Source: a virus
Reading direction: 5' to 3' (one strand)
DNA: 64,000 nt
IMG/VR virus record: IMGVR_UViG_3300014720_000016
In this document: positions 1 through 64,000 of the stretch, one piece after another
How the letters are laid out: the number at the start of each line of letters is the position of its first letter
Position numbering within the stretch: position 1 is the stretch's first letter
The notes under the pieces: generated by a model
Database searches by the model: none
What the model saw: only the letters and a program-made list of their open reading frames with translations
Told to the model about the DNA's origin: nothing
Made by a program: the position numbers and the translations under genes

Positions 1-357
1 TACTTACTCAAATCGTGGGCTTATTAGTAGCGACCAGCACGTAAAAGACTACGCCCTCCAGCGGGCTGCTTACCCTGATAACTTCCCACGGCTGCCTTGC
101 CTGCTCTTTTGTTTTATTTTCCGTAGCTTTAGGCCAAATTCCCCCTAGAAAGGATATCAAGTAGCTCATTAATTACCTTGCGGCTTCCCAGGTTTTTTAA
201 GTTTTGCATGTGCATAGATCACTCTGGTCGTAGGCCTTACCGGCTGAAAAGTGCGCATTCTAGCCGCCCAAACCGTTGGACTAAGTCTGACTAGCCTAGA
301 AGGTGGAAGGCTCTCCATTGCTATCACCAGTCCTTTGTGTAGATTTTTGCCGATAAT

Positions 358-387
358 AAAAAGCGGGCCGCTACGGTAGCGGCCCGC
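358..387 (-). terminator. Rho-independent terminator
   Basis: GCGGGCCGCTA/TAGCGGCCCGC stem followed on the minus strand by TTTTT, just downstream of the 395 stop. Confidence 0.75.
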
Positions 388-394
388 CGCGCCG

Positions 395-568
395 TCAGTT
401 ACGCCGTACGTCTTCCATTTTCTCCTGGAGGCACTTCTGCACCCAAGCAATATCACGCTGGATGGCAACAGTGTGATCTGCCCCAGCGCTGCGCAGCTCC
501 GCAAACAGATCCTTCTCAAGACGCTTAAGCTCGTTAAACTGTAGGCTGCGAAGTAGTGAAGTCTTCAT
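395..568 (-). CDS. Hypothetical protein
   Basis: Short ORF between motif copy 1 and a terminator; start re-chosen at MKTSLL (GGA upstream). Confidence 0.5.
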   Translation of the reverse strand: MKTSLLRSLQFNELKRLEKDLFAELRSAGADHTVAIQRDIAWVQKCLQEKMEDVRRN

Positions 569-678
569 GCTTTTTTCCATATTGCTATTGCCTGCATCCG
601 CAAGCAAGGACCACTAAAGCAGCGGCAGCAGAATTACTGCCATCTGCCCCGGTCGGTGGTCCCGCCGACCGTCCACCG

Positions 679-710
679 GGATCGGGCGGCGCCGGGTTTA
701 GGCCCGGCCC
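679..710 (-). promoter_or_regulatory. Conserved 32-bp TAAA-N13-GATCC element, copy 1 (putative phage promoter)
   Basis: Minus strand GGGCCGGGCC TAAA CCCGGCGCCG CCCGATCC, 4 nt after the 715 stop. Confidence 0.75.
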
Positions 711-714
711 GTCC

Positions 715-2043
715 TCACTCGAAATCAGAAAGCTTGTGTACATGCGAATCGGCAGGGATACCATAATCCCTAGAGCCGCCCGCTGTCAGGAACCAGTGCC
801 AGCGTTTTGGCTTTTCTGGATGCACATCGTTGCCATAGCCGTCACTCAACACCCATACCGCGTGCGGGTAAGCGGAGTCTTTCTCGGCCATCTCTGCCTG
901 AATACGTCGCTCGATAATGCTAAAGCTGGTTCCTCCTCCCCCGTAAACTTTTGCAGTTTTTAGATCTGTCTCATATACGCGGGTATCAAAGCAGTACAGC
1001 TTGACATCAAACCGGCGTGGGTCAAGTGTGCGTGCAGCCTTGAAAAACCGCTCTGCATAGCTAATGCAGCTGCCACTTGTATCAAGAAAGAATGAAACTC
1101 TAATCCGCTTTTTCTCGTCGCCCTCGCTCTCGCCGAGCGCAGGTAGCATACAATCGCCCATCATTGACGGATCAATTCGGCGGCTCTGCTGTGTCCAAAC
1201 AGGGGCTTCTGCAAACTCATCTGCGGCACGCAGTGCCCATTTCTTGACTACGCTTTCCCAACGGGGTTTAGGTCGAATCCATTTCGCAGATGCAATCTCG
1301 AGAACCGTATCACCCGGATGCTTACCAGCACGCAGCCCCTTGGCTGCGGCAGCTGCACTCTTCTCCATCTCTGGAGTTGCGTCAGATCCGGCCATTTCAG
1401 CCAGTTCTTCCGTATTGCCAGAGTCAAGTGTGCGCTTAAGCATGTCGGCCAGATCACCCCCGCCGAATCCTGCGAGATCCCTGTGATCATCTACGGTTTG
1501 TGGCCTGCCACCTCCTTCGCCAGATTCCCGGTTAGGGCTAGCCTTGTTCTTTAGCTTTGCCTCGGGATTTTTACTCAGCAGAGCGTTGGCATAATATTCA
1601 AAACTTTTACCAGCTGGCTCGCCAGGCAGGACTTCATCTAGCCAGATATACCGCACGCCATCTGGCTCAACCTCGTCACGACGAAAACCATAGTGGCTTT
1701 CAAGATGCGAGTTGACCGCAATATCCATCGCAGCATTCAGTGTGCCTGGATCTACAGTCTTAAGCAGCTCAGTAGAGCGAATGCCGTGACTAAAGATGAC
1801 GTGCATACACTCGTGGGCAATGGCAAAAAGCTTGCCCTTTTCTGACAGGGTGCCCCAGAAATCTGGATTGACTGACCACATGATCTGCTGTCCGGCCTTG
1901 TCAAAGGCTACGGCGCACGTCGGGATCTCCCGCGTTACAGTCGGCTTTCCCATCGACCAGAATTTAGAAAAAACCGAGTGGTAGTCCTCTAGCTGTTTTG
2001 CTAGACTCGACCACTCGTCATCTGATAGGCACTCAGTCGACAT
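715..2043 (-). CDS. HEXXH metallopeptidase-like + vWA domain protein (DUF2201-like), partner of MoxR ATPase
   Basis: AHECMH zincin motif, NAAMDIAVN, MIDAS motif LDTSGS, GGGGTSF, LSDGY; adjacent to an AAA gene. Confidence 0.85.
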   Translation of the reverse strand: MSTECLSDDEWSSLAKQLEDYHSVFSKFWSMGKPTVTREIPTCAVAFDKAGQQIMWSVNPDFWGTLSEKGKLFAIAHECMHVIFSHGIRSTELLKTVDPGTLNAAMDIAVNSHLESHYGFRRDEVEPDGVRYIWLDEVLPGEPAGKSFEYYANALLSKNPEAKLKNKASPNRESGEGGGRPQTVDDHRDLAGFGGGDLADMLKRTLDSGNTEELAEMAGSDATPEMEKSAAAAAKGLRAGKHPGDTVLEIASAKWIRPKPRWESVVKKWALRAADEFAEAPVWTQQSRRIDPSMMGDCMLPALGESEGDEKKRIRVSFFLDTSGSCISYAERFFKAARTLDPRRFDVKLYCFDTRVYETDLKTAKVYGGGGTSFSIIERRIQAEMAEKDSAYPHAVWVLSDGYGNDVHPEKPKRWHWFLTAGGSRDYGIPADSHVHKLSDFE

Positions 2044-2053
2044 TGCTACTCCG

Positions 2054-3328
2054 TCAGATAATCTTTAGCTCGCGGGCAACCTCGGAGATCAGCTCTCGAT
2101 TAATCGCAATCTGCGTTGCCTTGACAATAAGCTGACGCATTACTTCGTCAGCAGAGATGGCCTTGCGATTGGTCTTTAGCAGTTCCTGCAACTCCTCGCG
2201 ACCGAGCGTAGGCTGAAAAAGCACGCCTAGCTGGCGCTTCAGGGTTTCGCTGTTTACGCCATCCTGTCTGGCCTTGGCAGTAATCTTTTTCTGCGCTTCT
2301 TTCTTAGCCTTCTCGATTGCCGAGGCGAATGCCTTAATCGAATCTGCCACGCCCTTGTCAGCGGTCTTGGAAGGCGGACTCTTTGAAATCTCCGCAGCTA
2401 GTGATGTGAATCGGGAATCGCCAGTCATGATACGCTCGACAATAAAACCACGAACGCTAGCCACACTGCACTTGTTTACGATCTCCTCGTCGGTCATGGC
2501 TTCGATCATTGCCACGGGGAACTTGCCCTCTAGGATCTCGCCCATGACAAGATCCCGCAGATTCCCGTTGCCCTGGATCTCTTTGCGCAGGCCATTCACG
2601 TCCAGCTTGCGGAGCTGTGGAAGCCGGCTCATTAGCCCAGACTTGTTAAGCTCGGCTTTTAGATCTTTTACGTTAACTTCCTTGGGCAGTACGTAGTCAA
2701 TGTCAAGACCAGCTTGGTAGGCCTGGATTGCATACTCTAGACGGCGGGGCGAAACAACGCTTTTCTTTCGCAGCTTCTCGTCAATCTTGCCCCACCAGCG
2801 GTGAGCAATCTCGCCCAGTACGCCATAGGTATCCTTGAAATATTTAAGGGAAGGGCCGTTGGGTAGGACAACCTTGATCTGAAAGCGATCTTCTTGAGCG
2901 GGATCAAGCCGGTCAACATCATAGGTATCCTCCTCATCGTGAGGATTGACCATCGCCCAGATCATCTTGAGATTGGGCATTGGCACGCCATTGATCGACT
3001 TGAACTGGATCGCTTCCATCAGGGCATTGCGCACCTTCTTTGGAGCACGATTGAACTCGTCTACAACGATAACCTGGATGTCGTTGTTGGCGAATACCTT
3101 GGGCTTGATAAAGTCAAGCCAGCGACCGTTCTCGTCTTCAACTACCCTAGGAACGCCTACAAAATCTACGAACGGGTCCATGGTTGATGCTGAGAAGTAG
3201 GCATACTTAATGCCATTGCGCTTCATGGCAGCCAGCACTTGCTCGGTCTTGCCAATCCCATGAGGGCCGACAAGGAGGACATTCTGCGATGTCCGAATCC
3301 AATCATCTAGCAGTTTCTCGGTAAGCAT
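2054..3328 (-). CDS. MoxR-type AAA+ ATPase
   Basis: Walker A GPHGIGKT, Walker B VVDEFNR, LDPAQEDRF, SPRR. Confidence 0.88.
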   Translation of the reverse strand: MLTEKLLDDWIRTSQNVLLVGPHGIGKTEQVLAAMKRNGIKYAYFSASTMDPFVDFVGVPRVVEDENGRWLDFIKPKVFANNDIQVIVVDEFNRAPKKVRNALMEAIQFKSINGVPMPNLKMIWAMVNPHDEEDTYDVDRLDPAQEDRFQIKVVLPNGPSLKYFKDTYGVLGEIAHRWWGKIDEKLRKKSVVSPRRLEYAIQAYQAGLDIDYVLPKEVNVKDLKAELNKSGLMSRLPQLRKLDVNGLRKEIQGNGNLRDLVMGEILEGKFPVAMIEAMTDEEIVNKCSVASVRGFIVERIMTGDSRFTSLAAEISKSPPSKTADKGVADSIKAFASAIEKAKKEAQKKITAKARQDGVNSETLKRQLGVLFQPTLGREELQELLKTNRKAISADEVMRQLIVKATQIAINRELISEVARELKII

Positions 3329-3361
3329 TTGCGTTGTCCTTTGCGGGGTCGTCGTCGGAGG

Positions 3362-3393
3362 GGATCGGGCGGGACCGGGTTTAGGCCCGACCC
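3362..3393 (-). promoter_or_regulatory. 32-bp element, copy 2
   Basis: GGGTCGGGCC TAAA CCCGGTCCCG CCCGATCC, 34 nt upstream of ATG 3328. Confidence 0.75.
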
Positions 3394-3396
3394 GGC

Positions 3397-3897
3397 CTAG
3401 CGGGCGAGAGCAGGCAGAATAAAGTCCGTATTAAATTGACCAAATGAACCCGTGCAGATCTGCTCAGGCTTTACCCATTTTACGAGTGCGCCTTCAGAAT
3501 TGACATGATCCCGTACGTCTCCAAAGATCTCAGCGCGGTAGATAAAAACTTTGATGGTGCCTACGTCAGCAATCCCAACTAGGAAAGGGTTGCATAACGT
3601 AGCACCTGTTTCCTCTACAGCCTCACGACATGCGGCTGTCAGCGGTGTCTCGCCCGCTTCGATCTTGCCGCCTGGCAAACCTAGATCAGAGTGATCATCC
3701 TTCCTGCTAACCGCTAGGATCAAGCCATCCTGCTCTACGATAATAACAGAAGCACTGCCGTCAGGAAAAGAGCTGTTGTAATTTTGCTTTTTTCTCATTC
3801 CGCTGGCTTTCATTGGTGGCAGAGCTGACCAGATTAATTGCTCGCTAGCAGCTCGCTGCTTCAGCTTTGTTGTGCTTACACTGTCACAATTGATCAT
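3397..3897 (-). CDS. Nudix hydrolase
   Basis: Nudix box GGKIEAGETPLTAACREAVEETG; true start may be internal. Confidence 0.9.
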   Translation of the reverse strand: MINCDSVSTTKLKQRAASEQLIWSALPPMKASGMRKKQNYNSSFPDGSASVIIVEQDGLILAVSRKDDHSDLGLPGGKIEAGETPLTAACREAVEETGATLCNPFLVGIADVGTIKVFIYRAEIFGDVRDHVNSEGALVKWVKPEQICTGSFGQFNTDFILPALAR

Positions 3898-4712
3898 TCT
3901 TCCGCCTCCGCGTTTACCAGCGCCCGTTCCGATATGTATGCCGCAGCATTGCGGTGCCCGCCACCGCCAAACTTTTCAGCTATTTCTGCTACATCCATTC
4001 CTTCTGGCGAAGACCGCAGGCTAATATACCAGCGACCTTCAGAGCCGCTGAATATTGCGGCGAAGTCATGCCCCTTGCAAAGGCGCCGGCCTATCTCAGA
4101 TTTGAAATCTGCTGAGTTGACTGCCGGCACAAGGCGACCTGCAATCTCCGTAAGAAAGCTCTTTTCCAGGATGCGGTTGATTTTCTCTGAGCGCCATAAT
4201 GAAATAGCTTCGGCGTGCTTGATCTGGCCCTCGAGGTCTGACTCAACACGCATTAAGAGTTCCAGCCACCGCTCTGCCTCAAACGGCAGAACTTCGGCCA
4301 TAACCATTAGCGAACGGGTAAATGGCAGATCGCTGCGGCCACGATCAGCCTCGCCCACTGCCTGTAGGAGCAGCGGCTGGCTCTGACCGGGAAAAAAGAA
4401 ATCCCAACAAACCTGAGCGCCTGACTTGTCTTTTTCGAAAATACAATACGGCAGATGACCTAGTGCCTTCTCGGCAGTCTGATGGTGATCCAGTAGAACA
4501 AGGCTTCGCGCCCGGCTGTGAATATCCTTGATGACATCCAGAGGATAGCTGAAGTCTGCAATAACAACTTCTTTGCCATCAATCAGCTCAGCAGGGGGCG
4601 GATTGACCCGGTCGCTAGCAGCGTACAGAGTAATGCCGGGGTTTGCGAGCGCGCAGACTACCGCGCTCATAATGCCATCTGCGCAGTTAGCGTGATATAT
4701 ACAGGTATCCAT
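3894..4712 (-). CDS. DHH/DHHA1 family phosphoesterase
   Basis: YHANCADG, ADFS, LDHH, SLRS, GGGGHRNAA motifs. Confidence 0.9.
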   Translation of the reverse strand: MDTCIYHANCADGIMSAVVCALANPGITLYAASDRVNPPPAELIDGKEVVIADFSYPLDVIKDIHSRARSLVLLDHHQTAEKALGHLPYCIFEKDKSGAQVCWDFFFPGQSQPLLLQAVGEADRGRSDLPFTRSLMVMAEVLPFEAERWLELLMRVESDLEGQIKHAEAISLWRSEKINRILEKSFLTEIAGRLVPAVNSADFKSEIGRRLCKGHDFAAIFSGSEGRWYISLRSSPEGMDVAEIAEKFGGGGHRNAAAYISERALVNAEAEE

Positions 4713-4888
4713 CTGCCTGCCGTTCTGTCCTGCCGGACTGGTTATTTTCCATTAGAAAGGATGGCCGCAAAAACAAGCGGCCACATTAGTACTATCATAG
4801 CGGCATCGGCCATTCCTAGCCTGTCATCGCTATTGCTAACAATCCAGCCCGAAGTAGCTAGGCCAACTATCAGATATGCTGCCATGCT

Positions 4889-6232
4889 TCACTCTGCGCT
4901 GCTTGTTTCTTCTGCGGCAGCGCGCTTAACGATTACAGCGGAATCACATAGCCAGTCTGCAACCTTCTGCCGCTGACTGCGCTGTAGCCATGCAGCATAC
5001 ACAGCAGGCTTGCTCTTCTTGGCTTGCAACTCCTCCTCGGGTGCTACGCCCGGCTGAGCATCGGCGGCTGCATACTTAAGAATATCTTCTTCTTTTAGAA
5101 GCAGCTCTCCGGCGTGAAGATCAAATACGCGATCAAGGATGTCGTTATAGATAAGGACCTCCTTCTGCTCTTCCCGGATGGATTCTGCCAGCTTTGCCGT
5201 CTCGGGCTGAAGCAGCAGATCACTATACTTGACGCCAAACTGCTGGGCAGCAGACTCGCAGAAGCGCAGCAGCTCGGCCTCGTCTACGGGCAGAGGGTTA
5301 GCGGCAACAACCCCCTTGCGTACCTGGATGCGCTTTTGCTGCCTTACATTTGCAGCATTACCACGATCCCACTCTTGGCCGATCTTTTCCCTCAGTGCAT
5401 CGAGGCTGTCGTAACCAGCAGTCTTGGCAAACTCCTCATCAATATCCGGCACAACAGACTCGCATACTTCCTTGACCGTGCAGGTAAAGTTTACTTTTTG
5501 CCCACGGAGATAGCGGTCGTGATGCTTGTCATCATAGGTCTCTTCGAAAGTTACCTGGTCGCCGGCCTTGGCACCAATAACAACCTGGTTGAGCTTGTCG
5601 CTAATTTGGCGACCGCCTTTCATCTTGGGCCGGAATACAAGGTCATTAAACCGGGCACCGTGGATCTCATTGCCATCGCTGTCACTGCCAACAAGATCAA
5701 CAACAACCACATCCTCTGGAGTGACCTCCCGCTCAACAGGCTTGTTTGACGAAGTCTTAAGCTGAAGCACTCGCAGCTGATTTGCAATCGCCGCGTCACG
5801 GTCGCCTTCGTCGACCTCTACAGTAATGCCAAAGTAATCCTTTAGTTCGACCGTTGCTGGGCGGGGCCACGAAACACTGAATTCAAGACAGCCATCCTCT
5901 GCGAACACCCCAAGCCACTTCTTGTCTGGGCGCACGCGATATGCCTCATCTAGCTGTGGGTCTGCACCTGTACGCAGACCGAGAGAATAGATGGCCTCAC
6001 CGGTAGCCTTCATGATCAGCTTCTCGGTTACACCGGAGCGGAACTGAGAACCAAACCGCTTCATAATGAGGTCAAGAGGAACCTGACCTTTTGGGTGAGG
6101 CGGTAGAGCCATGACAGCTTGAAGTCCGCGAGCGGCTTCTTCCATAGCGCCATTGACTGCGTCAGCACCAATCCTGATGAAAACGCGGTGATGAGTGGTG
6201 TCGCTGCGGAGATCAAACGTTGTCATTTTCAT
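4889..6232 (-). CDS. tig: Trigger factor homologue (divergent)
   Basis: 447 aa with three-domain TF layout; PKGQVP in place of GFRKGKVP; FKBP-like DVVVVDLVG...GAKAGDQVTFEETY...LRGQKVNFTCTVKEV; PDIDEEFAKTAGYDSLDALREKI. Confidence 0.85.
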   Translation of the reverse strand: MKMTTFDLRSDTTHHRVFIRIGADAVNGAMEEAARGLQAVMALPPHPKGQVPLDLIMKRFGSQFRSGVTEKLIMKATGEAIYSLGLRTGADPQLDEAYRVRPDKKWLGVFAEDGCLEFSVSWPRPATVELKDYFGITVEVDEGDRDAAIANQLRVLQLKTSSNKPVEREVTPEDVVVVDLVGSDSDGNEIHGARFNDLVFRPKMKGGRQISDKLNQVVIGAKAGDQVTFEETYDDKHHDRYLRGQKVNFTCTVKEVCESVVPDIDEEFAKTAGYDSLDALREKIGQEWDRGNAANVRQQKRIQVRKGVVAANPLPVDEAELLRFCESAAQQFGVKYSDLLLQPETAKLAESIREEQKEVLIYNDILDRVFDLHAGELLLKEEDILKYAAADAQPGVAPEEELQAKKSKPAVYAAWLQRSQRQKVADWLCDSAVIVKRAAAEETSSAE

Positions 6233-6467
6233 TCCTTTTGATTACACGTAGAACATAGCCAGCATGTGGGATACTGGCACACCTAAAGCGGCCTTCGTCG
6301 AAATTCTTGCAAAAGGCAGCCCACTTGTTAGCGGCAGCAAGCTCCCTGTACCAGTTTACAATCGTGCGGTCAGTCAGGCCCAGAATGGCATCTGGCAGAT
6401 CGCTAATCGCCAGAACTACTTCACCCTTGCACCAAACTTCAGTAGAGTATGATTCCATGTATATCAC
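6213..6467 (-). CDS. Hypothetical protein
   Basis: Fits the operon packing. Confidence 0.5.
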   Translation of the reverse strand: MIYMESYSTEVWCKGEVVLAISDLPDAILGLTDRTIVNWYRELAAANKWAAFCKNFDEGRFRCASIPHAGYVLRVIKRNENDNV

Positions 6468-6470
6468 CTT

Positions 6471-6668
6471 TTAGTCAGGGATTTTTTCACATCCAGCGGC
6501 ACCTTCGCAGGGGTCACCGTCTACTTCGCCTTCTTCGTCATCGTCATCATCGTCATCATCGTCATCATCAAGGCATGATTCGATGCAGGAGAATAGCGCG
6601 CCAAGGCTGATCAGCGTCACTGCTGCCAGACGGGGGCGTAGTGCCAATAGCTTTAGAAATGCCAACAT
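6471..6668 (-). CDS. Small membrane/secreted protein with poly-Asp tail
   Basis: Hydrophobic N-terminus followed by an 11-Asp run and EEGE. Confidence 0.55.
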   Translation of the reverse strand: MLAFLKLLALRPRLAAVTLISLGALFSCIESCLDDDDDDDDDDDEEGEVDGDPCEGAAGCEKIPD

Positions 6669-6779
6669 AGTTCCTCGCAGGTAATTAGCTTTTGCTTTTA
6701 GAGGCAGATTCTACGGCAAATCCATAAATCGCCAGTAGCACATAGAGTGCGTGCACAAAGGCACCAATACAGCGGCGCC

Positions 6780-7349
6780 TCATTCCAGAATCTTTCTGAT
6801 TTCCCTGTCGTTTAAGTACGACTTGCGATACAGCGCCTTGCCTAGTTCCCGTACCTTGGCGTGGTCCCGGTGGATACAGTGGATAGCAGAGTCAACTGCT
6901 GATGCAATCACCTTTCGGGTATTATCGTTGACGCTTGGCGGCAGCATCCTCTGAACAGAGCTGAGCTTATAAGAAAGCAATTCGTTGTCTACATATGCCA
7001 TCATCGGGGCTTCTCTGCCGGTAACAAGCTCGATGCCATTAGAAACATCTGCCCATGTGCCGTACTTAGAGTATGCGCCGAAAAAGTATTGTTCTGCTAC
7101 GGCTCCCGCCAGAACCATGCGGAGAATCAGCCAGCCAGCTTCTGCGTCTGAGAATGCAGAACGATTGCCGTACTCCGAGTGAGCAAGGCCGCCAGTGGCG
7201 TTGAGCCTGATATTGATGTTTTTCCAGAGCTGAGACTTAGACATGAAGTAGGCGTGGCCAGCTTCATGGTAGGCTGTGCGGAGCCTCACCTTGGGAGGCA
7301 TACCGGCAGATGAATACTGCCAATGCAATCTCTTGACGAAATCGAGCAT
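6780..7349 (-). CDS. Stand-alone peptidase M41 (FtsH protease domain)-like protein
   Basis: TAYHEAGHA, LAGAVAE, G...D motifs; start re-chosen at MLDF with GGAGG RBS. Confidence 0.75.
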   Translation of the reverse strand: MLDFVKRLHWQYSSAGMPPKVRLRTAYHEAGHAYFMSKSQLWKNINIRLNATGGLAHSEYGNRSAFSDAEAGWLILRMVLAGAVAEQYFFGAYSKYGTWADVSNGIELVTGREAPMMAYVDNELLSYKLSSVQRMLPPSVNDNTRKVIASAVDSAIHCIHRDHAKVRELGKALYRKSYLNDREIRKILE

Positions 7350-7379
7350 ATTGCCTCCGGTGGTGCGGTACGCCGAGGG

Positions 7380-7411
7380 GGATCGGGCGGGGCCGGGTTT
7401 AGGCCGGCCCC
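7380..7411 (-). promoter_or_regulatory. 32-bp element, copy 3
   Basis: GGGGCCGGCC TAAA CCCGGCCCCG CCCGATCC, 31 nt upstream of ATG 7349. Confidence 0.75.
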
Positions 7412-7422
7412 GCCCTGCGACT

Positions 7423-7788
7423 TCAGGTTTTGAAGGTTGAAGTGCGCTTGCTGCGACGGGTATCACGAGCCGGTACGCCAGTAACAACTACGGCAGTAAC
7501 AGCAGACGAGCGGGTAGCGCGCAGAGCTGGAACAAGCGAGCGGCGAGCGCCAGCTGAAAGCGTAAAGAGTACGCCATCAGCAGTCTTGCGCTCAAGGACA
7601 AGACCACGATCTACGAGCGAGCGCAGCGAGCGACGGGCACGAGCATGAACCTGTGTAAGCTCCTGAAGTGAGCGGTCACGAGTAACAAGCGAGCGAAGCA
7701 GGAGCGTAGCTACAGGCCCTAGAGTGCGGCGCGAATCAAACGCGCTGGCCTTACGAGATACACGGCGGGAATCATTGTTCTTTGACAT
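7423..7788 (-). CDS. Arg/Ser-rich basic protein, possible winged-helix DNA-binding protein
   Basis: SLRSLVDRGLV...VLFTLS resembles a wHTH wing; strongly biased codons; AGGA RBS. Confidence 0.55.
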   Translation of the reverse strand: MSKNNDSRRVSRKASAFDSRRTLGPVATLLLRSLVTRDRSLQELTQVHARARRSLRSLVDRGLVLERKTADGVLFTLSAGARRSLVPALRATRSSAVTAVVVTGVPARDTRRSKRTSTFKT

Positions 7789-7887
7789 TATAATCTATCC
7801 TTTTGGCCGAGTGTTAAACAATGCTTTGGCCAAGCAGCATTGCATTGCGTTTTCCAGCAGAACCACTCTGCTGGAGTAAATCTTCAA

Positions 7888-8544
7888 TCACCTACCCAGC
7901 AGATGCTTGAAATTATCAATCCAATAACGAGAATCATGAAATTTTGCAGCTTCGGTTTCGGTTATATGATTGCCTGCGATTGCTGCACTACGGCAGGCTT
8001 TGCCGAATCCAACCTGACGCTGGCTAACTCCGCTTAGGTTGGGTAGCCCAGTAGATGTTTGTGTGCTACTCTTGGGCGCCAACTTCAGGGCACGAATGCT
8101 GTCCTCGATAGCAGCTTTTTGTAGCCGCAGGTTGTGCGTAGCGTTAGCTGCTGCGATCTTTTCTCGTTCCCTAGCAGGAGTCCAGAAAGGAACCATTTTC
8201 CACTTTTTATTTGTTTGTCGATAATGGTTTGCCACAGCATCCGCAAGGCTATAGTTGGGCTCGGTGAAGTAAGGGGAATCGACGTTGCTGTTCGTGCTGA
8301 CACACGAAAGACTATACGCTGGCGAAGTGCCATCGCACGCCGGACAGTCAATGGTGTCCAGGCAATCCTTCCACGGAAAGGCTACACCCGTGCCATTGCA
8401 CTCCAGACATCCACCCTCTTGCAACCACTTGTAGATATCTTCCGAGATAAAGCGAAACCGCAATTCGATTTCGGTTTTGACTGCCTCGTCTATCTTTGTA
8501 ACGATCACTGCCAGGTCGGATTGAAGCTCTTCTATGCTTTTCAT
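7888..8544 (-). CDS. Hypothetical protein with DnaJ-like Zn-finger (CxxCxGxG) repeats
   Basis: CLECNGTG and CPACDGT. Confidence 0.6.
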   Translation of the reverse strand: MKSIEELQSDLAVIVTKIDEAVKTEIELRFRFISEDIYKWLQEGGCLECNGTGVAFPWKDCLDTIDCPACDGTSPAYSLSCVSTNSNVDSPYFTEPNYSLADAVANHYRQTNKKWKMVPFWTPAREREKIAAANATHNLRLQKAAIEDSIRALKLAPKSSTQTSTGLPNLSGVSQRQVGFGKACRSAAIAGNHITETEAAKFHDSRYWIDNFKHLLGR

Positions 8545-8996
8545 TTCCGCTCCGTAATATAAAACTTGTCGGTTAACTCAAGTCCAAATTCGCCTAGATT
8601 GACTACCTGCTCCAAAGCAACAATGGGCGGGCTTCCGGGACGGAGAGCTTGCCAGTCAATGCTTAGATGCCAATCCGTGCCCCCTTCTACCCACATACGA
8701 CCAGGCGCAAAATAAATATCTTCGCCGCGGTGGTTTGCAGACAGCTTGTAGGTCTGGGCGTAGCTGGGTACCAGCGGACATTGTCCCTTGGAATTGAGCG
8801 TAAAAAATCTTACGTCTACTTTGTCTGAGGCACTGCCTTCGCTATAGCGCAGATCTACTGCACATGTCCCGGGTGGATTTATACAGATCCAGTCTAGACA
8901 GCAGTTGAATGTATCTGCATACCTCTTTAATTTCTGCCTGTTAAATACGGTCAAGTCCTGAACATCTAGAATGGTTCTTGCTTTTTCAAGCTTCAT
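8541..8996 (-). CDS. Hypothetical protein, MKL-start
   Basis: MKLEKARTIL; overlaps both neighbours. Confidence 0.6.
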   Translation of the reverse strand: MKLEKARTILDVQDLTVFNRQKLKRYADTFNCCLDWICINPPGTCAVDLRYSEGSASDKVDVRFFTLNSKGQCPLVPSYAQTYKLSANHRGEDIYFAPGRMWVEGGTDWHLSIDWQALRPGSPPIVALEQVVNLGEFGLELTDKFYITERK

Positions 8997-9198
8997 CGGC
9001 AGCCTCCGCTTTATCGACTGGCTGCAAGCTCAAGCACAGAACCCAGAACGTAGGCTGTCCTAACCACGCGATGCTCGAATATTCTAGATTCAGGAACTGA
9101 TTAAAAACACTATTCTTGGCCTGTGCAAGAGTATCTGCGCGAATCAGTGCAGTTCCCGTTGCCTCGCCAGATCTAAGACTGGCTTTCCATAGCGCCAT
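8986..9198 (-). CDS. Hypothetical protein
   Basis: Operon packing. Confidence 0.5.
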   Translation of the reverse strand: MALWKASLRSGEATGTALIRADTLAQAKNSVFNQFLNLEYSSIAWLGQPTFWVLCLSLQPVDKAEAADEA

Positions 9199-9242
9199 TC
9201 AACGCTCTCGCTTTCTGCTCTTGCAGTTATACTTTGCGTTTT

Positions 9243-9671
9243 TCAGTGAATTGATTTAGCTGGCTGCCAAAATTCCTCTACTAGCAGCACGTCTGAAGAG
9301 CTAACCAGCACTAGAAAGCTATTGCGGTCGGCGCAGTAGTAGGAAGAGGCATACCCTAGTTCAGACAGGTGCGCGTGAGTACTAGGCATCTCGGGCAAAT
9401 TCTTGCAACCCAAAGAGTAGTCTAGGTATGCAGTGAATACGTCTGGATCATCGCTTCTGATTGCTACCAGTTTGCCGCGAGACAAAAAAGCCGTCACGGC
9501 AGCACCCGATGGACACAAATAAGATCCCTGCTTAACTGCCTTGCCCAGGTAATCGGCCGGCTGGAGACTGTACCTGGTGAAATCACAGGCAACACCTGGC
9601 AGCTCTATATTCGTTGGCGGTGAATAGCAAGAAGTCAACAAGAAAAGAAAAAGACTACTCAGCTTCTTCAT
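9243..9671 (-). CDS. Putative lipoprotein
   Basis: MKKLSSLFLFLLTS-C lipobox. Confidence 0.6.
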   Translation of the reverse strand: MKKLSSLFLFLLTSCYSPPTNIELPGVACDFTRYSLQPADYLGKAVKQGSYLCPSGAAVTAFLSRGKLVAIRSDDPDVFTAYLDYSLGCKNLPEMPSTHAHLSELGYASSYYCADRNSFLVLVSSSDVLLVEEFWQPAKSIH

Positions 9672-9858
9672 ATAATCCTGGGAATGAACCAAACAGCATG
9701 GCGATTGCAGAGGTAAACGTAAAGTGGACGAGGTATATACTGCAACCTAGGGCGACAAAGGAGCCCAGCAAATTAGGTGATTCCACCGTGCGTAGATATA
9801 CCTCCCACCACGATAACACAGCGACGTATAACACAAAAATCAATAAATCCATTTGCAT
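9655..9858 (-). CDS. Small two-TM membrane protein
   Basis: Two hydrophobic segments; the longer track start simply translates motif copy 4. Confidence 0.5.
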   Translation of the reverse strand: MQMDLLIFVLYVAVLSWWEVYLRTVESPNLLGSFVALGCSIYLVHFTFTSAIAMLFGSFPGLYEEAE

Positions 9859-9894
9859 CCTTGTTGCTGTATGGCGACCCCGCATCGGCGGACG

Positions 9895-9926
9895 GGATCG
9901 GCGGGGGCCGGGTTTAGGCCCGGCCC
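9895..9926 (-). promoter_or_regulatory. 32-bp element, copy 4
   Basis: GGGCCGGGCC TAAA CCCGGCCCCC GCCGATCC, 6 nt after the 9933 stop. Confidence 0.75.
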
Positions 9927-9932
9927 GTGATG

Positions 9933-11123
9933 TTAGTCGCAATTTCCTGCGAATCTAGAGGTAAGACTGTTTACCATTTGCTCTGGACGAACGGAGAGGT
10001 CGTCAAGCCATCCGTTGCAACCAGCAGCTATATTTGCAAAAGAGTTATGGAAATGGCGTAGCGTGTAAACACCGACTGTATAATCGTTTTCTTCACAGCT
10101 CTCAATCAGGCGAGGGGTGTCACTAGGCGCATACACTTGGTAATACTCGTCAGTAAAGATTATGACTGCTCTTTCCTCCGTTAGCCAGCTCTCTTCTTCC
10201 AGGAATCTAAGCGTGGCATTCGCTGCGTACTCCAAACCTCCCGCATGATAGGTAAGACCCAGCATGTCTGCGCAGGCATCAGTGGCTGAAGAAAATGGAG
10301 AGATCATGAGGTACTCCTCCCTTCTGCCAGAAATACCAAAGGCCGCTACGCCAAATATATCCTGCGGTCTAGAAAGTGACCAGTTACAGAGGGCGGTTTC
10401 TACACTGTCGATGTATACGTCCATTGACCCGCTGTAGTCAATAACAAGCAAAAACGAGCGGGGTTCAGAGTCATCGCTGGCTTCATCCACAAGCCCATCG
10501 CAATCATCGTCAAGCCTGTTACCACACTCCTCATCCCGAGGGGTAATCATACCCTCGTATACTTGGATGCCGTCTACACATCGAGCTACGCCAGCACGGC
10601 AGATGCCTACATTGACGGTTGAAATATCGCCATCATATACAAATGGCGGAACCGTTAAAGTCATGCTCGGATCCATGCCATTTACCAGCCCATCGCAGTC
10701 CTCGTCCTCGAACTGGGCATCACATATCTCTGGCCTGGAAAAGCCTGGGTCGCATACTAGCTCGCCATCAATGCAGATGGTATTTGCATTCTTGCATGCG
10801 CCTTGTTCCGTATAGCGGCAGCGATTTCTTGAATCGCCCGGATGAATAACTATATTCGCCTCTGTTGTCGAGGGGTCGCAGTCGTCGTCCTCGAAGAAAC
10901 CGCATATCTCTTGTGTTGTTGGCGGGATGTAGTCCGGGCAAGAGGGAACGCCGTCAGCATCACATACTGATACCGATGGCCTACATGTAGCTGCAAGCGC
11001 CTCCTCGTTCAGCAGAAGCTCTCTTAGACGCACGGCACATGGCACACCGCACTTGTTTTCTGGAACCAGGATCTCATCAGAGCAGGCGGAAACCAGCAGA
11101 CACAACAGCAATAAATTGCGCAT
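9933..11123 (-). CDS. Lipoprotein with Cys/Asp-rich (myxobacterial MopE-like) repeats and a C-terminal vWA domain
   Basis: MRNLLLLCLLVSA-C lipobox; EICG..DDDCD, EICD..DEDCDGLVN, EECGNRLDDDCDGLVDE repeats; MIDAS IDYSGSM and FTDE. Confidence 0.8.
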   Translation of the reverse strand: MRNLLLLCLLVSACSDEILVPENKCGVPCAVRLRELLLNEEALAATCRPSVSVCDADGVPSCPDYIPPTTQEICGFFEDDDCDPSTTEANIVIHPGDSRNRCRYTEQGACKNANTICIDGELVCDPGFSRPEICDAQFEDEDCDGLVNGMDPSMTLTVPPFVYDGDISTVNVGICRAGVARCVDGIQVYEGMITPRDEECGNRLDDDCDGLVDEASDDSEPRSFLLVIDYSGSMDVYIDSVETALCNWSLSRPQDIFGVAAFGISGRREEYLMISPFSSATDACADMLGLTYHAGGLEYAANATLRFLEEESWLTEERAVIIFTDEYYQVYAPSDTPRLIESCEENDYTVGVYTLRHFHNSFANIAAGCNGWLDDLSVRPEQMVNSLTSRFAGNCD

Positions 11124-11133
11124 ACGGCCTTTC

Positions 11134-11547
11134 TTAGGCGGAAAATGATTCGCCAATTTTTCGCAGTAGACTGTTGTTACAGCAGGAGCGCTTCCTGCTG
11201 CCAACTGCAACCTCAAGGCTTTTGCCGCACGCCTTGCAGGAAAGAAGATCAAATACTAACAGCCTGCCTACAGCTACAAGAGCATCAAGCTGTCGCTTTA
11301 CATCAGCAGCGCTGCCAAGGACAAGTAGATCACTTAGGCGGCTATTGCCAAGACCAAGGCCGGATCGCTCCAATACAAGCGCGGCAATGGCATTACCCAG
11401 CTCATCTGGCGGCGCTGCGCCGCCATCCTCTAAGTGATCGTTCTTGCCTTTAGCGTATTTGCGCTCGGCAGAAGCGTGTCTGCCCGCACCGCGACCCCCG
11501 GCAAGGTGAGAGGCCAGAGCCGTATTCCTAGCTTTTAGCTTGCTCAT
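11134..11547 (-). CDS. Hypothetical protein with C-terminal Cys motifs
   Basis: CKACG...SCC. Confidence 0.55.
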   Translation of the reverse strand: MSKLKARNTALASHLAGGRGAGRHASAERKYAKGKNDHLEDGGAAPPDELGNAIAALVLERSGLGLGNSRLSDLLVLGSAADVKRQLDALVAVGRLLVFDLLSCKACGKSLEVAVGSRKRSCCNNSLLRKIGESFSA

Positions 11548-11551
11548 TGCG

Positions 11552-11773
11552 CTAACCCTTTAGCTTCTTTTTTATTTCAACTACTTCGTCAGCCAACCGG
11601 CTGATTTCGTCCTTGTTAGCGTGAAAGGCAGATTCTTGTAGCCTGGCAATACGGGCGCGAACTTCTTCTTCACAAGTACGCTCCAACAGTAGGCCAAGGG
11701 TGTTTAATGCGGTTTTCCTTAGGATATCTTCTACGTTCTTCATCAAGGTACCCTCCGGAAATATGTAGGTCAA
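11552..11773 (-). CDS. Hypothetical coiled-coil protein
   Basis: Operon packing. Confidence 0.5.
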   Translation of the reverse strand: MTYIFPEGTLMKNVEDILRKTALNTLGLLLERTCEEEVRARIARLQESAFHANKDEISRLADEVVEIKKKLKG

Positions 11774-11791
11774 TGTGTTACATAATTTGCG

Positions 11792-12034
11792 TTAACTGTC
11801 ACTGTTATTAGCAGAATTACCATCTGTACCTTTTAGGATATCTTCTATTGGTCCCTGAATCGAACTGTGAGGTACTAGCTCGCCTCTCATCCACTTGGCT
11901 ACGGTTTTAGTGTCTACCCCGATAAGCTCGGCGACTGCTCCTAGGTTTAAGGAGTTTGAGGTCGCAAAGCGAATAATAATACGGCGAAACAGTTCTTGCT
12001 GGGTCAAATGACTTCTCCGATCTGGCCAGGCCAT
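11792..12034 (-). CDS. XRE-like helix-turn-helix protein
   Basis: LGAVAELIGVDTKTVAKWMRGELVP. Confidence 0.75.
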   Translation of the reverse strand: MAWPDRRSHLTQQELFRRIIIRFATSNSLNLGAVAELIGVDTKTVAKWMRGELVPHSSIQGPIEDILKGTDGNSANNSDS

Positions 12035-12438
12035 GGATTTTTTTCGCCTACATAATAGGTGCTCTCAAAACCAAATCCACCCCAAGGGGCTACTTGAGAC
12101 CTAGAAAACTCCCACATAGTTTCGTCTAGCTTACATAACAAGGGATGTTTTTCTAGTGGCTCGAGGCTACCTCTAAGCTTTACTAAGAACAACTCTTCCT
12201 TGCTTACATGACAAGACAGCTGTACTGTTTTGTACATCCTCTCTACCAGACTTCCATTTCCTATACACCAGTCGGTATCCCCGTAGCGGGGGCGGAATCT
12301 AACACCTATTCGCTTCCGGTTGCCTTCCCTTAGTTTTGCAAGCGCAACTCTCCAGGTGGAATCTAGATCCTGCCTATCCGACGCAGACATCAGATCCTCT
12401 ATGTCACATGCTATTAGGGCAGCGAGCAATAACTTCAT
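12004..12438 (-). CDS. Hypothetical protein, MKL-start
   Basis: ATGA overlap with the upstream gene. Confidence 0.55.
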   Translation of the reverse strand: MKLLLAALIACDIEDLMSASDRQDLDSTWRVALAKLREGNRKRIGVRFRPRYGDTDWCIGNGSLVERMYKTVQLSCHVSKEELFLVKLRGSLEPLEKHPLLCKLDETMWEFSRSQVAPWGGFGFESTYYVGEKNPWPGQIGEVI

Positions 12439-12950
12439 AGCAGCGACGGGTTGTATGATAGCGTTTTCATGTAGTGCCGTGCAGCTTCTAGTGCGGCCTT
12501 TGCATCGTCTGGAGCCCGGTGTGTGCCTGCCCTGTGCCTTATTGAAGACCCAAGGTCTTCAAGTACCATGTCTATGGTAGTCAGGTCAAACATCCTGTGG
12601 TTGAGCTTTGAGGCAAAATGCGGTAGGTAGCAGGCAATCCACTCTCGATCTACGTACACAGATTGGCCTGCAAGGATAATATCACCGGGGAAAGAGCGGA
12701 CAAAGGAGCATAATTCAGCGTCAACTTGCTCCGCCTCTTTGCCATCGACAATCAGGTCCATTAGACCGCTGTTGGCATGGACTCGCTCACTCCAGTCACT
12801 AAACTCGATTTCATCCCAGTAAAAAGCTGCGTGATATTTGCCCAGTTGCTTTAGACGTGGATCTGCTGCAATCGCAGCAATCTCTAACGGCCTATGAACG
12901 CGCGGATCTAGCCCGCTAAACTCCATGTCTAAAAAAAGGAATGTTTTCAC
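12435..12950 (-). CDS. orn: Oligoribonuclease-like DEDDh exonuclease
   Basis: FLDMEFSGLDP, EIAAI, HANSGL, LAGQSVYVDR, HRMFDLTT, HRAPDDA. Confidence 0.78.
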   Translation of the reverse strand: MKTFLFLDMEFSGLDPRVHRPLEIAAIAADPRLKQLGKYHAAFYWDEIEFSDWSERVHANSGLMDLIVDGKEAEQVDAELCSFVRSFPGDIILAGQSVYVDREWIACYLPHFASKLNHRMFDLTTIDMVLEDLGSSIRHRAGTHRAPDDAKAALEAARHYMKTLSYNPSLL

Positions 12951-13696
12951 TTGGCTTCTTTCTTGTAAGGCGCGGCATACTGCGCACCCGGAACGGATGC
13001 ATAATGTACCTTACCACCTTCAAGAACTGCGGCGGCCAAGCGCCCGCCTACTACGCAACCAAGATCAAGGCCCGAGGTATTGCTTGTCAAGCGTGGCTCT
13101 TCTTGCAACCAGGGCTGATGACCATAGAATACATGGCCCCATCTCCCATCGTAAATATCCGCCCAAAACTGGCAGGTGTCATCTTCGCCGCCAAGCCTAA
13201 CCATTCGGCCATTCTTGACATACCGGCAGTAGATTAGCGCACTGGCGCCTTCAATATCTGAATCTTCCATTGCGCCAGCCGGAGGCAGGTGCTGCATTCC
13301 CGGCTCAAAGCCGGCATGAACAACAATACCATTGTACTGACTGAGCGGAGCCCACAGGGCCGCCCGAGAAAGCCATTCTACGTCCGAGTCATCCAGTGCT
13401 CGTAGGGTCTTTAGCATATGCGCAGCGTACCTGTGCTCAAGTGCTCGCTGCGGGTCTTTCTTGTACTTCCTGGCAAACTTTACGAATTTAACTTCGTGAT
13501 TTCCTTTGATACGAACCAACTGACCATCGCTCTCCAACTGGCGTAGAAACCGGACAACCTGAGCTGACTCTGGCCCCTTGTCTACCGCGTCGGAAGCTCC
13601 AACTACAATGTCTCCACGACCGAAGCCAACTTCCTTTAGAAGCGACCGCAGCTCGTCATAGCATCCGTGAATGTCGGTCAGTATAATTTCTCTCAT
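12947..13696 (-). CDS. Calcineurin-like metallophosphoesterase (PrpE/ApaH/Pnkp-phosphatase type)
   Basis: DIHGC, DAVDKGP, GNHE, HAG, GHQP, LDLGCVVGGRL. Confidence 0.88.
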   Translation of the reverse strand: MREIILTDIHGCYDELRSLLKEVGFGRGDIVVGASDAVDKGPESAQVVRFLRQLESDGQLVRIKGNHEVKFVKFARKYKKDPQRALEHRYAAHMLKTLRALDDSDVEWLSRAALWAPLSQYNGIVVHAGFEPGMQHLPPAGAMEDSDIEGASALIYCRYVKNGRMVRLGGEDDTCQFWADIYDGRWGHVFYGHQPWLQEEPRLTSNTSGLDLGCVVGGRLAAAVLEGGKVHYASVPGAQYAAPYKKEAK

Positions 13697-13702
13697 CGCT
13701 AC

Positions 13703-14155
13703 TTACTTTTTAATTAGCTCAGGAACGGAAAGAATTGGCATTCCCATGTGAGCTAAGATGCCGTGATCATTGAGGATTTTTACGAAGGCGGCGCTTTCGG
13801 GTAGAGCACCGACATTAAACACTGGCGCGAGGCGCTTCTCTTTGCTAGATACAATAGGATGCCATTGATCTTTTCTCTGGATAAGCGTGAAGCCGAAACT
13901 CCGCTTGCTTCTCTCCTCCATTCTTGGCACACAGAGAGCATGGTGATAAAGCCACATATCTGGTTTACCGTTCGACCCAATAGAGGCCCAGCCGACACAG
14001 ATACTTCTGCCTGTTTTTGACTCGGAGGTCAGCGGGATGGCCCTGTCAGCAGCGTCAAGTACGCTATCCAGTAGTGGCCACTTGTGCGCCTCACTCATGT
14101 AGTTGCGATTAAGCTCTAGCGTAAAGAACTTATTGTTCCAGTATTCAAGCTTCAT
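13703..14155 (-). CDS. MKL family B protein
   Basis: Aligns by eye with 51336 and 56715 (WP.L, GW, YHH, P.FNVG.LPE...F.KIL). Confidence 0.7.
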   Translation of the reverse strand: MKLEYWNNKFFTLELNRNYMSEAHKWPLLDSVLDAADRAIPLTSESKTGRSICVGWASIGSNGKPDMWLYHHALCVPRMEERSKRSFGFTLIQRKDQWHPIVSSKEKRLAPVFNVGALPESAAFVKILNDHGILAHMGMPILSVPELIKK

Positions 14156-14390
14156 ATGGTGCTACGCTCGTTGCCGGCACTTCTACCGCCAGCTTTGTAC
14201 GGTGGAAAGCGCAGAGCAGGCTATCACCAGAGGTGGAAAGCACGCGGGCCACATCTCCCTTCTCTGCGGCAACATATTCATACGCAGAGCCATGCCTAAT
14301 GAAGTCAGCTACCGGGCCTGAGTCGTCGGAGATTACAATGCGATTCAGAGCGACCACGAGATTAGGATCTGTCTTGGATTTCTTTTTCAT
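14145..14390 (-). CDS. Hypothetical protein
   Basis: Operon packing. Confidence 0.5.
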   Translation of the reverse strand: MKKKSKTDPNLVVALNRIVISDDSGPVADFIRHGSAYEYVAAEKGDVARVLSTSGDSLLCAFHRTKLAVEVPATSVAPYEA

Positions 14391-15086
14391 TTAGCTATCT
14401 TTTGAAGAGAGTTTTTGATTACGGTGCTCGGCGCCAATTAAATAGATTGACTTAAGCGTTGTCGCACCAAAGAAGATGCCAAGCAGAATTGTGATTGCGG
14501 CAGCAGCGTCAAACGAAAAGCTCTTTACATGGAGATGCGCGATAACAAGCAGCATACCACATGCTAGCAGGGAATAGCCGGCTACAAATTGCTTTGCGCT
14601 AAAAAGCAGCAGATGCAAGCCTTCGATAAAGGTTAAGTAGTAGCTATGTTCCCTCTGAAAAAACAAGCCGGGATAATCCACGGGGCGCATATCGATCTGG
14701 GTGCGCCTAAATAAACGCCATTCACGAGGCGGGCTTTTAAACAGCCAGCCCTCAAGGGGCGTAGATCCGGTGGCAGCCTCAAAAGAATCTACAAGATGCG
14801 GCAGAAATATGCCGTTGTAATTCTCGATTCTTTTAACCAGGTCAATAAGGATGTCCGCCGTTGGCTTGCCTGCGTCCCTGGCCTTTTCCAGATCTGAAAA
14901 GCCGGAGCGAATGCCATTGACAATATGCTTACGGCGATTTACCCATGCTTCCATCGCGGCTGCCATGTGATTTTCGCTGACATCGAGCGGCTCAGGATTA
15001 TATCCATCATGAAGATCTTGCAGGTATTGCAAAGCGCTATTAAGCTGAAATAGTCCCTCAGGGCTGCTGACAAGTCGCATGTCCAT
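14391..15086 (-). CDS. Hypothetical membrane protein
   Basis: C-terminal hydrophobic segments. Confidence 0.6.
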   Translation of the reverse strand: MDMRLVSSPEGLFQLNSALQYLQDLHDGYNPEPLDVSENHMAAAMEAWVNRRKHIVNGIRSGFSDLEKARDAGKPTADILIDLVKRIENYNGIFLPHLVDSFEAATGSTPLEGWLFKSPPREWRLFRRTQIDMRPVDYPGLFFQREHSYYLTFIEGLHLLLFSAKQFVAGYSLLACGMLLVIAHLHVKSFSFDAAAAITILLGIFFGATTLKSIYLIGAEHRNQKLSSKDS

Positions 15087-15378
15087 TGCTGCTCCTTAGC
15101 ACTTGGATTCGAGCGGTGCTCTTCTTGTAAGTAAAAAGAGCGACTTTTACGTCTGGGCAACCAGAGATGCCGTGATCGGCAGCATTGTTAAGTATCCCGT
15201 CTCTTGAGATTGCAAAATACTTACCATCGGCATTAGCTAAGAGCAGTCCGGCTTCCTTGGCATCTAGGAATTTCTGTACCATGCCGAGCGGCACCTTAGC
15301 CCCAATCTGGGCCAGGATTGCAGAAGCTACCAGATCAGCATCCCCAAAAGAGACCGCAGAAGTTATATTTAGCTTCAT
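15058..15378 (-). CDS. MKL-start protein (possible distant family A)
   Basis: MKLNITSAVSFGDADLVASAILAQIG. Confidence 0.55.
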   Translation of the reverse strand: MKLNITSAVSFGDADLVASAILAQIGAKVPLGMVQKFLDAKEAGLLLANADGKYFAISRDGILNNAADHGISGCPDVKVALFTYKKSTARIQVLRSSNGHATCQQP

Positions 15379-15549
15379 TGCTTTTATTCGCTTTCTTTTA
15401 GTGCATGATCTACGGTGCCATATGCTATACCCATCGCTGCGATAGTAAGCAAGATATCGCTCTGAGCCTCTGGAAGAAAGAAGAGAAGTGAGCTTATTCC
15501 AAGCATTCCAATAAGATAGGCAACGGCTACAAACCTGTGCATCGACGCG

Positions 15550-15888
15550 CTAAATCCTAATGGAGACGTATAGATAATCTATCACGATCATGCCTGGATT
15601 AGCTTCTTGTAGCTCATACAATCTATTCTCAGGCATTGCGCTGAAGTGAAATGTTATATATTGCGGCTTTACAAGCTTGTTCGAGTAAACCAACCCGCTT
15701 ATTCGATCTACATAGGCGTAATCAAAGAGACTCAGATCGTGTGGATTATGCTCCCAGAATATTGAGTTGCCGCTGCCTATTACGTCGAAAATATCCTGTT
15801 CTGTTAGCACATCTGGAAAGGCCAGATTGGGATCAAGCTCAGCGAGCCTTTTCGGTGCATTTAGGGCTACCCAGCTGATTAACTTCAC
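15550..15888 (-). CDS. Hypothetical protein, MKL-start
   Basis: GTG-AAG-TTA start. Confidence 0.55.
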   Translation of the reverse strand: MKLISWVALNAPKRLAELDPNLAFPDVLTEQDIFDVIGSGNSIFWEHNPHDLSLFDYAYVDRISGLVYSNKLVKPQYITFHFSAMPENRLYELQEANPGMIVIDYLYVSIRI

Positions 15889-16061
15889 TGGAATATGGTG
15901 AAGTATTCAATGACGCGCTGTACAATCCTACCGGCTCAGTATAAAGACCCTTGCACTCAGTCCATGAACCCAGCTCTGCGCTTTCTGTGGCCAGGGGAAT
16001 GTCCTCGAAACCAACCACAACTTCGTCGATACAAAACAACATGGGTTTTCTCCTCTTAGAT

Positions 16062-16457
16062 TTAGCGAATCTTCCAAACTAAGTACTTGCAGGACAGCAT
16101 CGTGCACGAGAAAAGACTTGCCTGTCGCAGGCTGTTCGTCATGCTGGCGCTTACTCTGGTAGATGGATCTGATAACCAGAAGCACTCCGGCAACTTGTCA
16201 GATTCAAAAGAAATACTCTTCATATACAGACAGTTAGTTGAACTATCTTCACTGCCGGAATTGAATATAAAAGCTCCTGCATAAGTAGCTTGCAGCTTTC
16301 CGGCATCGTCAAAGTTACCCCAGCCCACACATATCGAGCCATCACTGGCTAACAAGCTGTTCCAGACCTGACAAACCTCTTTCGGTATTACCAGTCCGCT
16401 GTCTAGTGCGGCAGCAGCCTCAGGGTGATAGAGCAAAGCGGCATCTATTAGCTTCAA
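16062..16457 (-). CDS. Hypothetical protein, MKL-start (TTG)
   Basis: AGGAG RBS before TTG AAG CTA; first gene after motif copy 5; ICVGW shared with 13703. Confidence 0.55.
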   Translation of the reverse strand: MKLIDAALLYHPEAAAALDSGLVIPKEVCQVWNSLLASDGSICVGWGNFDDAGKLQATYAGAFIFNSGSEDSSTNCLYMKSISFESDKLPECFWLSDPSTRVSASMTNSLRQASLFSCTMLSCKYLVWKIR

Positions 16458-16530
16458 ACCGCTACTCCTTGCCTGCAAGCAGTGGCTTGCAGCTTGCCTT
16501 GCAGCCGGTAGCGGCGCGGTACGCCGCTGT

Positions 16531-16562
16531 GGATCGGGCGGGACCGGGTTTAGGCCCGGCCC
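16531..16562 (-). promoter_or_regulatory. 32-bp element, copy 5
   Basis: GGGCCGGGCC TAAA CCCGGTCCCG CCCGATCC. Confidence 0.75.
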
Positions 16563-16625
16563 GTCCTGCTATTCGCCTATCCTAGCGCGGGAGCCGAGCT
16601 CGCAGCCGTGAACCTAGGATAGCAC

Positions 16626-16811
16626 CTAGGAAAGTGATCCAAGAGTAGAAATGCCAAAAATAGAATATAGCAGACCCAAGATAAACACAATAACAGTGCT
16701 AGTGTATCCGCCAGGCGTGGCGCCTTCATCAGAGTTCATCTTTGCAAGCATATCACTGGCTGCCAGTGCCATGCAAATTGTACCCGCTGCGATAATAAGT
16801 GCGCTAATCAT
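16626..16811 (-). CDS. Small two-TM membrane protein
   Basis: Two hydrophobic stretches. Confidence 0.55.
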   Translation of the reverse strand: MISALIIAAGTICMALAASDMLAKMNSDEGATPGGYTSTVIVFILGLLYSIFGISTLGSLS

Positions 16812-17105
16812 TTCTTAGGTCCATAAATTATGATCTGTCTTTTATAAAGAGTATGGTGAGCCAGCTCTTTTGAAGTATTTGCTAGCCTCCACTGCCAAGT
16901 AACCCAGCCGTCATGTGATATTTTGTATGTGGTAAGGCTATAGCCTATACAGATAGCAACCTCTTCCCATCCATCCATCCGGCAGTAGCTTGATTTCGTA
17001 TTGCCTGTCTATCTCTATGTTAAACTGGCTCTCTACGAGTCCGAGGATTGCTTCTGAATCATTTTCCCTGAAAGCGGATCGGGCGACGAACCAATCTAGC
17101 TTCAT
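16808..17105 (-). pseudogene. Frameshifted MKL family A gene
   Basis: MKLDWFVARSAFRENDSEAILGLVESQFN...; removing one ATGG from GGATGGATGGATGG gives a 97-aa ORF with ATGA overlaps at both ends. Confidence 0.65.
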
Positions 17106-17893
17106 CGCTGATCCCAATCCTCAATTTTAATTCTTTTAACACGCCCCCATGTAAAGCCATTGGCAAGCGCCATGGTGCGATAAAAGTCGTTTAAGTTGTT
17201 AGTGCCCCAGTTGGATCGAATCATTCCGGGCAGGTGTGGCACAGTGCTGGTATCGCAAATCACGTCTATTATCTCAGGTTTCGCCCTGATAAAAGTTCTT
17301 TTCATGGCAGGTTTTATTCCGTTCTGTAGCAGCCGGATCACAAACCGCTGACGCTGTGCCGGGCGCATGGCACCTAGAATAGAGCTGTATTTATATAGAT
17401 GCAATGCGCGGTCACGGGCATTATCAGGGTTGCTCTCTACAAGCCTCAAGAACTGGGGCATGGCAAATCCACATGCTAAAGCAGCACCGTGCTCAAACCT
17501 GTCATCTCCACCTAGCTTAGCGGCAGCCTGCTTAACCAAGTCCTTAATCGCACCTAGTTTGCGGCTGGCGATCTTTTTCCAGGTTAATGTTGCGTAGCCT
17601 AGAGCCTTGCGGTTCTGATTGTGCAGCTTGCCAGGATGACAATCACCGTGAAGCGCGTAGACTATATTAGGCAAAGGAAAGCGAATCGTCTTGCCTTTGC
17701 GATCCACTACTTCCCTGGGTGCTAAATGGTGCAGGGTGTAGGGTTGCCATGTTGTTGTTTTAGATTTTTTTAGATAGTGCCATACACCGGTATATTTACC
17801 AAAAGGCACGATGACAAGGGTTTCCTTGTGCATGTTGTAGAGAAAGGCTTCCCCGCTCTTAGCAAGGTTCCAAAGAATTTTGCTAAAGTGCAT
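17102..17893 (-). CDS. Hypothetical basic protein
   Basis: 263-aa ORF, coupled to the next gene. Confidence 0.65.
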   Translation of the reverse strand: MHFSKILWNLAKSGEAFLYNMHKETLVIVPFGKYTGVWHYLKKSKTTTWQPYTLHHLAPREVVDRKGKTIRFPLPNIVYALHGDCHPGKLHNQNRKALGYATLTWKKIASRKLGAIKDLVKQAAAKLGGDDRFEHGAALACGFAMPQFLRLVESNPDNARDRALHLYKYSSILGAMRPAQRQRFVIRLLQNGIKPAMKRTFIRAKPEIIDVICDTSTVPHLPGMIRSNWGTNNLNDFYRTMALANGFTWGRVKRIKIEDWDQR

Positions 17894-17908
17894 AAGCCCT
17901 TTCTGGTT

Positions 17909-18427
17909 CTAGTTAATGGAAGAGAGTGCCGACTCAATGTTGGAGAGGATTGTCTCGGTCGTGGAATCTAGCCGCACCCGTATGACTGGCCGACCCAGGG
18001 CAGAGGCAATGCGCAGGCTATGCGCAGTACCGCCGCTGCCTTCCGACTTTTGAAACGCTACTACGACATCCGATGTCTGTACTATACTCGCGTTACGGGT
18101 CATTAGCTTTTTACTACCTTGGCCAAGGTGTGACCAGGCTGGATGAGCCGATTTAGCCAGCTGCATTAGCTGCTCGTTAAGCGCATCATGCAAAACATTT
18201 CCGGCCACTATTTGCTCTGCGTTGTAGGAAGGCCACGGCAAATGCAAGTGAACTAATTCTGGCCTAAAATTTCCTCCTGCGGCAAAAGCCGCATCAGACC
18301 CATTTGCATTACCGCTATGCAGCTCCCAGTCGCGCCGTACAATTTCTGCGCCAATGGCTCGCAGTAGGGCAGGGACCTGTTCTGAAATGTCCCGGCTGCC
18401 TACGCAGGCGATCTTGCTAACAGGCAT
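17909..18427 (-). CDS. SLOG/DprA-like (Rossmann-like) protein
   Basis: KIACVGSR, LHSGNANGSDAAF, LMTRNASIV, GGTAHSLRIA. Confidence 0.8.
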   Translation of the reverse strand: MPVSKIACVGSRDISEQVPALLRAIGAEIVRRDWELHSGNANGSDAAFAAGGNFRPELVHLHLPWPSYNAEQIVAGNVLHDALNEQLMQLAKSAHPAWSHLGQGSKKLMTRNASIVQTSDVVVAFQKSEGSGGTAHSLRIASALGRPVIRVRLDSTTETILSNIESALSSIN

Positions 18428-19103
18428 AATTCGTGCCTTCTTTCTCCAGCACATAGCTCCAGTACCTGGGATTTGGCTTGCTCTGTAGCTGGTCCCAAAA
18501 GATACACCGCGCTACATATGGTGAAACTCCGGCCTTGCGCGAGCTGGTAACCCAGTGGTTTTCCATCTTGCGATAGGTTGCTCGCCCAGTAGGCGATGAG
18601 TTGTACTCCAAGCCCTCGATGCCATAAAGCCGTAGCTGGTGGACATCGCCGCAAACTACACGGGCCTCGCTGGGATGAATCATTTCAAGAGCGAATGAAA
18701 CCTTAGCTACACCAAGGCCATAGATCTTGCTGGTGATCTCATCGCGCTTTGCGATGTGCCGCTTCTTGGTCGTAAAGCGGAAATCGCTAGGCCGGTCCCA
18801 GTAGAGATTGGAAAAGTGCTGGATATACTTGGCGCGACTGTTATGCAACCCGGCCCTAGACTCCTTAAGGTTCTCTAGAAGAACCTCTGGCTTACCAGCC
18901 CAGTTATTGTAGTTCTTGATTGCTTGGTACCCGTTGACGTTACCACGAAATGTGGTATGCACACTGCAAAACGCAAACAGATACCTCTGGAAAATTTCCA
19001 TATCGTCCTGTGGACGAAGGGACTCCCAATAGTCCGTGTAGCGCTTGGCAATATCGGGGTTGATGGTTTTGAAAAAGTCGCGAGCCTTGCTGTAGTCGAT
19101 CAA
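18417..19103 (-). CDS. HhH-type DNA glycosylase/AP lyase (8-oxoG Ogg-like)
   Basis: HhH IYGLGVAKVSF with catalytic Lys, then VVCGDVHQLR. Confidence 0.72.
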   Translation of the reverse strand: MIDYSKARDFFKTINPDIAKRYTDYWESLRPQDDMEIFQRYLFAFCSVHTTFRGNVNGYQAIKNYNNWAGKPEVLLENLKESRAGLHNSRAKYIQHFSNLYWDRPSDFRFTTKKRHIAKRDEITSKIYGLGVAKVSFALEMIHPSEARVVCGDVHQLRLYGIEGLEYNSSPTGRATYRKMENHWVTSSRKAGVSPYVARCIFWDQLQSKPNPRYWSYVLEKEGTNYAC

Positions 19104-19133
19104 GTGAAGAAACCTTGAAAAAAGAGGTCTACG

Positions 19134-19171
19134 AAAAAAAGCGTCGGGGGTATAACTAGCGCAGCCGACGC
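19134..19171 (-). terminator. Possible terminator with a long loop
   Basis: Minus strand GCGTCGG-17 nt-CCGACGC-TTTTTTT. Confidence 0.45.
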
Positions 19172-19193
19172 CGCCGAGGGGGAGAACTACCTT

Positions 19194-19226
19194 TATATAC
19201 GGGTATATACAGGTATATACGGGTAT
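19194..19226. repeat. 10-bp tandem repeat (RGGTATATAC)x~3
   Basis: tatatac gggtatatac aggtatatac gggtat, intergenic. Confidence 0.8.
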
Positions 19227-19561
19227 TAGAGACCAATAAACTTTCGTAATTTTCCTAAAAAAGACTTGACATCTGTACCGCAGTCTTCTTGTTTTAAGTA
19301 TGGAGGAAACTTACTTATCTCAACAACTAGCCCACTGGGATGAAGATTTCTGTAAAACATTCCATAGGGAGCAGATACCAGTCGGGTATAGTCAAGATAT
19401 GTTAATTCAGTTGCTTCGAAAAGCGTTAGGTTGCAATTACTAGCTAGATAGCGGCCTGGTGTTTCCGTCTCATTTACAGACTCGAACCATTTACAAAGGT
19501 ACCAGGGATGCTCAGCGGTAGCAATTGCAGCAGCGATTTGAAGCGGGGTAAACTTATTCAC
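19226..19561 (-). CDS. Hypothetical protein
   Basis: GTG start overlapping the upstream gene end. Confidence 0.5.
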   Translation of the reverse strand: MNKFTPLQIAAAIATAEHPWYLCKWFESVNETETPGRYLASNCNLTLFEATELTYLDYTRLVSAPYGMFYRNLHPSGLVVEISKFPPYLKQEDCGTDVKSFLGKLRKFIGL

Positions 19562-19907
19562 CAGAAAACATCTTTCTGAAAATCTCGTCTCGCTTGGCTT
19601 TAGCAGCAGCTTCGGCTCTTGCAAGTTCTTTTAGTCCGCTATCTTGGAACTGTTTTCCTTTGATTGGAGCCTCGGCATAATAGTCGTCTATCGGCGACAG
19701 CCAACCGGCTTCGTACCACCAGCTGGCGATAACATTTGCCTTAGATTTAGATCTAACTGCATAGACGATTGCTCCGAAGCTATCGTCAATACTGATGACT
19801 TCGCCGATCTGACCGCAGTGGTCATCCATACCTAGCTCCCAAGCGATAACAGTATGAGTGGGTGGATAGGCGCAGATTTTTACATTGTCGCCAACTTTGT
19901 ATTTCAT
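19554..19907 (-). CDS. Hypothetical protein, SH3/KOW-like N-terminus
   Basis: MKYKVGDNVKI...GQIGEVISI. Confidence 0.6.
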   Translation of the reverse strand: MKYKVGDNVKICAYPPTHTVIAWELGMDDHCGQIGEVISIDDSFGAIVYAVRSKSKANVIASWWYEAGWLSPIDDYYAEAPIKGKQFQDSGLKELARAEAAAKAKRDEIFRKMFSGE

Positions 19908-19916
19908 GACTCACCA

Positions 19917-20228
19917 CTAATCAGTTACTATGATATAGTTTCTATAGGAAAAGCTGGAGTTTTCAAGTCGAGGAGGTCCGCCGCTCCGAGTGAAACGGTA
20001 GTGCAGGCTATCTGTCCAGTTTACGGGAATGTATATCGACCACTCATTGCAAAGCATGATTGTTTTAATTATCACAGATTCATTTTTCTCTGTATAAAAT
20101 TTCCAAGGAGCAGAAGGCAATCGAGCACCATAGTCTCTTCCAATAAGAGTTGCTACCCTGTCTCGTAGGGCTTCGGCATTACCCTCTTGCCATGCGAACC
20201 AAAGATCTACGCTGGCATCAAGTTTCAT
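19917..20228 (-). CDS. MKL family A protein (divergent)
   Basis: MKLDASVDLWFAWQEGNAEALRDRVATLIG. Confidence 0.55.
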   Translation of the reverse strand: MKLDASVDLWFAWQEGNAEALRDRVATLIGRDYGARLPSAPWKFYTEKNESVIIKTIMLCNEWSIYIPVNWTDSLHYRFTRSGGPPRLENSSFSYRNYIIVTD

Positions 20229-20671
20229 TTGCTGCCTTGTTTAGCATTTGCTTCGTAAGCAGATAGTCGAAGCATATAGGCTTCGTGCTGTTTCCGATAA
20301 TACTCTTGCACGTCTAGCTGCGTCATCAGCTGCTTGCTGAGCACATCAAGAACATAAGCCAACGATATGTTTCTTGGAACTGCTTTTTGTTTTTCTGCTT
20401 TTGGATCACTGACTACGATATGAAAAGAAAAAATCTTACCAGAGTACAAGAACTCATTCTTGCGAGGCCATATGCGTGCGACGCCGGCCCGTGGAACGTG
20501 GACACTGTGTATATTTAGCCCGTGGATATTGTAAGATACAATCTTTCGTGTTAGGATGCTCAGATCTCTTTTGTGCAGAAAAGGAATTACTTCGGGAGCA
20601 GAAGCTGCCAGGATCGCTTCTGCTTCCGCGCAAGTATATGCGTAGTTAAGGGCGATATCGAGAAGCTTCAT
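20225..20671 (-). CDS. Hypothetical protein, MKL-start
   Basis: Coupled ORF. Confidence 0.55.
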   Translation of the reverse strand: MKLLDIALNYAYTCAEAEAILAASAPEVIPFLHKRDLSILTRKIVSYNIHGLNIHSVHVPRAGVARIWPRKNEFLYSGKIFSFHIVVSDPKAEKQKAVPRNISLAYVLDVLSKQLMTQLDVQEYYRKQHEAYMLRLSAYEANAKQGSK

Positions 20672-20676
20672 ATTTA

Positions 20677-21009
20677 TTAGATGCCGTCGCGATTCTTATA
20701 ATTAAATGTTTCCGCAGTCTGATGGCAACCTGTTGTGCGCACAGACATCTTGGCAGACATCTTTAGATTTTCACCCAGATTAGATCCTTTGTTTTTCAAA
20801 CGCGTGGCAGCATTAATATACTCTGTCAAGCGCGAATCGGTATTGATCTGAATTGATGCGCCGCCTTTGTGCGAGTAGATCATGTTGCCTGTGTACTGGG
20901 CCACATCCTGTTCCTCTTCAGCGCACTCCTCGCACACAGTTGCCCGCCCAGGCTTGCCGAGACGGGCACGCTTATCATACTCGCTTCCACAGCTTACACA
21001 GATGCTCAT
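20677..21009 (-). CDS. Zn-ribbon hypothetical protein
   Basis: CVSCG...CEECAE; first gene after motif copy 6. Confidence 0.65.
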   Translation of the reverse strand: MSICVSCGSEYDKRARLGKPGRATVCEECAEEEQDVAQYTGNMIYSHKGGASIQINTDSRLTEYINAATRLKNKGSNLGENLKMSAKMSVRTTGCHQTAETFNYKNRDGI

Positions 21010-21095
21010 GTGTATTCCTTTCTTTTATGCTTCACTGAAACTAAGCTCCCGCCTGCGCGCTGGACTTATTCACCGGGCGGGCCGGTCGCCCGACA

Positions 21096-21127
21096 GGATC
21101 GCCCCCGCCCGGCTTTAGGCCCGCCTC
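21096..21127 (-). promoter_or_regulatory. 32-bp element, copy 6
   Basis: GAGGCGGGCC TAAA GCCGGGCGGG GGCGATCC. Confidence 0.7.
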
Positions 21128-21135
21128 GGCTAGCA

Positions 21136-21348
21136 TTACTTGATAGCAGTAAAATCCCAGTTATATGCAAAATCTTTAACAAAGCCTATTTTAACTAATC
21201 TGGCTTCTAGCTCAGTCAGTCTATTCCCGGCAGTATCAGGCTTTAACCACAACGTAATTTTTGGGCGTTCCTCGTAAGAGGTGGCAGATAGACCAGAGTT
21301 TATCCTGACGACATCCTCTGCGCAAACAGGGAAAGAAATCTGAGACAA
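21136..21348 (-). CDS. Hypothetical protein
   Basis: Operon packing. Confidence 0.45.
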   Translation of the reverse strand: MSQISFPVCAEDVVRINSGLSATSYEERPKITLWLKPDTAGNRLTELEARLVKIGFVKDFAYNWDFTAIK

Positions 21349-21351
21349 ACC

Positions 21352-21564
21352 CTAGGATGCGCTAAGCCCACCTCGGTTGATCTTTAATATCGACACGAGC
21401 CCAACATGATCAAACCAGACACCTAGTGTTTGGACTTCTTCCGTGTCCATGAGAACCTGAAAATCTTCTCTGGATGGAATATTTAGATTTCTTACTTTCT
21501 TAAACCACAGGAGCAGATCATATGCATCTTTGCAGAACATTATCTCTAAAGAGGCAAGCTTCAT
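21352..21564 (-). CDS. Hypothetical protein, MKL-start
   Basis: MKLASLEIMF. Confidence 0.5.
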   Translation of the reverse strand: MKLASLEIMFCKDAYDLLLWFKKVRNLNIPSREDFQVLMDTEEVQTLGVWFDHVGLVSILKINRGGLSAS

Positions 21565-21589
21565 TATCTATAGCTTACCTCTTCCGCAG

Positions 21590-21907
21590 CTATTCTCCGT
21601 AGTAGGCCAGCTGAGCCAGGCGCCTAATTCCTTTCAGGCACAGCAGAGGTAGTCCGAGAATAGGAAAGCCTACGATCCCAGCGACGCCTGCGATATAGGA
21701 TTCGCTGTCTTTTTTGCGGGCTGTAAAGCTAGCCAGGTCGCTGCTAAAGCCAAGCGTAAGATAGTGAGTCCAGTAAATAAACGGAGACTCTTGGCCAGCG
21801 GCAGCTTCACGTCGCTCGCGATTAGCGCGCTGCCAGCTACGGATCAGGCCTGTTTCGCTGTCGCTCTTTGCAAGGGCAGAAACCGGATTGGATGGAATAT
21901 TGTTCAT
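21590..21907 (-). CDS. Hypothetical membrane protein
   Basis: Start MNNIPS with AGGAG RBS; C-terminal TM segment. Confidence 0.55.
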   Translation of the reverse strand: MNNIPSNPVSALAKSDSETGLIRSWQRANRERREAAAGQESPFIYWTHYLTLGFSSDLASFTARKKDSESYIAGVAGIVGFPILGLPLLCLKGIRRLAQLAYYGE

Positions 21908-21923
21908 ACTTTCTCCTTGAGCT

Positions 21924-22523
21924 TTAAGTGTGAAATTCAAACGGCTCGAACTTAGCCTCAAGCGGTATGCACTCCCGATCACTGTCTTCATCATCGGGAT
22001 CTAGCAACTCGCCCTCGCTGAATGACTGCTCTAAATTGCACAACACTTTGCCATTCAGCACAACAAACTGTCCCTCGAAGTCGCAGCCAGGTTCTTCGTA
22101 GCGCAGATCAAATTGAACGTCTGGAAAAAACTCTGAGATGGCCACAATGCCCGCAATAGGAGGTGCCCATGCAGACTTAAACGATGCTACTAAGCAATCA
22201 CCCTCTTTGTCAAAACCTACCCCATCTTCCATGACATCCCACTTAGTGCCCCAGTTTTTATTTCGCCAATCATACCAGTCGCTAGCTCCATACTGTGCAA
22301 TCAGGTGCTCATTTAAGCTACCGGCACTAGGAGCTATCGCAGGCTGATCAATCAGCTCGGGAGGGGTCGGTACAAACGCACTTAGCAGCCCAACCTTTAC
22401 CGGAACTCGAGCAGGTTCGTCTGGATCGACAATAACCGCCCGCGATTCAAATTTTTCTTGGAAGTTTGCTAGTGCTGCGGGACTGCCAGATAGCAGGAGT
22501 AAGTTGTTGCACCAATTAGGCAT
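21924..22523 (-). CDS. DUF1281/YubB ferredoxin-like family protein
   Basis: MPNWCNN, DWYDWRNKNWGTKWD, FKSAWAPP, YEEPGCDFEG. Confidence 0.8.
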   Translation of the reverse strand: MPNWCNNLLLLSGSPAALANFQEKFESRAVIVDPDEPARVPVKVGLLSAFVPTPPELIDQPAIAPSAGSLNEHLIAQYGASDWYDWRNKNWGTKWDVMEDGVGFDKEGDCLVASFKSAWAPPIAGIVAISEFFPDVQFDLRYEEPGCDFEGQFVVLNGKVLCNLEQSFSEGELLDPDDEDSDRECIPLEAKFEPFEFHT

Positions 22524-22737
22524 ATCCCTCTCCTTGTTCAGCCGAACACAGCACTGAGTAGGCCAATGGTCCCGGCAGCTACAACGCCTAGGAAGATCAG
22601 CCCGCCCAGAAACATGGCAATGCCCTCGAAGAAGAAGTTACCAAACTTAAGAGCATAACCAAATGCAGCGGGAACAACAAGTACGCCGAGAAGAATCAGA
22701 ATAAAAGACATGTGCTTTCCTTTGTAGTATAAGCCGT

Positions 22738-23043
22738 TCAGGCCTCAGGGTGACATTCAATTACGAGTGGATGACCGGCAGAACGTGCTCTGATTATTGC
22801 TTTCTCAGTCTTGGTCTCTGCAATATCTCGAGTGTATGTGCCGACTACGCCGGCCCCTTTCTGGTGGACGGCTAGAGTGATAGAGGTAGCTTCTGTAGCC
22901 CCCTTTTTAAAAATGGTGGTTAGAATATCTACGACAAACTCCATCGGAGTAAAGTCGTCATTCATTATGATAACCTTAAACATGCGGGGCGGATCGTTGC
23001 CAATCTTTGATCGCGTGTCCTTTAGCGTATCATTATCACTCAT
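22738..23043 (-). CDS. clpS: ATP-dependent Clp protease adaptor ClpS
   Basis: KVIIMNDDFTPMEFVVDIL, VHQKGAGVVGTYTRDIAETK, GHPL. Confidence 0.95.
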   Translation of the reverse strand: MSDNDTLKDTRSKIGNDPPRMFKVIIMNDDFTPMEFVVDILTTIFKKGATEATSITLAVHQKGAGVVGTYTRDIAETKTEKAIIRARSAGHPLVIECHPEA

Positions 23044-23605
23044 GATGTAGCTCGTCTATTGGTTTTTGTGCAATCAAGAAAGATGATCTATCAGGATAGG
23101 CTTCCGGTATGCCTTCCAGGTGATCGCTTTCGATTACGACTTCCTTGCAAAAGGAATCTGCATCAGGACAGCGAGCAGGCACCAGATCTATATCTTTTAA
23201 GCGGAAACCACCGGCTATCAGTGCAGAACAAAAAGGTTGCGCATCAAAGCCGCGCCAGTAATGCTGCCTAAATACAGATCGAATATATACTGATCCACCT
23301 GGAACAAGAGCGCGATAGATACTGGCAAAAAGTGTTTCGCTTTCGCCAGCTAGGATGATTCCGCTACCCCATTCCCCTATGACATAATGCAGTAGTACTG
23401 CCTGTACCGAGGCGTCAGGAAAACCAATGCCTTTCCTGGCATCCCGGTAGAAGTGGGGGTCGGCAGGAAAGTGGTGGTTTAACCTGCCTTGTGAATCCCG
23501 GTATTCATGCGCAGTTGCTGGATGGTTGATTGTTAAAGCATCTGGGTATCTAAATAGGAACGGATTTCTTCCAGATCCTATATCAAGAAAGGGCGCGGGT
23601 TTCAC
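23036..23605 (-). CDS. Class I SAM-dependent methyltransferase-like protein
   Basis: FLDIGSG motif I, FPDASV, IYRALVPGG. Confidence 0.65.
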   Translation of the reverse strand: MKPAPFLDIGSGRNPFLFRYPDALTINHPATAHEYRDSQGRLNHHFPADPHFYRDARKGIGFPDASVQAVLLHYVIGEWGSGIILAGESETLFASIYRALVPGGSVYIRSVFRQHYWRGFDAQPFCSALIAGGFRLKDIDLVPARCPDADSFCKEVVIESDHLEGIPEAYPDRSSFLIAQKPIDELHHE

Positions 23606-23611
23606 GGCGTA

Positions 23612-24220
23612 TCAGTAGCGATGTAGCCTACGACCGGACTCTGGGCCATAGTAGGCAGTGATGTAATTACTGCCACCACCTTCGTAGTCATTGTCACGGT
23701 TATACTCATCGTTGCCAACAATCGTGCCGCCTGTTCCGCGAACCCACTCGATGGCATTTAGCTTTTTGAATAGCTCCCGCGCAATCGGATGGGCGCGGGC
23801 GTGCTCCCGAGCGTGGTTGTTTTCTGAGACTGCCCAAGTTACCGAGCAAGCCTTGTCATCAAAATAGACCTGTGCGTCTTCGATATCAAGGGCACACCCA
23901 ACGGACACTTTACGAGTGCTCAGATCGCCTTTGCGAGGCGCACGCAGCTTGACAGCGTTAGTAGGCGTCCTAGCGACAAGCATATCGAAAACTCTATAGT
24001 AGTCGGAGTCGCTCGCTTTTGAATGCACCAGTCGCCTGACGGCATCCTCTAGCTCTGCACTTTTAATCGGCTTGGCCTTAAGCTCTTTAAAGCAAGCCGT
24101 GGCGATGTTAAAAAGCCGCAGCTCATTATTATTCCAAGCCGTCAGCATCTCTTTGCGAAAACGTGGATAATCCTTGGAAGGCAGCTTGATGGTGCCGCGC
24201 TCCCACTCGTAACAGCTCAT
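23612..24220 (-). CDS. Hypothetical protein
   Basis: 202-aa ORF with RBS. Confidence 0.65.
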   Translation of the reverse strand: MSCYEWERGTIKLPSKDYPRFRKEMLTAWNNNELRLFNIATACFKELKAKPIKSAELEDAVRRLVHSKASDSDYYRVFDMLVARTPTNAVKLRAPRKGDLSTRKVSVGCALDIEDAQVYFDDKACSVTWAVSENNHAREHARAHPIARELFKKLNAIEWVRGTGGTIVGNDEYNRDNDYEGGGSNYITAYYGPESGRRLHRY

Positions 24221-24434
24221 TGCTATGTCCTATATGCCTACAGGCATTTTAGAGATTTATTCTTCTACTTCAGGCTCAACTACTTGAAGCCCAAGCTCGG
24301 GAAGGGGCATGTTGTCTGCCTTCCGTTCTGGGAGCACCGCCTCTTCCGCGTTCTGAATCACTACCACTTCACCGGGAGAAATATCAAAAACTACGATTGG
24401 CATGGCTGCCTCCGTGGTGCGGTTGTGCCCGACT

Positions 24435-24466
24435 GGATCGGGGCGGCCCGGCCCGCTCTGGCATTC
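24435..24466 (-). promoter_or_regulatory. Degenerate 32-bp element (copy 7, lacks TAAA)
   Basis: CCGGGCCGCCCCGATCC half retained, 32 nt upstream of a GGAGG-preceded ATG at 24403. Confidence 0.4.
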
Positions 24467-24504
24467 TACCTAATATATTACATAATATTTAGCATCAGAT
24501 GCCT

Positions 24505-25059
24505 TCAGTACCTGCACTCGGGATGACGCAAGAATAGAGGGCGATAACCAACGAGCTTGCCATGAAGCGCTTCTGAGGTTGTCCTTCCAACATAGACCCA
24601 ATGCCACGGTTCCTTGGGCGCGGTATTCACCCAGCCTAATTCTGGTCCGACGCGAGCAAGCCACCTATAGGTTTCTGATCGGGACCTCTTTCGGCGCTTC
24701 TTGCCGCAACGCACGGAGGTATTGGACAGATCAAGCGCAATTCCAGCCTGATGAGAGCTCAGTCCTAATGGAGCTGCCCATCGTCGCCGCTGTCGTAACA
24801 TGCGCCTCTGCTCACTAGAGCTGCGATAGGCAGAATTGATTTCCCAGTGAATGCCGTCAGTTTCCGCCCGCGCTACTAATTCCTGGTAAGCATCTGCGGC
24901 ATCTTGCCGCAGTATGTAGTCCTGGCCATCTGGACCTGTTCCTATTTTCTTTCCCCAGAATGGAGCCTTGTAACCATCGCTATAAGCATCTTCGACATAG
25001 CGCAGGTTGTAACCTAGGTCTGCGTAAAACGAAAAGACAAGGACAAGATGAAATATCAT
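24505..25059 (-). CDS. Peptidase M15B (VanY-like D-Ala-D-Ala carboxypeptidase/endolysin family)
   Basis: SAYRS, SSHQAGIALD (SxHxxGxAxD), EPWHW; hydrophobic N-terminus. Confidence 0.88.
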   Translation of the reverse strand: MIFHLVLVFSFYADLGYNLRYVEDAYSDGYKAPFWGKKIGTGPDGQDYILRQDAADAYQELVARAETDGIHWEINSAYRSSSEQRRMLRQRRRWAAPLGLSSHQAGIALDLSNTSVRCGKKRRKRSRSETYRWLARVGPELGWVNTAPKEPWHWVYVGRTTSEALHGKLVGYRPLFLRHPECRY

Positions 25060-25061
25060 AA

Positions 25062-25433
25062 CTAGCTCGTAGATGACGAGCCGCCATCTTTGTTAGGAGA
25101 TAGAGCAGGATTCACAATGAACTGTGATCTTGTTATGTTCCCTAGCTCATCAAAATGAATGATTGCAGGCCCATCGGTGCGGTGGCACTTGCCATTCACG
25201 TAGTACTCAAGAGCGCGAACCGTTCCGTTAGGCCAGAACCACGCAGCAGCAGGCCCATGCGTATTCGTTATAAAACCAGTATTAGTTCGCCAGTGAGCAG
25301 ACTGTATAGTGCCGCGCTCTTTGTAAACAACTAGATATGCGCCCTCTTTGGCAGAGTACAGCCTTCCCCAATCCGGGTTCCATACCGCATCAGGAGGCCC
25401 GCTTGCTAGGAATTCCAAGAATGCAAGTTTCAT
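25062..25433 (-). CDS. MKL-start protein with HRxDGPA beta-repeats
   Basis: TNTHGPAA, NGKCHRTDGPAII. Confidence 0.65.
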   Translation of the reverse strand: MKLAFLEFLASGPPDAVWNPDWGRLYSAKEGAYLVVYKERGTIQSAHWRTNTGFITNTHGPAAAWFWPNGTVRALEYYVNGKCHRTDGPAIIHFDELGNITRSQFIVNPALSPNKDGGSSSTS

Positions 25434-25475
25434 AAATTACTGTAAGCCTTACTACTAAAAGGCCTGGAGAAATAC

Positions 25476-25760
25476 ATGATAAAGAAACTTGCAGAAATCG
25501 CAAATGAACTGGATGCAGCTGGCGAGATGGCTGCGGCGGACAGGGTAGACGCCATAATCGACAACCTACGCCAAGCAGCTGCCGGCGACATGAAGCGTCA
25601 CCCCGATTGGGTGGCGGCAGCCAGCCGGGCCTTACCAATGCTGGATTCAGCGATGGATTGTTTTACCGACAAGAATGTCACCCCTCCGGGCGATCTAGTA
25701 TGGGCAATCGAAGATCTCCGCAAGATTGTGGAGTTCAATAAAAAGAACCCCGCTAAGTAG
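25476..25760 (+). CDS. IANELD-motif protein
   Basis: GGAGA RBS; KKLAEIANELDAAGEMAAADRVDAII matches the N-terminus of 32405. Confidence 0.7.
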   Translation: MIKKLAEIANELDAAGEMAAADRVDAIIDNLRQAAAGDMKRHPDWVAAASRALPMLDSAMDCFTDKNVTPPGDLVWAIEDLRKIVEFNKKNPAK

Positions 25761-26031
25761 ATTTTTTGATTGCAGCTTCTGCAAGCTGTACGGCATCGCA
25801 GTAGATGCCAAAGCCTCGAGAATCGGACTCGGCACTAAGTCGGTTCGACTCAAGCAGCGCACGACAAGCATCTAGAGCCGTATCGCGTTGCCTGCGCATT
25901 ACGCAGAGGCCGCAAGGTCGATCTGCTGCACACTCATAGGTAAGCTCACCCGGACCAGCTACCGCGCAACCACCGATCTCAATCTGCCACATTAGGGCCT
26001 GGTAGGCCGCCTTCCAGTCTTTGTCTCTCAC
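25753..26031 (-). CDS. Hypothetical protein
   Basis: Operon packing. Confidence 0.5.
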   Translation of the reverse strand: MRDKDWKAAYQALMWQIEIGGCAVAGPGELTYECAADRPCGLCVMRRQRDTALDACRALLESNRLSAESDSRGFGIYCDAVQLAEAAIKKST

Positions 26032-26042
26032 AAGATCAGTAC

Positions 26043-26579
26043 CTACTCTTCCCAGTATACCTTCTCTCCCCTTCTATAAAGCCGTAGCTCAGGAGGAGGG
26101 CTGTCCAGATTGACAGTAAAGTGCTTATCATAAATAGTAAAATAGTTATTTGGTAGCAGCCCAAAGTTACCGGCTTCAAGTGCAATCAAGGAAAGGGGCT
26201 TGTGTTCCTGAGGGTACCTAGAGAAGCCATCGCTCCAATCTATGATAATCCCGGTATGACGAAATAGAAAATTTTCTTTTATTGTCTTTCCAGTTAACCC
26301 ATCTAGGTACGGAAAATGAGTAGCAGTTATATCGCTGCCCATGCAACCCCATGGCTCAATTGCCGGCAAGGTATCGGGCACAGCTTTATCCCTCAAAACT
26401 GAAAGAGGTAGACCGCTCCAGTGAGCCCCGCTTTGCAACTGAACATGAGTAAGCATAAGCTGACCCGGTCTAGCAAATACTCCATGAAGAATTCCCTGGG
26501 TCAGTCCAGGTTGCATATCATGGCCGAGATGCTCGTTGTCTACCCATACGTAGAAATGATGTGGCAGAGCTATATGCAT
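26043..26579 (-). CDS. Hypothetical protein
   Basis: 178-aa ORF with GAGG RBS. Confidence 0.65.
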   Translation of the reverse strand: MHIALPHHFYVWVDNEHLGHDMQPGLTQGILHGVFARPGQLMLTHVQLQSGAHWSGLPLSVLRDKAVPDTLPAIEPWGCMGSDITATHFPYLDGLTGKTIKENFLFRHTGIIIDWSDGFSRYPQEHKPLSLIALEAGNFGLLPNNYFTIYDKHFTVNLDSPPPELRLYRRGEKVYWEE

Positions 26580-26584
26580 CGGGA

Positions 26585-26845
26585 CTACCTCACAACAAAT
26601 GCGTAGTTACCAGGAGGATACCCGGCTGGTGGGTGGGAGCGATGGTTCCATACTCCATCGCACCAATAATTCCATGACTCATGACCTTTGACTATTGAGA
26701 TGCACAACCAATCGCTACTTATCTCTGGATTAGCAGTTATCCTCTCAGGTGGCTCAATCCCAATTTCTCGCGAAACTATTCGTACTACCTCGCGCCAATC
26801 GCGCGAGGCGGCAGCAGATTGCAAAGCCCAGTCATGGAGTTTCAT
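26585..26845 (-). CDS. MKL family A protein
   Basis: MKLHDWALQSAAASRDWREVVRIVSREIG...NYW. Confidence 0.7.
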   Translation of the reverse strand: MKLHDWALQSAAASRDWREVVRIVSREIGIEPPERITANPEISSDWLCISIVKGHESWNYWCDGVWNHRSHPPAGYPPGNYAFVVR

Positions 26846-26878
26846 TATTTGCCTGCATCATTACAGCAGGCTAGATCG

Positions 26879-27355
26879 TCAACTTCCTAGCTGAGCTTCT
26901 AGTTCAGCAGTGCGCTTGCGTAGGCGCTCAAGTTCATCTAGAGCATCTTTGTGCCGCTTAGCTTCCTCTGCCTGCTTGCGCTCTACGTCAGCCTTCTGCT
27001 GGCGCGCTAGCTTGTTTGTAAGCTGGCGCCGGAACAAAGGGCGACTAGGAAACGGAGGAGTTACGAAAACTTCATTATCATACAGCGTATTACCATTAAA
27101 CACAAACGCAGTATAGTTGACATCGCCCCGGCATTGTACGCGAAAGATAACTTCAGGGAATGCCTTGGATAGTGCAAGGGTCACACTGTGGCCTCCCGAC
27201 CACTTTGTTTCCGGGCTAAAGCGCCGCCAGCACCATGCAACGAAATTGCCGTCCTGCCTAAAATCAGTAAGCGCATTAGCTTCTGCCGCAATCTGCGCTT
27301 CAAGGGTTGGATTCGAATCGGCAATGTCAATGCAAAAAGAGTAATAACTTCCCAT
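26879..27355 (-). CDS. Hypothetical protein with C-terminal coiled coil
   Basis: Coupled ORF. Confidence 0.6.
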   Translation of the reverse strand: MGSYYSFCIDIADSNPTLEAQIAAEANALTDFRQDGNFVAWCWRRFSPETKWSGGHSVTLALSKAFPEVIFRVQCRGDVNYTAFVFNGNTLYDNEVFVTPPFPSRPLFRRQLTNKLARQQKADVERKQAEEAKRHKDALDELERLRKRTAELEAQLGS

Positions 27356-27813
27356 TATTTTTCCTCGGCTTTTGCAGCCTTTGTGTTATAACCTGACAGT
27401 AGGGCGAAGCCCTCGTGACGGGTCCATGTAACAGATGATGGCAGTCCGTATAGCGCCTCGGCTTCGCATCGCCCACAGCTAGCCGCGACTGCGGTACAGT
27501 CGCCAGAATGATGCGCGGATAGTTGCAGCTTGTGATGCGACACGAAGGCGCTAAATCCTCCCGGCCAAAGCGCATCCCAGCAATCGCCGTATTCATGCGT
27601 ATCACTAAATAGTTTCTTCATAAGGCCGGCTACAATTCCCTCGTAGCGCACCTGAGCATCTCGCGCACTAGCGGAGCCAAGCCCACCCTTTAGATGCATA
27701 TCAGCAGTAAGCAGCCGGTCATGAACAATGTATTCCAAGCACCAGCGATAATATGCAGCTCTATGAGCGTCCTCACTAATGTCCGCTGGCGGTGGGCATA
27801 TGTCGTGGCTCAT
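27355..27813 (-). CDS. Hypothetical protein
   Basis: HSGDCT...CGRC; coupled ORF. Confidence 0.6.
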   Translation of the reverse strand: MSHDICPPPADISEDAHRAAYYRWCLEYIVHDRLLTADMHLKGGLGSASARDAQVRYEGIVAGLMKKLFSDTHEYGDCWDALWPGGFSAFVSHHKLQLSAHHSGDCTAVAASCGRCEAEALYGLPSSVTWTRHEGFALLSGYNTKAAKAEEK

Positions 27814-27930
27814 GTATCACCTTGGTTTTCGCACGGATTCTGCCATGGTAGCCATGGCTATCGCAATAATCCAAAAAGGAGCACTGAGGATAAAAGCAGC
27901 AAAGATAATAGCTATTTCCAAGTACTTTTC

Positions 27931-28317
27931 CTAGGTTAAGTGATTCTTGTATACACAATAGCCGCTTGAGAGCGAGCTTCTTGCAAAACCAGCGGCCTCT
28001 GCCGCAGCTATTGCCTCTAGAGCCCCTGCGCTCGCAGGCATATTAAAATTAAGATAAATGGCACCTAACAAACTAGGTGCATCCCACTCGGTATCGCCAC
28101 CCATAGCAGAAATACCATCTTCTGAAACACCAAGCCTGTATATCATGAAGGCGCGCCGCGACACCCACTCTATCAGCAGGCTGTCCTCGCGAGCGAGTTG
28201 CAGCAGCATGTTAAATGGCACCCCGCATATTTCCTTAGGAACCGGCAAACCATAATCTGCAATTGATGCGCGGATATACTCATCGCTACCGGCCCACCAG
28301 ACATTTGCTAATTTCAT
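27931..28317 (-). CDS. Hypothetical protein, MKL-start
   Basis: MKLANVWW with ATGA overlap at 28314-28317. Confidence 0.55.
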   Translation of the reverse strand: MKLANVWWAGSDEYIRASIADYGLPVPKEICGVPFNMLLQLAREDSLLIEWVSRRAFMIYRLGVSEDGISAMGGDTEWDAPSLLGAIYLNFNMPASAGALEAIAAAEAAGFARSSLSSGYCVYKNHLT

Positions 28318-28853
28318 TTGCCTGCACAGCCGACGCAAAGCGATTTGATCCATCCAGAATTGACTTCGGCGTCCGCTCGCCCGCCACACTTTTCACAGAC
28401 ATGGCGGGAGACGCCCTCTGCCATGCGCACAAGACCGTCGATATATCTGTCGCCTCCTACATAGTAAAAGCACAGTACGCCGAACTTTTCTTTTACCTGG
28501 GTACACTGTACCTGATATATAGGCTCATGGGGCGTAAGAAAAGCAGCCTTGGCAATTACTTCATCTACGCGGTCGGCTACTTTAGGGCTGACCTTGAAAG
28601 TCGGCACGCCCCAATTAAAATGCTTTTCTAGCGGCCGTTTATTACCGGAGATGCCTGCTCGCAAGGCGCGATTATACCGCAGGTCTCGAGCACGGATGCT
28701 TCGCGAGCCACTGATATGATGTTGAATATTGGTACAGAGAACGTCAATGATGTTGTACCAGCCATCGCCGCAGCTGATGCCAATAAAGTCATTACCCCTG
28801 CGAAAGATGCGCGGGTGATCACGATATAGTTTTTCTTCCAGCCCAGGCGACAT
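28314..28853 (-). CDS. Phage-type hypothetical protein
   Basis: CGDGW...QVKEKFG.L.FY...CEKCG...LC pattern, recalled from large-phage ORFs. Confidence 0.7.
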   Translation of the reverse strand: MSPGLEEKLYRDHPRIFRRGNDFIGISCGDGWYNIIDVLCTNIQHHISGSRSIRARDLRYNRALRAGISGNKRPLEKHFNWGVPTFKVSPKVADRVDEVIAKAAFLTPHEPIYQVQCTQVKEKFGVLCFYYVGGDRYIDGLVRMAEGVSRHVCEKCGGRADAEVNSGWIKSLCVGCAGK

Positions 28854-28854
28854 A

Positions 28855-29883
28855 CTACTCTCCTATCTTCAACAGGAACGCATTGTTAATTACCTTGAAG
28901 GAAGCCCTGGCTAATCCGGTTCCCAAGTAGCTCGCGATAACAGCGGAGTTGCGCTCTCGCGTAGGTCGGATAACAATACCCTCTCGTGGATGCCCGCTAT
29001 CATAGTTGCCCTCGGCAGCCGCTAAGGCTGTCTCAAGCGTAATATCAAGCTGCCTGACCCAAAGGATAGGTACTGTTGGAATTGAATAGCGGCTGCAAAA
29101 TTCTTGGAAATCTTCGAAGTCAAGGTACGCTTGCCCAGAGATGTCAAACACCTGGAAAGCATAAAATGCCTTGCCACGAATACCCAGACGGTTCCCCTGG
29201 ATGCTCTCGCCAACAAATTCTCCTTGGACGGCAAACCCGGCAGGCATATTTTCAAATATACCCAGCTGACGAGCCATGGTCCAGTGAGGAGATCCTTCAA
29301 TGTCTTTTAGTGCATAATTACGGGTGCAGACAAATTGCGTCTCGCCCTCGGCGTCACGATGCTTTGCAAAGGTAAGGGACTGGCCATCTAGCTTGACAGC
29401 TGCATAGCACTCTACGCCACGCAACTCGTCTAGTACCTCGGGTACTGATTGCAAGCGAATCTCATCTGTTTTGTTAAACAGGTGAGTGGGAAAATTGCCG
29501 GCAATTTCGCGAGCCCCGCTGGTAGATGCAGGCTCCCACTTTGTTACGCCAAGCTGGGCAGTGACATCGCTGCCTTCCGCAATAGGGCAGGACTCAGGAA
29601 GAACTGATACCGGCAGGGCTAGGCCCTGCGAAAGTACCCCTCGCATACGCTTGCTGCGCAGCCTAAAATTATCAGGTCGCTTGCCATCTGGCCACAAGAA
29701 AGAAAAGATGCTCCTATCAGGCAGGACGGAATCAATCTCGAAGTAAACGCAACAGTCGCCTGCCTGGAACTCTCCCTTGCGAGATACGAGCTGCCATCCA
29801 AGAACCTGGATCTTTTCGACCCTGTCTGCGCCAGGGATCGGGGATACTGATATTACCTTCTGGATGCTTGCCAGCTTGCGCAT
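28855..29883 (-). CDS. RNA ligase, DRB0094/Rnl5-like family
   Basis: MRKLASIQ N-terminal OB domain, KTDE.RLQ, motif I KLDGQS, QGEFVG, REGIV, SFKVIN. Confidence 0.9.
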   Translation of the reverse strand: MRKLASIQKVISVSPIPGADRVEKIQVLGWQLVSRKGEFQAGDCCVYFEIDSVLPDRSIFSFLWPDGKRPDNFRLRSKRMRGVLSQGLALPVSVLPESCPIAEGSDVTAQLGVTKWEPASTSGAREIAGNFPTHLFNKTDEIRLQSVPEVLDELRGVECYAAVKLDGQSLTFAKHRDAEGETQFVCTRNYALKDIEGSPHWTMARQLGIFENMPAGFAVQGEFVGESIQGNRLGIRGKAFYAFQVFDISGQAYLDFEDFQEFCSRYSIPTVPILWVRQLDITLETALAAAEGNYDSGHPREGIVIRPTRERNSAVIASYLGTGLARASFKVINNAFLLKIGE

Positions 29884-29884
29884 G

Positions 29885-30106
29885 TCAGCCCTCCCCCTTG
29901 CCGTCCTCCGCGGCAGCGGCCTCAGCATCTTTTTCTTCAATATACTTGTGGAGAGAATCTGATACAAACCGCGAAAGGACATCAGGAGTGATTTCCGTCA
30001 CTCCATAAAAAAACTTAATATGTTCAGCTGCTTCATCATCATAATTGATGTCAGCTTTTAGGGAGCCGTCCGGCATTTCTTTAAGAGAAAGGATCTCGAT
30101 CTTCAT
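29885..30106 (-). CDS. Hypothetical protein
   Basis: Start MKIEIL; first gene after motif copy 8. Confidence 0.55.
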   Translation of the reverse strand: MKIEILSLKEMPDGSLKADINYDDEAAEHIKFFYGVTEITPDVLSRFVSDSLHKYIEEKDAEAAAAEDGKGEG

Positions 30107-30224
30107 ATTTTTACCTTCATCCCGCCTCGCAATCCGAAACGGGCTCTGTCTGGAAGTATTTTGCGGGCGCATAGCACGCGGAGTGCTGTATCTTACTGCT
30201 TTTCTGCCCGCCTTCGCCACTAAG

Positions 30225-30256
30225 GGATCAGGCGGGACCGGGTTTAGGCCCGACCC
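30225..30256 (-). promoter_or_regulatory. 32-bp element, copy 8
   Basis: GGGTCGGGCC TAAA CCCGGTCCCG CCTGATCC. Confidence 0.72.
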
Positions 30257-30280
30257 GTGCTGATATAGGGGCGCAAACCG

Positions 30281-30811
30281 CTATCCTAGCCCCTGAGCCG
30301 ACTGCGCTGCTTGGCGTGTATATTCGTACAGGATTACGTTGGCAGCTTGCGCGGCATTGATACAAAAGCCCACTCCGGGCATAGGAATGGCAATTATCTC
30401 GCTATTAAGTAGAATATCAGGGGGCACGCCAGTCTTTTCATTGCCAATAACAATACAGGTAGGCGTTTTCATATCAAAGGCATAGCTATGCAAGCTGGCT
30501 GCATCGGGATGCAGCTCTGCTGATAGCACCCGCATATCATGCGCGGCACAATGCTCTAATAGATCGTGAGGATTAGAAAACTTCCTGATAGTTAGGAAGT
30601 CGCTTGTTGATCCTGATAGTTCTCGGAGTACCGCTGGCGGCGGGCAATCACCGATTATATTAACGGCTCGCGCGCCAAAGCAAGCCGCCGCCCGAATTAG
30701 ATAGCCTATGTTTTCTTCACAACGGAAATTGACAGTAGCTACTTCTAGTGGATAGCATATGGCATTGGAAACTTTGGCAGAATATCTTTGTTTGCGAGTT
30801 TCACTTCGCAT
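30281..30811 (-). CDS. SpoU/TrmH family RNA 2'-O-methyltransferase
   Basis: NIGYLIRAAACFG, IVIGNEKTGV, IPMPG...INAAQAANVILYE. Confidence 0.9.
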   Translation of the reverse strand: MRSETRKQRYSAKVSNAICYPLEVATVNFRCEENIGYLIRAAACFGARAVNIIGDCPPPAVLRELSGSTSDFLTIRKFSNPHDLLEHCAAHDMRVLSAELHPDAASLHSYAFDMKTPTCIVIGNEKTGVPPDILLNSEIIAIPMPGVGFCINAAQAANVILYEYTRQAAQSAQGLG

Positions 30812-30824
30812 TAGTTAAGCGCCT

Positions 30825-31115
30825 TTACTTATCATTGGTACGCAATGGCGAGCCATTGAGATAATAGAATTCGTTGATTATATTTCCTGCTTCATCATGA
30901 ACCGTAACCGCCGGCCCATCTTCCCGGTGCAGTAATCCATTCTCTAGATAATCGCGATAGCGCAAGACACCGTTTTTAAACGTGAAAATGATTTGCCTGT
31001 ATTTTGTGGCTGGTGGGTTTTCGTCAATGTAAATAACCACATCGCCGTTAACCTTGCAGCGCCAGCCAGGCGGGCAGTTTACTATATAGTCGGCATGATA
31101 CATCTTCATCGCCAT
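30825..31115 (-). CDS. HRxDGPA repeat protein
   Basis: NGLLHREDGPAV...YYLNG. Confidence 0.65.
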   Translation of the reverse strand: MAMKMYHADYIVNCPPGWRCKVNGDVVIYIDENPPATKYRQIIFTFKNGVLRYRDYLENGLLHREDGPAVTVHDEAGNIINEFYYLNGSPLRTNDK

Positions 31116-31345
31116 AGTAGTACCTTGTTTTTAATAGTACCATATGGCGGGCCTAGCTTGCTAGTTCACATAAGCGGCCTGATGAACAATAACGATCTCA
31201 TCCTCAGGAACAGATACCTGAATAGAAATTTCATTTCGGGCAGACCCTGCGGGTGCATTATCAGCGCATGAAGCAATTAGCACAAATGCAATGGCAATAA
31301 AAATCTTGATCAAGATACAAACCCTTTCTGTAGAAAATGGAGAAA

Positions 31346-31729
31346 TTACCACCACGAAGTATAGAACACAGCCTGCCCGTTGCTAAGTAGCTCACGAGCG
31401 GTTGCAATAAAACGCAAATCTTCCTGATCCTGATCATAGGTATCACGCATGGCCCCAAAGAAAAAGCCATCTGTTTTCGGCAGACAACTGCGCAGGATAA
31501 CATCTTCTAGCGCCGCCAAATCTTCTTCAGTAAGCCTTACTGCTGCGCAGTTGAATTCTTCTTGTCCGCCTTTTGAAATATAAAGGCGCTCCATCCAGCC
31601 CTGAAGGCCAGGGTGCTTGCGCCAGTAGGCGAACTCCTTGGAGTTATCTACTACCAAGTCTTCGAAACCAATCTGCTTGTCACCAAGCAGTTCAGCGGGA
31701 CAATGACGAGCGTACTGATCCAATCCCAT
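31346..31729 (-). CDS. Phage-type hypothetical protein
   Basis: MGLDQYA...YWRKH...FNC...LPKTDGFFFG...YTSWW. Confidence 0.75.
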   Translation of the reverse strand: MGLDQYARHCPAELLGDKQIGFEDLVVDNSKEFAYWRKHPGLQGWMERLYISKGGQEEFNCAAVRLTEEDLAALEDVILRSCLPKTDGFFFGAMRDTYDQDQEDLRFIATARELLSNGQAVFYTSWW

Positions 31730-31741
31730 GCTAGTCTCCAA

Positions 31742-31915
31742 TCAATCTTTGATGTAGCCCTGCTCAAGAAGCTGGACAGCGGTACGACCGTACCAGCCCT
31801 GAAGGTTATACGCAGCTCCAGAGTCGTGGAGGTACTGCCAGGCAGCGATTACCTCTTCCTCGTTATCAACTTCCCGGTCGCCTTCGATAATTGAAACTGC
31901 CGAAAAAAGATCCAT
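31742..31915 (-). CDS. Small phage-type protein
   Basis: AWQYLHDSG...LQGWYGRTA. Confidence 0.65.
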   Translation of the reverse strand: MDLFSAVSIIEGDREVDNEEEVIAAWQYLHDSGAAYNLQGWYGRTAVQLLEQGYIKD

Positions 31916-31934
31916 CTTAGATTCCACTGACACG

Positions 31935-32294
31935 CTATTCTCCTGGTCCTTCAAGATATTCGAATTGAATTTCTAGCTGTTCGCACTTGGCGCGCAGATC
32001 GCGCACATGCTGGATAATAGTTGCATCATCAGGGCAGACAGTGCTCCACTTGATACCTAGTGCATTAAGTACGCCTTCTGCAAGGTCTCCGGCCTGCTTG
32101 GCGCAGCCTTCGGCATAACTGCTTGCCGCATCCAGCCGCTTCTGACAGCGGAGTAGATCGTCTAAGATTTCCTTGTTGCAGGATTTCAGGCGTGCCACTT
32201 CGTCGCACAGGGCAAGCACATCGGCTGCCGCTCGTGACAGATCAACTGATGAGCCACGGTACATTTGACGAATACATTCTTCGTCTAGCTTCAT
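31935..32294 (-). CDS. Coiled-coil protein, MKL-start
   Basis: First gene after motif copy 9. Confidence 0.6.
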   Translation of the reverse strand: MKLDEECIRQMYRGSSVDLSRAAADVLALCDEVARLKSCNKEILDDLLRCQKRLDAASSYAEGCAKQAGDLAEGVLNALGIKWSTVCPDDATIIQHVRDLRAKCEQLEIQFEYLEGPGE

Positions 32295-32332
32295 ATCTTC
32301 CTTCTTGGAGTGTCGCCGAGCTGCGCCCGCCC

Positions 32333-32364
32333 GGATCGGGGGCGACCGGGTTTAGGCCGGAGCC
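32333..32364 (-). promoter_or_regulatory. 32-bp element, copy 9
   Basis: GGCTCCGGCC TAAA CCCGGTCGCC CCCGATCC, directly after a terminator. Confidence 0.75.
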
Positions 32365-32372
32365 GGCCTAGT

Positions 32373-32399
32373 AAAAAGCCCCGCTGCGGGCGGGGCTTT
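32373..32399 (-). terminator. Rho-independent terminator
   Basis: GCCCCGC/GCGGGGC stem followed by TTTTT on the minus strand, after the 32405 stop. Confidence 0.75.
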
Positions 32400-32404
32400 A
32401 GGAC

Positions 32405-33163
32405 TCAGTCTTCGCTTTCGGATTCTACTGCTGCCAGCCTATCTGACATATAGGCTTTAAGCCACTCTACTAGATCGGCAGTCTTGCCTGGATCGGCCTT
32501 GATTCCTTTTGCTATAATAGCCAGCTCATCAGCCTTGCGATGCAGAGCATCGGCTGGCCCGCGCTGTGGCGGTAGGTTTTCCAGCTTATCTAGCAGCTCG
32601 ACAAAGTTATTTACTTTGTACTTCGCAGCATCAGCAGGATCATAATCAAGGCCTATGATGCGCGACCAAAGAGACATTATCTCGCGCTCATCTTCCTGTC
32701 GAGCCTCTAGTTGCGACAGTATCATCTCATCGGCGGACGCATCCAGTTTAGCAATCTCGCCTCGCAAAAGCTTAATCAGCTGATCATAGTTCTTGTAGTC
32801 TACTCCTGGCTTCCATGGGAAAGTAAGATTAATTGCAGTCCAAGTCCGGGGGTCTCCTACCTTGCCATTCTCAGGAATATCCTGTCCCTCTGAGCGAGGC
32901 GTTCGGTTTATGGCTTCAGCAATCTTTAGATACTTGTTAAGCAGCTTCTGTACCTGTAACATTTGCTGTGACTCTGCTTTGCGCTTAGCAGCTGATCCAG
33001 GTTGTTCATTACTAATCGTAGCTCCCTGAGTCATTTTTATGTCATCGCCGCCAGCGTCAGTCATAGCTAGGACGATCTTGTCTAGCCTGTCCGCCAGGCC
33101 GGTATGGCCGCGGGTATCCAGCTCATTAGCAATCTTTATCAAGCTCTTAGCAACACTCCTCAT
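32405..33163 (-). CDS. IANELD-motif protein
   Basis: MRSVAKSLIKIANELDTRGHTGLADRLDKIV; GGAGG RBS; own terminator. Confidence 0.75.
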   Translation of the reverse strand: MRSVAKSLIKIANELDTRGHTGLADRLDKIVLAMTDAGGDDIKMTQGATISNEQPGSAAKRKAESQQMLQVQKLLNKYLKIAEAINRTPRSEGQDIPENGKVGDPRTWTAINLTFPWKPGVDYKNYDQLIKLLRGEIAKLDASADEMILSQLEARQEDEREIMSLWSRIIGLDYDPADAAKYKVNNFVELLDKLENLPPQRGPADALHRKADELAIIAKGIKADPGKTADLVEWLKAYMSDRLAAVESESED

Positions 33164-33245
33164 GGCGCCTCCCATAGCTTTAAAGTTATCAAATAGTAAT
33201 AGGCCGGCCATATTATATTGCCGGCCGGCAATCAATCGGCGCTAC

Positions 33246-33503
33246 TTAGCGGGGATTGCAAACATAGGGACGCAAATGCCGGGCTGCCTCGCAGGCAGCG
33301 ATATGCTGGATTAGCTGCCCCTCAAACTGCTCAATTAGTCGAATATGCTCCTCAGGCAGCCGACCCATGTCAAGCGAGCTTACCACTAGCTGGCCGTGAG
33401 AGGGCGAGTACCATGTGGTTGCGGGTCGTACATCGCCTGGCCCAAAATCAAGAACCCAGCCAAAGTCAGGAACGCTAGGCTGCAAAGTAAGGGTGATGCT
33501 CAT
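33246..33503 (-). CDS. Hypothetical protein
   Basis: GAGG RBS. Confidence 0.5.
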   Translation of the reverse strand: MSITLTLQPSVPDFGWVLDFGPGDVRPATTWYSPSHGQLVVSSLDMGRLPEEHIRLIEQFEGQLIQHIAACEAARHLRPYVCNPR

Positions 33504-33542
33504 GCTTGTCCTCGTAAGTTTCTGCTCCTATTTACAGAGGAG

Positions 33543-33917
33543 TCACCGTGGCGGAGCATAGGCCCGGACAACAATCTTTTTACCGGGCAGCGCTGCTAGG
33601 ATGCTCCGCATAGCAGAGGCTCCCACAGGATTATGAGAATGGATAAGTATATTGTCTGGGCAGTGATCAGGATTATTAACCAGCCAGCGGGCGGCATCCT
33701 TACCCGTTAATTCCCGCACTGTACCGTCCTCCCGGACAGTGTCAGGGTCGTGCTCAAAGCCCAGATCATGATCGAGGCAAACCATGTCATAAGCACCTGA
33801 TCGGGCCAGCCCTACGAATTCGCTATAGGTGTATGCATGGGCAAGATCGTTGCCTGCCAGAATCTTCTGAAATCCGGCGTGACGTTCTGCATCATCATCA
33901 AGAATCAGTGTCTTCAT
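33543..33917 (-). CDS. Cyclic-phosphate-processing receiver-domain protein
   Basis: LILDDDAER, LDHDLG, TGKDAARWL, IHSHNPVGA..M. Confidence 0.8.
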   Translation of the reverse strand: MKTLILDDDAERHAGFQKILAGNDLAHAYTYSEFVGLARSGAYDMVCLDHDLGFEHDPDTVREDGTVRELTGKDAARWLVNNPDHCPDNILIHSHNPVGASAMRSILAALPGKKIVVRAYAPPR

Positions 33918-34242
33918 TTTTGTCCGTTTGCAGTAATCGAATTTCTTTTAGCAAAGCACCAGTCATACTGGGATCAGACGACCCTGGCATGACGCCTCGA
34001 GTAAGAAGATCAATTGTAGCATCGTCAACCGGAATAGATCCTGGGCTGAATAAGTAATTGCCGCCTAGTGAAGAAACCCAGCTACAAATGTCTAGGCTGT
34101 CAGGATCAAGGGCTAGCCTGAGCTTTCCGCTGCCAGGTATATTAAAAGATACCACTATGCGACTGCCGTTGCGGTAAGCACTGAATCCAGCACCAGCAGG
34201 AATAGGATAGCGAAGTAATATCTCCGCATTTTCTAACTTCAT
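33898..34242 (-). CDS. Hypothetical protein, MKL-start
   Basis: MKLENAEILL. Confidence 0.55.
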   Translation of the reverse strand: MKLENAEILLRYPIPAGAGFSAYRNGSRIVVSFNIPGSGKLRLALDPDSLDICSWVSSLGGNYLFSPGSIPVDDATIDLLTRGVMPGSSDPSMTGALLKEIRLLQTDKNEDTDS

Positions 34243-34260
34243 AGCGTAGCTGTTCCTCTG

Positions 34261-34494
34261 TTACTGTTTGTTGCCAAAAGTATAGTCGTTCTCAGGATCG
34301 TCAGGCACATCTATCTGCTCTGAATCGCCTAGCACGCTGATGGCATAAATGCTGACAGGCTCCCGATTTTTTCGGAACCTGTAGTTGTGCTGCGCCAGCA
34401 CTATCCCGAGAATAGCCATATCTTGAGGATAGGGCAGTCGCAGGACGCACGTTCCCCATCGGTCACGGAATTCATAGGCCTTGATAAGCTTCAT
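34261..34494 (-). CDS. Hypothetical protein, MKL-start
   Basis: MKLIKAYEF. Confidence 0.5.
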   Translation of the reverse strand: MKLIKAYEFRDRWGTCVLRLPYPQDMAILGIVLAQHNYRFRKNREPVSIYAISVLGDSEQIDVPDDPENDYTFGNKQ

Positions 34495-34828
34495 GGTATT
34501 CCTTACCACGGAACGTTTAGCCCGCTAAACCAGCCGGGCAAATCCCACCACGCTTCCCAAAAGGGGCCTCCGCCCATTATAATCTCGCGCTCTACCAGGC
34601 GATGCCAGTCAGAGAAAGGTGCAGCGGGGGTGCAGAAGTAATAATTACTTTTCCCGGTCGAAGGCGCCACAAGAGCAGTCATGCCAATCCTTCCACCAGC
34701 CGCAATCAGAAGCGTGCTCCGCCTCAGGCTCGGAATCCCCTAGGCTGCAAGGAGCACCAGCGTCATCGGTACCACAGGCAACGCAATAACCATCTCTAGT
34801 CCAGCCGGCATGATTGTTCATAGGCGCC

Positions 34829-35092
34829 CTACCATGAAGTAATTGTTGCAGTATTATTTGGACTTACAGTTGAGCTAATATATGAATTGCAGTCAGGCAG
34901 CGCCATCATGTAGCACATACCATTGACAAATATCCTAATGGCAGCTGGCGCCAGCCGACCGTGCAGTACGTTGTCGGCTACTACCAGGGACGCTGGCGGT
35001 GCTAGACCGAACTCACGCGCAGCTATGGCCGCCGCTGCATACCAGTGGCGACAAGCGATTGCTTCTGCCATTTCCCACTTCAACAGCTTCAT
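34829..35092 (-). CDS. MKL family A protein
   Basis: MKLLKWEMAEAIACRHWYAAAAIAAREFG. Confidence 0.7.
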   Translation of the reverse strand: MKLLKWEMAEAIACRHWYAAAAIAAREFGLAPPASLVVADNVLHGRLAPAAIRIFVNGMCYMMALPDCNSYISSTVSPNNTATITSW

Positions 35093-35189
35093 ATAACTTT
35101 ATCGCGCTTCTATCTCGGGCACGCCGGATTCTAGGACAATCTTTGCCAGGGCAAGCCGGGCCATCTCGGCGGACCAAGGCTCGACGATA

Positions 35190-35810
35190 TCACCGCCTTG
35201 TTCGGCGATTAGCTTTAGCACTCGCACGGCTTCGGCTAGTGCGGCTTCCTGTTCGTTTTCCATCGGCTACCTCATCAAGAATATTTACAATCTGGCTTAT
35301 CATTGCGCCCTGACTACCCTTGGCAAGAGGATAGCTGCCGAGCAGGGCGCCGTCACTATAAACGGCAAGCATGTTCGTGTATGTGCCGGCGGGATAATCT
35401 AGCCTAGCGGAAAATACTTTGGCAAAAAGAGATCGGTAAGAAACCAACATTTGGTTACGACCGTTGTCGTCCTCCCACTCACCCAGACACAGCTCGCCAT
35501 AAGGAAGGGACGGCTTTGCCGCCTCTGTATCTTCAAGCTGCGCGATTGCCTGCGCAAATAGGGCCAGAGCCCTGTTTACCGGCAGAAGCCGCGGGCACAC
35601 TTTGTTTAGCCTTGCCCTGTGAAACCGCCTGCGAGCCAGCCTGCTCATCCTACAGCTACCGCTCCACCATCTAGACGCAAGATGGCCATAGATAGTCACG
35701 TCGTTCGTGCGGTGCCAGGATGCTCGAGCTAGCGAGGTATCTTTGCCGGCCGAGATTCGCAGGTACCCATTCGAATCCTCGGCGATATAAATGTTGTTTG
35801 TTTTTGGCAT
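35190..35810 (-). CDS. Hypothetical protein
   Basis: ~206-aa ORF. Confidence 0.55.
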   Translation of the reverse strand: MPKTNNIYIAEDSNGYLRISAGKDTSLARASWHRTNDVTIYGHLASRWWSGSCRMSRLARRRFHRARLNKVCPRLLPVNRALALFAQAIAQLEDTEAAKPSLPYGELCLGEWEDDNGRNQMLVSYRSLFAKVFSARLDYPAGTYTNMLAVYSDGALLGSYPLAKGSQGAMISQIVNILDEVADGKRTGSRTSRSRASAKANRRTRR

Positions 35811-35842
35811 CTGCCCTATCCTTTGTGGCAAGCTGCTGCCGA

Positions 35843-36214
35843 TTACCTAGAAAAAGAAGCGCCGCAACCACAGGTGCGCCGGACCTCGTCCGACCTGAAC
35901 TTGAAGCCGCTTTCAAGCAGGGTTCGCAGGTAGTCTAGGGTTGTCCCCTTTAGATAGGGCTCGCTAAAGCAGTCGATTACAAAATGCAGCCCGCCTACAA
36001 GATAAACCGAATCTTCTTCCGGGTCAACGGCATCTTGCTTGATGAACTCAAGATTGTACATAAAGCCAGAACAGCCTCCGCCTTTTACGCCAATCCTAAT
36101 CCCGAACACATCGGGATCGGGGTCGTCTGAGTAGGCTGCCCGGAATTGTAGCAGGGCTTCTCCAGTGATTGTCACTGGGCAAAGCTCGGCACTCTTGATG
36201 TCTTGTGCTGTCAT
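35843..36214 (-). CDS. iscA: HesB/IscA/ErpA family Fe-S carrier protein
   Basis: RIGVKGGGCSGFMY, YLKGTTLDY, SGFKF, TCGCGASF. Confidence 0.92.
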   Translation of the reverse strand: MTAQDIKSAELCPVTITGEALLQFRAAYSDDPDPDVFGIRIGVKGGGCSGFMYNLEFIKQDAVDPEEDSVYLVGGLHFVIDCFSEPYLKGTTLDYLRTLLESGFKFRSDEVRRTCGCGASFSR

Positions 36215-36227
36215 GTGATCACCTCAT

Positions 36228-36307
36228 TGGCGCGCCCGGCTCGATTTGAACGAGCATGGGTCCAGTTATCCTTTCAACGACTTAGAAGGTCGAGGGAATA
36301 CGGGCGC
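36228..36307 (-). tRNA. Atypical tRNA-Arg(UCU)-like RNA lacking a D-arm
   Basis: GCGCCCG/CGGGCGC acceptor stem + G + CCA; T-arm GCTCG-TTCAAAT-CGAGC; anticodon arm CGAC-CTTCTAA-GTCG; only 8 nt where the D-arm should be. Confidence 0.8.
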
Positions 36308-36325
36308 ACAAATAATTACCAGGGG

Positions 36326-36631
36326 CTAGGTAAAAAGCCTTTGGACTACATAAGGATCCGTCACGCCCTCATCATCCCCTGAAGCCTCTAGCATACGGTA
36401 TGCCAGCTCTATTGAGCTTTTTGTAATCTTGGCAAGATTTGGAGAGAAGTAGGTGCCGGTGACGACTTGTCCACCTATACTTATCTGCTCACCGAACTGG
36501 TATATACAAAAGCCAGGCTTAACAACCCAAGCATACATCGTGCTATCATCATAGATTCCGGTGAAAGCATCCGTGTATTCGCCAACTACTTCCTGTAGAT
36601 GTTCGCGAATTTCCCACTCTCTAATCTTCAT
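36326..36631 (-). CDS. MK[IL]-WEI subfamily protein
   Basis: MKIREWEIREHL; aligns with 38550. Confidence 0.65.
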   Translation of the reverse strand: MKIREWEIREHLQEVVGEYTDAFTGIYDDSTMYAWVVKPGFCIYQFGEQISIGGQVVTGTYFSPNLAKITKSSIELAYRMLEASGDDEGVTDPYVVQRLFT

Positions 36632-36894
36632 TGCTTCATCGCAAACACTACCCGTAGTGCCGGGTGAATGGTGTCTATAAAAGTATTGGAATAAAAACCT
36701 TCGCCGTCGCTCCAACTGTAGTACTCTTTGGATCGGTACATAACGATCTCATTGCCAGCATAAGGATCGTCTACTACGACTTCAGCAGATGCTGTGTCAA
36801 AGTCAATCCCGAACTGCGCCTTAAACAACCTGTATATCTCGTCCACGTCGCGGCGCTGGAATGCATCTAGCATCTGGTAGTGATCCAGCTTCAT
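36628..36894 (-). CDS. MKL family A protein
   Basis: MKLDHYQMLDAF..RD...FG; YSWSDGEGFY. Confidence 0.75.
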   Translation of the reverse strand: MKLDHYQMLDAFQRRDVDEIYRLFKAQFGIDFDTASAEVVVDDPYAGNEIVMYRSKEYYSWSDGEGFYSNTFIDTIHPALRVVFAMKQ

Positions 36895-36895
36895 G

Positions 36896-37153
36896 CTATA
36901 CCCTTAGAGTAATGGCGCAAGATGTGCGACGATTAAACTTGGCAAAAGATTTGCCGAAGCCGCTTTCGGCGGTCCATTTATAGTATCCTGGCCCATCCCA
37001 AAGGTGGACCGCATCTCCATGAAGATGAGTAGGATGAACTTCTACTGACAAGTCTACAATGCTCAGGCCGAAGTGCTCTTGAAAGATCTGCACGGCTTTG
37101 TCGGTGTCGGCCTGCTGGAAAGCCTCTAGCATTAGATAGTGATTTAGCTTCAC
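36896..37153 (-). CDS. MKL family A protein
   Basis: MKLNHYLMLEAF..AD...HFG; YKWTAESGF. Confidence 0.75.
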   Translation of the reverse strand: MKLNHYLMLEAFQQADTDKAVQIFQEHFGLSIVDLSVEVHPTHLHGDAVHLWDGPGYYKWTAESGFGKSFAKFNRRTSCAITLRV

Positions 37154-37170
37154 GCCTCACCCGCCCCTCT

Positions 37171-37202
37171 GGATAGGCGCGGCCCGGCTTTAGACCGGAG
37201 CC
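37171..37202 (-). promoter_or_regulatory. 32-bp element, copy 10
   Basis: GGCTCCGGTC TAAA GCCGGGCCGC GCCTATCC; its TAA is the stop codon of the upstream gene. Confidence 0.65.
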
Positions 37203-37474
37203 CGCGCTCTAATTGCCATGGCCCACCACACAGTGATGCTAGGTTTTGTGTAAGGCGTTATTATTTCAAAGCAAGAAAAGCCATTACGCGAATCCCACAC
37301 ATATGACTTATACCCTGCGTCAACCCTAAGCTGGTCAATATAAGGATATGAATCCCTTACTTCTGCCTCGACATTAGGGAGCTTTATGTTAAAGTGTTGC
37401 TCGACGCCAGCCTTAATAGCAGGCAGATCCCGCTCAGCAAAGGCAAGGCGCATCGCATAGTTGTCTAGCTTCAT
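37190..37474 (-). CDS. MKL family A protein
   Basis: MKLDNYAMRLAFAERD...HFN; YVWDSRNGF. Confidence 0.75.
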   Translation of the reverse strand: MKLDNYAMRLAFAERDLPAIKAGVEQHFNIKLPNVEAEVRDSYPYIDQLRVDAGYKSYVWDSRNGFSCFEIITPYTKPSITVWWAMAIRARAPV

Positions 37475-37487
37475 GACTGCGCAACAC

Positions 37488-38006
37488 TCAATCCCAGAAC
37501 CGATCAAGGGTTTCAATGATGCCAATGAAGTCTGAGATAGGAGAGCCGGAGCGAAAGCAGCCGACCTGGTCGGGATGATTACCCCATCGGCAATGGCCGC
37601 GGTCAATGTCGTCCTTCATCTGTACCAGTTGCTTGACAGCCGCTTCCGTAATATAGTTGTGATTAATGTATTGCTGATAGCTATATGTGCCATCGTCTTC
37701 GTGCGCAATATTGTCGCAACCGACAACACTTACCTGCTTGCAAAGACCGAGGTCATAGGGGCTGCTCTTGCGCCACTTGATAGTGGAGAACGTGCCGCCC
37801 GCCGGTTCGAGATCGTAGGCAGTGCTCTCTGGATCGGCATAGTGAGCTTCGTAAGCAGGGATATCAGGAACCGCTACTGCCTTGTAGTACTTGCCAAGTG
37901 TGCCGAAGAAAGGGATATCATCCTGCGAGCAGGAGAAGTTTACATAAATCTTAAAGCAGTCGCCAGCAGCAACCGGCGGGCTGTAGTCAATCTTGTTAAT
38001 TTTCAT
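37488..38006 (-). CDS. Hypothetical protein
   Basis: 172-aa coupled ORF. Confidence 0.6.
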   Translation of the reverse strand: MKINKIDYSPPVAAGDCFKIYVNFSCSQDDIPFFGTLGKYYKAVAVPDIPAYEAHYADPESTAYDLEPAGGTFSTIKWRKSSPYDLGLCKQVSVVGCDNIAHEDDGTYSYQQYINHNYITEAAVKQLVQMKDDIDRGHCRWGNHPDQVGCFRSGSPISDFIGIIETLDRFWD

Positions 38007-38283
38007 GCTGATAATCCCGCTTTCTTATAACGGTTAGTTGCGGCACTACGTCGCCTAGCCCGGCTGAATAACGATAGGAATAGAAGCCAGTGTCCTGGCT
38101 CCATGTATAGCGCTTGTCGCAAATACGCAGAGAAACATAGCTGTCATCCACTACGCTGTCTAGGAGTGCGACCTCTGCTTTTGCCTGAAGGGAGCAGCCG
38201 TGATGCCTAGCGATGGCAGCAGCCAGACCATCCCAGTCGCCGCGCTCGATCATAAATATAAGCTCGTAATCTATGAGCTTCAA
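37996..38283 (-). CDS. MKL family A protein (TTG start)
   Basis: KLIDYELIFMIERGDWDG...HHG; YTWSQDTGFY. Confidence 0.72.
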   Translation of the reverse strand: MKLIDYELIFMIERGDWDGLAAAIARHHGCSLQAKAEVALLDSVVDDSYVSLRICDKRYTWSQDTGFYSYRYSAGLGDVVPQLTVIRKRDYQHEN

Positions 38284-38284
38284 A

Positions 38285-38563
38285 TCAAATTCCTTTGCAG
38301 TAGACAATAGCCATCGGAGTAGGGTAGTTTACTGGGTACCGCTCGGAGATCACCTGCCCTCGCCTCCAGTAGTAGATATTGTATTGCCAGCGGATCTGCA
38401 CCTCTTCCATATCCCAGGCAGGCATTACTGACGTAGATATGCCATGAATGCTAATGGCTTCCTCAATACCCTCGAGTGGGAATAAGGATGCTAGCAGCCG
38501 AACAGCTGCTCCCCAGTCCTTTTCCCCAAGGGCAAACTTAATCGCAATGCTAGCTAGCTTCAT
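38285..38563 (-). CDS. MKL family A protein
   Basis: MKLASIAIKFALGEKDWGAAVRLLASLFP; YYW. Confidence 0.72.
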   Translation of the reverse strand: MKLASIAIKFALGEKDWGAAVRLLASLFPLEGIEEAISIHGISTSVMPAWDMEEVQIRWQYNIYYWRRGQVISERYPVNYPTPMAIVYCKGI

Positions 38564-38882
38564 TGGCCGCCCTGAACATATCTGCGATTTCTTCGCAGGC
38601 CGATGCCTGCTTCCATGGCAAGCCGGAGCTGCGAACAATAACATTTACAGCCGCAGTTATACTATCGTCGCTAATCTTAGTTAGACATGGCTCGAAGTAT
38701 CCAGACACGCTGCCGTGCACAGAGACTGCTACAGCATTGCCACGCTGCAAAAAGGCAAATCCATCATTGTGGGGCCAGAGTAGCAGGGCATGATCCCTGG
38801 TGCGCCCTGCCCAGAAAACCTCGGGCTCTCTGCCAAGCAGCTCACTTATATGCCGCTCAATCTCCCATTGTCGCAGCTTCAT
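38550..38882 (-). CDS. MKL-WEI subfamily protein
   Basis: MKLRQWEIERHI; aligns with 36326. Confidence 0.65.
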   Translation of the reverse strand: MKLRQWEIERHISELLGREPEVFWAGRTRDHALLLWPHNDGFAFLQRGNAVAVSVHGSVSGYFEPCLTKISDDSITAAVNVIVRSSGLPWKQASACEEIADMFRAANEAS

Positions 38883-38888
38883 AATGCC

Positions 38889-39152
38889 TCAACGATTGCA
38901 ATCAAATACAGTCACAAGTAGCTTGTAACGCGGCACTATGCTGCCGGAATAAAGACCAATTATTTTATCCCAGCCATACACCATGCATTCGGTTTCAATT
39001 ACTACTTCGGGATGATGATCGCGATCCAGCATAACCTCAAGGTCGTACCCATCAGGAAGGACAAGTCCATAATGATCCGCAAGGGCAGTCACGGCTAGCT
39101 CGTAGTCTGCCGCCATGAACGCTTCTGAGATAGCAACAGACGCCAGCTTCAT
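38889..39152 (-). CDS. MKL family A protein
   Basis: MKLASVAISEAFMAADY...DHYG; YGWDKIIGLY. Confidence 0.75.
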   Translation of the reverse strand: MKLASVAISEAFMAADYELAVTALADHYGLVLPDGYDLEVMLDRDHHPEVVIETECMVYGWDKIIGLYSGSIVPRYKLLVTVFDCNR

Positions 39153-39155
39153 ATC

Positions 39156-39654
39156 TCACCTGCCGGCCACAAAGAATGCCGGATCAAACTTGCCGTGGTG
39201 ATTACCCTCAAAGCGATCAAGGAAATGCTCAGTAATCTTGCTGGGGGCACCGATGAGTTCGACCATGTCCCTGTTTTTAAGGGTGCAGACCTCGCCCGCA
39301 TCATCCACATAATGCACGCGAGAAACACCAGCGTTCTTAAGGCAATGCTGGCAAAGCAAGCATGGCTTGCCGTTCTTATTCTGCCGGGACTCTGCACCCC
39401 CGGCATTGTTGAAGCGATAGATAAAAATCTTGCTGCCGCTTGCCTTGGGTCCGAGCTTGCGGAGCAGGTCCATCTCAGCGTGCATCGAGCAACGGAATAC
39501 TGATCTGTTCCGGGAGTAACGCAGCTTATTGACACCAAAGTCAACTGCTACGCCACCCTTTATTGCAAAGGCAACAATCTGATGCTGAAGCTCGTCGTCC
39601 CTAAACTGGGTAGCGATAGATTCAGCGAGGTACTACAAAATCAAGATAACGCAT
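39156..39654 (-). pseudogene. Zn-dependent cytidine/dCMP deaminase-like gene with a 5' frameshift
   Basis: HAE and PCLLC motifs; the coding frame extends about 50 codons upstream of the HAE to an in-frame TAG; ATG 39654 is out of frame by 1 nt. Confidence 0.65.
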
Positions 39655-39657
39655 TTA

Positions 39658-39999
39658 TCAGGCTCCTGTGGTTAGGGTTTGCTGCCGGAAAACTTCTAGA
39701 ACTGGACGATCACGCAGTTGAGCGCGAGGGTTAGTCTTTCCATCAGAGTAGTACCTCTGAGCGGATAGTGATGCTATAAAGCCCGTATCGCTGTGCCACT
39801 CAAACCTATAACCGTAGATCGGATATAGTAGCAGGGAGTCCGCTGCCCGCGCAAAGGGAATCTGGAGACTCGTCAGGCTGTAAACCTGAAGTTCATTCAG
39901 GCTTACCTCTACATTAAAGTGGCGAGCTATTATGCCCGCCGCAGTCATCCATTCCCCATCTTCAATAGCTACTAGCATCGCAGCGGTTTCTAGTTTCAT
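39658..39999 (-). CDS. MKL family A protein
   Basis: MKLETAAMLVAIEDGEW...RHFN; FEWHSDTGF. Confidence 0.75.
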   Translation of the reverse strand: MKLETAAMLVAIEDGEWMTAAGIIARHFNVEVSLNELQVYSLTSLQIPFARAADSLLLYPIYGYRFEWHSDTGFIASLSAQRYYSDGKTNPRAQLRDRPVLEVFRQQTLTTGA

Positions 40000-40019
40000 A
40001 GCGATGCTAGTAGCTTACA

Positions 40020-40442
40020 TCAAAGCGCCGTCACCGCCAGCTTTGTTGTAACGTGCCCGCGCTCCTTGATCGGAGGCAGGTTTGCCATCAGTACGCGGAT
40101 GCTTTCCTCGCACTCGGCAATCTCTGGGTAATTTTCCAGGAGAGTTTCCCGAGCGCTCTTGTCCATTGAAATGGCATCGTGCATACAGCTAAGCAGAACG
40201 GCGGTAGCCCGCTCCCGCTGGATGCCCATGCGCTGAATGAAAAGTGCCATGACCGCAAGATGGGGCAGGCGAGCAGTAGGAGCCTTCTCGGTATCCTCAC
40301 CCACCTTAACCTTGCCCTGAACCCGGACAGTAAAGTCTACTGCGTGTTCACCGGGCTGCACCTCGTCACGGGCACCGCCAGACTTAATAGATCCAAGAGC
40401 AACAATCTCAATCGGGGAAAGTTCGCTAATGCTTTGAGCCAT
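40020..40442 (-). CDS. Hypothetical protein
   Basis: GGAG RBS; first gene after motif copy 11. Confidence 0.7.
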   Translation of the reverse strand: MAQSISELSPIEIVALGSIKSGGARDEVQPGEHAVDFTVRVQGKVKVGEDTEKAPTARLPHLAVMALFIQRMGIQRERATAVLLSCMHDAISMDKSARETLLENYPEIAECEESIRVLMANLPPIKERGHVTTKLAVTAL

Positions 40443-40482
40443 ATTTACTCCGTGTGTGGTTTGTGCGCTGTGCCGCCGGTCG

Positions 40483-40514
40483 GGATCGGGCCGCGCCGGC
40501 TTTAGGCCCGGCCC
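40483..40514 (-). promoter_or_regulatory. 32-bp element, copy 11
   Basis: GGGCCGGGCC TAAA GCCGGCGCGG CCCGATCC. Confidence 0.75.
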
Positions 40515-40520
40515 GTACTG

Positions 40521-41636
40521 TCAGGTCATCTGGCGGATGTCGCGGTCATCTACCTGCTCCCATGCCACATTGCGTGGGTTCAGGTGGCGATTGAAATAGT
40601 CGAGAGCCGACTCGTAGGTGATCCGGTCGATATTCTTGAGGAAGGACACCTTCTCGTTCGAAGAGTTAAGGTGCTTGCGGAATCCCGAAGATGCCAGGTT
40701 CTGCTCGGCAATGCGGATTGCAATGCGGCGATTTGCCATCATCATGTCAAACCGCTCGCGGGTAAAATGCTTCTCCGGGTTAGAGAGCACATCCAGCGTA
40801 AGGCCCTTGATGCGATCCACGTTGCTGTCTTTGGTGGATGTCGATACAACCATGATGTGGTCGTCGTTCATCTTGTAGGCGCTAGCCGAAACCCAGTAAC
40901 AAAGACTGGCCTTCTCCCGTAGCTCCTGATACAGCGGACTCTTTAGACCATAACCAAGAGTAGCCTGGATAATCTGAAGATGATAAACCCCATCAAGCGG
41001 CAGGATGGGTGAGGCGCTCAGGACATTAATGCTGCTAGGTACAACAGGCGCATCGTGGTTGACGTGACGGAAGCCAGTATAGGTAGCGGCGCTCGTATCA
41101 GCAAACTCGGCCTGCACATCGAAGTCATCACGGTCAATGACAATAATCTTTGAAGGCTTTGCGAATGCGCGAGCGTGCAGCTCACAAATCTGCTCAAATG
41201 TTACAGACTCAATAGCAGCCCGGACGCCGATAGGACCCACATAGCCGAAGCGGACGCTGGAATAGTTGGCGAAGCTAGAGAAGCCGCTCTCGCTATAGGC
41301 GTCATCATACTCCTGGAGTACGATATTCTTTTCCTTGTTAAAGTGTTCGAGGGTCGGTCGATAGCTGAGGATGCGCTCTACAAACAGATCGCGGAACTTG
41401 GCCAGCTCACTGCTAAGCCCTGACAGGAAGAACACTACCTCGTCACCGCCGGTATAGGCATTGTAGGTTAGGCAATGCTCATCTAGCTTTTCTTCAACGT
41501 CATCCAGTGAGCAGCAAATCATGTGCTCGAGCAGGTGCGACATGCCTTTGAGATGCGGATCTTCGTTCTTGACCGGCGACTCGAAAGCAATATAGATCGC
41601 GCCCAGCTCGTTGTTGGACTTCTCGAAAATCTTCAT
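40521..41636 (-). CDS. Peptidase M16 (inverzincin) family protein
   Basis: GMSHLLEHM (HxxEH), NAYT, EKNIVLQE, SPLYQELREKASLCY. Confidence 0.9.
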   Translation of the reverse strand: MKIFEKSNNELGAIYIAFESPVKNEDPHLKGMSHLLEHMICCSLDDVEEKLDEHCLTYNAYTGGDEVVFFLSGLSSELAKFRDLFVERILSYRPTLEHFNKEKNIVLQEYDDAYSESGFSSFANYSSVRFGYVGPIGVRAAIESVTFEQICELHARAFAKPSKIIVIDRDDFDVQAEFADTSAATYTGFRHVNHDAPVVPSSINVLSASPILPLDGVYHLQIIQATLGYGLKSPLYQELREKASLCYWVSASAYKMNDDHIMVVSTSTKDSNVDRIKGLTLDVLSNPEKHFTRERFDMMMANRRIAIRIAEQNLASSGFRKHLNSSNEKVSFLKNIDRITYESALDYFNRHLNPRNVAWEQVDDRDIRQMT

Positions 41637-41649
41637 TTAGTTCCTTTTA

Positions 41650-41988
41650 TCAGGGGTTATAGGACAGGCGGGCGAAGCATCCACAGTGCCACACTCTTGC
41701 TTTATCTCGTACTGGTGCCAGCAGCGCGGCAACATTTATGTGCGCGCCGCATGTTATTGAAAACTGGTTAGGCTCACCTTCGTTGCCATATGCCGCAAGT
41801 CGCTCGGCGCTACGACCTGATACGTATTCGGCCAGGATTATGTAATTGCGTTGCCACACGATCTCTTCTATATCGCTGGAGGCTAGCTGGCCGGCAATGG
41901 CGTACCAGGCAGGCGGGAATGGTAGATCAATGGCAGTGTGCCATTCTGCCGGTGCGAGGACGGTAAAGATCTGGTCAGCTAGCTTCAT
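41650..41988 (-). CDS. Hypothetical protein, MKL-start
   Basis: MKLADQIF. Confidence 0.55.
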   Translation of the reverse strand: MKLADQIFTVLAPAEWHTAIDLPFPPAWYAIAGQLASSDIEEIVWQRNYIILAEYVSGRSAERLAAYGNEGEPNQFSITCGAHINVAALLAPVRDKARVWHCGCFARLSYNP

Positions 41989-41991
41989 CTA

Positions 41992-42285
41992 TTACCCATC
42001 TTCGCGAAAATAGCCCGCCCTCGCCAGAGCAGATATAACATCCTCGACTTCGTCATCAGGAAACTTTAAAAATATTCCTGGAGACATTATGTATAGCTCG
42101 TGAGTGTATTGCAGGCCTAGACTATACTGGCCGTAGACTTTATCCTTGGTATGCAGCTTCTTTGCGTAAAATAAGCTAGCAGTAGTCTCCAACCCGTCAC
42201 CAGTAACAATATAGGCGTGCTCGGTCCACGGTGAAACCCATGAGAGGCTCTTTAGCTTGTAGAAAACTATGCTGTCTAGCTTCAT
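41992..42285 (-). CDS. Hypothetical protein, MKL-start
   Basis: MKLDSIVF. Confidence 0.55.
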   Translation of the reverse strand: MKLDSIVFYKLKSLSWVSPWTEHAYIVTGDGLETTASLFYAKKLHTKDKVYGQYSLGLQYTHELYIMSPGIFLKFPDDEVEDVISALARAGYFREDG

Positions 42286-42326
42286 GCAACTACTCGCTAT
42301 CTGCTCTGGCGAACAAGCTCCTAACT

Positions 42327-42362
42327 AAAAAAGCAGCCCCGCTGCTGGTACAGCGGGGCTGC
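42327..42362 (-). terminator. Rho-independent terminator
   Basis: Perfect 12-bp stem GCAGCCCCGCTG/CAGCGGGGCTGC plus T6. Confidence 0.85.
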
Positions 42363-42368
42363 CGGGCG

Positions 42369-42611
42369 TCAGCTTGGTGCCGACGTAATCAGGTTGTAGT
42401 CTGCATCGAGCAGCACGTCGGTTGTGCGCTCGAAGTCTACAGCCTTCTCTGGAGGAACAAGGCCGCGCAGCGAATGTACCTCGGTAAAGATACGAACGGG
42501 AGCGCCGCGATAAATCAGGGTTTCCCCGGCGCCCATTTGTACGTGGTTAGAAGGACGGGCAGTCAGATCGCCACGAGCAAGCATTTCACGAATAATACCA
42601 TAGAGAGTCAT
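42369..42611 (-). CDS. Hypothetical protein, last gene of the MoxR-2 operon
   Basis: Between the vWA gene and the terminator. Confidence 0.55.
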   Translation of the reverse strand: MTLYGIIREMLARGDLTARPSNHVQMGAGETLIYRGAPVRIFTEVHSLRGLVPPEKAVDFERTTDVLLDADYNLITSAPS

Positions 42612-42615
42612 CTTA

Positions 42616-43782
42616 TCAGTCCTTCCACTTCACATTGACAACATCGCCGAACGGAGCCTTGAAACCATCGTTGTTGACCACGACCCACAGGGTGGTGATC
42701 GGACATACGGGTTCGCGGAACAAATAGCCGTCCGTAAAGCACACAACACCACGATAACCATCGGCAACAGCGAGATCAAAGCCGGGCTGCATGTCAGTGC
42801 CGCCACGACCGGGGAAAGCAAGTTGCGCCGAGGGGCGGAACTTCTTGATCTTGCCATGCACGTCGGCATCGCAAAACACAACGTCAATCTGCATGATGCG
42901 AGTCATGAGATTGAGCTGGCCGCCGACATGAGCGAGATACGAATCGCTCATCGAACCCGAGGTGTCAACAATCGCAAGAATCTTATTCTTGACGGTTGTC
43001 TTCTCACCCTGGAACGGGAAGCCGAACCGCTTGCTGAAGCGCTTCCAAGTAAGGCGGCGCTTAGGATCAGCGATGCGAGCCATCCACATGCGGGCCTTGG
43101 CGCGCCAGTCGATGTCATGCGATTCCACTGAAAGAATTTCTTCAATCATGGAATCGGCCATGCTACCGGCCTTGAGCGTGCGGCCACGGTCAGCGTTGCG
43201 ACCCATCAGGTAGCGGCGAGCCATTTCCTTGACGACTCGCGTGCCCGTTGTGTCATCTTCTTCGGACCAACCACTGTGGTCGTCCATGCCGTCACCGAAC
43301 TGATCAGCAACCTCCTGCTCGGAGAACTTTTGCTTCATAAGAGCATAGTACTCTTCCGAAGAAAGGCCGGCAGGGAAGTTGAAGCGCGGATCGGTGTGCG
43401 AGATACAGCCTTCCGGCAGATCCCAGTTGCCATGCTGTGGATCGGTGATCAGCTGATTGATCGCCATGTCCTTAGCAATGTTTTCTGTGCGGCGGCGATC
43501 TGGCTCCATAGTCAGTCGCGTCGTACAGTGCGAAAGCGCAACGTGCAGATACTCGTGCACGATAACGCCAATCTTCTCCCGGACAGAGAAGGAGTTCATC
43601 ATCTTGGGGTTCATAAGCAGCGTGGGCTTGCCATGCTTTACGAAAACACCCGCTGCGAACTTCATCTCCTCGTCTTCGATAATCGTAGACTGGTGGAAGA
43701 AGTAAGCGATGAATGGCTCCTGATCGGTCATCTCCACGATTTCGCCCGTGGAGAGGGACTTAAGATTCAAGAGAGAGGTCAT
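42616..43782 (-). CDS. HEXXH metallopeptidase-like + vWA protein (DUF2201-like), second copy
   Basis: VHEYLH, NIAKDMAIN, VDTSGSM, GRGGTDM, FTDGY. Confidence 0.87.
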   Translation of the reverse strand: MTSLLNLKSLSTGEIVEMTDQEPFIAYFFHQSTIIEDEEMKFAAGVFVKHGKPTLLMNPKMMNSFSVREKIGVIVHEYLHVALSHCTTRLTMEPDRRRTENIAKDMAINQLITDPQHGNWDLPEGCISHTDPRFNFPAGLSSEEYYALMKQKFSEQEVADQFGDGMDDHSGWSEEDDTTGTRVVKEMARRYLMGRNADRGRTLKAGSMADSMIEEILSVESHDIDWRAKARMWMARIADPKRRLTWKRFSKRFGFPFQGEKTTVKNKILAIVDTSGSMSDSYLAHVGGQLNLMTRIMQIDVVFCDADVHGKIKKFRPSAQLAFPGRGGTDMQPGFDLAVADGYRGVVCFTDGYLFREPVCPITTLWVVVNNDGFKAPFGDVVNVKWKD

Positions 43783-43862
43783 ACATATCCTTGGGCTTGG
43801 GTTTCAAAACGCCTGGTCCAACCAGGAACGGCGCCAAGAGCTGAGTCTTGGCGCCGATTGTA

Positions 43863-45029
43863 TCAGACACTCTTCTTCTTGCGACCACGCTTTGGCGCAT
43901 CGTCGCTGTCAGCCGAGTCGGCTGGCGCCTCGGTAGAGGCAGCGGCGGTGGTACCATCGGCGGCGGGCTTAGCGTAGATCTTAGCCTTCGCATCAAGCAG
44001 CGCCCGGACAGCAGCCTTCAGATCAGGGCTCTTGTTGATGATGTCACCGTGACGATCATCAAGTGCCTCGAAGAAGGCCGAGAAGGGCTCGTGACCCATG
44101 CGGCTGTAGAACAGGGCGGCGTTGATGCGCTGCTCGTCCTTGATGTCATCGCGGTTCATCACCTCCATGACATCGCGCAGAGCCTGGATAACCTGGGTAA
44201 GCTGGAAACCCTTGGGGCTCTTGAGCTTGCCGTTGAAGATATCCATGATGTCCAGCGGCTTGAAGTTATCACGAACCCAGCTGGAGAACGTGTTGGCTGC
44301 AACCTCGCCAACAAACGGCGCTGAGTAAACCATCAGGCGGTTGTCGCGGCCAGCAACCTCCGACAGCGAATCACGAGTATCCTCGCGGTTCATCAGGGTA
44401 CGACCGAGGAAGGTCCAGCTACGGCGGCTGGTGACAGCCTCGTTCGGAACACCACGCTTACCCTCGGGAATATCCAGAAGGTTCTTGTGCTGCGTGATGA
44501 ACTGCACAACGGCGGGGTGAACGCCATTGGCAGGGTCGCTGGCCCAGCTAACCCACTCGGAAGAAGTGGGAGTGAACTCGACAATCGCAAAACGATTGCA
44601 GAGAGCCTGGTCGAGCGTAGCAGTCTGGTACTTCAGACCGTTACCGGCAGCGAACACAATCGTGCTATCCGGCAGAGTACGACCGCCAGCACGACGGTCA
44701 AGGGTCAGCTGCATGGCGAGAGGCTGCATGTCCTCACGAGCACGGTCAATCTCGTCGAGGAAGAGAACAGCGTTCTCGAGATCGTACCACCAGGTCGGAG
44801 CAGCGTAGCGGGTAACGACGGTGCCGTCGGCGAGCTTATCGACGAAAGGCATACCGACAAGATCAGCGGGCTCAAGCTCCGACAGGCGGAGGTCAACGAC
44901 CCGCATGCCGCGCTTCTGAGCAATCATTCGCACCACGCTGGACTTACCGAGGCCAGCGTCACCAGTGAGCAGGCGAGCCTGCGTGGTGGGGAGGAGCGAA
45001 TCGAAATCAATGAGCTGCGAGATGTCCAT
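43863..45029 (-). CDS. MoxR-type AAA+ ATPase, second copy
   Basis: GDAGLGKS, DLVGMP, LFLDEIDR, AAGN, LDQALCNRF, SRRSW. Confidence 0.9.
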   Translation of the reverse strand: MDISQLIDFDSLLPTTQARLLTGDAGLGKSSVVRMIAQKRGMRVVDLRLSELEPADLVGMPFVDKLADGTVVTRYAAPTWWYDLENAVLFLDEIDRAREDMQPLAMQLTLDRRAGGRTLPDSTIVFAAGNGLKYQTATLDQALCNRFAIVEFTPTSSEWVSWASDPANGVHPAVVQFITQHKNLLDIPEGKRGVPNEAVTSRRSWTFLGRTLMNREDTRDSLSEVAGRDNRLMVYSAPFVGEVAANTFSSWVRDNFKPLDIMDIFNGKLKSPKGFQLTQVIQALRDVMEVMNRDDIKDEQRINAALFYSRMGHEPFSAFFEALDDRHGDIINKSPDLKAAVRALLDAKAKIYAKPAADGTTAAASTEAPADSADSDDAPKRGRKKKSV

Positions 45030-45213
45030 CTGACTATCCTTGTTTAGGGGTTAACGTGCGTCCTCTTGGACGGTCGGGTTTGGGAGGACTCTGTGCTACC
45101 GACACAACACAGAGCTGTTGAAAAGAACTGGGTACGACCCAGACTCCAAGAGCCAGCCACGCTGGTCTTTCCATACTGCCGTTCGAGCGGTCGGCTCGGC
45201 GGCTCGACCTTCA

Positions 45214-45245
45214 GGATCGGGCGGGGCCGGCTTTAGGCCCGACCC
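45214..45245 (-). promoter_or_regulatory. 32-bp element, copy 12
   Basis: GGGTCGGGCC TAAA GCCGGCCCCG CCCGATCC. Confidence 0.75.
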
Positions 45246-45252
45246 GCCCTGC

Positions 45253-45561
45253 CTATTGCCTAGCGAATTTCTTTATGCAAATTCTTTCTGATGGGTTGAC
45301 GGGGTAAAAGTCGTAATCCGAAAGATCGTACTCACCATAGCCACTTAGATCATTCCAGTACCAGCAGCAGGTCCCTATCCACACTTGAATCTCAATCTGA
45401 ACAAGCGCAACATTGCTTATTATACTGAAAGTAAAAATTGGAAACGCTGCAACATTGTGACTGGCAATCTCACCCGTAGAGTTGCGACGTATCAGATCGG
45501 CAGCAGCCGCGTAGTTGCTTGCAGCACAGGCCTCGGCTATTTCATAGTGTGACAGCTTCAT
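45253..45561 (-). CDS. MKL family A protein
   Basis: MKLSHYEIAEACAASNYAAAADLI; WYWNDLSGY. Confidence 0.7.
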   Translation of the reverse strand: MKLSHYEIAEACAASNYAAAADLIRRNSTGEIASHNVAAFPIFTFSIISNVALVQIEIQVWIGTCCWYWNDLSGYGEYDLSDYDFYPVNPSERICIKKFARQ

Positions 45562-45579
45562 GTCGCCTGGTCCTCGAGG

Positions 45580-45807
45580 CTAGACCTTTTTGATGTTGCG
45601 CTTCTGTAGGAACTCCTCTTCCTTCTTTGTGACATATCGGTGCTTGTTTCGCATCTCAAGCTCCCATGCTATCTGCATCACTACTTCCTTGAGATCATCA
45701 ATCTGTTTTTCAAGCTTTCGGATGGTTGCCTGGGTGGCATCACTACTATGTGACGTTGTCATATGCTCCTCAATAGACATGGCTTTAGCAAAATGGCTGC
45801 ATATCAT
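45580..45807 (-). CDS. Small coiled-coil protein
   Basis: IRKLEKQIDDLKE. Confidence 0.5.
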   Translation of the reverse strand: MICSHFAKAMSIEEHMTTSHSSDATQATIRKLEKQIDDLKEVVMQIAWELEMRNKHRYVTKKEEEFLQKRNIKKV

Positions 45808-46097
45808 TTGCCGATGCTATCGCAGTAGATTCTAATAGCTGGTGGCAGGATAGGCCTTCTAAGTACTACGCATCCCAAGTAACTCTCTGTAGATGACCAG
45901 ACAGCATACTGCCCATTCCAGCAAATAGAAATAGATTCTTCTTCGCCGGACACGTCAGATACAGAATAGTCTTTGCCGATTATCAGTTTGTCTGGGTCAT
46001 CAATGGGCAGACTGTAATGTTGAGCCAGATTAGCTATCGCAGCAGGCCAGTCTCTGTTGCGAAAAGCTTGCCTCATTAGATAGTCATCCAGCTTCAT
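45804..46097 (-). CDS. MKL family A protein
   Basis: MKLDDYLMRQAFRNRDWPAAIANLAQHYS. Confidence 0.75.
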   Translation of the reverse strand: MKLDDYLMRQAFRNRDWPAAIANLAQHYSLPIDDPDKLIIGKDYSVSDVSGEEESISICWNGQYAVWSSTESYLGCVVLRRPILPPAIRIYCDSIGK

Positions 46098-46377
46098 CGA
46101 ATAGAGCCAGGGCTTCTGCCAGCTGGGCATGGGCCCGCTGATGTGATCGAGCCAGCAGCCTTAGTCCTGCGTTCGGCCACGGAAATGCAGGGTCATCTAG
46201 ATAGCTAGGAAGAATGCCCAGGTCATAGAGGGTACTCCGCGCTGCTTTCAGCAGCGCAGCTACACGCGCGCTCTCTGCCTCCCACGCTCGCCGCGTAACG
46301 CAGCCGTGGCACTCGGGAGCAGCCCAATCATAATCGGCATCGCATGTTTCGCAGAACTTTGTAGACATGTAAGACAT
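46084..46377 (-). CDS. Hypothetical protein with CxxC pairs
   Basis: CETC, CHGC. Confidence 0.55.
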   Translation of the reverse strand: MSYMSTKFCETCDADYDWAAPECHGCVTRRAWEAESARVAALLKAARSTLYDLGILPSYLDDPAFPWPNAGLRLLARSHQRAHAQLAEALALFDEAG

Positions 46378-46559
46378 ACACTTACCTCAGTTGAGGGTGG
46401 CCGTCACTGTGCAATCCACAATAGGGGATTGCATGGATGTCAGTTCGATCTCGGCCTGCTCGCGGAAAGAATCTACCATGGCATCACGAATAGCCCGGAC
46501 CTCCTCAGGAGAAAGGCCATCATCAAGGCGGAAGTCAAGTACGACCGTTACATTCTTGC

Positions 46560-46856
46560 TCATTTGGAGATCTTCTTTCTTTTGCGGCCATACCGCATAG
46601 TTATAGTACCAGGATTACTGATCTTGAAAAAATCACCAACGTAGATAAAGCTATAAGCTGGAGACCAGGCAATGCACCCGCCACCTATTAACGCGATCAC
46701 GATTTCGGGATCATGCTTGTAATCGTGGGTGCCGTCAATATAGCGAAACTGACTAAGGTCTAGTTCTGTTCCGGTTTGACGTGCTACTATGGCAGCAGCA
46801 GCGAACGGATCGCCACTCCCAATTGCCATTAGGATCTCGGCCTCATCTAGCTTCAC
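46560..46856 (-). CDS. MKL family A protein (GTG start)
   Basis: KLDEAEILMAIGSGDPFAAAAIVARQTG; DPEIVI; IAW. Confidence 0.7.
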   Translation of the reverse strand: MKLDEAEILMAIGSGDPFAAAAIVARQTGTELDLSQFRYIDGTHDYKHDPEIVIALIGGGCIAWSPAYSFIYVGDFFKISNPGTITMRYGRKRKKISK

Positions 46857-47062
46857 TATACCCACCATGCCCAATGGACGACCATGAAATCCTCAAGTGC
46901 TTCTTCGTCGCTGCCGTACTGGAAGTTCGGGCGGGCGAGGAGTGAGGATGCCACAGCGGCACGCTGCCGCGCAATGGCTTCGGCAACGGTCAGAGTAACC
47001 GTAACCGGCTCGCCATCTTCGCCCATCTCGTTGTACGTCAGCATATCGGACAGCGGCCTCAT
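46856..47062 (-). CDS. Hypothetical protein
   Basis: Resembles the N-terminal half of 52941..53372. Confidence 0.6.
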   Translation of the reverse strand: MRPLSDMLTYNEMGEDGEPVTVTLTVAEAIARQRAAVASSLLARPNFQYGSDEEALEDFMVVHWAWWV

Positions 47063-47150
47063 TGCTTACCTCTGTTGCTTGTTACCACTATGCGCTATAG
47101 CCTTTCTCAGCATGGCGTTTGACCCGTTGCGGCGGGCCGGTCGCCCCTCG

Positions 47151-47182
47151 GGATCGGGCGGGGCCGGCTTTAGGCCCGCCCC
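47151..47182 (-). promoter_or_regulatory. 32-bp element, copy 13
   Basis: GGGGCGGGCC TAAA GCCGGCCCCG CCCGATCC, divergent from the GT island. Confidence 0.75.
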
Positions 47183-47274
47183 GGCCTGGTAGAAAAACAC
47201 GGTACTCTGATATTAATCCAGCCGGCATTGAAGAGGTCAGCGACTGTAAGTAAGCGGGTCAAGAAGGAGATCGA

Positions 47275-48048
47275 ATGAAAATCTCGGTAATCATGCAGTC
47301 TTACTTGGGCGAATACCCCGGAGCCCGCAGCAACCCCAAATATAAATTTGTACGGGCAGTCAACAGTTTCCTGCTCCAAAAGCATCCCGATAAAGAGCTT
47401 ATCATAGTCTCTGACGGCTGCGAGGACACTAAGGCGCTGTATGAGAACTGCTTCTCATCTTTTTCTAATATCAAATTCGCTTATGTCGGGCGCGGCGATC
47501 TGCCGCGGACTTATGAAGTAAAGGATAACAAGAAGCACTTCCGCGGCATACCACGCGAGGTTGGCAGGACGCTCGCAGACGCTGACCTGATAACTTATAT
47601 GGATGCCGATGACATCATGATGCCATCGCGACTATCGCATATAAATGCAGGCTGGCAAAACGCAGATGCGTCCAAGCTGTGGTCATATAGCACGATTGTT
47701 CTTGAGCCGAAGAACGAAGCATTCAGTGCCGTCTCAAACGATGAGATCGATCTGCGGTTGTTTGGGTTCCCAATCGATACGCCCGTGTCTATACACTCTC
47801 TATGTCCTCCCGGACATATGGCATCCGCGCCATGGCTAATAGTTCACAGGCCGCAGGTGAAAGCCAAGTGGCAGGATACGTTCGACGAGCTTGACGAGAG
47901 CGGAAAGAAGGTTTCTGGTAGTAGCGAAGACGTGCGATTCGTAGACGATCTTTACAAAGAATCCAGCGGCCATAAGTACGACTCGCCTACATACGTTCTC
48001 TGTCACCGTAAAGCTGCGGCATCGGGCCAAGGTTCTTGGGATATATAG
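47275..48048 (+). CDS. GT-A fold (GT2-like) glycosyltransferase
   Basis: ISVIM, ELIIVSDGC, YMDADD (DxD), SED; AAGGAG RBS. Confidence 0.85.
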   Translation: MKISVIMQSYLGEYPGARSNPKYKFVRAVNSFLLQKHPDKELIIVSDGCEDTKALYENCFSSFSNIKFAYVGRGDLPRTYEVKDNKKHFRGIPREVGRTLADADLITYMDADDIMMPSRLSHINAGWQNADASKLWSYSTIVLEPKNEAFSAVSNDEIDLRLFGFPIDTPVSIHSLCPPGHMASAPWLIVHRPQVKAKWQDTFDELDESGKKVSGSSEDVRFVDDLYKESSGHKYDSPTYVLCHRKAAASGQGSWDI

Positions 48049-48057
48049 AGGAAAGTT

Positions 48058-48831
48058 TTGAGGATCTCAGTAATAATGCAGTCTTATCTAGGCGAGTATC
48101 CAGGAGCTAGAAGTAATCCTGGTTATAAGTTCGTGCGGGCCGTCAACAGCTTCCTACTCCAAAGGCACCCAGATAAAGAGCTTGTCATAGTATCTGACGG
48201 CTGCGAAGACACCAAGGCGCTGTACGAAAACTGCTTCTCGGACTTTGAGAATATAAAGTTTGCCTATGTCGGACGTGGAAATATGCCACGGATGAGACAG
48301 GTAAGGGACGGCAAGAGGCACTTCCGCGGCCTGCCGCGACAGGTGGGCCGAACCCTGGCATCAGGAGATATAATCACCTACATGGATGCCGACGACCTAA
48401 TGCTGCCTAATAGATTATCTCAACTCAATAGCGCGTGGCTACAAGCAGGCCCCGACAAAATATGGGCATACAATACAATGGTTGTCCAACCAAAGACACC
48501 TAGCTTTATACTAGCTACAGACTCCCCTATTGATCTGCGCCTATTTGGTTTTCCTATAAACGAGCCGGTGTACGCCGGCCATATGGCAAAGCCCGGATAC
48601 ATGATTGCATCTCCACCTGCCCTGTCTCATAGGCCAGGCGTCAAGAGCGAATGGAAAGATACTTACGAAGAGTCTGATGCAAATGGCAGGAAGATCGCTG
48701 GAGGCAGCGAAGACGCATCCTTTGTAGATGGACTTCGATCAGAAGCTCCCGGCTGCAAGCACGACTCGCCATCGTACGTTGTTTGCCATTACAAAGGCGA
48801 TCCATCGTGCCCAGGCGGCTGGGACATTTAA
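48058..48831 (+). CDS. GT2-like glycosyltransferase, tandem duplicate
   Basis: Same length (257 aa) and near-identical N-terminal half to 47275. Confidence 0.85.
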   Translation: MRISVIMQSYLGEYPGARSNPGYKFVRAVNSFLLQRHPDKELVIVSDGCEDTKALYENCFSDFENIKFAYVGRGNMPRMRQVRDGKRHFRGLPRQVGRTLASGDIITYMDADDLMLPNRLSQLNSAWLQAGPDKIWAYNTMVVQPKTPSFILATDSPIDLRLFGFPINEPVYAGHMAKPGYMIASPPALSHRPGVKSEWKDTYEESDANGRKIAGGSEDASFVDGLRSEAPGCKHDSPSYVVCHYKGDPSCPGGWDI

Positions 48832-48852
48832 TCAAGGATGTAACTGAAAGCT

Positions 48853-50007
48853 ATGACAAAAACAAACTCAAGAAAAGTTCGCATCGCCATAACCATAAAC
48901 CTTACTGACCCGAACGCCTCCTTCTTTGGGAACGGTCTGCGCCAGAACGTAGTGACCCTACGCGACCTTTTTGAGAAGTGCGAGAACGTCTCGGACTCCT
49001 ACATAGTAAACTTCTCTAATACGGTGTTCCCCCCAGATTATAATGGTCCATGGAAGCCATACCTCCAGCATCTAATCTCTTTTGAAGATGCGCTAAAGAA
49101 ATGCGACCTGTTGGTACTGGCTACTGCCAAACCTAACCCTGCCCAGGATGCCAAGATAAAGGCCGCGGGCATCAAGACGGTCAACCACATCATGGGGCCT
49201 GAGTTCGCCATCATGACTGAGCAGATCCTATTTAAGGATGAGAAGCGCGGCCTTTATAGCAGGGATCGGGGCAGCGTATCTGCCACATGGATCTCTCCCC
49301 ATTTCTTTGAGCGAGATCGCTGCCTGTTCGAGACAGTGAACGACTGCCCTTCTTATGAAGCGCCCTATGTCTGGAGCCCGACATTTATCGAGGCAGACGC
49401 ACAGCGACTGAAAGACGGCGATCCTGCCAAGTATCCCGGTAAATACATTCCGGGCCGCAGCGCCAAGCGCATCTCTGTATTCGAGCCAAATATAAACGTC
49501 ATCAAGACGAGCCTCGTCTCGGTAATGGCTATTGAGCGTGCCTACCGTCAGTGGCCAGAAGCGATTGAAACATCAAGCATCTTCTGCACATCTGGCATCG
49601 CAACCAAGCAGGATACCATAGACTTTGTAGGCGGCCTTGATGTCTATCGAGCCAAGAAGATGTTTTTCAATAAGCGCTATCCAATTACCTGGGCGCTACA
49701 AACCCACACAGACATAGTGCTCAGCCACCAGAACCAGTGCGAACTTAATTACTTGTGGCTAGATGCCGCTTGGCTAGGCTACCCCGTAATTCACAACAGC
49801 CCAATGATGCAAGACCTTGGCTGGTACTACCGGGACAATGATATCGCTACCGCAGCCCGGCACATCAAAGACATTGTAGATTCTTTTGATGCTAAGCACG
49901 AGGAGTATCTTCATGCTTCTCGCGGATATGCGCGGCGCTTTATGATCGGCAATCATGCCAACGTACGCGGGTACGAGAAGCTCATCTCTCAGGTCATGGA
50001 TTCCTGA
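48853..50007 (+). CDS. DUF2827-like protein (putative GT-B glycosyltransferase)
   Basis: FGNGLRQN, WISPHF, PYVWSP, FEPNINVIKT, SHQNQCELNYLWLDAAWLGYPVIHNS. Confidence 0.75.
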   Translation: MTKTNSRKVRIAITINLTDPNASFFGNGLRQNVVTLRDLFEKCENVSDSYIVNFSNTVFPPDYNGPWKPYLQHLISFEDALKKCDLLVLATAKPNPAQDAKIKAAGIKTVNHIMGPEFAIMTEQILFKDEKRGLYSRDRGSVSATWISPHFFERDRCLFETVNDCPSYEAPYVWSPTFIEADAQRLKDGDPAKYPGKYIPGRSAKRISVFEPNINVIKTSLVSVMAIERAYRQWPEAIETSSIFCTSGIATKQDTIDFVGGLDVYRAKKMFFNKRYPITWALQTHTDIVLSHQNQCELNYLWLDAAWLGYPVIHNSPMMQDLGWYYRDNDIATAARHIKDIVDSFDAKHEEYLHASRGYARRFMIGNHANVRGYEKLISQVMDS

Positions 50008-50049
50008 TCGGGCTGATGTAAAGGGAATGCTCAAGAAACGAGGTCAACA

Positions 50050-51321
50050 TTGAAACTGATAGCCGTCTATAATGTGCCAGATCTTCCTAACCTGGAGTTC
50101 AACCATCGCAAGTATGCAGACCGCCATGGCTTGCAATTCGAACGAGTGGTTCTTGGAACTGACAGCCTCGCAGAGAGGTACTCCGCTTATCTAGAGGCAC
50201 TACAGAAGAATCCGGGCGAAACAATCATGTTCGTTGACAATCACACATACTTCGCCAACTTTGACTTCCTGCCACAGCCCGAAGGGGACTGTCTGCTCCA
50301 GAAGCATGAAGACACCTACATCACTGGTCTTTTCATAGTAAAGAGTAATGAGGCCACAGCCCTGTGTTTCGAGCAGGCCCTTATGCTAGTCAACAAGCAT
50401 GGCTATATGATGGGCGGGTGGCAAGAGATCAAGCGGAGCAAGATGGTATTCCCGAAAGGCTTCTCTAAAGAATATCCGCATAAACAGGACGGAGTATACC
50501 TGTGCGCAACCGTCTATGCTCACAATAACATATTAACAGTGGCCGATCAAAAGGCGGTGCTCGCGGTCACGTTTGCACACGCAAAGATGAAACCAGACGA
50601 GTGCGATTATTACGCAGAGGCTATGTGCAGCAGGCAAGGCGCATCTCCAGCTATTCCAGCCGAAGGCTTTGAGTGCTTCAACCCAGGCGGCAAGCACGCC
50701 TTTGTAACCATGTACACGCCCAATATCGCTGAGATGGGTATCCTGTCCGAAGAAAATCTAAAACTTTATTGCGCCAAGAACGACATTACCTACTACATCT
50801 ACCGCGGTGTTCCAGCCGATCTAGCTGCTGCCGGCGTAGCAGACGCATGGGTCAAGCCCTGGTTAATCCTAAAGCATTTCGATCCGCACGTCACCGTATC
50901 ATGGATCGATTCAGATATACTTATTGGCCCGGACTGGAAGTTAGACTTCACCCGCGAAGTAGCCTGTTTCAAAGACCCGCTGTTTACTTTCAATTCAGGC
51001 TTTATGATGTTTGCCACTACAGATAAAAATCGTGCGCTGCTGGATGACGTGATCGCTAGCATCCGCGCAATCAACGGCAAGCTGGAAGGGGTATATAACC
51101 ATGGCGGCGATCAGCCCCGGTTTATTGATGCCGTGCTCAAGCACTACCCGGGATATGCTCCGCTAAGCGCGCGCCTCGGCAATACGCATCCGGGCTTTCC
51201 AAGCTCGATACCTCCGGCAGCAACAGACAAGATGCTGCACTTCATGGGGTATGCAAAGCCGATACGGACAGCGCTTATGGCAGGTTACTCCAGTGTGATG
51301 AACCGCAAGTATAAGTGCTAA
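50050..51321 (+). CDS. Glycosyltransferase (GT34/nucleotide-diphospho-sugar transferase-like), duplicated GT-A domains
   Basis: WVKP, WIDSDIL, FNSGFM, GDQ, LHFMG in the C-terminal half; degenerate copy N-terminally. Confidence 0.7.
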   Translation: MKLIAVYNVPDLPNLEFNHRKYADRHGLQFERVVLGTDSLAERYSAYLEALQKNPGETIMFVDNHTYFANFDFLPQPEGDCLLQKHEDTYITGLFIVKSNEATALCFEQALMLVNKHGYMMGGWQEIKRSKMVFPKGFSKEYPHKQDGVYLCATVYAHNNILTVADQKAVLAVTFAHAKMKPDECDYYAEAMCSRQGASPAIPAEGFECFNPGGKHAFVTMYTPNIAEMGILSEENLKLYCAKNDITYYIYRGVPADLAAAGVADAWVKPWLILKHFDPHVTVSWIDSDILIGPDWKLDFTREVACFKDPLFTFNSGFMMFATTDKNRALLDDVIASIRAINGKLEGVYNHGGDQPRFIDAVLKHYPGYAPLSARLGNTHPGFPSSIPPAATDKMLHFMGYAKPIRTALMAGYSSVMNRKYKC

Positions 51322-51335
51322 AAAAGAACCCGCAG

Positions 51336-51758
51336 CTAACGACTGCGGGTTTCTGCTATTTTAGCAGGAGATAGCGCAGGACTACATTCGTCAGCATCTA
51401 TGCCAATACTGGCAAGTGCCTTGATAAAATCCTGCGTTTCTGGCAAGTCACCTACGTTGAATACCGGACAGATGCCGGGCATAGTGGCGATAGTATCGCG
51501 GTTAGCTCGCCAATGGTAGCCATACCGCTGCCCGTCTAAGTGACTGGCAGGAATACAAATCGTGTGATGGTAGGCCCAGTTGCCTTCCGCGTCGCCCCAC
51601 CCGATGAAAATACCAGAGCCATACTTCTTGCTGGAAGTCCTGGGCACGGATTCTAGTGCAGTCATAAGCTGCTCTAAGTGCGGCCACCTGCTGTCAGGAG
51701 GCAGCAACTTGTTTATCTCCAGTATATGAAACTGCATTGCCCAATCATTTAGCTTCAT
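51336..51758 (-). CDS. MKL family B protein
   Basis: MKLNDWA...RWPHLE...GIFIGW...WAYHH...PVFNVGDLPE. Confidence 0.72.
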   Translation of the reverse strand: MKLNDWAMQFHILEINKLLPPDSRWPHLEQLMTALESVPRTSSKKYGSGIFIGWGDAEGNWAYHHTICIPASHLDGQRYGYHWRANRDTIATMPGICPVFNVGDLPETQDFIKALASIGIDADECSPALSPAKIAETRSR

Positions 51759-52032
51759 TTGATCTACTCTTTATAGCGGGCAGCCAGGGCACATCTGCCT
51801 CGTTAATTGCGCGATGCAGTTCGTCTATCAGATCAGGCGGAGTGGGATAATCAACCCAATCTTTTAGTCGGGCAAGTAGATGTATGAGTCGCACATACTC
51901 CGCATAGGAAACCGTACAGTTGCATTGGTCCAATGACCCGCAGGCACTGCATTGCAAATCCATATCAGACCTCGCCTTCTGCGGTTCCGTGTTGCTCAAG
52001 TATCCAGGCCACTGCTTCTTCCTCTGAGTCAA
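51745..52032 (-). CDS. Hypothetical protein
   Basis: CSACG..CNC. Confidence 0.45.
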   Translation of the reverse strand: MTQRKKQWPGYLSNTEPQKARSDMDLQCSACGSLDQCNCTVSYAEYVRLIHLLARLKDWVDYPTPPDLIDELHRAINEADVPWLPAIKSRSNEAK

Positions 52033-52354
52033 ATCGAAGGTTGATTGTGTCAGCCCTATTAGATACCAGCCATTTGCCAGTAGGATCTACACAGGAGCCG
52101 CAGCGACAACCCGGACTTGCCACATATTCCATTTCAACAGTAAAGCGATAGTCCAGCAGTTCCTCTACTGCTGTCTGCGCGGCAATGCGATCCGGGGCGT
52201 GGCCACTTGCTAAAACAGGCCCGCCCTCGATATTGAAAACTTCCCAGGAATAATCTCTAGTCACCTGCGCTCGAACCGTGCCTAGCCGGACGCCGTTCGT
52301 AAGCGACCACACGTCCCCTTGTTTGCGCCAGTCAGCATTATACAAACACGCCAT
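51965..52354 (-). CDS. Hypothetical protein
   Basis: GGAG RBS. Confidence 0.55.
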   Translation of the reverse strand: MACLYNADWRKQGDVWSLTNGVRLGTVRAQVTRDYSWEVFNIEGGPVLASGHAPDRIAAQTAVEELLDYRFTVEMEYVASPGCRCGSCVDPTGKWLVSNRADTINLRFDSEEEAVAWILEQHGTAEGEV

Positions 52355-52372
52355 AGCATCTCCGTTCAGATC

Positions 52373-52633
52373 TCAGTGGGTAAATACAGTAAGACGCGGC
52401 AAGGCGTGATAGCCAAGGCCATCCTCTATCTTTACCCCCGAACTCAATGTTGACCAACGCCAGCGAGTTTCGCCATTATCTACAATAACTTCCGGGATAT
52501 TATTAACGTGTCTATAAACACGGATTTGCCAGTCAAACAGTTGAAGGTGCGGGTCGCCGTACACAAGCCTCGCAGCCTCTAGCCAATCCCGCTTCTCGTA
52601 TGCCTCTCGAATCAAGTAGTTGATTAGCTTCAT
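52373..52633 (-). CDS. MKL family A protein
   Basis: MKLINYLIREAYEKRDWLEAARLV; IPEVIV; WRW. Confidence 0.72.
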   Translation of the reverse strand: MKLINYLIREAYEKRDWLEAARLVYGDPHLQLFDWQIRVYRHVNNIPEVIVDNGETRWRWSTLSSGVKIEDGLGYHALPRLTVFTH

Positions 52634-52941
52634 TCGTCGTCACTCGGAAGTGCGCCCAAAGCAATGGCACAGGTGCCGCAATAGCTAGTGCGGTTACAGC
52701 CAAACTTGCAGGAAGAAATAATATCCTTTAGGGCATCGCGCATAGTGGGCGCGGCTGCAATCAGTCGAGCATCCTCGCCCTCGCCTACATATCCACCCCA
52801 AACTTCCCCGCTGCTAACGCCCATGGTTGCAACGGTAATCTCGAAACCATCCGGTGTATCCTGAATGATCTTTATCCAAGGCGAGCCATCATCTGCGGCA
52901 ATAACTTCTGCCCGCCAGGGACCAGGTGTATACTTTCCCAT
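52630..52941 (-). CDS. Phage TPGPW...ARLIAAAP-type protein
   Basis: YTPGPW and DARLIAAAP. Confidence 0.7.
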   Translation of the reverse strand: MGKYTPGPWRAEVIAADDGSPWIKIIQDTPDGFEITVATMGVSSGEVWGGYVGEGEDARLIAAAPTMRDALKDIISSCKFGCNRTSYCGTCAIALGALPSDDE

Positions 52942-53372
52942 TATTTCTCCAAGGCCGCTTCAACAGCCGCAAGAATATCGTCCACCCTGTCGATTTGACC
53001 ATCTGCCGAATCCCACCTGTTTAACATACGGCAGCATGCCGCAAGCAGCGCTGGGGCGGCTGCGATCAGGCGCGCATTAGCAGCGCCGGTATCCGTATGC
53101 GGATTGTTCACAGCGGCAATCTGGCCAGCAGCGGAGCTGATGACGCCGTCGCCATACAACTGCCACGGGCCAGGAGCATGGCCGGTCTCGTATTCCCACT
53201 CTGGCATATAACCAAAAAGAAAATCGCTCATCGCCTCGTCCTCTGACTGAGGAGCGAAGGTTGGATCTAGTGCGGAATCCTTGCGCACAATAGCAATTGC
53301 TTCTTCGCGAGTAACACGAACGCGCTCGAAGCCGCCGTCAGGAAGGGGGCGCCGATAAACCATGTGTCGCAT
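52941..53372 (-). CDS. Phage PGPW...ANARLIAAAP-type protein with an N-terminal extra module
   Basis: HAPGPW, ANARLIAAAP; start MRHMVY. Confidence 0.65.
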   Translation of the reverse strand: MRHMVYRRPLPDGGFERVRVTREEAIAIVRKDSALDPTFAPQSEDEAMSDFLFGYMPEWEYETGHAPGPWQLYGDGVISSAAGQIAAVNNPHTDTGAANARLIAAAPALLAACCRMLNRWDSADGQIDRVDDILAAVEAALEK

Positions 53373-53380
53373 ACGGACTC

Positions 53381-53698
53381 CTACTTGTAGCGGTGGGGCA
53401 TTGCATTCCACTTAGCAATTGCAAGGCGGCGGATCTCTGCATCCGTATCTTGCGGAGCATAATCCTCTACTGGAAAAGTTCCCATGAATGTTTTTACCCT
53501 GTACTTGCGAGTTACCTTTGGCGCAGGCACATCTACAATAGATGCAGAGCCGCCTCGCAATCCGCAATCGGGACAGGCGATGTGAAAACTGGATCTCAAT
53601 CCGGGACCAAAGCTGTACTCATAGTCAGGCTGGACCTCGACGTATTGCACATTAGGATTACCACAGTAGTGGCAAGGTGCCGGTTTATCTGATGCCAT
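53381..53698 (-). CDS. Lar (restriction alleviation)-like Zn-ribbon protein
   Basis: PCHYCG...IACPDCG...AIAKWN. Confidence 0.6.
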   Translation of the reverse strand: MASDKPAPCHYCGNPNVQYVEVQPDYEYSFGPGLRSSFHIACPDCGLRGGSASIVDVPAPKVTRKYRVKTFMGTFPVEDYAPQDTDAEIRRLAIAKWNAMPHRYK

Positions 53699-54368
53699 GA
53701 TCAAGGATCTCCACCCAGCGCTTGGTCAAAAGTTCTATATAATCCGATCCGCTCATATTGCCCCAGCGATAATAGCCTAGAGCCCAACCGTCATTCGCCT
53801 CTACTAGCAAGCCACCCGCATCAGTAACACCTACATCTAGGGCATAGCCGGCTGGGGCATCGCTGTATGCAGCAATCATGCGATGGACGAACTCCATTTC
53901 TAACTCGACTTCGTCGTCGCCGTCATCATATCGGGATGCCCCTACGACGCGCCCGTTGATAATATAGGTGCGAAACTCTGCCAAGAGCTGGATGGGCGGC
54001 GAGCACCACACTGGCTCGTTGAGATCTATTGTCTCGTTTGCATCGGGTGCTATGCCGCCAGTGAATGCTTTAGTTCGCAGGGGCTTACAAAAGAAGCCGG
54101 GTGGAACGGCGGAAAACGTACAGCGCTGCACCGGCCTACGCAGCGCCCAGCGCAATGATTCGGGATAGGTGTCGCTATCTGGCAAACGGATGCGGTTTAG
54201 ATCAGCATACCTGCGGACAAACTCTACTGAGCCAACTGGCACGGTCGCACTAGGATCTGCTACCGGGACCAGTTCATCATAAGTGATAACCGTTCGCTGG
54301 TGATCTGTGGCCGCAAAAAGATTGCGCTCATCGCGGCAGGCCGGTCCTGACTGAATTAAATAATGCAT
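53685..54368 (-). CDS. ATP-grasp domain protein (DUF4343/R2K-like)
   Basis: PVGSVEF, YPESL, FCKP..KAFTG, EFRTYI, YALDVG, VEANDGWALG. Confidence 0.82.
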   Translation of the reverse strand: MHYLIQSGPACRDERNLFAATDHQRTVITYDELVPVADPSATVPVGSVEFVRRYADLNRIRLPDSDTYPESLRWALRRPVQRCTFSAVPPGFFCKPLRTKAFTGGIAPDANETIDLNEPVWCSPPIQLLAEFRTYIINGRVVGASRYDDGDDEVELEMEFVHRMIAAYSDAPAGYALDVGVTDAGGLLVEANDGWALGYYRWGNMSGSDYIELLTKRWVEILDHGIR

Positions 54369-54507
54369 ATGCTCCTGCGCACCTACCAGCAGCTACCTCC
54401 AGAAGGCGTCACAGGTATAGGCGTTGTCACCCACCTGATGGCAAACAACCTCAGGAGTTCGTGGCATAAAGAGGCTGATAAAGATCTTGAAAAGAATAGC
54501 AAACACG

Positions 54508-54918
54508 TTAGCCCGCTTTCTTTGGGAAAGTCCATCTGAACGAGCAGGAATCTCCGAATTGGTATACCCTGATCTTCAGCCATCCTGATTGCCTGGCCGT
54601 CGCGACAGAGGCAGCATCCATGCGCAAGTCTGTCAGCTCGCCCACGTTAATCCTGATCGAAGTTGTTTGCCAAACAGGATCGCTATACCGCTCCCACTTT
54701 AGTTCGATCAGCCGCTTAGAGGGCTCAACATAGTACGAGATAAAGCCCCTTGAGCGGAGGTCTGCTTCACGGGCTGCCGCATCTGCGTACCATGCCTCCA
54801 GCTTCTTTATGCGCCTCTGATCAAATAACGCTGGTGGCAGTTTGTTGTTGGTAAAAAATGTAGCGAGGTTTGCAGAGAGGTTCTCCACTCTGACACTCGG
54901 GACGCTATCGAGCTTCAT
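54508..54918 (-). CDS. MKL family C protein
   Basis: Aligns with 62457 (MKL.S.P..R...L..N.A.F...N.L.PA..D). Confidence 0.65.
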   Translation of the reverse strand: MKLDSVPSVRVENLSANLATFFTNNKLPPALFDQRRIKKLEAWYADAAAREADLRSRGFISYYVEPSKRLIELKWERYSDPVWQTTSIRINVGELTDLRMDAASVATARQSGWLKIRVYQFGDSCSFRWTFPKKAG

Positions 54919-54944
54919 GGCTTCTCCGGGGTTTCTGCACGAGC

Positions 54945-54976
54945 GGATCGGGCCGACCCGGCTTTAGGCCCGGCGC
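54945..54976 (-). promoter_or_regulatory. 32-bp element, copy 14
   Basis: GCGCCGGGCC TAAA GCCGGGTCGG CCCGATCC. Confidence 0.75.
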
Positions 54977-54995
54977 GGCTTGCCGCATTCCGTCC

Positions 54996-55283
54996 TTACT
55001 TTATAATGGTGATCATGCCCAGCATACCGGGCGAGCCGGACCTCGCATCTTCCCACGACATATCCTGGGACGCACCAGTCTCTTCGTGCCAGCGCATAGT
55101 GCGCCCATCGCTAAACCTTATGCGCATAGACAGGTGCCTGATGATAGGCCCCCTGTCCCATGCCGTAATCTTAAACTGCGAATGGCGAGCCGGCTCACCG
55201 AAGTGATCAAGCAGGGCATCGACAGCGGCCGCGTAGTCGCCGGCAGCCAGAGCTTGGCGGATTAGAAACGAGCATATCTTCAT
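54996..55283 (-). CDS. MKL family A protein (MKI variant)
   Basis: MKICSFLIRQALAAGDYAAAVDALLDHFG; MRWHEETG. Confidence 0.72.
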   Translation of the reverse strand: MKICSFLIRQALAAGDYAAAVDALLDHFGEPARHSQFKITAWDRGPIIRHLSMRIRFSDGRTMRWHEETGASQDMSWEDARSGSPGMLGMITIIK

Positions 55284-55633
55284 CCGGCCTCCCACACCAG
55301 GGTTCCAGTAACGCGGTCGTCTCTGCGGTAGCAGAAAATGCCAACACTATACCTGCCCATCTCCACAGGACCAACCTGAAAGCCAGGAGGCAGGGCAAGG
55401 TTAACCTGAGTCATGTCCTCGCTGGTACCACGGTGAAGTGTATTTTCGCTTGCGCCTAGGCAAACAACACTCGCAGATGTGCAAACAAGAGTCGGGTACT
55501 TGCTCTTGCAGTCGAGCTCTACGAGAATAAGGGTTTCTGAAAAAATGGACACCCAGGCTGAAGCAATCTCGATTACTCCGGGCGTAATGCTTATGCCAAC
55601 CCTTTCACGAATCTCCCAATCGTGCAATTTCAT
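55280..55633 (-). CDS. MKL-WEI-start protein
   Basis: MKLHDWEIRERVG. Confidence 0.6.
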   Translation of the reverse strand: MKLHDWEIRERVGISITPGVIEIASAWVSIFSETLILVELDCKSKYPTLVCTSASVVCLGASENTLHRGTSEDMTQVNLALPPGFQVGPVEMGRYSVGIFCYRRDDRVTGTLVWEAG

Positions 55634-55910
55634 GCTGCGACCTCGTTGTTGTCCAGATTACAGCCCACGTTCCCTGCGCCAGAGATGGACCAGAATAAAT
55701 ACCCACGCCCCTTGTCCATGTGTACTTGCGATGGTTCATTGTAATCCCAATAAAGGTTTTTGGCATTCTATAGTAAACATTAATTTTTGAAACGGGCAGG
55801 TCATTAGGGGAAGGTGGCGGCACACCATGGCGGGCAGCGACAGCGACAGCAGCAGCGAACCAGTCGCCTGCCACAATATGCTGCTCAATAGCCCAATCAT
55901 CTAACTTCAT
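55605..55910 (-). CDS. MKL family A protein
   Basis: MKLDDWAIEQHIVAGDWFAAA...RHG; YTWTRGVGIY. Confidence 0.75.
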   Translation of the reverse strand: MKLDDWAIEQHIVAGDWFAAAVAVAARHGVPPPSPNDLPVSKINVYYRMPKTFIGITMNHRKYTWTRGVGIYSGPSLAQGTWAVIWTTTRSQHEIARLGDS

Positions 55911-56181
55911 TGACCCACCAGACGTTTGCTATCTTTGGCTTTTTGCCCGGACTTCTCCATTGACCAGGAGGCCCATTCGCACCCGTACGCCACAGATAAA
56001 CATCAATACCATGATCAACGATTACATTGCAGCCAGTAGCGGAGGGAGCCTGCCTCCAGCGGATTTCCATGTCGCTGACATCTGCATCTGGTATGCCAAA
56101 GTGGCTTAGCAGACCGCGCACAGCAGCACGCCCGTCGCCAGCATTCAGGGCCATCTGCATTTCAATATCTAGAAGTTTCAC
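55897..56181 (-). CDS. MKL family A protein
   Basis: MKLLDIEMQMALNAGD...SHFG; YLW. Confidence 0.72.
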   Translation of the reverse strand: MKLLDIEMQMALNAGDGRAAVRGLLSHFGIPDADVSDMEIRWRQAPSATGCNVIVDHGIDVYLWRTGANGPPGQWRSPGKKPKIANVWWVNEVR

Positions 56182-56684
56182 TCGCTGTCCTGCTTAGCCG
56201 CCCATGCCCGTGCGCGCTGAATGTCTACATCAGTCAGCCCAATATCGGGGTCAGGCGCGAAACGGAAAAGATTACCGGCCGGAGAAAAGTCCTCGCCAGT
56301 CGCTCGCCATTCTTCCGCAAGCAACTCTGAGTCATCGTCAAGCCAGATAATGCGTCTGCCGGTTCGCAGGGCAGCGGCAACAGCTCGCGGCTTCCAAAGC
56401 TCATCGCGTTCAGGATAAACGGGCGGAGCAGCAGCTACCGGGAAAGGCCCGATGCCTAAGCGGGGACACAGCAGAGTATTTGCTTTATTGTTTTCGTTCC
56501 ATGTAGTAAGCCAGTGAACCTCGCCAAGCTCTGCAACTGCGGCAGCGGCGCTACGGCTAAACCAAAGAGGGAAGCCGTCCTCGCGACAAGTGGTCCAGTC
56601 AGACCAGCAGGAAGGGGCAGGCGGCTGGGAGCCCGATAGAGCATTGAGTACGCCATCAAAATCTAGCAGCACTAGCGGACGCAT
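56178..56684 (-). CDS. HAD-superfamily hydrolase (RNA-repair-associated HAD type)
   Basis: LLDFDGVLN, WLTTW, WK, IIWLDDD, GLT. Confidence 0.82.
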   Translation of the reverse strand: MRPLVLLDFDGVLNALSGSQPPAPSCWSDWTTCREDGFPLWFSRSAAAAVAELGEVHWLTTWNENNKANTLLCPRLGIGPFPVAAAPPVYPERDELWKPRAVAAALRTGRRIIWLDDDSELLAEEWRATGEDFSPAGNLFRFAPDPDIGLTDVDIQRARAWAAKQDSE

Positions 56685-56714
56685 ATTGCCTCCTGTGATC
56701 TGTGTGGTTTGCGG

Positions 56715-57137
56715 CTATTTGTTTGGTGCGATATTATTTTCCAGAACTGGCAGTACAAGCGTCTGCCCCAGAGTAGCGGTCTTGAAACCGAGCGCCGCCA
56801 TAATCTTCAGAAATTTTTTAGACTCTGCAATATCGCCTACATTATAGGTAGGCAGCAGCTGCGCATCTGCGATGTTGTCAAAATCATAATCGCCGTGAAA
56901 CCCGTGCCTGTTTTCGCATGGACCATTGGGCAGGCATACCCCGTGGTGATATGCCCACTTCCAGTCGGTAGTGCGCCAGCCAATATATATCCCAAAGCCC
57001 CTGCTCTCAGCAGACATTCGAGGAAACACCTCGAAGGCCGCGTGCAGTTCTTCCAGCTTGGGCCAGCGGCAACCTAGAGGTAGAAGGTTATTGATGCGCA
57101 GGATATCCCAACTCGCCGCCCAATCATTGAGTTTCAT
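56715..57137 (-). CDS. MKL family B protein
   Basis: MKLNDWA...RWPKLE...GIYIGW...WAYHH...PTYNVGDIAE. Confidence 0.72.
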   Translation of the reverse strand: MKLNDWAASWDILRINNLLPLGCRWPKLEELHAAFEVFPRMSAESRGFGIYIGWRTTDWKWAYHHGVCLPNGPCENRHGFHGDYDFDNIADAQLLPTYNVGDIAESKKFLKIMAALGFKTATLGQTLVLPVLENNIAPNK

Positions 57138-57354
57138 TGCGCTCACCCGCAGCGTCAAGCAGCTCCTCTGATCTCCACAGGGAAGATGTGATGAAGCCCG
57201 CGGCATGGCTAACAAAGCCCGCCTCCGTAAAAGTTGAGCGAAAATCCGCAAAGTCCTGGTCGCATTCAGCTAGCCCGCTGAAAGCGTCACGAAAGCGGGC
57301 GATGATATTTCGGCTAGAGATAACTGGACTACTCATGGTCGCCTCGTGTTTCAA
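57124..57354 (-). CDS. Hypothetical protein
   Basis: Operon packing. Confidence 0.45.
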   Translation of the reverse strand: MKHEATMSSPVISSRNIIARFRDAFSGLAECDQDFADFRSTFTEAGFVSHAAGFITSSLWRSEELLDAAGERNETQ

Positions 57355-57677
57355 GAAGCAAGAGCTGCATCAGCCGGATGCAGGTAAATGGTACAGCCGC
57401 TGTCCTTGCCCATGAAGATGGAATGTTCTACCAGGATAGCACCGGGGACCGGTACGTAGTCAGGAACCGACTCCCTGCCAAAAGGGGCAACAGTAGGCGG
57501 AGAAAAAACTCGGCCTTCCTGCACCACAACAAAGGTGTCGCGGCTGCCACCGTCCCAATAGGACAACAGGCGACGCGGGCGGTCGGAAATAACTACGCGA
57601 AACTTGCGACCCCTGTAGCCAGGAAAAGCGCGGCGAGCAAAAGCAGCAAGAGGATGCTTGGAATCAACACGGTCCAT
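57351..57677 (-). CDS. Phage-type hypothetical protein
   Basis: FPGYRGRKF...SYWDGGSR...EHSIFMGKD; GGAG RBS after motif copy 15. Confidence 0.7.
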   Translation of the reverse strand: MDRVDSKHPLAAFARRAFPGYRGRKFRVVISDRPRRLLSYWDGGSRDTFVVVQEGRVFSPPTVAPFGRESVPDYVPVPGAILVEHSIFMGKDSGCTIYLHPADAALAS

Positions 57678-58012
57678 CGGGTTCTCCGGGGTTGCGGGTT
57701 CGTCGGGCTGGATCGGGCGGCACCGGGTTTAGGCCCGCCCCGGTGTGCCTTCAGGATGCCAGTGCGAATAGCCGCAGCATCTGACAGCACACGCTTGTAG
57801 ACAAGCATCTCGGGCGCATCATCGGGCACGTCATCATGGACCAGTGATGCAGGTACTGAGGAGTAAGCAGACGGCTCGTCGCCATGACGCAGGATTACTG
57901 AGCCTCCCAATACCGAGCGCCAACAATACCAGCCATCTACTTCTTCTCCGTCGAGCAGGTAGTGCCCAGTGAAAAGGCAATAGATGCAGTCGTGACGATA
58001 CTTCGGTTGCAT
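57593..58012 (-). CDS. Hypothetical protein whose frame runs through motif copy 15
   Basis: MQPKYRHDC..C; the C-terminal ~50 aa translate the motif and overlap the next gene. Confidence 0.55.
   Translation of the reverse strand: MQPKYRHDCIYCLFTGHYLLDGEEVDGWYCWRSVLGGSVILRHGDEPSAYSSVPASLVHDDVPDDAPEMLVYKRVLSDAAAIRTGILKAHRGGPKPGAARSSPTNPQPRRTRWTVLIPSILLLLLLAALFLATGVASFA
57710..57741 (-). promoter_or_regulatory. 32-bp element, copy 15
   Basis: GGGGCGGGCC TAAA CCCGGTGCCG CCCGATCC. Confidence 0.75.
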
Positions 58013-58287
58013 TACTTCCTCCTTTCATTTCCAACGAGCACATTCCCGCGCCACAGATATGAACCGCCGATGTCCGCGGCAAAGCCCCAGTCATTTACCC
58101 AGGAAATATATCCGCCCTCCTTCAGGTAAATAATTATCTCAGGGCCTGTCGGATCAATATCTCCTACTCGGAACCCGTACCCACTGAAGTCAATCTGCCG
58201 TTCAAAATAGCGGGCTACCAACTGGGCAGCCTCAAGCCAGCGCCGATCTAGCAGAGCCTCGCGCACAGCATAGTCTTCTAGCTTCAT
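58012..58287 (-). CDS. MKL family A protein
   Basis: MKLEDYAVREALLDRRWLEAA...RYFE; GPEIII; ISWVNDWGF. Confidence 0.75.
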   Translation of the reverse strand: MKLEDYAVREALLDRRWLEAAQLVARYFERQIDFSGYGFRVGDIDPTGPEIIIYLKEGGYISWVNDWGFAADIGGSYLWRGNVLVGNERRK

Positions 58288-58676
58288 CAATCATACCAGC
58301 AGTACAGGTGATTCTTCTCTACAACAAGATCATCAGCTTCAGCAAACGCAGCCCTGAACCTACGAACCAGTTCATCTGTAACGGGGCCATTATAATCCAG
58401 CCCCTCAATGCTTGTGCGGCAGTCCGGGCGTGAATAGTGGACCGCGTAGCCGTGCGCAAGCATACCTGGATGCGCTGTCATAAAATCCAGAAATTCTGCA
58501 ATGCTTGGCGAGGCATTCTGGCACTCAGCAGGATCTGCATGGCCGCCATCAATAAGAGCCCGCAGCCGTTCGGCATCGAGCCCGTCAAAGTGACAGATGC
58601 CACCACCATACTCAGACCCGGACGGAATACGCAGCAGGGCGTCGCGGTCGAGCTGCTTCACACCTTTGAGCTTCAT
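58287..58676 (-). CDS. Hypothetical protein, MKL-start
   Basis: QNASPS...HGY...EG...CWYD. Confidence 0.65.
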   Translation of the reverse strand: MKLKGVKQLDRDALLRIPSGSEYGGGICHFDGLDAERLRALIDGGHADPAECQNASPSIAEFLDFMTAHPGMLAHGYAVHYSRPDCRTSIEGLDYNGPVTDELVRRFRAAFAEADDLVVEKNHLYCWYD

Positions 58677-58695
58677 AGCTTTTCCTTGGAAGGGA

Positions 58696-59004
58696 TTACC
58701 AAAAACGCCACCACGGTTTGCGGGACAAGCCTAGCGCAATAGGGGCGGCTGAACTTGCAGGAGGAGTAGGGGGAACGGGAACTGCATCAGTGTAGCTAGG
58801 CGCAGGCACTGTTGCCAGGCGCAGACGATCTCGCAGCAGCGCATTTACCACGGCAACGTGGTGTTCGGGTGCTATGCCGGAGAGATCGAACTCGCCGTTT
58901 GCGGTGCCTACTATGCTGCCGTGGCTGGTGATAACAATAAAGTTTTCTATCACCACCTTGCCTGTACCGGGCACCGTGAGTGATGGCCCGTTAGTAACTA
59001 TCAC
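58696..59004 (-). CDS. Hypothetical protein with KPWWRFW tail
   Basis: GTGA-coupled start. Confidence 0.55.
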   Translation of the reverse strand: MIVTNGPSLTVPGTGKVVIENFIVITSHGSIVGTANGEFDLSGIAPEHHVAVVNALLRDRLRLATVPAPSYTDAVPVPPTPPASSAAPIALGLSRKPWWRFW

Positions 59005-59246
59005 GGCAGACCCTGCTCGGCCTTTGCGGCATTGTAGATCGCAGTCATATCCGCAAGAATCTTTTCTTTGCTGCCGCGCAGACCGAACTCGCGTCGTGCG
59101 ATGGTGAAGCACGAAGGGGCTTTTGCAGTAAGGCGCATACCGAGCAGTTCCAGCTTCATGCCCCGGACAATAGTGCCGAGGCGGAAAAGGGCAACGCCGT
59201 CAGCACCACTGAAAACAACTGCTGACTTGCTAACTTCAACTGGCAT
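59001..59246 (-). CDS. Hypothetical protein
   Basis: Start MPVEVS with GGAG RBS, after motif copy 16. Confidence 0.6.
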   Translation of the reverse strand: MPVEVSKSAVVFSGADGVALFRLGTIVRGMKLELLGMRLTAKAPSCFTIARREFGLRGSKEKILADMTAIYNAAKAEQGLP

Positions 59247-59292
59247 GGTTACTCCGTTTTGTTTTGCCCGATGGGCCGGGCGGCACCCTCCG

Positions 59293-59324
59293 GGATCGGG
59301 CGGCACCGGCCTTAGGCCCGCCCC
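59293..59324 (-). promoter_or_regulatory. 32-bp element, copy 16
   Basis: GGGGCGGGCC TAAG GCCGGTGCCG CCCGATCC. Confidence 0.7.
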
Positions 59325-59376
59325 GGCATAGCTGCTGTCGGCCTGGCAGCGCATTCGATTTCAAATCCACCTAGCT

Positions 59377-59682
59377 TCATGGCGCCCAGTCCACATCTGC
59401 CCATATGGTAGCCCTCGTTCTATCGGAAAAGAGAGTTTCATACTGCATCAGTTCTCGCTTGTAAAAGCACTTGTAAAAGCAAGAGTCATCTTCTTCCCAG
59501 ACATAGACAACGTCCCCTACGCGCACCTCTATCTCGCGGCAAGGCTCACATACTCTTTTGATGGCTGTGCATGAGGATAAATCTGGAAAAGTTACTCCGA
59601 AGTGCTGCTCCATTATCCTGAGAGCACCAGCCCAATCGCACTCGTCCAAGGCGCAGCGGATCGCATAACCCTCAAGCTTCAT
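59377..59682 (-). CDS. MKL family A protein (array)
   Basis: MKLEGYAIRCALDECDWAGA...QHFG; YVW. Confidence 0.78.
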   Translation of the reverse strand: MKLEGYAIRCALDECDWAGALRIMEQHFGVTFPDLSSCTAIKRVCEPCREIEVRVGDVVYVWEEDDSCFYKCFYKRELMQYETLFSDRTRATIWADVDWAP

Positions 59683-59694
59683 CGCGCCTCCAAC

Positions 59695-59967
59695 CTAAGA
59701 AGTGCTGGGCATATAGATGTTGATGACAATACCTGCATTATACCAAGCCGTGCCCCTATAGAAGCCCCTGCCCTCTCTCCACGAATAGCAGTCCCTGCCG
59801 GCTCCAGTCCAAATCTCTACCTCGGGGACAAACATGGAGTCCACCAGCAGATCCAGACGGCAGTCATCAGGTATCGCAATTTGAAAATGATCCGCTAGTG
59901 CAGCAGCAGCTCCTCGCCAGTCACCAGCTCCTAGGCGATCAGCGACCAGGTAGTCCGCTAGCTTCAT
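59695..59967 (-). CDS. MKL family A protein (array)
   Basis: MKLADYLVADRLGAGDWRGAA...DHFQ; YSWREGRGFY. Confidence 0.78.
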   Translation of the reverse strand: MKLADYLVADRLGAGDWRGAAAALADHFQIAIPDDCRLDLLVDSMFVPEVEIWTGAGRDCYSWREGRGFYRGTAWYNAGIVINIYMPSTS

Positions 59968-60236
59968 CGCGTAAATATCCTGGCCAATGGTTTATCTACA
60001 AGAACAGACTGGCGACTCCAGAAACCATCGTATTCTTCCCACACATAGCGATAGCCGTCAGCCAGTATATTAACTTCTAGTGGCGAGCCGTCGCCCGTGA
60101 AGGGCTGCCCGGTTTCAAGAACGCTAAAGGGTAGGGCCGAGAATGGCTGGCCAAAATGATCTGACATTATGCGCAGGACTCGTGGCCAGTCCTTGTCGCC
60201 AAAAGCGATCAGCATTTCTGCGGCAGCCAGCTTCAC
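59964..60236 (-). CDS. MKL family A protein (array, GTG start)
   Basis: KLAAAEMLIAFGDKDWP...DHFG; YVWEEYDGFW. Confidence 0.78.
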   Translation of the reverse strand: MKLAAAEMLIAFGDKDWPRVLRIMSDHFGQPFSALPFSVLETGQPFTGDGSPLEVNILADGYRYVWEEYDGFWSRQSVLVDKPLARIFTR

Positions 60237-60523
60237 ATACGCTCCCAAATGTCAAATGCTTGGAAATATTTATACAGTGTGCCGGCATCCCTTGGGCCGT
60301 CAAAACCGCTTGTGCTATACCAGTAATATTTCGTATTGCGATGCACTACAATGATGGCGCACTTGAGAGTATCGTCCGGCGGCAGTCTGTTGATGGCCGG
60401 GCTAATGCTACGAGTTACCTCGGCAATCCCCGGCGCGCAGAAGTGCTCGGCCAAGATACTGCCTGCTGTTACATAATCGGCATCGTTCATAGCGCACAGC
60501 ATTTTATAGGATAATAGCTTCAT
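60233..60523 (-). CDS. MKL family A protein (array)
   Basis: MKLLSYKMLCAMNDADY...EHFC; YYWYSTSGF. Confidence 0.78.
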   Translation of the reverse strand: MKLLSYKMLCAMNDADYVTAGSILAEHFCAPGIAEVTRSISPAINRLPPDDTLKCAIIVVHRNTKYYWYSTSGFDGPRDAGTLYKYFQAFDIWERM

Positions 60524-60786
60524 GGAACTTTACCCCATATAGCTATCCACTCATTATCATGTCCTGCTTTTACGCTATATCGCGCATCGGGATGCCAGAC
60601 GTAAACACGGCCTGCTCTAGCGATCCGCACCTGATTATTGGTTGCCTTACGAATGCTCATGTCCAGAATGGCGGGCGAGGCAGCGTCGAAACCCTCTAGG
60701 TTAAACACATCAGCGACTGCATTGGCTGCCGTTAGCCAGTCGCCGCGCTCTATCGAATCGCGCACAACCCAGTCCCGTAGCTTCAT
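60520..60786 (-). CDS. MKL family A protein (array)
   Basis: MKLRDWVVRDSIERGDWLTAA...DVFN; YVW. Confidence 0.78.
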   Translation of the reverse strand: MKLRDWVVRDSIERGDWLTAANAVADVFNLEGFDAASPAILDMSIRKATNNQVRIARAGRVYVWHPDARYSVKAGHDNEWIAIWGKVP

Positions 60787-60794
60787 GCTCTGCC

Positions 60795-61100
60795 TCACGG
60801 TACGAAAAACATTACGCTGATTCTGCTAGCACCAGGCGGATCATGTACGACTGCCCCGAAGCCTACACTCTCAGTCCAATAGTATTTGTGTCCACAACAG
60901 CGCACCGCAACCTGGCGTGATATCTTCGGGAAAGAGGAAGCCATTCCATAAGTAATCACATACCGCCCCCGATGACAGAAGTCTGCAAGTTCTTGCCGGA
61001 CATTGGCGGGCAGGTCGAAGTGATGCGCTAGGGCTGCTACTGCTGCCGCATAGTTTTGTTCCGCCAAGGCGGATATGATCGGATAGTCCTCAAGTTTCAC
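60795..61100 (-). CDS. MKL family A protein (array, GTG start)
   Basis: KLEDYPIISALAEQNYAAA...HHFD; YYWTESVGF. Confidence 0.78.
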   Translation of the reverse strand: MKLEDYPIISALAEQNYAAAVAALAHHFDLPANVRQELADFCHRGRYVITYGMASSFPKISRQVAVRCCGHKYYWTESVGFGAVVHDPPGASRISVMFFVP

Positions 61101-61386
61101 GGCAGTCCCCATCTAGCGGAGCCCATATGTAAATCGCATCATGCGTGCCCCACCAGATGTGAGTCTTGCCGCTAACCCAGGTAAAGGTTTTGCCTTGATA
61201 GCAAATCTTTATTTGTGGCGGGATGCTTTGGCCGGGAATCCTGCTATCCTGTATTCGCGCTTGCAGTACCATGTCGTGCGATGGCGGCAGTCGGTGCAAG
61301 CCGAATAGATCACAGGCTGCGTCAATAGCGGCCGTCCAGTCATGCCTGGCAAGGGCGTCCGCTATTGCCCAGCTATCGAGTTTCAT
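61090..61386 (-). CDS. MKL family A protein (array)
   Basis: MKLDSWAIADALARHDWTAA...DLFG; FTW. Confidence 0.78.
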   Translation of the reverse strand: MKLDSWAIADALARHDWTAAIDAACDLFGLHRLPPSHDMVLQARIQDSRIPGQSIPPQIKICYQGKTFTWVSGKTHIWWGTHDAIYIWAPLDGDCRET

Positions 61387-61672
61387 GGCGCCTATGATGT
61401 ACTACGAACGCGCTATCACCGAGCGTAGTGCCATACTGGGAAAAGCTCCCATCGTCTGCCCAGAAATAATTCATATAGTTGAAGCGCAACCCGAGCATGT
61501 AGTAGGGCTTGTCTTTTTTTACCACAAGGAAATCTGGGCGGGTGGCAATAGCTAGCCGCACCCCTGCTCGCGCAGTATCCGGCAGATCGAAATGCTCCAT
61601 AAGGATCTCTAGTGCTGCCTCGTAGTTCTCGCCTTGAATGGCGGAGAGTATAGCGTAATTATTTAGCTTCAT
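61373..61672 (-). CDS. MKL family A protein (array)
   Basis: MKLNNYAILSAIQGENYEAA...EHFD; YFWADDGSF. Confidence 0.78.
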   Translation of the reverse strand: MKLNNYAILSAIQGENYEAALEILMEHFDLPDTARAGVRLAIATRPDFLVVKKDKPYYMLGLRFNYMNYFWADDGSFSQYGTTLGDSAFVVHHRRHETR

Positions 61673-61989
61673 GATATTCTATAGGCGTGTTCGTGATAGA
61701 GTGGTCTGTCTATGTATGCGCGATTCGTGGCCATACTAGTCCGCATTACACTAAAGCCGTTGCCTTTTTTCCAGAAGTATGCTGTGCCGTTATGGCGTAG
61801 AGTAAAAGTTGCATAAGGAAAAAATCCCTCGTAACTGGAATCCACATAGTCCGCTCGGCTATCGTACAGGCTTGCGATCTCGCGGGCCTCGCGATCTGAC
61901 AGGTTGAAGTAGCCTATAACTATGCTTATGGCCATTCGCCAGTCGCGGGAATCTAATGCATCTGCCATAAGCCACGAGTCCAGCTTCAT
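61669..61989 (-). CDS. MKL family A protein (array)
   Basis: MKLDSWLMADALDSRDWRMA...GYFN; YFWKKGNGF. Confidence 0.78.
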   Translation of the reverse strand: MKLDSWLMADALDSRDWRMAISIVIGYFNLSDREAREIASLYDSRADYVDSSYEGFFPYATFTLRHNGTAYFWKKGNGFSVMRTSMATNRAYIDRPLYHEHAYRIS

Positions 61990-62186
61990 GCGCTGCCCTC
62001 GCTGCCCTCCTGCTTATCGGGCTTGCCGTGAGAGGCACCAGACATATAAGCTGCTGTCAGGGCTGCTCGAATCTCCCAGACCGCGAGATCATGGAAGTCC
62101 AGAGCATCGCTACGTCGGGTTTGCAGCGTGGCAACCCCGAGATATTCTTTTGCAATCCGCTCGATCTCTTCGGAAATGTTTGCCAT
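61986..62186 (-). CDS. DUF6900-like small protein
   Basis: IA..YLG..TLQTRRSDALDFHDLAVW.IRAAL.AAY..G. Confidence 0.7.
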   Translation of the reverse strand: MANISEEIERIAKEYLGVATLQTRRSDALDFHDLAVWEIRAALTAAYMSGASHGKPDKQEGSEGSA

Positions 62187-62194
62187 AGTGCACC

Positions 62195-62494
62195 TCATAA
62201 TTTTATTTCTAGTTGCAGGTCAATCGCCAGCGGGCAGTAGATCGCGCACCACGGCTTGGTAATAGGATAGGAACGCGGCTCTTCATAAAAGCCTTCATCG
62301 TTATCCCACCAATAACTGCGCATCTCCGGCATCTGAATAAAGGATTGCCGCAGGCCGGGGAATGCTACTGGGCGCTTCACATCTGCCCGGATCAAAGTAA
62401 TACCCAGCCCGAAGTGGTCCGACATAAGCCGGACTACAGCAGGCCAATCTCCGGCGTCAAACGCCGTGTTCATCAGGTAGGTTGCCAGCTTCAT
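62195..62494 (-). CDS. MKL family A protein
   Basis: MKLATYLMNTAFDAGDWPAVVRLMSDHFG; YWWDNDEGFY. Confidence 0.78.
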   Translation of the reverse strand: MKLATYLMNTAFDAGDWPAVVRLMSDHFGLGITLIRADVKRPVAFPGLRQSFIQMPEMRSYWWDNDEGFYEEPRSYPITKPWCAIYCPLAIDLQLEIKL

Positions 62495-62915
62495 CCTTGG
62501 AAATATCCCAGTAAAAATCTTTAAGCATCTCAGCAGGACCTATTAGGCGGAGACGCATAGTGCTCGCGGTCGCAATCCTGGCTAGGTTTTGCGGACCAAC
62601 AATCAGGGTGGCTAGGTCGACTAGGTTTGTAGCTACCGCAGCATCCAGCTTCGCGACGTAGCGCGGTCTATTGTACCAGTAAATAAAAACCTTGAATGCT
62701 TCGGGAGCTGGTTCTGCACGAGGTGCCCAGCCCATGATACGGCGAGCCGAGTTCGTGCGATTGATTGCGGCATTGCAACCGGCAAACCACGACAGCGCCG
62801 CTTCGGTTCTATGGCCATCTATTGCTGCCGGAGCCAGATTATTGCCTGCTATAAAAGCGGCAAAGTTATCCTGTAACACTTGCAGGCGGAACTCGGGCAT
62901 GGAGTGCAGCTTCAT
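62457..62915 (-). CDS. MKL family C protein
   Basis: Aligns with 54508. Confidence 0.65.
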   Translation of the reverse strand: MKLHSMPEFRLQVLQDNFAAFIAGNNLAPAAIDGHRTEAALSWFAGCNAAINRTNSARRIMGWAPRAEPAPEAFKVFIYWYNRPRYVAKLDAAVATNLVDLATLIVGPQNLARIATASTMRLRLIGPAEMLKDFYWDISKDEAGNLPDEHGV

Positions 62916-62917
62916 GG

Positions 62918-63118
62918 TTACTCGATTGCCTCACGCTGGAAAATACCCATCCACTGGGTACCGCCGGTATAGTCATCGCCGTGGCAAGCCTTGTCTTCCC
63001 AAGGCCATTCCGCAAACCGGGCATCTGCAAAACGGCGAGCAGCAGCATAACTAGCAGCGATCTCAATAATGCGGCCTTCGCGGGCAGCATCACCTGCCTC
63101 TACTACCCATACTGTCAT
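62918..63118 (-). CDS. Hypothetical protein
   Basis: ATGA-coupled. Confidence 0.55.
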   Translation of the reverse strand: MTVWVVEAGDAAREGRIIEIAASYAAARRFADARFAEWPWEDKACHGDDYTGGTQWMGIFQREAIE

Positions 63119-63432
63119 GGCATTCTCCTGTAAGGAACTCTGCCTTCTACTACAATTAACTTGGCTGGCTTGGCTGGCACCGTGATGACCCGCGCTCCAC
63201 CAGTAAGGCGCAGGAATAGAGATCCATCTACACAGGTGAATACAACCGTGTCGTGCGGCGGGCCAAGGCGAACGTGCACACGAAACCAGTAGCTAGCGGG
63301 CCAGTAACTAATATCCCAGCCTTCAGCCGCGCCAAAGTCCTGCCTTGGAAAGTGGCGGGAGAATATTTGCAGAATCCTGGCAACATCGCCTGCCCGTGCT
63401 GCGTCCTCTATATCCCAGGCTTCTAGCTTCAT
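63115..63432 (-). CDS. MKL family A protein
   Basis: MKLEAWDIEDAARAGDVARILQIFSRHFP. Confidence 0.72.
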   Translation of the reverse strand: MKLEAWDIEDAARAGDVARILQIFSRHFPRQDFGAAEGWDISYWPASYWFRVHVRLGPPHDTVVFTCVDGSLFLRLTGGARVITVPAKPAKLIVVEGRVPYRRMP

Positions 63433-63439
63433 GCTGGCC

Positions 63440-63844
63440 TCAGAAAAGGGTAAGGCGGTATCTGCGGTTGTCGATATGGATTACGCCATTGTGATAGGTC
63501 TCATCGGCAGAACAAACTCCGCCATGCTGCATGGCACCGATAACAACAATATGCTCGCGGGCAACGCTAGTAGCCAGCCGCAGGGTAAGTTCTAGGATGG
63601 CAGAAAACGCAACATTCTGTTCAGTGCCAAAGTCAATCGTGAAGGCATTAGCTACCGTTAGTACGCTACCGCTGCGCCGCAGCGGGTAGTCGAGGCGATC
63701 AGCAACCCGCCTAACACCCACATCCTGCCTAACTGCATTTAGCTCAGCGAGCCAGATGTCGTCCAGATAATAGTCAATGCCTTCTTTCATGGCATAGAGG
63801 TTATGTAGTAGCTGCTTGTCCGATTGCTGAAGAAATGAACTCAT
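63440..63844 (-). CDS. Hypothetical protein
   Basis: First gene after motif copy 17. Confidence 0.6.
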   Translation of the reverse strand: MSSFLQQSDKQLLHNLYAMKEGIDYYLDDIWLAELNAVRQDVGVRRVADRLDYPLRRSGSVLTVANAFTIDFGTEQNVAFSAILELTLRLATSVAREHIVVIGAMQHGGVCSADETYHNGVIHIDNRRYRLTLF

Positions 63845-63883
63845 GGCTTCTCACTTTGTTGGTTGCTCCGGGGTTGCTGCTGC

Positions 63884-63915
63884 GGATCGGGCGGGGCCCG
63901 GTTTAGCGCCGGGCC
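63884..63915 (-). promoter_or_regulatory. 32-bp element, copy 17
   Basis: GGCCCGGCGC TAAA CCGGGCCCCG CCCGATCC. Confidence 0.7.
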
Positions 63916-64000
63916 GACACGCAGCGTACCAATAGTATCCACTACATGCACGCGCAGTACACTGCCGTCTTGCCAAAAAAGCATCGCCGATATGTTATCA

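Follow-up and report, generated by a model that had tools for sequence, protein, structure and literature searches.

What is the GC-rich element that recurs ahead of the minus-strand gene blocks in this virus, and what might read it? To our knowledge, promoters are unknown for nearly all uncultured jumbo phages, and an earlier note on this DNA had proposed a phage promoter of unusual geometry. Within the window, the whole stretch of 64,000 nucleotides that was analysed, TAAA-N13-GATCC has 14 exact matches, every one on the minus strand; shuffled sequence averaged 0.48 matches and never exceeded 3. A weight-matrix scan returned 16 copies at 36–60 bits (16 minus, 0 plus), and a decayed seventeenth at 24435 retains the 3' half alone, so that number, coordinates and single orientation agree with the earlier note. 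Its claim of an indel-free gap also held: the boxes lie 13 nt apart in all 14 exact matches, and a MAFFT alignment of 56 copies, from the window and a relative, contains zero gaps.

The two boxes had been taken as the complete motif, and both belong to it, but the conserved unit is longer. Conservation spans about −16 to +23 counted from the T of TAAA, with a consensus of approximately cAGG-CGGnCC-TAAA-N13-GATCC over some 40 bases, and CGGnCC, directly 5' of TAAA, is as conserved as either named box. The unusual geometry arose because TAAA alone had been aligned with the sigma-28 −35 box; once CGGnCC is included, the box centres lie ~22 bp apart, a usual distance for sigma-type promoters. Conservation of ~50 bits and a CCGG-N8-CCGG dyad, which flanks TAAA in many copies (CACCGG...CCGGTG in L120), would also suit a dedicated DNA-binding regulator. 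The 13-nt centre is 28% or 91% GC depending on copy class, and a short C/A-rich leader with GGAG separates the motif from the genes. By a heuristic, the next start lies about 10–184 nt downstream (mostly 26–118), close to the 18–185 nt first given. Stop codons of upstream ORFs concentrate at −13 to −18, in keeping with the observation that most copies sit just past a stop; the unit itself carries a stop in each of the three frames, and 11 ORFs from upstream terminate within it.

The copies, all on the minus strand, can be followed along the window. Copy 1 (677..716, at 679) is of the GC-spacer type, with the upstream ORF stop at −14; downstream of it come a small gene and a strong 12-bp terminator at 388-362. 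Copy 2 (3360..3399) heads a MoxR-like ATPase/VWA-like pair and has an orthologous copy at G001:96223, G001 being a complete 372-kb relative. Copy 3 (7378..7417; orthologous copy G001:92209) forms a perfect 12-bp palindrome around CCTAAAC, and copy 4 (9893..9932) shares its upstream gene with the orthologous copy G001:89733 and has a different downstream gene. Copies 5 (16529..16568) and 16 (63882..63921) emerged from pattern and matrix scans; copies 6 (21094..21133) and 14 (57708..57747) have orthologous copies at G001:79338 and G001:36279. Copy 7 (30223..30262) lies 5' of an RNA ligase gene. Directly after an intrinsic terminator, visible in the sequence as had been described for 32333, comes copy 8 (32331..32370), whose downstream gene is kept in G001 (62542), as is that of copy 13 (54943..54982; G001 69429). 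The one TATCC variant (37171) falls in copy 9 (37169..37208), where the upstream frame stops at the motif's TAA, and the one TAAG variant (59293) in copy 15 (59291..59330), both as previously reported. For copy 10 (40481..40520), G001 (40637) keeps the downstream gene and has a different upstream neighbour. Copy 11 (45212..45251, at 45214; orthologous copy G001:42599) heads a two-gene MoxR ATPase/VWA operon that closes with a 14-bp terminator at 42363-42332. Copy 12 (47149..47188, at 47151) lies in a divergent intergenic region and heads a minus-strand block; it adjoins a plus-strand glycosyltransferase island, and the 4 kb upstream of it hold no co-oriented gene.

The relative carries ~75 copies, all co-oriented with genes. 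Its gene strand has 77 exact matches to CTAAA-N13-GATCY, against 2 on the opposite strand and 0–2 at any other gap, and the downstream box reads GATCCTG. Copies span 350.8 kb to 123.2 kb across the assembly junction, ~130 kb in a single orientation, and are limited to one third of the genome, where the small genes lie; the other ~230 kb of G001 contain zero real copies, though their genes are likewise plus-strand. Metagenome contigs added ~300 further copies, of which 297 lie on the major strand of their locus and 10 opposite (97% on one strand per locus), at a median of 45 nt from the next SD-led start. The motif-bearing clade was seen on dozens of such contigs, and cellular genomes showed no clusters of the motif.

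One G001 array separates the boxes from the hairpin. Between 350.8 and 361.7 kb, 26 units with an AT-rich spacer (28% GC) follow the order hairpin or intrinsic terminator, motif, 15–45 nt, SD-ATG, and between terminator and SD we found no conserved promoter-like sequence besides the motif. A terminator-like scan gave 21 sites where 8.6 were expected, with ~10 strong ones 35–55 nt 5' of copies. The AT-type copies read yTTTTGATCC, leaving GATCC as the sole part of the downstream box common to all classes, and none of the 26 folds across the motif (−2.9 versus −4.3 kcal/mol for shuffles). Because this array keeps boxes and spacing around an unfoldable spacer, these appear to be the functional core, and the hairpin an optional overlay with weak covariation.

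The motif also travels with genes. Where synteny between window and relative is broken, all 4 informative cases pair it with the same downstream gene; in one or two motif pairs the downstream gene has been replaced. For the pairs 40483/40637 and 45214/42599, similarity of the flanking DNA is 0.51–0.54 upstream, which is background, and 0.67–0.70 downstream.

Such units recall the PeSL and PmSL (promoter-early stem-loop) cassettes of T4-like phages (Arbiol 2010; Comeau 2014, PMC4122927), which are composites of stem-loop or terminator, promoter and SD, repeated in a single orientation ahead of small variable genes in hyperplastic regions, conserved at the DNA level and coincident with gene replacements between related phages. 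Here too a repeated terminator/stem-loop-promoter-SD unit occupies a small-gene region, with copies at breakpoints. PeSL promoters, however, are near-consensus sigma-70 promoters or carry a MotA box, whereas the boxes here are unlike sigma-70: no sigma-70-like −35/−10 or MotA box was found, and what is conserved is CGGnCCTAAA plus GATCC. Matches of sigma-70 type were at chance level in two of three window scans and, in 20–40 kb, moderately above shuffles with half on the non-coding strand. The PeSL stem-loop lies upstream of the promoter, whereas in GC-type copies it overlaps the putative promoter, the upstream box forming the loop and the spacer the 3' arm.

Other families fit less of the anatomy. 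Sigma-28 (FliA) promoters read TAAA-N15-GCCGATAA, with a gap of 15 (±1) nt. The element shares the TAAA(G) upstream box and, in GC-type copies, a CCGAT-containing downstream box, but it reads TAAA-N10-CCCGATCC, a gap 5 nt shorter in all copies; AT-type copies lack CC before GAT, CGGnCC extends the upstream box 5' where sigma-28 sites have no such extension, and the GCCGATAA −10 box is not conserved, with CC where sigma-28 has AA. Membership was rejected on the 10-nt gap to CCCGATCC and on the −10 box. ECF-sigma promoters, for example GGAAC-N16/17-CGT, are likewise bipartite with a very rigid spacer, and taking CGGnCC as the −35 core leaves 16 nt to (C)GATC; the geometry holds solely under that assignment, and we know of no ECF group with similar box sequences. 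T4 middle promoters place a MotA box at −30, 12 ± 1 bp from the −10 (PMC2988021). The upstream box here is similarly nearer than a −35 would be, at 13 nt, but TGCTT is missing and, with position 22 variable, the downstream box of the window copies does not read TAnnnT.

We infer that the phage most likely uses the 40-base signal as a promoter of its own, which in many copies lies inside a GC-rich hairpin, and that an entire clade of environmental jumbo phages most likely shares this new promoter consensus. Strict co-orientation, confinement to a single genome region, the terminator-motif-SD-ATG units, the tie to downstream genes and the rigid gap support the core of the original proposal, without its N4 hairpin and unusual geometry. 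The element is probably a phage-specific bipartite promoter in a PeSL-like promoter/stem-loop cassette. It would serve a phage-specific transcription class, with CGGnCC-TAAA and GATCC, exactly 13 nt apart, both read by a bacterial-type RNA polymerase whose specificity factor the phage supplies, a sigma-like protein being the most plausible. Transcripts would start a few nucleotides past GATCC, giving each gene its short C/A-rich leader with GGAG. In a few copies (G001:62542, 355762; L120) the SD begins just 4–8 nt past GATCC, which leaves scant room for a classical −10-to-start distance. In window copies the stem-loop would begin straight after the preceding gene's stop, with the upstream box in its loop because spacer and 5' flank are GC-rich and mutually complementary. 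It would be an add-on outside promoter recognition, probably a hairpin that ends or insulates read-through transcripts, and stem-loop, promoter, leader and SD would together make a portable cassette for gene swapping. Two boxes, their rigid 13-nt gap and ~75 sites per genome would then amount to a precise transcription grammar open to testing; the motif would map one temporal gene class across the clade and help to track down the factor responsible, for which a sigma-like candidate exists. The design would be compact, with a putative promoter built into the stem-loop that ends the gene before it, at a site of gene shuffling.

The search for sigma-factor and RNA polymerase genes that the earlier note had suggested yielded a sigma-like candidate in G001 and no detectable phage RNA polymerase there. 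The candidate, a 262-aa protein with regions 2 and 4 that is conserved in the clade, matches Sigma70_r2 at 19.9 bits, below the cut-off of 24, and sigma-factor PHROGs at 1.8e-4; its top Foldseek matches are sigma factors (best E = 4e-4). At its C-terminus is a LuxR/sigma-4-like HTH; a Cys-rich insertion separates regions 2 and 4, and region 3 could not be recognised. We regard it as a divergent, weakly similar ECF-like sigma candidate: the pairing of regions 2 and 4 without region 3 resembles ECF sigmas, while the Cys-rich insertion and weak similarity set the protein apart. In G001 its gene lies among the large genes and shows no link to the motif, and it was not found within the 64-kb window. 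A sigma-like reader of the putative promoter is a tentative proposal. Any required phage-made sigma would need its own gene transcribed beforehand from another promoter, of which none was identified.

Polymerases of known type were sought in the same genome. PF00623 and PF00562 gave no match in G001, in a search whose controls were positive for 14 of 14 genomes, and no sizeable G001 ORF contains a DFDGD-like motif; lacking beta/beta' matches and DFDGD, a phiKZ/AR9-like multisubunit RNA polymerase was rejected for G001. PF00940 found no match in G001 in a search without a positive control, and T7/N4-type motif B (Rx3Kx6-7YG) is absent from G001 ORFs of at least 500 aa. T7-like single-subunit polymerases use promoters in which one unbroken stretch of about 20 bp is conserved as far as the start site; such a promoter was rejected on these two results and on the 28%-or-91% GC centre. 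MotA and AsiA homologues were not found in G001, again in a search without a positive control.

An alternative that we consider unlikely is an operator for a dimeric phage regulator (activator, repressor or silencer), with weaker nearby sequences as the real promoter. The dyad around TAAA would suit it, as would conservation far beyond the needs of sigma recognition, the grouping of 11 copies in non-coding DNA, and the small sigma-4/LuxR-type HTH proteins of G001, one of them terminating within a motif copy. The G001 array, however, lacks the 3' half of the dyad and yet keeps motif and spacing, no other conserved promoter candidate lies there between terminator and SD, and a single orientation with a second box fixed at 13 nt is unexpected for a symmetric site.

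Similarly improbable is a stem-loop that acts on RNA, ending, stabilising or processing the upstream transcript (through an RNase, a U-tract-less terminator or antitermination) with no initiation. GC-type copies do fold better than shuffles (−16.8 versus −12.5 kcal/mol; more stable in 49 of 56), native arms pair better than swapped ones (z = −3.1, n = 56; z = −7.4, n = 202), and the stops at −13 to −18 fall at the stem's foot. The covariation check proposed earlier nonetheless gave a weak signal: in the best fixed stem register just 61.5% of cells pair, and a register slid by one nucleotide is equally good. The sense strand shows no G-U bias, the antisense being equal or slightly more stable, and in every GC-type copy GATCC directly follows the stem without a U-tract. 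Intrinsic terminator identity was rejected on that last point; canonical terminators with T-runs are present elsewhere in the same DNA. The unfoldable AT-spacer copies retain boxes and spacing, the motif tracks the downstream gene and not the upstream one, and copy 47151 has no co-oriented upstream gene to act on.

There is also a slim chance that the motif is read by an enzyme or specificity factor without recognisable relatives and that GC-type copies are dual-use DNA, the same 40 nt serving as promoter on DNA and as transcript-end hairpin on RNA. One possibility is a virion-delivered RNA polymerase among the clade's unannotatable giant proteins: G001 has giant ORFs of 2698, 2397 and 2056 aa, of which those of 2698 and 2056 aa matched nothing in PHROG or Pfam, nor did the longer of these two match a PDB sequence. 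Another is a Zn-ribbon sigma imposing a promoter grammar of 10+7 bp with a 13-nt gap. Either would mean a new transcription system for a widespread environmental jumbo phage clade.

N4-type hairpin promoters have a 5–7 bp stem and a 3-nt loop. An N4-type promoter here, its GC stem extruded on one strand and read by a virion-borne single-subunit RNA polymerase, is very improbable. Ahead of genes, a short GC stem-loop does present conserved sequence, centred on the loop, two giant G001 ORFs lack a detectable homologue, and among the 56 copies folding is slightly stronger on the antisense strand (p = 0.03). That bias is gone in the larger set, however; stems are 8–12 bp with 5–8 nt loops and a drifting register, and motif B and PF00940 revealed no N4-like virion RNA polymerase in G001. 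Membership was rejected on loop size, register drift and the 26 unfolded AT-spacer copies, and the earlier N4 suggestion is not supported.

A pure recombination or mobility site (cassette boundary, recombinase or homing-enzyme target) with no expression role is hardly credible: the rearrangement breakpoints between the two phages do coincide with motif copies, and the stops in three frames, with 11 upstream ORFs ending in the unit, would fit, but recombination alone explains neither the fixed position 20–50 nt before SD-led starts nor the terminator-motif-gene units, nor a single orientation kept over 130 kb. In PeSLs, conserved promoters are known to recombine as a by-product (PMC4122927). 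The decayed copy (24433..24472, minus strand) retains the 3' half, GCCCCGATCC plus leader, with AT-rich DNA in place of the 5' half including TAAA; its G001 orthologue at 72583 is intact.

The TAAA-N13-GATCC element is most economically read as a phage-specific bipartite promoter, serving one transcription class across the small-gene third of the genome and sitting within a portable stem-loop/promoter/leader cassette. In the window, the exact pattern matches 14 times, invariably on the minus strand (14/14), against a mean of 0.48 and a maximum of 3 in shuffled window sequence. Scanning with a weight matrix derived from these copies returned 16 sites at 36–60 bits on the minus strand and none on the plus strand, exactly where the earlier note had read 16 full copies of one orientation. 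Its claim of indel-free spacing is likewise borne out, with zero gaps in an alignment of 56 copies from the window and its relative G001. The two boxes stand as described, and the conserved block is wider than that note gave: a weakly conserved cAGG at -16, CGGnCC-TAAA, a variable spacer of 91% G+C and GATCC, with a softer GGCGA block ~8 nt past GATCC. The decayed site 24435 keeps its 3' half alone. In this copy (window 24433–24505, minus strand), CGGnCC-TAAA is replaced by an AT-rich segment (…TATATTAGGTAGAAT…), GCCCCGATCC, the leader and the SD are retained, and the G001 orthologue is intact; it may represent a promoter-class switch at one gene. A restriction/Dam explanation was dropped, as GATC shows no depletion outside the motif (observed/expected 0.95).

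The window holds about 106 genes, mostly small and minus-strand; those that can be identified include two MoxR-ATPase/VWA pairs, a trigger-factor-like protein, an RNA ligase and an M16 peptidase. The paralogous MoxR-type AAA ATPase and DUF2201/VWA pairs (715–3328 and 42616–45029, minus strand) are headed by motif copies 3362 and 45214, respectively, and the second pair, at 92–98% identity to G001, greatly exceeds the average for the window. Scanning the window for Rfam families and tRNAs gave no matches. A nucleotide search found no near relative among phage records, and protein matches fall below 42% identity, leaving the window phage with no cultured model. A motif scan of IMG/VR surfaced G001, a complete, circularly assembled phage genome of 371,675 bp with a 127-bp end overlap, whose proteins are 25–98% identical to those of the window in largely collinear order. 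Genome-wide statements here describe G001 and metagenome fragments, not the window's own genome.

The window's matrix finds 40 GC-spacer copies in G001, all on the plus strand (40/40), ranging from 362 kb to 123 kb across the assembly junction, and the motif is missing from the ~230 kb that carry large genes of structural and replication type. Because G001 genes are nearly all plus-strand genome-wide, this absence means that the motif is truly confined to the small-gene third. On the plus strand, CTAAA-Nx-GATCY matches 77 times at x = 13 and 0–2 times at each other x from 8 to 19, demonstrating that the 13-nt gap is rigid; the minus strand has 2 matches. A separate motif pattern with a 14-nt gap likewise has no match in G001. 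Across 75 G001 copies, the invariant core comprises CGGnCCTAAA, a single C at +6 and GATCCTG. With a centre-to-centre separation of ~22 bp, the two boxes lie on one helix face, at a spacing compatible with sigma-type promoters. The geometry 5 nt too close for sigma-28, to which the earlier note had drawn attention, arises solely if the sigma-28 -35 box is matched to TAAA by itself, and the motif fails the defining features of sigma-28 promoters; the geometry might allow an ECF-like reading. In the large-gene region (G001 170000–257000), intergenic CTATTAA is enriched (8 observed versus 0.3 expected), often directly after terminators, and is a candidate second, perhaps late, promoter element.

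Beyond G001, a stringent pattern identified 63 loci in metagenomes of several sample series, among them Ga0114966/80/81, Ga0247840-42 and Ga0172367; in these loci a relaxed pattern matches 297 times on the major strand versus 10 on the minor. These copies comprise 218 distinct sequences and lie a median of 45 nt from the next SD-led start. In this wider set the core consensus reads CCGGGCC-TAAA-GCCGG...CGATCC, and a TG following GATCC is peculiar to G001. Among 185,579 cellular genomes, one per prokaryotic species, we found 55 single, scattered matches and no multi-copy genome, and hence no host clue. Within that collection, the motif thus does not represent a type of cellular promoter.

In the pairs that can tell, the motif travels with the gene that follows it. 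For at least 9 window copies, the orthologous junction in G001 also carries a copy, and in all four informative pairs with differing neighbours (32333/62542, 40483/40637, 45214/42599 and 54945/69429, window/G001) the motif is kept with its downstream gene. At 40483 and 45214, DNA identity is 0.51–0.54 upstream, at background (random 0.50 ± 0.04), and 0.67–0.70 downstream. Complete units in the window run from 45214 through MoxR and VWA to a terminator with a 14-bp stem, and from 679 through a small gene to a terminator with a 12-bp stem; elsewhere a terminator leads into 32333. Upstream ORFs very often stop at -13 or -16 (14 copies); others end within the motif, using the TAA in CCTAAA (5 copies) or the TGA in GATCCTGA (6 copies), so that the unit, which is conserved even where coding, provides a stop in each frame. 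Stops in every frame and breakpoints at the copies resemble the cassette behaviour described for PeSLs, the promoter-early stem-loop cassettes of T4-like phages (PMC4122927). In the promoter reading the two work alike; the motif differs in that its promoter is not sigma-70-type, and in the window copies the stem-loop overlaps the promoter rather than preceding it. Copy 47151 heads a minus-strand block beside a plus-strand glycosyltransferase island, with no co-oriented upstream gene for 4 kb. The island itself (47275–51321; two 257-aa paralogues, DUF2827 and one more) lacks the motif, is preceded (47193–47274, plus strand) by an extended -10 look-alike, TGATATTAAT (47208–47217), and ends at a bidirectional terminator (51326–51352).

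A relaxed search of G001 revealed 26 additional, densely packed copies at 350.8–361.7 kb and 11 more in non-coding sequence at 361.7–363.7 kb, some merely 59–81 nt apart. Their consensus, cCGGTCC-TAAA-AACA...yTTTT-GATCCTG, has the same boxes and gap as the window copies around an AT-rich spacer (28% G+C) that does not fold (-2.9 kcal/mol versus -4.3 in shuffles). This AT-type class shows the boxes to be separable from the hairpin. Each array unit consists of a GC hairpin, the motif, 15–45 nt and the GGAG-ATG of a small ORF. The hairpin, 35–55 nt 5' of the motif, in many cases has the form of a textbook intrinsic terminator, T-run included, and between terminator and ribosome-binding site the motif is the sole conserved element. 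Another relative, L120, carries the same array with an intermediate spacer. The 26 units at G001 350800–361700 (L031, L032) are monocistronic, each a terminator, an AT-spacer motif and a tiny ORF; four have a conserved structured leader, GAGACAGGG...CCCTGTCT, in place of an obvious ORF. The non-coding hub (G001 361700–363700, also L120 6700–8540) spaces its 11 copies 59–140 nt apart, includes two opposite-strand copies (361888 and 362200), and may be a small RNA, origin or genome-end region. Downstream of several hub copies lies a conserved G-rich segment (…CAACGGGACAACCGGGGGCGGG…), shared with another relative. Reading AT-type copies as sigma-70-like AAGACA-N17-TGnTAGRCA sites was rejected, since it does not extend to GC-type copies and leaves the best-conserved positions out of account.

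The earlier note had also raised an N4-type hairpin promoter and a covariation test for it. GC-type copies fold at -16.8 kcal/mol versus -12.5 in dinucleotide shuffles, and better in 49/56. Native 5'/3' arm pairs beat swapped pairs by 1.2–1.8 kcal/mol, with z values inflated by related copies (-3.1 for 56 copies, -7.4 for 202 metagenome copies). Pairing reaches 61.5% of cells in the best fixed register versus 57.3% in shuffles, and sliding the register by one gives 63.7%. The column-wise test yielded no clean covariation diagonal. A sense-strand G-U signature is absent: one set shows a small stability advantage for the antisense strand (p = 0.03), whereas the larger set shows equal strands (p = 0.13). 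The palindrome is therefore genuine yet soft, and the motif as such does not need it. It gives no evidence of an RNA-specific or N4-type role, and the motif fails the defining features of N4 hairpin promoters. Of the earlier proposal, then, a phage-specific promoter is the part with comparative support, from restricted, co-oriented, gene-linked copies; the unusual geometry is weakened, and the N4 hairpin is not supported.

For this promoter we infer activity, a start site and a reader protein. The search for a reader in G001 gave a sigma-like candidate and no RNA polymerase: there were no beta or beta' homologues (positive controls, 14/14 genomes), no DFDGD-like motif, and no T7-family match or motif B (Pfam search without a positive control). 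Searches for MotA and AsiA, also without a positive control, gave no match. The canonical intrinsic terminators suggest a polymerase of bacterial type. Sigma-70-type matches do not exceed chance in two of three window scans and are moderately above shuffles at 20–40 kb, half of them on the non-coding strand.

The sigma-like candidate, a 262-aa protein (G001 177,957–178,745), has four lines of weak support. It matches Sigma70_r2 below threshold (19.9 bits versus a cut-off of 24) and sigma-factor PHROGs at 1.8e-4, has a LuxR/sigma-4-like helix-turn-helix at its C terminus, the two regions being separated by a cysteine-rich insertion, and in Foldseek retrieves sigma factors first (best E = 4e-4), then ECF SigL, SigH and RpoE. 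Ten homologues occur in related contigs, several JGI-named 'sigma24 family'; the sigma-gene fragments G005 and G006 show no motif over the 14–15% of their genomes that they cover. The gene lies in a tightly packed, operon-like row (G001 177177–186807, L033) with a Cas4-like PD-(D/E)XK nuclease and a 2698-aa ORF lacking detectable homologues; several giant G001 ORFs are unannotatable. A 283-aa protein (G001 122,130–122,981), with no Pfam, PHROG, PDB-sequence or Foldseek match, would be a weak lead as a second sigma candidate: for its N-terminal 100 residues the structure-only VIA-align ranks sigma region-2 domains first, at Z 7.2–5.8, below the tool's own caution level. Sigma-4-type helix-turn-helix domains also occur in two small G001 proteins. 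No test run ties any of these proteins to the motif. One of the small proteins, of 191 aa (G001 22499–23074; L015 2499–3074), has a sigma-70 region-4-type helix-turn-helix above cut-off (27.4 bits), and its reading frame crosses a motif copy, ending at the TGA of GATCCTGA. G001 also encodes an FtsK/SpoIIIE-type ATPase (119235–120257) and a homologue of mycobacteriophage L5 gp82 (121321–121701, L020 1321–1701; Pfam PF25735, 1.7e-31).

Follow-up and report, generated by a model that had tools for sequence, protein, structure and literature searches.

The window analysed here, 64,000 nt of IMG/VR record IMGVR_UViG_3300014720_000016, holds many small minus-strand open reading frames (ORFs) with similar N-termini, which raises the question of whether they form one family (family A, the subject of this analysis) and what a phage would do with so many copies. 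The first-pass annotation listed 30 of them as an expanded paralogue family with a constant scaffold and a variable surface. An HMM of family A, run iteratively on the full set of 820 stop-to-stop frames in the window, converged on 29, all of them on the minus strand (29/29), and the paralogue family is real: the HMM finds 28 intact members of 85–113 aa, with E-values from 4e-14 to 5e-25, and one frameshifted copy. In a leave-one-out test of the profile, every intact member was recovered (28/28, E ≤ 1.7e-7); similarity is weak in the C-terminal part alone, where 10 of the 28 reach E < 0.01 and five give nothing. The 30 listed ORFs thus reduce to 28 intact members, with 16808 proving to be a broken copy and 19917 a non-member; the run of nine consecutive genes at 59377–61989 is confirmed. 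The genes lie close together, their stops and starts overlapping, and are given below (E, HMM E-value; LOO, leave-one-out E-value; G001, a complete relative; L042, a further relative).

63115–63432, minus strand: family A, 105 aa, most divergent C-terminus; E 1.7e-17, LOO 1.7e-7 (N-terminal 37 residues only); AlphaFold two helices and five strands, pLDDT 65
62195–62494, minus strand: family A, 99 aa; E 2.3e-24, LOO 3e-15
61669–61989, minus strand: family A, 106 aa, first of nine consecutive copies; E 2.4e-20, LOO 3e-14
61373–61672, minus strand: family A, 99 aa; E 7.2e-18, LOO 2.7e-12
61090–61386, minus strand: family A, 98 aa; E 1.2e-20; counterpart in L042, 57% identity
60795–61100, minus strand: family A, 101 aa from GTG-AAA-CTT; E 5.6e-20, LOO 1.8e-14
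60520–60786, minus strand: family A, 88 aa; E 5.2e-23, LOO 4.4e-14
60233–60523, minus strand: family A, 96 aa; E 8.6e-20; syntenic counterpart in G001, 52% identity
59964–60236, minus strand: family A, 90 aa from GTG; E 2.5e-20; counterparts in G001 and L042, 52–53% identity
59695–59967, minus strand: family A, 90 aa; E 2.1e-24, LOO 6e-18
59377–59682, minus strand: family A, 101 aa, modelled copy; E 1.5e-24; AlphaFold pLDDT 83.6, pTM 0.75
58012–58287, minus strand: family A, 91 aa; E 9.4e-17, LOO 4.9e-10
55897–56181, minus strand: family A, 94 aa from GTG; E 2.3e-20, LOO 6.1e-13
55605–55910, minus strand: family A, 101 aa; E 1.2e-21, LOO 2.2e-14
54996–55283, minus strand: family A, 95 aa, N-terminus MKI; E 1.8e-20; counterpart in G001, 45% identity
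52373–52633, minus strand: family A, 86 aa; E 4.8e-19, LOO 8.6e-10
46560–46856, minus strand: family A, 98 aa from GTG; E 8.3e-18, LOO 5.7e-10
45804–46097, minus strand: family A, 97 aa; E 4.6e-25, LOO 1.3e-16
45253–45561, minus strand: family A, 102 aa, directly upstream of a MoxR gene; E 1.2e-20; syntenic G002 copy 41–44% identity against 99% for the adjacent MoxR
39658–39999, minus strand: family A, 113 aa, downstream of the M16 peptidase block; E 3.4e-18; syntenic G002 copy 44–45% identity, dS saturated
38889–39152, minus strand: family A, 87 aa; E 5.9e-20, LOO 1.2e-9
38285–38563, minus strand: family A, 92 aa from the MKL start; E 1.9e-23, LOO 1.1e-14
37996–38283, minus strand: family A, 95 aa if the start, judged by its context, is TTG-AAG-CTC (start uncertain; frame open to 38307); E 1.1e-20
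37190–37474, minus strand: family A, 94 aa; E 2.3e-24; identical protein called as a gene in two independent assemblies
36896–37153, minus strand: family A, 85 aa from GTG; E 2.6e-20; with 36628–36894 the closest within-genome pair, 36% identity
36628–36894, minus strand: family A, 88 aa; E 1.6e-23, LOO 5.3e-17
34829–35092, minus strand: family A, 87 aa, divergent C-terminus; E 1.7e-16 over profile positions 1–64, LOO 1.1e-10
26585–26845, minus strand: family A, 86 aa, divergent C-terminus; E 4.1e-14 over profile positions 1–68, LOO 7.3e-10 (N-terminal 37 residues)
16808–17105, minus strand: broken family A copy in two frames; N-terminal module from 17105 down to 16938 (profile positions 1–38, E 3e-9), C-terminal-like piece from 16978 down to 16808 (E 37, no score on its own)

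The ORF at 19917–20228 starts with MKL but was ruled out at E 5. The Met-Lys-Leu start also occurs in about 20 unrelated genes elsewhere in the window and is therefore not a family A signature; moreover, because other small-protein families of the same genomic arc share this start and, weakly, the first 12–36 profile positions, part of the “constant” signal may be foreign to this fold.

A conservation profile computed over 242 non-identical members bears out the N-terminal and PE[VI]/YxW..G[FY] motifs described in the first-pass annotation. The start is near-invariant (M1 100%, K2 100%, L3 94%) and opens a 29-residue module, MKL..Y.[IM]..A[LFI]...DW..A...L..HFG, that contains zero indels among the 242 sequences and features Y6, [IM]8, A11 (83%), D16 (72%), W17, A20 (76%) and H27-F28-G29; the second anchor is a Y-x-W-x4-G-F β-hairpin, with [IV]54, Y63 (75%), W65 (94%), G70 (75%) and F71 (72%) as the later conserved positions. 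Two segments between the anchors vary in sequence and in length (17–37 and 10–24 residues). Conserved positions are nearly all hydrophobic, aromatic, Gly or Pro, the only polar ones being K2, D16 and H27 (52%), and the remainder carry less than 1 bit of information; the 242-member profile displays no enzyme-like signature, no conserved DNA-binding or zinc motif, and no conserved protease-type cleavage motif behind the N-terminal stretch. Family A encodes soluble proteins of about 90 aa with pI values from 4.5 to 9.5.

Two members were modelled with AlphaFold, one typical and one the most divergent, from alignments of paralogues only. The typical member (59377–59682) is predicted to have two helices and a five-stranded sheet (H3-13 H17-28 E39-42 E50-55 E58-63 E68-73 E90-94); the model of 63115–63432 is of low confidence and shows the same order, two helices followed by five strands. 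In the predicted fold, an N-terminal helical hairpin thus packs against a five-stranded sheet organised around the Y.W....GF hairpin. The conserved core positions, the indel-free module, the variable segments and the agreement of the two models uphold the description as constant scaffold and variable surface. Searches of Pfam, PHROGs, NCBIfam, PADLOC, PDB, BFVD and the ESM Atlas returned no sequence or fold match, which supports the earlier view of family A as previously undescribed, and as lacking a recognisable known fold. The top profile-search hit, the Ig_7/CHU_C-associated Ig-like repeats of giant Bacteroidota surface proteins, is not considered homologous because its E-value arises only from summing 25–30 near-identical repeats of 2–5.6 bits each; their short G-G-x-Y-x-W-S-x-x-x-G motif does recall the Y.W....GF hairpin.

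The same contig carries 18 further copies just outside the window, which brings family A, a real and old set of paralogues, to at least 47 genes per genome. G001 has 45–47 copies, all on one strand within 3.9–77 kb, and two ~20-kb fragments of other relatives have 12 and 17. The relatives form about 240 clusters, in which the hydrophobic core pattern and the indel-free N-terminus are preserved; all those found so far belong to a single clade of tailed, uncultivated phages of ~370 kb whose TerL is at most 26% identical to that of any cultured phage. Since the copies in the genome are at most 36% identical to one another and most are closer to a copy elsewhere (for 23 of 28 members the better match lies in a different phage, not among the copies of the same genome), the family is, to judge from these comparisons, an old retained repertoire; the “expansion” first described holds as to the number of paralogues, not as to a recent burst. 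Counterparts are kept across phages whose shared genes show dS from 0.3 to above 1. The dN/dS analysis that had been suggested was computed for syntenic pairs: copies shared with G002 are 41–45% identical with dN of 0.45–0.59 and saturated dS, so that positive selection is indistinguishable from old allele replacement, while the adjacent MoxR, VWA and M16 genes are 96–99% identical (dN 0.005–0.03, dN/dS 0.02).

The arrays are long same-strand, tightly coupled gene blocks headed by a phage-specific CCTAAA-N13-GATCC element. The window has 14 occurrences of it (0.5 expected), every one on the minus strand. G001 has 69 on its coding strand, all but three scattered matches lying at 350–371 kb and 3–132 kb; apart from scattered matches the element is missing from 133–350 kb, the region of TerL and other virion-type genes. 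The arrays therefore belong to a non-structural arc marked by one putative promoter motif and probably expressed early. The array on this contig contains a Tad3-like gene, with a family A member directly after it; the gene matches PDB chain 9b7d_B at E 1.9e-8 and has Pfam Tad3 on record, Tad3 being an anti-Thoeris protein that binds ThsB directly (PMC13728456). The equivalent region of L042 has ArdA among its family A copies. The window also holds an Rnl2-type RNA ligase, an R2K ATP-grasp gene and a gene with a SpoU methylase domain on record (precomputed Pfam); two MoxR and DUF2201 VWA/metallopeptidase pairs and one M16 peptidase lie within or beside the arrays. The placement in an early region concerned with anti-defence or host takeover, proposed in the first-pass annotation, is thus supported by genomic context only, namely the element-marked arc, the Tad3-like gene and ArdA. 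Set against the roughly 150 genes of the arc, one Tad3-like and one ArdA gene make a thin link to conflict genes.

Family A proteins are proposed to be non-enzymatic, stoichiometric binders of the non-structural phase with paralogue-specific targets among host proteins, a reading given about an even chance. It is favoured because a constant scaffold with variable segments, the lack of an enzyme-like signature, old retained copies, fast divergence and conflict-associated neighbours are found together. Their production would fall in the non-structural phase, which is probably early; the conserved core would serve as scaffold and the variable segments would give each paralogue its own target, a host defence protein or another host protein, after the manner of the direct-binding Thoeris inhibitors Tad3–Tad8. 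Distinct paralogues kept for long and diverging very fast in amino-acid sequence would then result from an arms race in which the host targets vary. Like the family A proteins, Tad3–Tad8 are soluble phage proteins of small size that lack enzymatic motifs and are encoded in accessory arcs (PMC13728456), and the Tad3-like gene inside an array is a further tie; however, Tad3 has no sequence relation to family A (hhalign probability 0.1%), and the Tads are single genes rather than a 47-copy family. Dozens of paralogues of one small domain per giant phage genome are also seen in Bacillus phage G, which has a zinc-ribbon family of about 35 copies (PMC7824862); the family A domain is unlike it, has no conserved cysteines or zinc motif, belongs to another phage lineage and is present in more copies.

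Two alternatives take the N-terminus as their starting point, and both are considered unlikely. The constant hairpin could dock on one machine while the variable part picks clients, the machine being the phage’s own MoxR AAA+/VWA-metallopeptidase/M16 peptidase cluster in the middle of the array or a host protease; this is the logic of the poxvirus ankyrin-PRANC and viral F-box families. The indel-free N-terminal module is indeed the best-conserved part, and the MoxR, VWA and M16 genes are far better conserved than the family A members that flank them; however, helices packed against the sheet as a core, as in the AlphaFold model of the typical member, suffice to explain the N-terminal conservation, and gene neighbourhood by itself is weak evidence. 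The terminal multigene families of large eukaryotic DNA viruses, such as poxvirus ankyrin/PRANC and African swine fever virus (ASFV) MGF, which have presumed roles in host range and immune evasion, are likewise large, old repertoires of constant and variable modules in a variable genome arm; the likeness is one of analogy, as the fold is unrelated, the host bacterial and the family A proteins much smaller. Alternatively, the amphipathic Met-Lys-Leu N-terminus could be an addressing signal of proteins packed in the head and delivered with the DNA, in keeping with its near-invariance and with the unrelated small genes of the arc that begin likewise, such starts being concentrated in G001 at 0–80 kb and 320–340 kb rather than genome-wide. 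T4 internal proteins carry a constant capsid-targeting N-terminal tag ahead of a variable remainder, IPI* being an anti-restriction factor, and their locus differs strongly between relatives; family A differs in having no cleavage motif, in an N-terminus that is an integral helix of the predicted fold, and in its non-structural promoter class. A translation-start preference fits the shared starts better, as MK[LI] also opens the products of the M16 peptidase gene and of a gene on the plus strand adjoining the DUF2827 gene.

Other alternatives concern the partner. Regulators or assembly factors that tune the phage’s own transcription, replication or factory formation are improbable: RNA polymerase and replication proteins are frequent targets of small early phage proteins, and a sigma-70 region-4-like gene (a weak precomputed match) lies in the arc just outside the window, but 47 divergent copies with 41–45% syntenic identity beside 99% identical enzymes fit poorly with conserved internal partners, and no DNA-binding or zinc motif is conserved. 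Quite improbable is an array of immunity-type proteins that neutralises host abortive-infection toxins, bacteriocins or, in superinfection exclusion, the toxins of competing phages. Polymorphic toxin loci typically contain tandem arrays of small, very divergent α+β immunity proteins, and the nearby R2K ATP-grasp and RNA-repair genes are conflict-associated; however, family A matches no Pfam immunity family, the genes beside the arrays include no recognised toxin with a polymorphic C-terminus, and in mechanism this reading falls under the binder model as a special case. Functionless drift of duplicated ORFans is disfavoured and highly improbable: one copy is frameshifted and the C-terminal halves of some are barely alignable, but 28 of 29 copies in the window are intact in tightly packed genes, and the core pattern, the N-terminus and the counterparts in diverged phages are all retained. 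As for the host-protein binders preferred here, the N-terminal hairpin is the best-conserved part, which is odd for a purely variable binder; its conservation may reflect a common partner or an addressing role.

Family A consists of ~90-aa proteins with an MKL start, encoded within a window that is nearly all minus-strand, densely packed small genes at ~50% G+C. Membership was established through a pattern search followed by a profile HMM, built from the ORFs of the first-pass annotation and iterated over 820 stop-to-stop frames on both strands; it converged on 29 frames, all 29 on the minus strand. Intact ORFs account for 28 of these (85-113 aa), and the 29th is a broken copy with its N-terminal module at 16938-17105 and a C-terminal-like remainder at 16808-16978 in a different frame. 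The earlier list of about 30 ORFs is thus largely retained, less the broken copy at 16808 and the ORF at 19917-20228, which has an MKL start but no match to the profile (E 5). Each of the 28 is recovered by a profile of the other 27 (E 6e-18 to 1.7e-7), mostly over 70-90 residues, and the proposed similarity does extend past the first few residues; when the first 32 residues are omitted, E < 0.01 is kept by ten of the 28 and E < 0.1 by 20, with five giving no signal. Family A is real, and, the signal being much weaker without this segment, most of the detectable similarity resides in the N-terminal third and one beta hairpin. Eighteen further members lie in the 19.6 kb just past the window's right edge, and the phage carries at least 47 copies per genome. 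Roughly every eighth gene of this ~370-kb genome belongs to family A.

The anatomy of the family was drawn from a profile alignment of 242 members, no two identical, taken from the window, from related phages and from a representative library. Every sequence has M1 and K2, and 94% have L3; conservation extends to Y6, [IM]8, A11, [LFI]12, D16, W17, A20, L24, H27, F28 and G29 in the N-terminal part, and [IV]54, [ILV]56, Y63, W65 (94%), G70, F71, P83, I85, [IV]87 and [WY]88 in the later part, with less than ~1 bit of information at each position between. Residues 1-29 are free of indels throughout the 242 sequences and the length of the hairpin core is steady (median 16, sd 0.6); the segment from the HFG motif to the first core strand ranges from 17 to 37 residues, and the segment past GF from 10 to 24. 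Nearly every conserved residue is hydrophobic, aromatic, glycine or proline; the only polar ones are K2, D16 and H27, none of which resembles a catalytic set. An AlphaFold2 model of the copy at 59377-59682, using the 28-paralogue alignment, predicts helices at 3-13 and 17-28 followed by five strands (pLDDT 83.6, pTM 0.75), and the most divergent copy, at 63115-63432, is predicted to have an identical order of elements with lower confidence (pLDDT 65). The shared fold and constant scaffold anticipated in the first-pass annotation are supported on these points, the former by two predicted models; family A is an old family of ~90-aa alpha/beta proteins in which two variable segments accompany a constant core.

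Searches of Pfam-A, PHROGs, NCBIfam and PADLOC with 28 members find no family at E < 0.02 and none matched by more than one member, and a PDB sequence search with a 146-sequence profile has a best E of 0.08; the suspicion that the family had not been characterised before is upheld by all five. The model of pLDDT 84 gives weak matches in Foldseek (best E 0.4 in PDB and 0.05 in BFVD), as do exhaustive VIA-align of 48,161 chains (best Z 3.0) and an ESM Atlas shape search (best TM 0.46); an ESM Atlas feature search returns solely unnamed viral clusters, under the informative score. Family A matches no known family, and no known fold beyond these weak scores, which are not proof of a new one. A profile search of 1.84 billion representatives yields 252 proteins at E <= 0.001, nearly all of 83-128 aa and aligned from residue 1; the exceptions are 11 giant proteins, and the three of these scanned contain Ig_7 repeats and type IX secretion sorting domains. 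Giant surface proteins of the type IX secretion system, which head the profile search, and Ig_7 (CHU_C-associated Ig-like) domains were rejected as relatives; their matches cover ~30-40 profile positions and are a summation artefact, because each repeat scores just 2-5.6 bits on a G-G-x-Y-x-W-S motif. A separate homologous-protein search with the family A profile gives eight unnamed proteins.

Several genes neighbouring family A in the window can be recognised.

Recognisable neighbours of family A in the window
715-3328, minus strand, MoxR-type AAA+ ATPase and DUF2201 VWA/metallopeptidase pair
28855-29982, minus strand, Rnl2-family RNA ligase with PHA02142 OB domain
40521-41636, M16 peptidase adjoining one MoxR/DUF2201 pair
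42616-45029, minus strand, second MoxR/DUF2201 pair, paralogous to the first
53685-54368, minus strand, R2K-clade ATP-grasp protein
56178-56684, minus strand, HAD "Swiss-army-knife RNA repair" protein (weak match)

The R2K ATP-grasp protein, the Rnl2 ligase and the HAD match are RNA-repair or protein-modification genes of the sort typical of phage-host conflict; SpoU methylase and cREC_REC domains are found as precomputed Pfam matches in genes predicted on assemblies that match this stretch exactly. The MoxR/DUF2201 pairs and the M16 peptidase are 96-99% conserved, amid hypervariable genes, in G002, a fragment of a related phage. PHROGs labels the VWA protein an HNH endonuclease, which is apparently a mislabel. 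Beyond the window, at L064:14545-15015 (a locus on the same contig, ~5 kb past window position 64000), a 156-aa Tad3-like protein is encoded inside a family A array, with a family A member as the very next gene; Pfam annotates it as Tad3, and its match to the solved Tad3 chain 9b7d_B has E 1.9e-8. Tad3 blocks Thoeris through direct ThsB binding (PMC13728456). An ArdA anti-restriction gene lies amid family A copies in the related fragment L042. The recognisable neighbours are conflict-type genes, the Tad3-like gene being the most telling, and the family A arc is where this phage lineage keeps its recognisable counter-defence genes.

The window lies within JGI contig Ga0172372_10000119 (115,740 bp), from which two loci match it, one at 99.985% across 20.3 kb and the other at 100% across a 633-nt overlap. 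Relatives were reached through the MoxR ATPase protein; one, G001 (IMG/VR UViG_3300035212_003113), is complete at 371,675 bp. It is a tailed phage whose genes include TerL, rIIA, a head protease and an SbcC-like protein, and no cultured phage has a TerL more than 26% identical to its own. G001 carries 45-47 family A copies on one strand at 3.9-77 kb and zero elsewhere in the genome. The two ends of G001 overlap by 127 bp (its "direct terminal repeat"); as this is typical of a circular assembly, a position of family A at the physical genome end was dropped, and the family occupies one arc of the map that is not demonstrably at a physical end. Fragments of other relatives are similarly dense, with 12 copies in 24.8 kb of G002, 12 in 20 kb of L042 and 17 in 17.7 kb of L045; among GenBank phages (50,697 records, by megablast and tblastn) neither a family member nor the core block has a match. 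Family A is so far confined to one uncultivated jumbo-phage clade, in a non-structural arc rich in conflict genes, and it is a clean marker for that clade whatever its function.

Within the window, identity between pairs never exceeds 36% and BLASTP gives E < 1e-3 in 128 of 378 pairs; recognisable counterparts in other phages are 39-57% identical, some in conserved order. Because 23 of the 28 copies have their best match in another phage and not in their own genome, most duplications are older than the split of these phages, with individual paralogues retained. Family A diverges far faster than its neighbours when the window is compared with G002: the MoxR, VWA/metallopeptidase and M16 proteins are 96-99% identical (dN 0.005-0.03, dS 0.3-1.3, dN/dS 0.02), whereas family A copies at the same positions flanking that block are 41-45% identical, with dN 0.45-0.59 and dS saturated. 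The dN/dS comparison suggested in the first-pass annotation hence yields dN for syntenic copies and no ratio, and with dS saturated, positive selection in place is inseparable from replacement by old alleles; two other assemblies carrying the stretch are 99.98% identical and hence hold no population signal. A diversity-generating retroelement is excluded as the source of variation, since the complete relative G001 has no reverse transcriptase (no RVT_1 match) and the window has no template/variable repeats; the only DNA repeats in the window are a promoter-like element and one gene duplication (47276/48059).

Family A genes are tightly coupled, with stops and starts that overlap or nearly abut and often no visible Shine-Dalgarno sequence, and gene blocks are headed by the strictly oriented element CCTAAA-N13-GATCC. 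Against an expectation of 0.5, the window contains 14 exact copies, and a variant besides; all are on the minus strand, and each lies 30-50 nt ahead of a start codon, usually inside an 8-bp GC hairpin.

Copies of CCTAAA-N13-GATCC in the window
679-700, minus strand, exact
3362-3383, minus strand, exact
7380-7401, minus strand, exact
9895-9916, minus strand, exact
16531-16552, minus strand, exact
21096-21117, minus strand, exact
30225-30246, minus strand, exact
32333-32354, minus strand, exact
40483-40504, minus strand, exact
45214-45235, minus strand, exact
47151-47172, minus strand, exact
54945-54966, minus strand, exact
57710-57731, minus strand, exact
63884-63905, minus strand, exact
59275-59331, minus strand, variant

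In G001 the element occurs 69 times, on the coding strand, in two sets: one, at intervals of ~500 bp and with an AT-rich spacer, spans 350-371 kb, and the other extends from 3 to ~132 kb, mostly with the GC-hairpin spacer. Three scattered, chance-looking copies lie outside both sets, at 132, 173 and 233 kb; TerL and other virion-type genes are held in the part from 133 to 350 kb. This distribution suggests that CCTAAA-N13-GATCC may be a phage-specific promoter whose temporal class is non-structural and probably early. A 164-aa protein at L064:18319-18813, ~1 kb past the window edge, has a weak precomputed sigma-70 region-4 match and is a possible candidate for a sigma-like factor of this element.

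The MKL start is no signature of family A: ~20 other window genes also begin MK[LI]; these include the M16 peptidase, a plus-strand gene adjoining a DUF2827 gene, and several small paralogue families.

Examples of MK[LI] starts outside family A in the window
8541-8996
12004-12438
40521-41636, M16 peptidase
41650-41988
47275-48048, plus strand
50050-51321, plus strand
51336-51758
54508-54918
62457-62915

In G001 such starts number 12-19 per 20 kb at 0-80 kb, 9 at 320-340 kb, and 0-3 per 20 kb across most of the remaining genome. Profile-profile comparison aligns the other MK[LI] families with family A over the first 12-36 columns only, at 10-87% probability. Family A starts use AAG in 23 of 28 members and CTA or CTG in 20 of 28, against general usage of 67% for AAG and 50% for CTA plus CTG; as this choice is only mildly off general usage, the constraint seems to bear chiefly on the amino acids. 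Its origin may lie in translation initiation, in a commonly inherited N-terminal module or in an addressing tag. Another paralogue family with an MKL start (e.g. MKLDLWEAL...) has ~125 aa and 21 members in G001 (1-100 kb) and L042, with repeats resembling MORN-type "DGPA...G..W" units; G001 has 13 copies and the window only one.

There is about an even chance that family A members bind host proteins in a paralogue-specific way and are made ahead of the structural genes; they would be non-enzymatic, each paralogue would have its own target, and defence-system components would be the likeliest target class. Small direct-binding anti-defence proteins are already known, as are large paralogue expansions in jumbo phages, e.g. 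the ~35-copy zinc ribbon of phage G (PMC7824862); family A is a new case of this sort, unusually large and of unrecognised structure, and not a new type of system. It bears no relation to Tad3, as hhalign of the 146-sequence profile against the neighbouring Tad3-like protein gives a probability of 0.1%, and unlike the phage G expansion, where a conserved CxxC is expected, it has no conserved cysteine column, with 0-7 patternless cysteines per member. Polymorphic-toxin immunity arrays differ in that no Pfam immunity family is matched by family A; no toxin domain is recognised in 30 neighbouring proteins scanned beside the arrays. The internal proteins of T4 differ also, since family A has no conserved Glu-type prohead-protease cleavage position and positions 4-10 are variable; residues 3-13 of family A are predicted to form a helix of the fold. 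As to a tag of ~10 residues like the capsid-targeting sequence of T4 internal proteins, MK[LI] with an amphipathic helix recurs in other families, where just 12-36 columns align (10-87% probability). DNA mimicry is unlikely, given isoelectric points from 4.5 to 9.5.

The main tension for the binder reading is that the N-terminal hairpin is the best conserved part of the protein; a role in the hydrophobic core, as predicted by the model, would explain this adequately. The conserved hairpin would also be compatible with a common-partner (adaptor) or addressing role. In such a scheme the indel-free MKL hairpin would be a docking or addressing handle common to family A and, in a shorter version, to ~10 other small-protein families of the arc, coupling dozens of target-binding bodies to one machine, for which the conserved phage MoxR/VWA-metallopeptidase/M16 cluster that lies within the arrays, a host protease, or a packaging or injection route would be candidates; this is considered improbable. 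If true, it would amount to a phage-encoded adaptor repertoire of ~50 specificities, a principle not described for bacteriophages, and the conserved N-terminal module, with an MKL start common to unrelated neighbours, raises the question of an N-terminal address or docking tag in giant phages. If the members of family A bind host proteins, they would be among the largest single-scaffold host-directed repertoires known in a phage and a ready-made natural library of ~240 sequence clusters on one small scaffold for screening against defence systems.

The sole sizeable plus-strand island in the window, at 47275-51321, encodes two paralogues of 257 aa (47276/48059) that share 76% identity over their first 300 nt, one of them with a faint precomputed Glycos_transf_2 match, together with a DUF2827 protein (E 4.5e-82) and a 423-aa ORF; the island may be a cassette for cell-surface or DNA sugar modification. 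As a clue to the host, a close relative of the DUF2827 gene was sought, with none in 185,579 prokaryote genomes. On the minus strand, at 4889-6232, a chaperone-like phage gene encodes a protein of 447 aa that carries the ribosome-binding N-terminal domain of trigger factor (E 4.7e-12).
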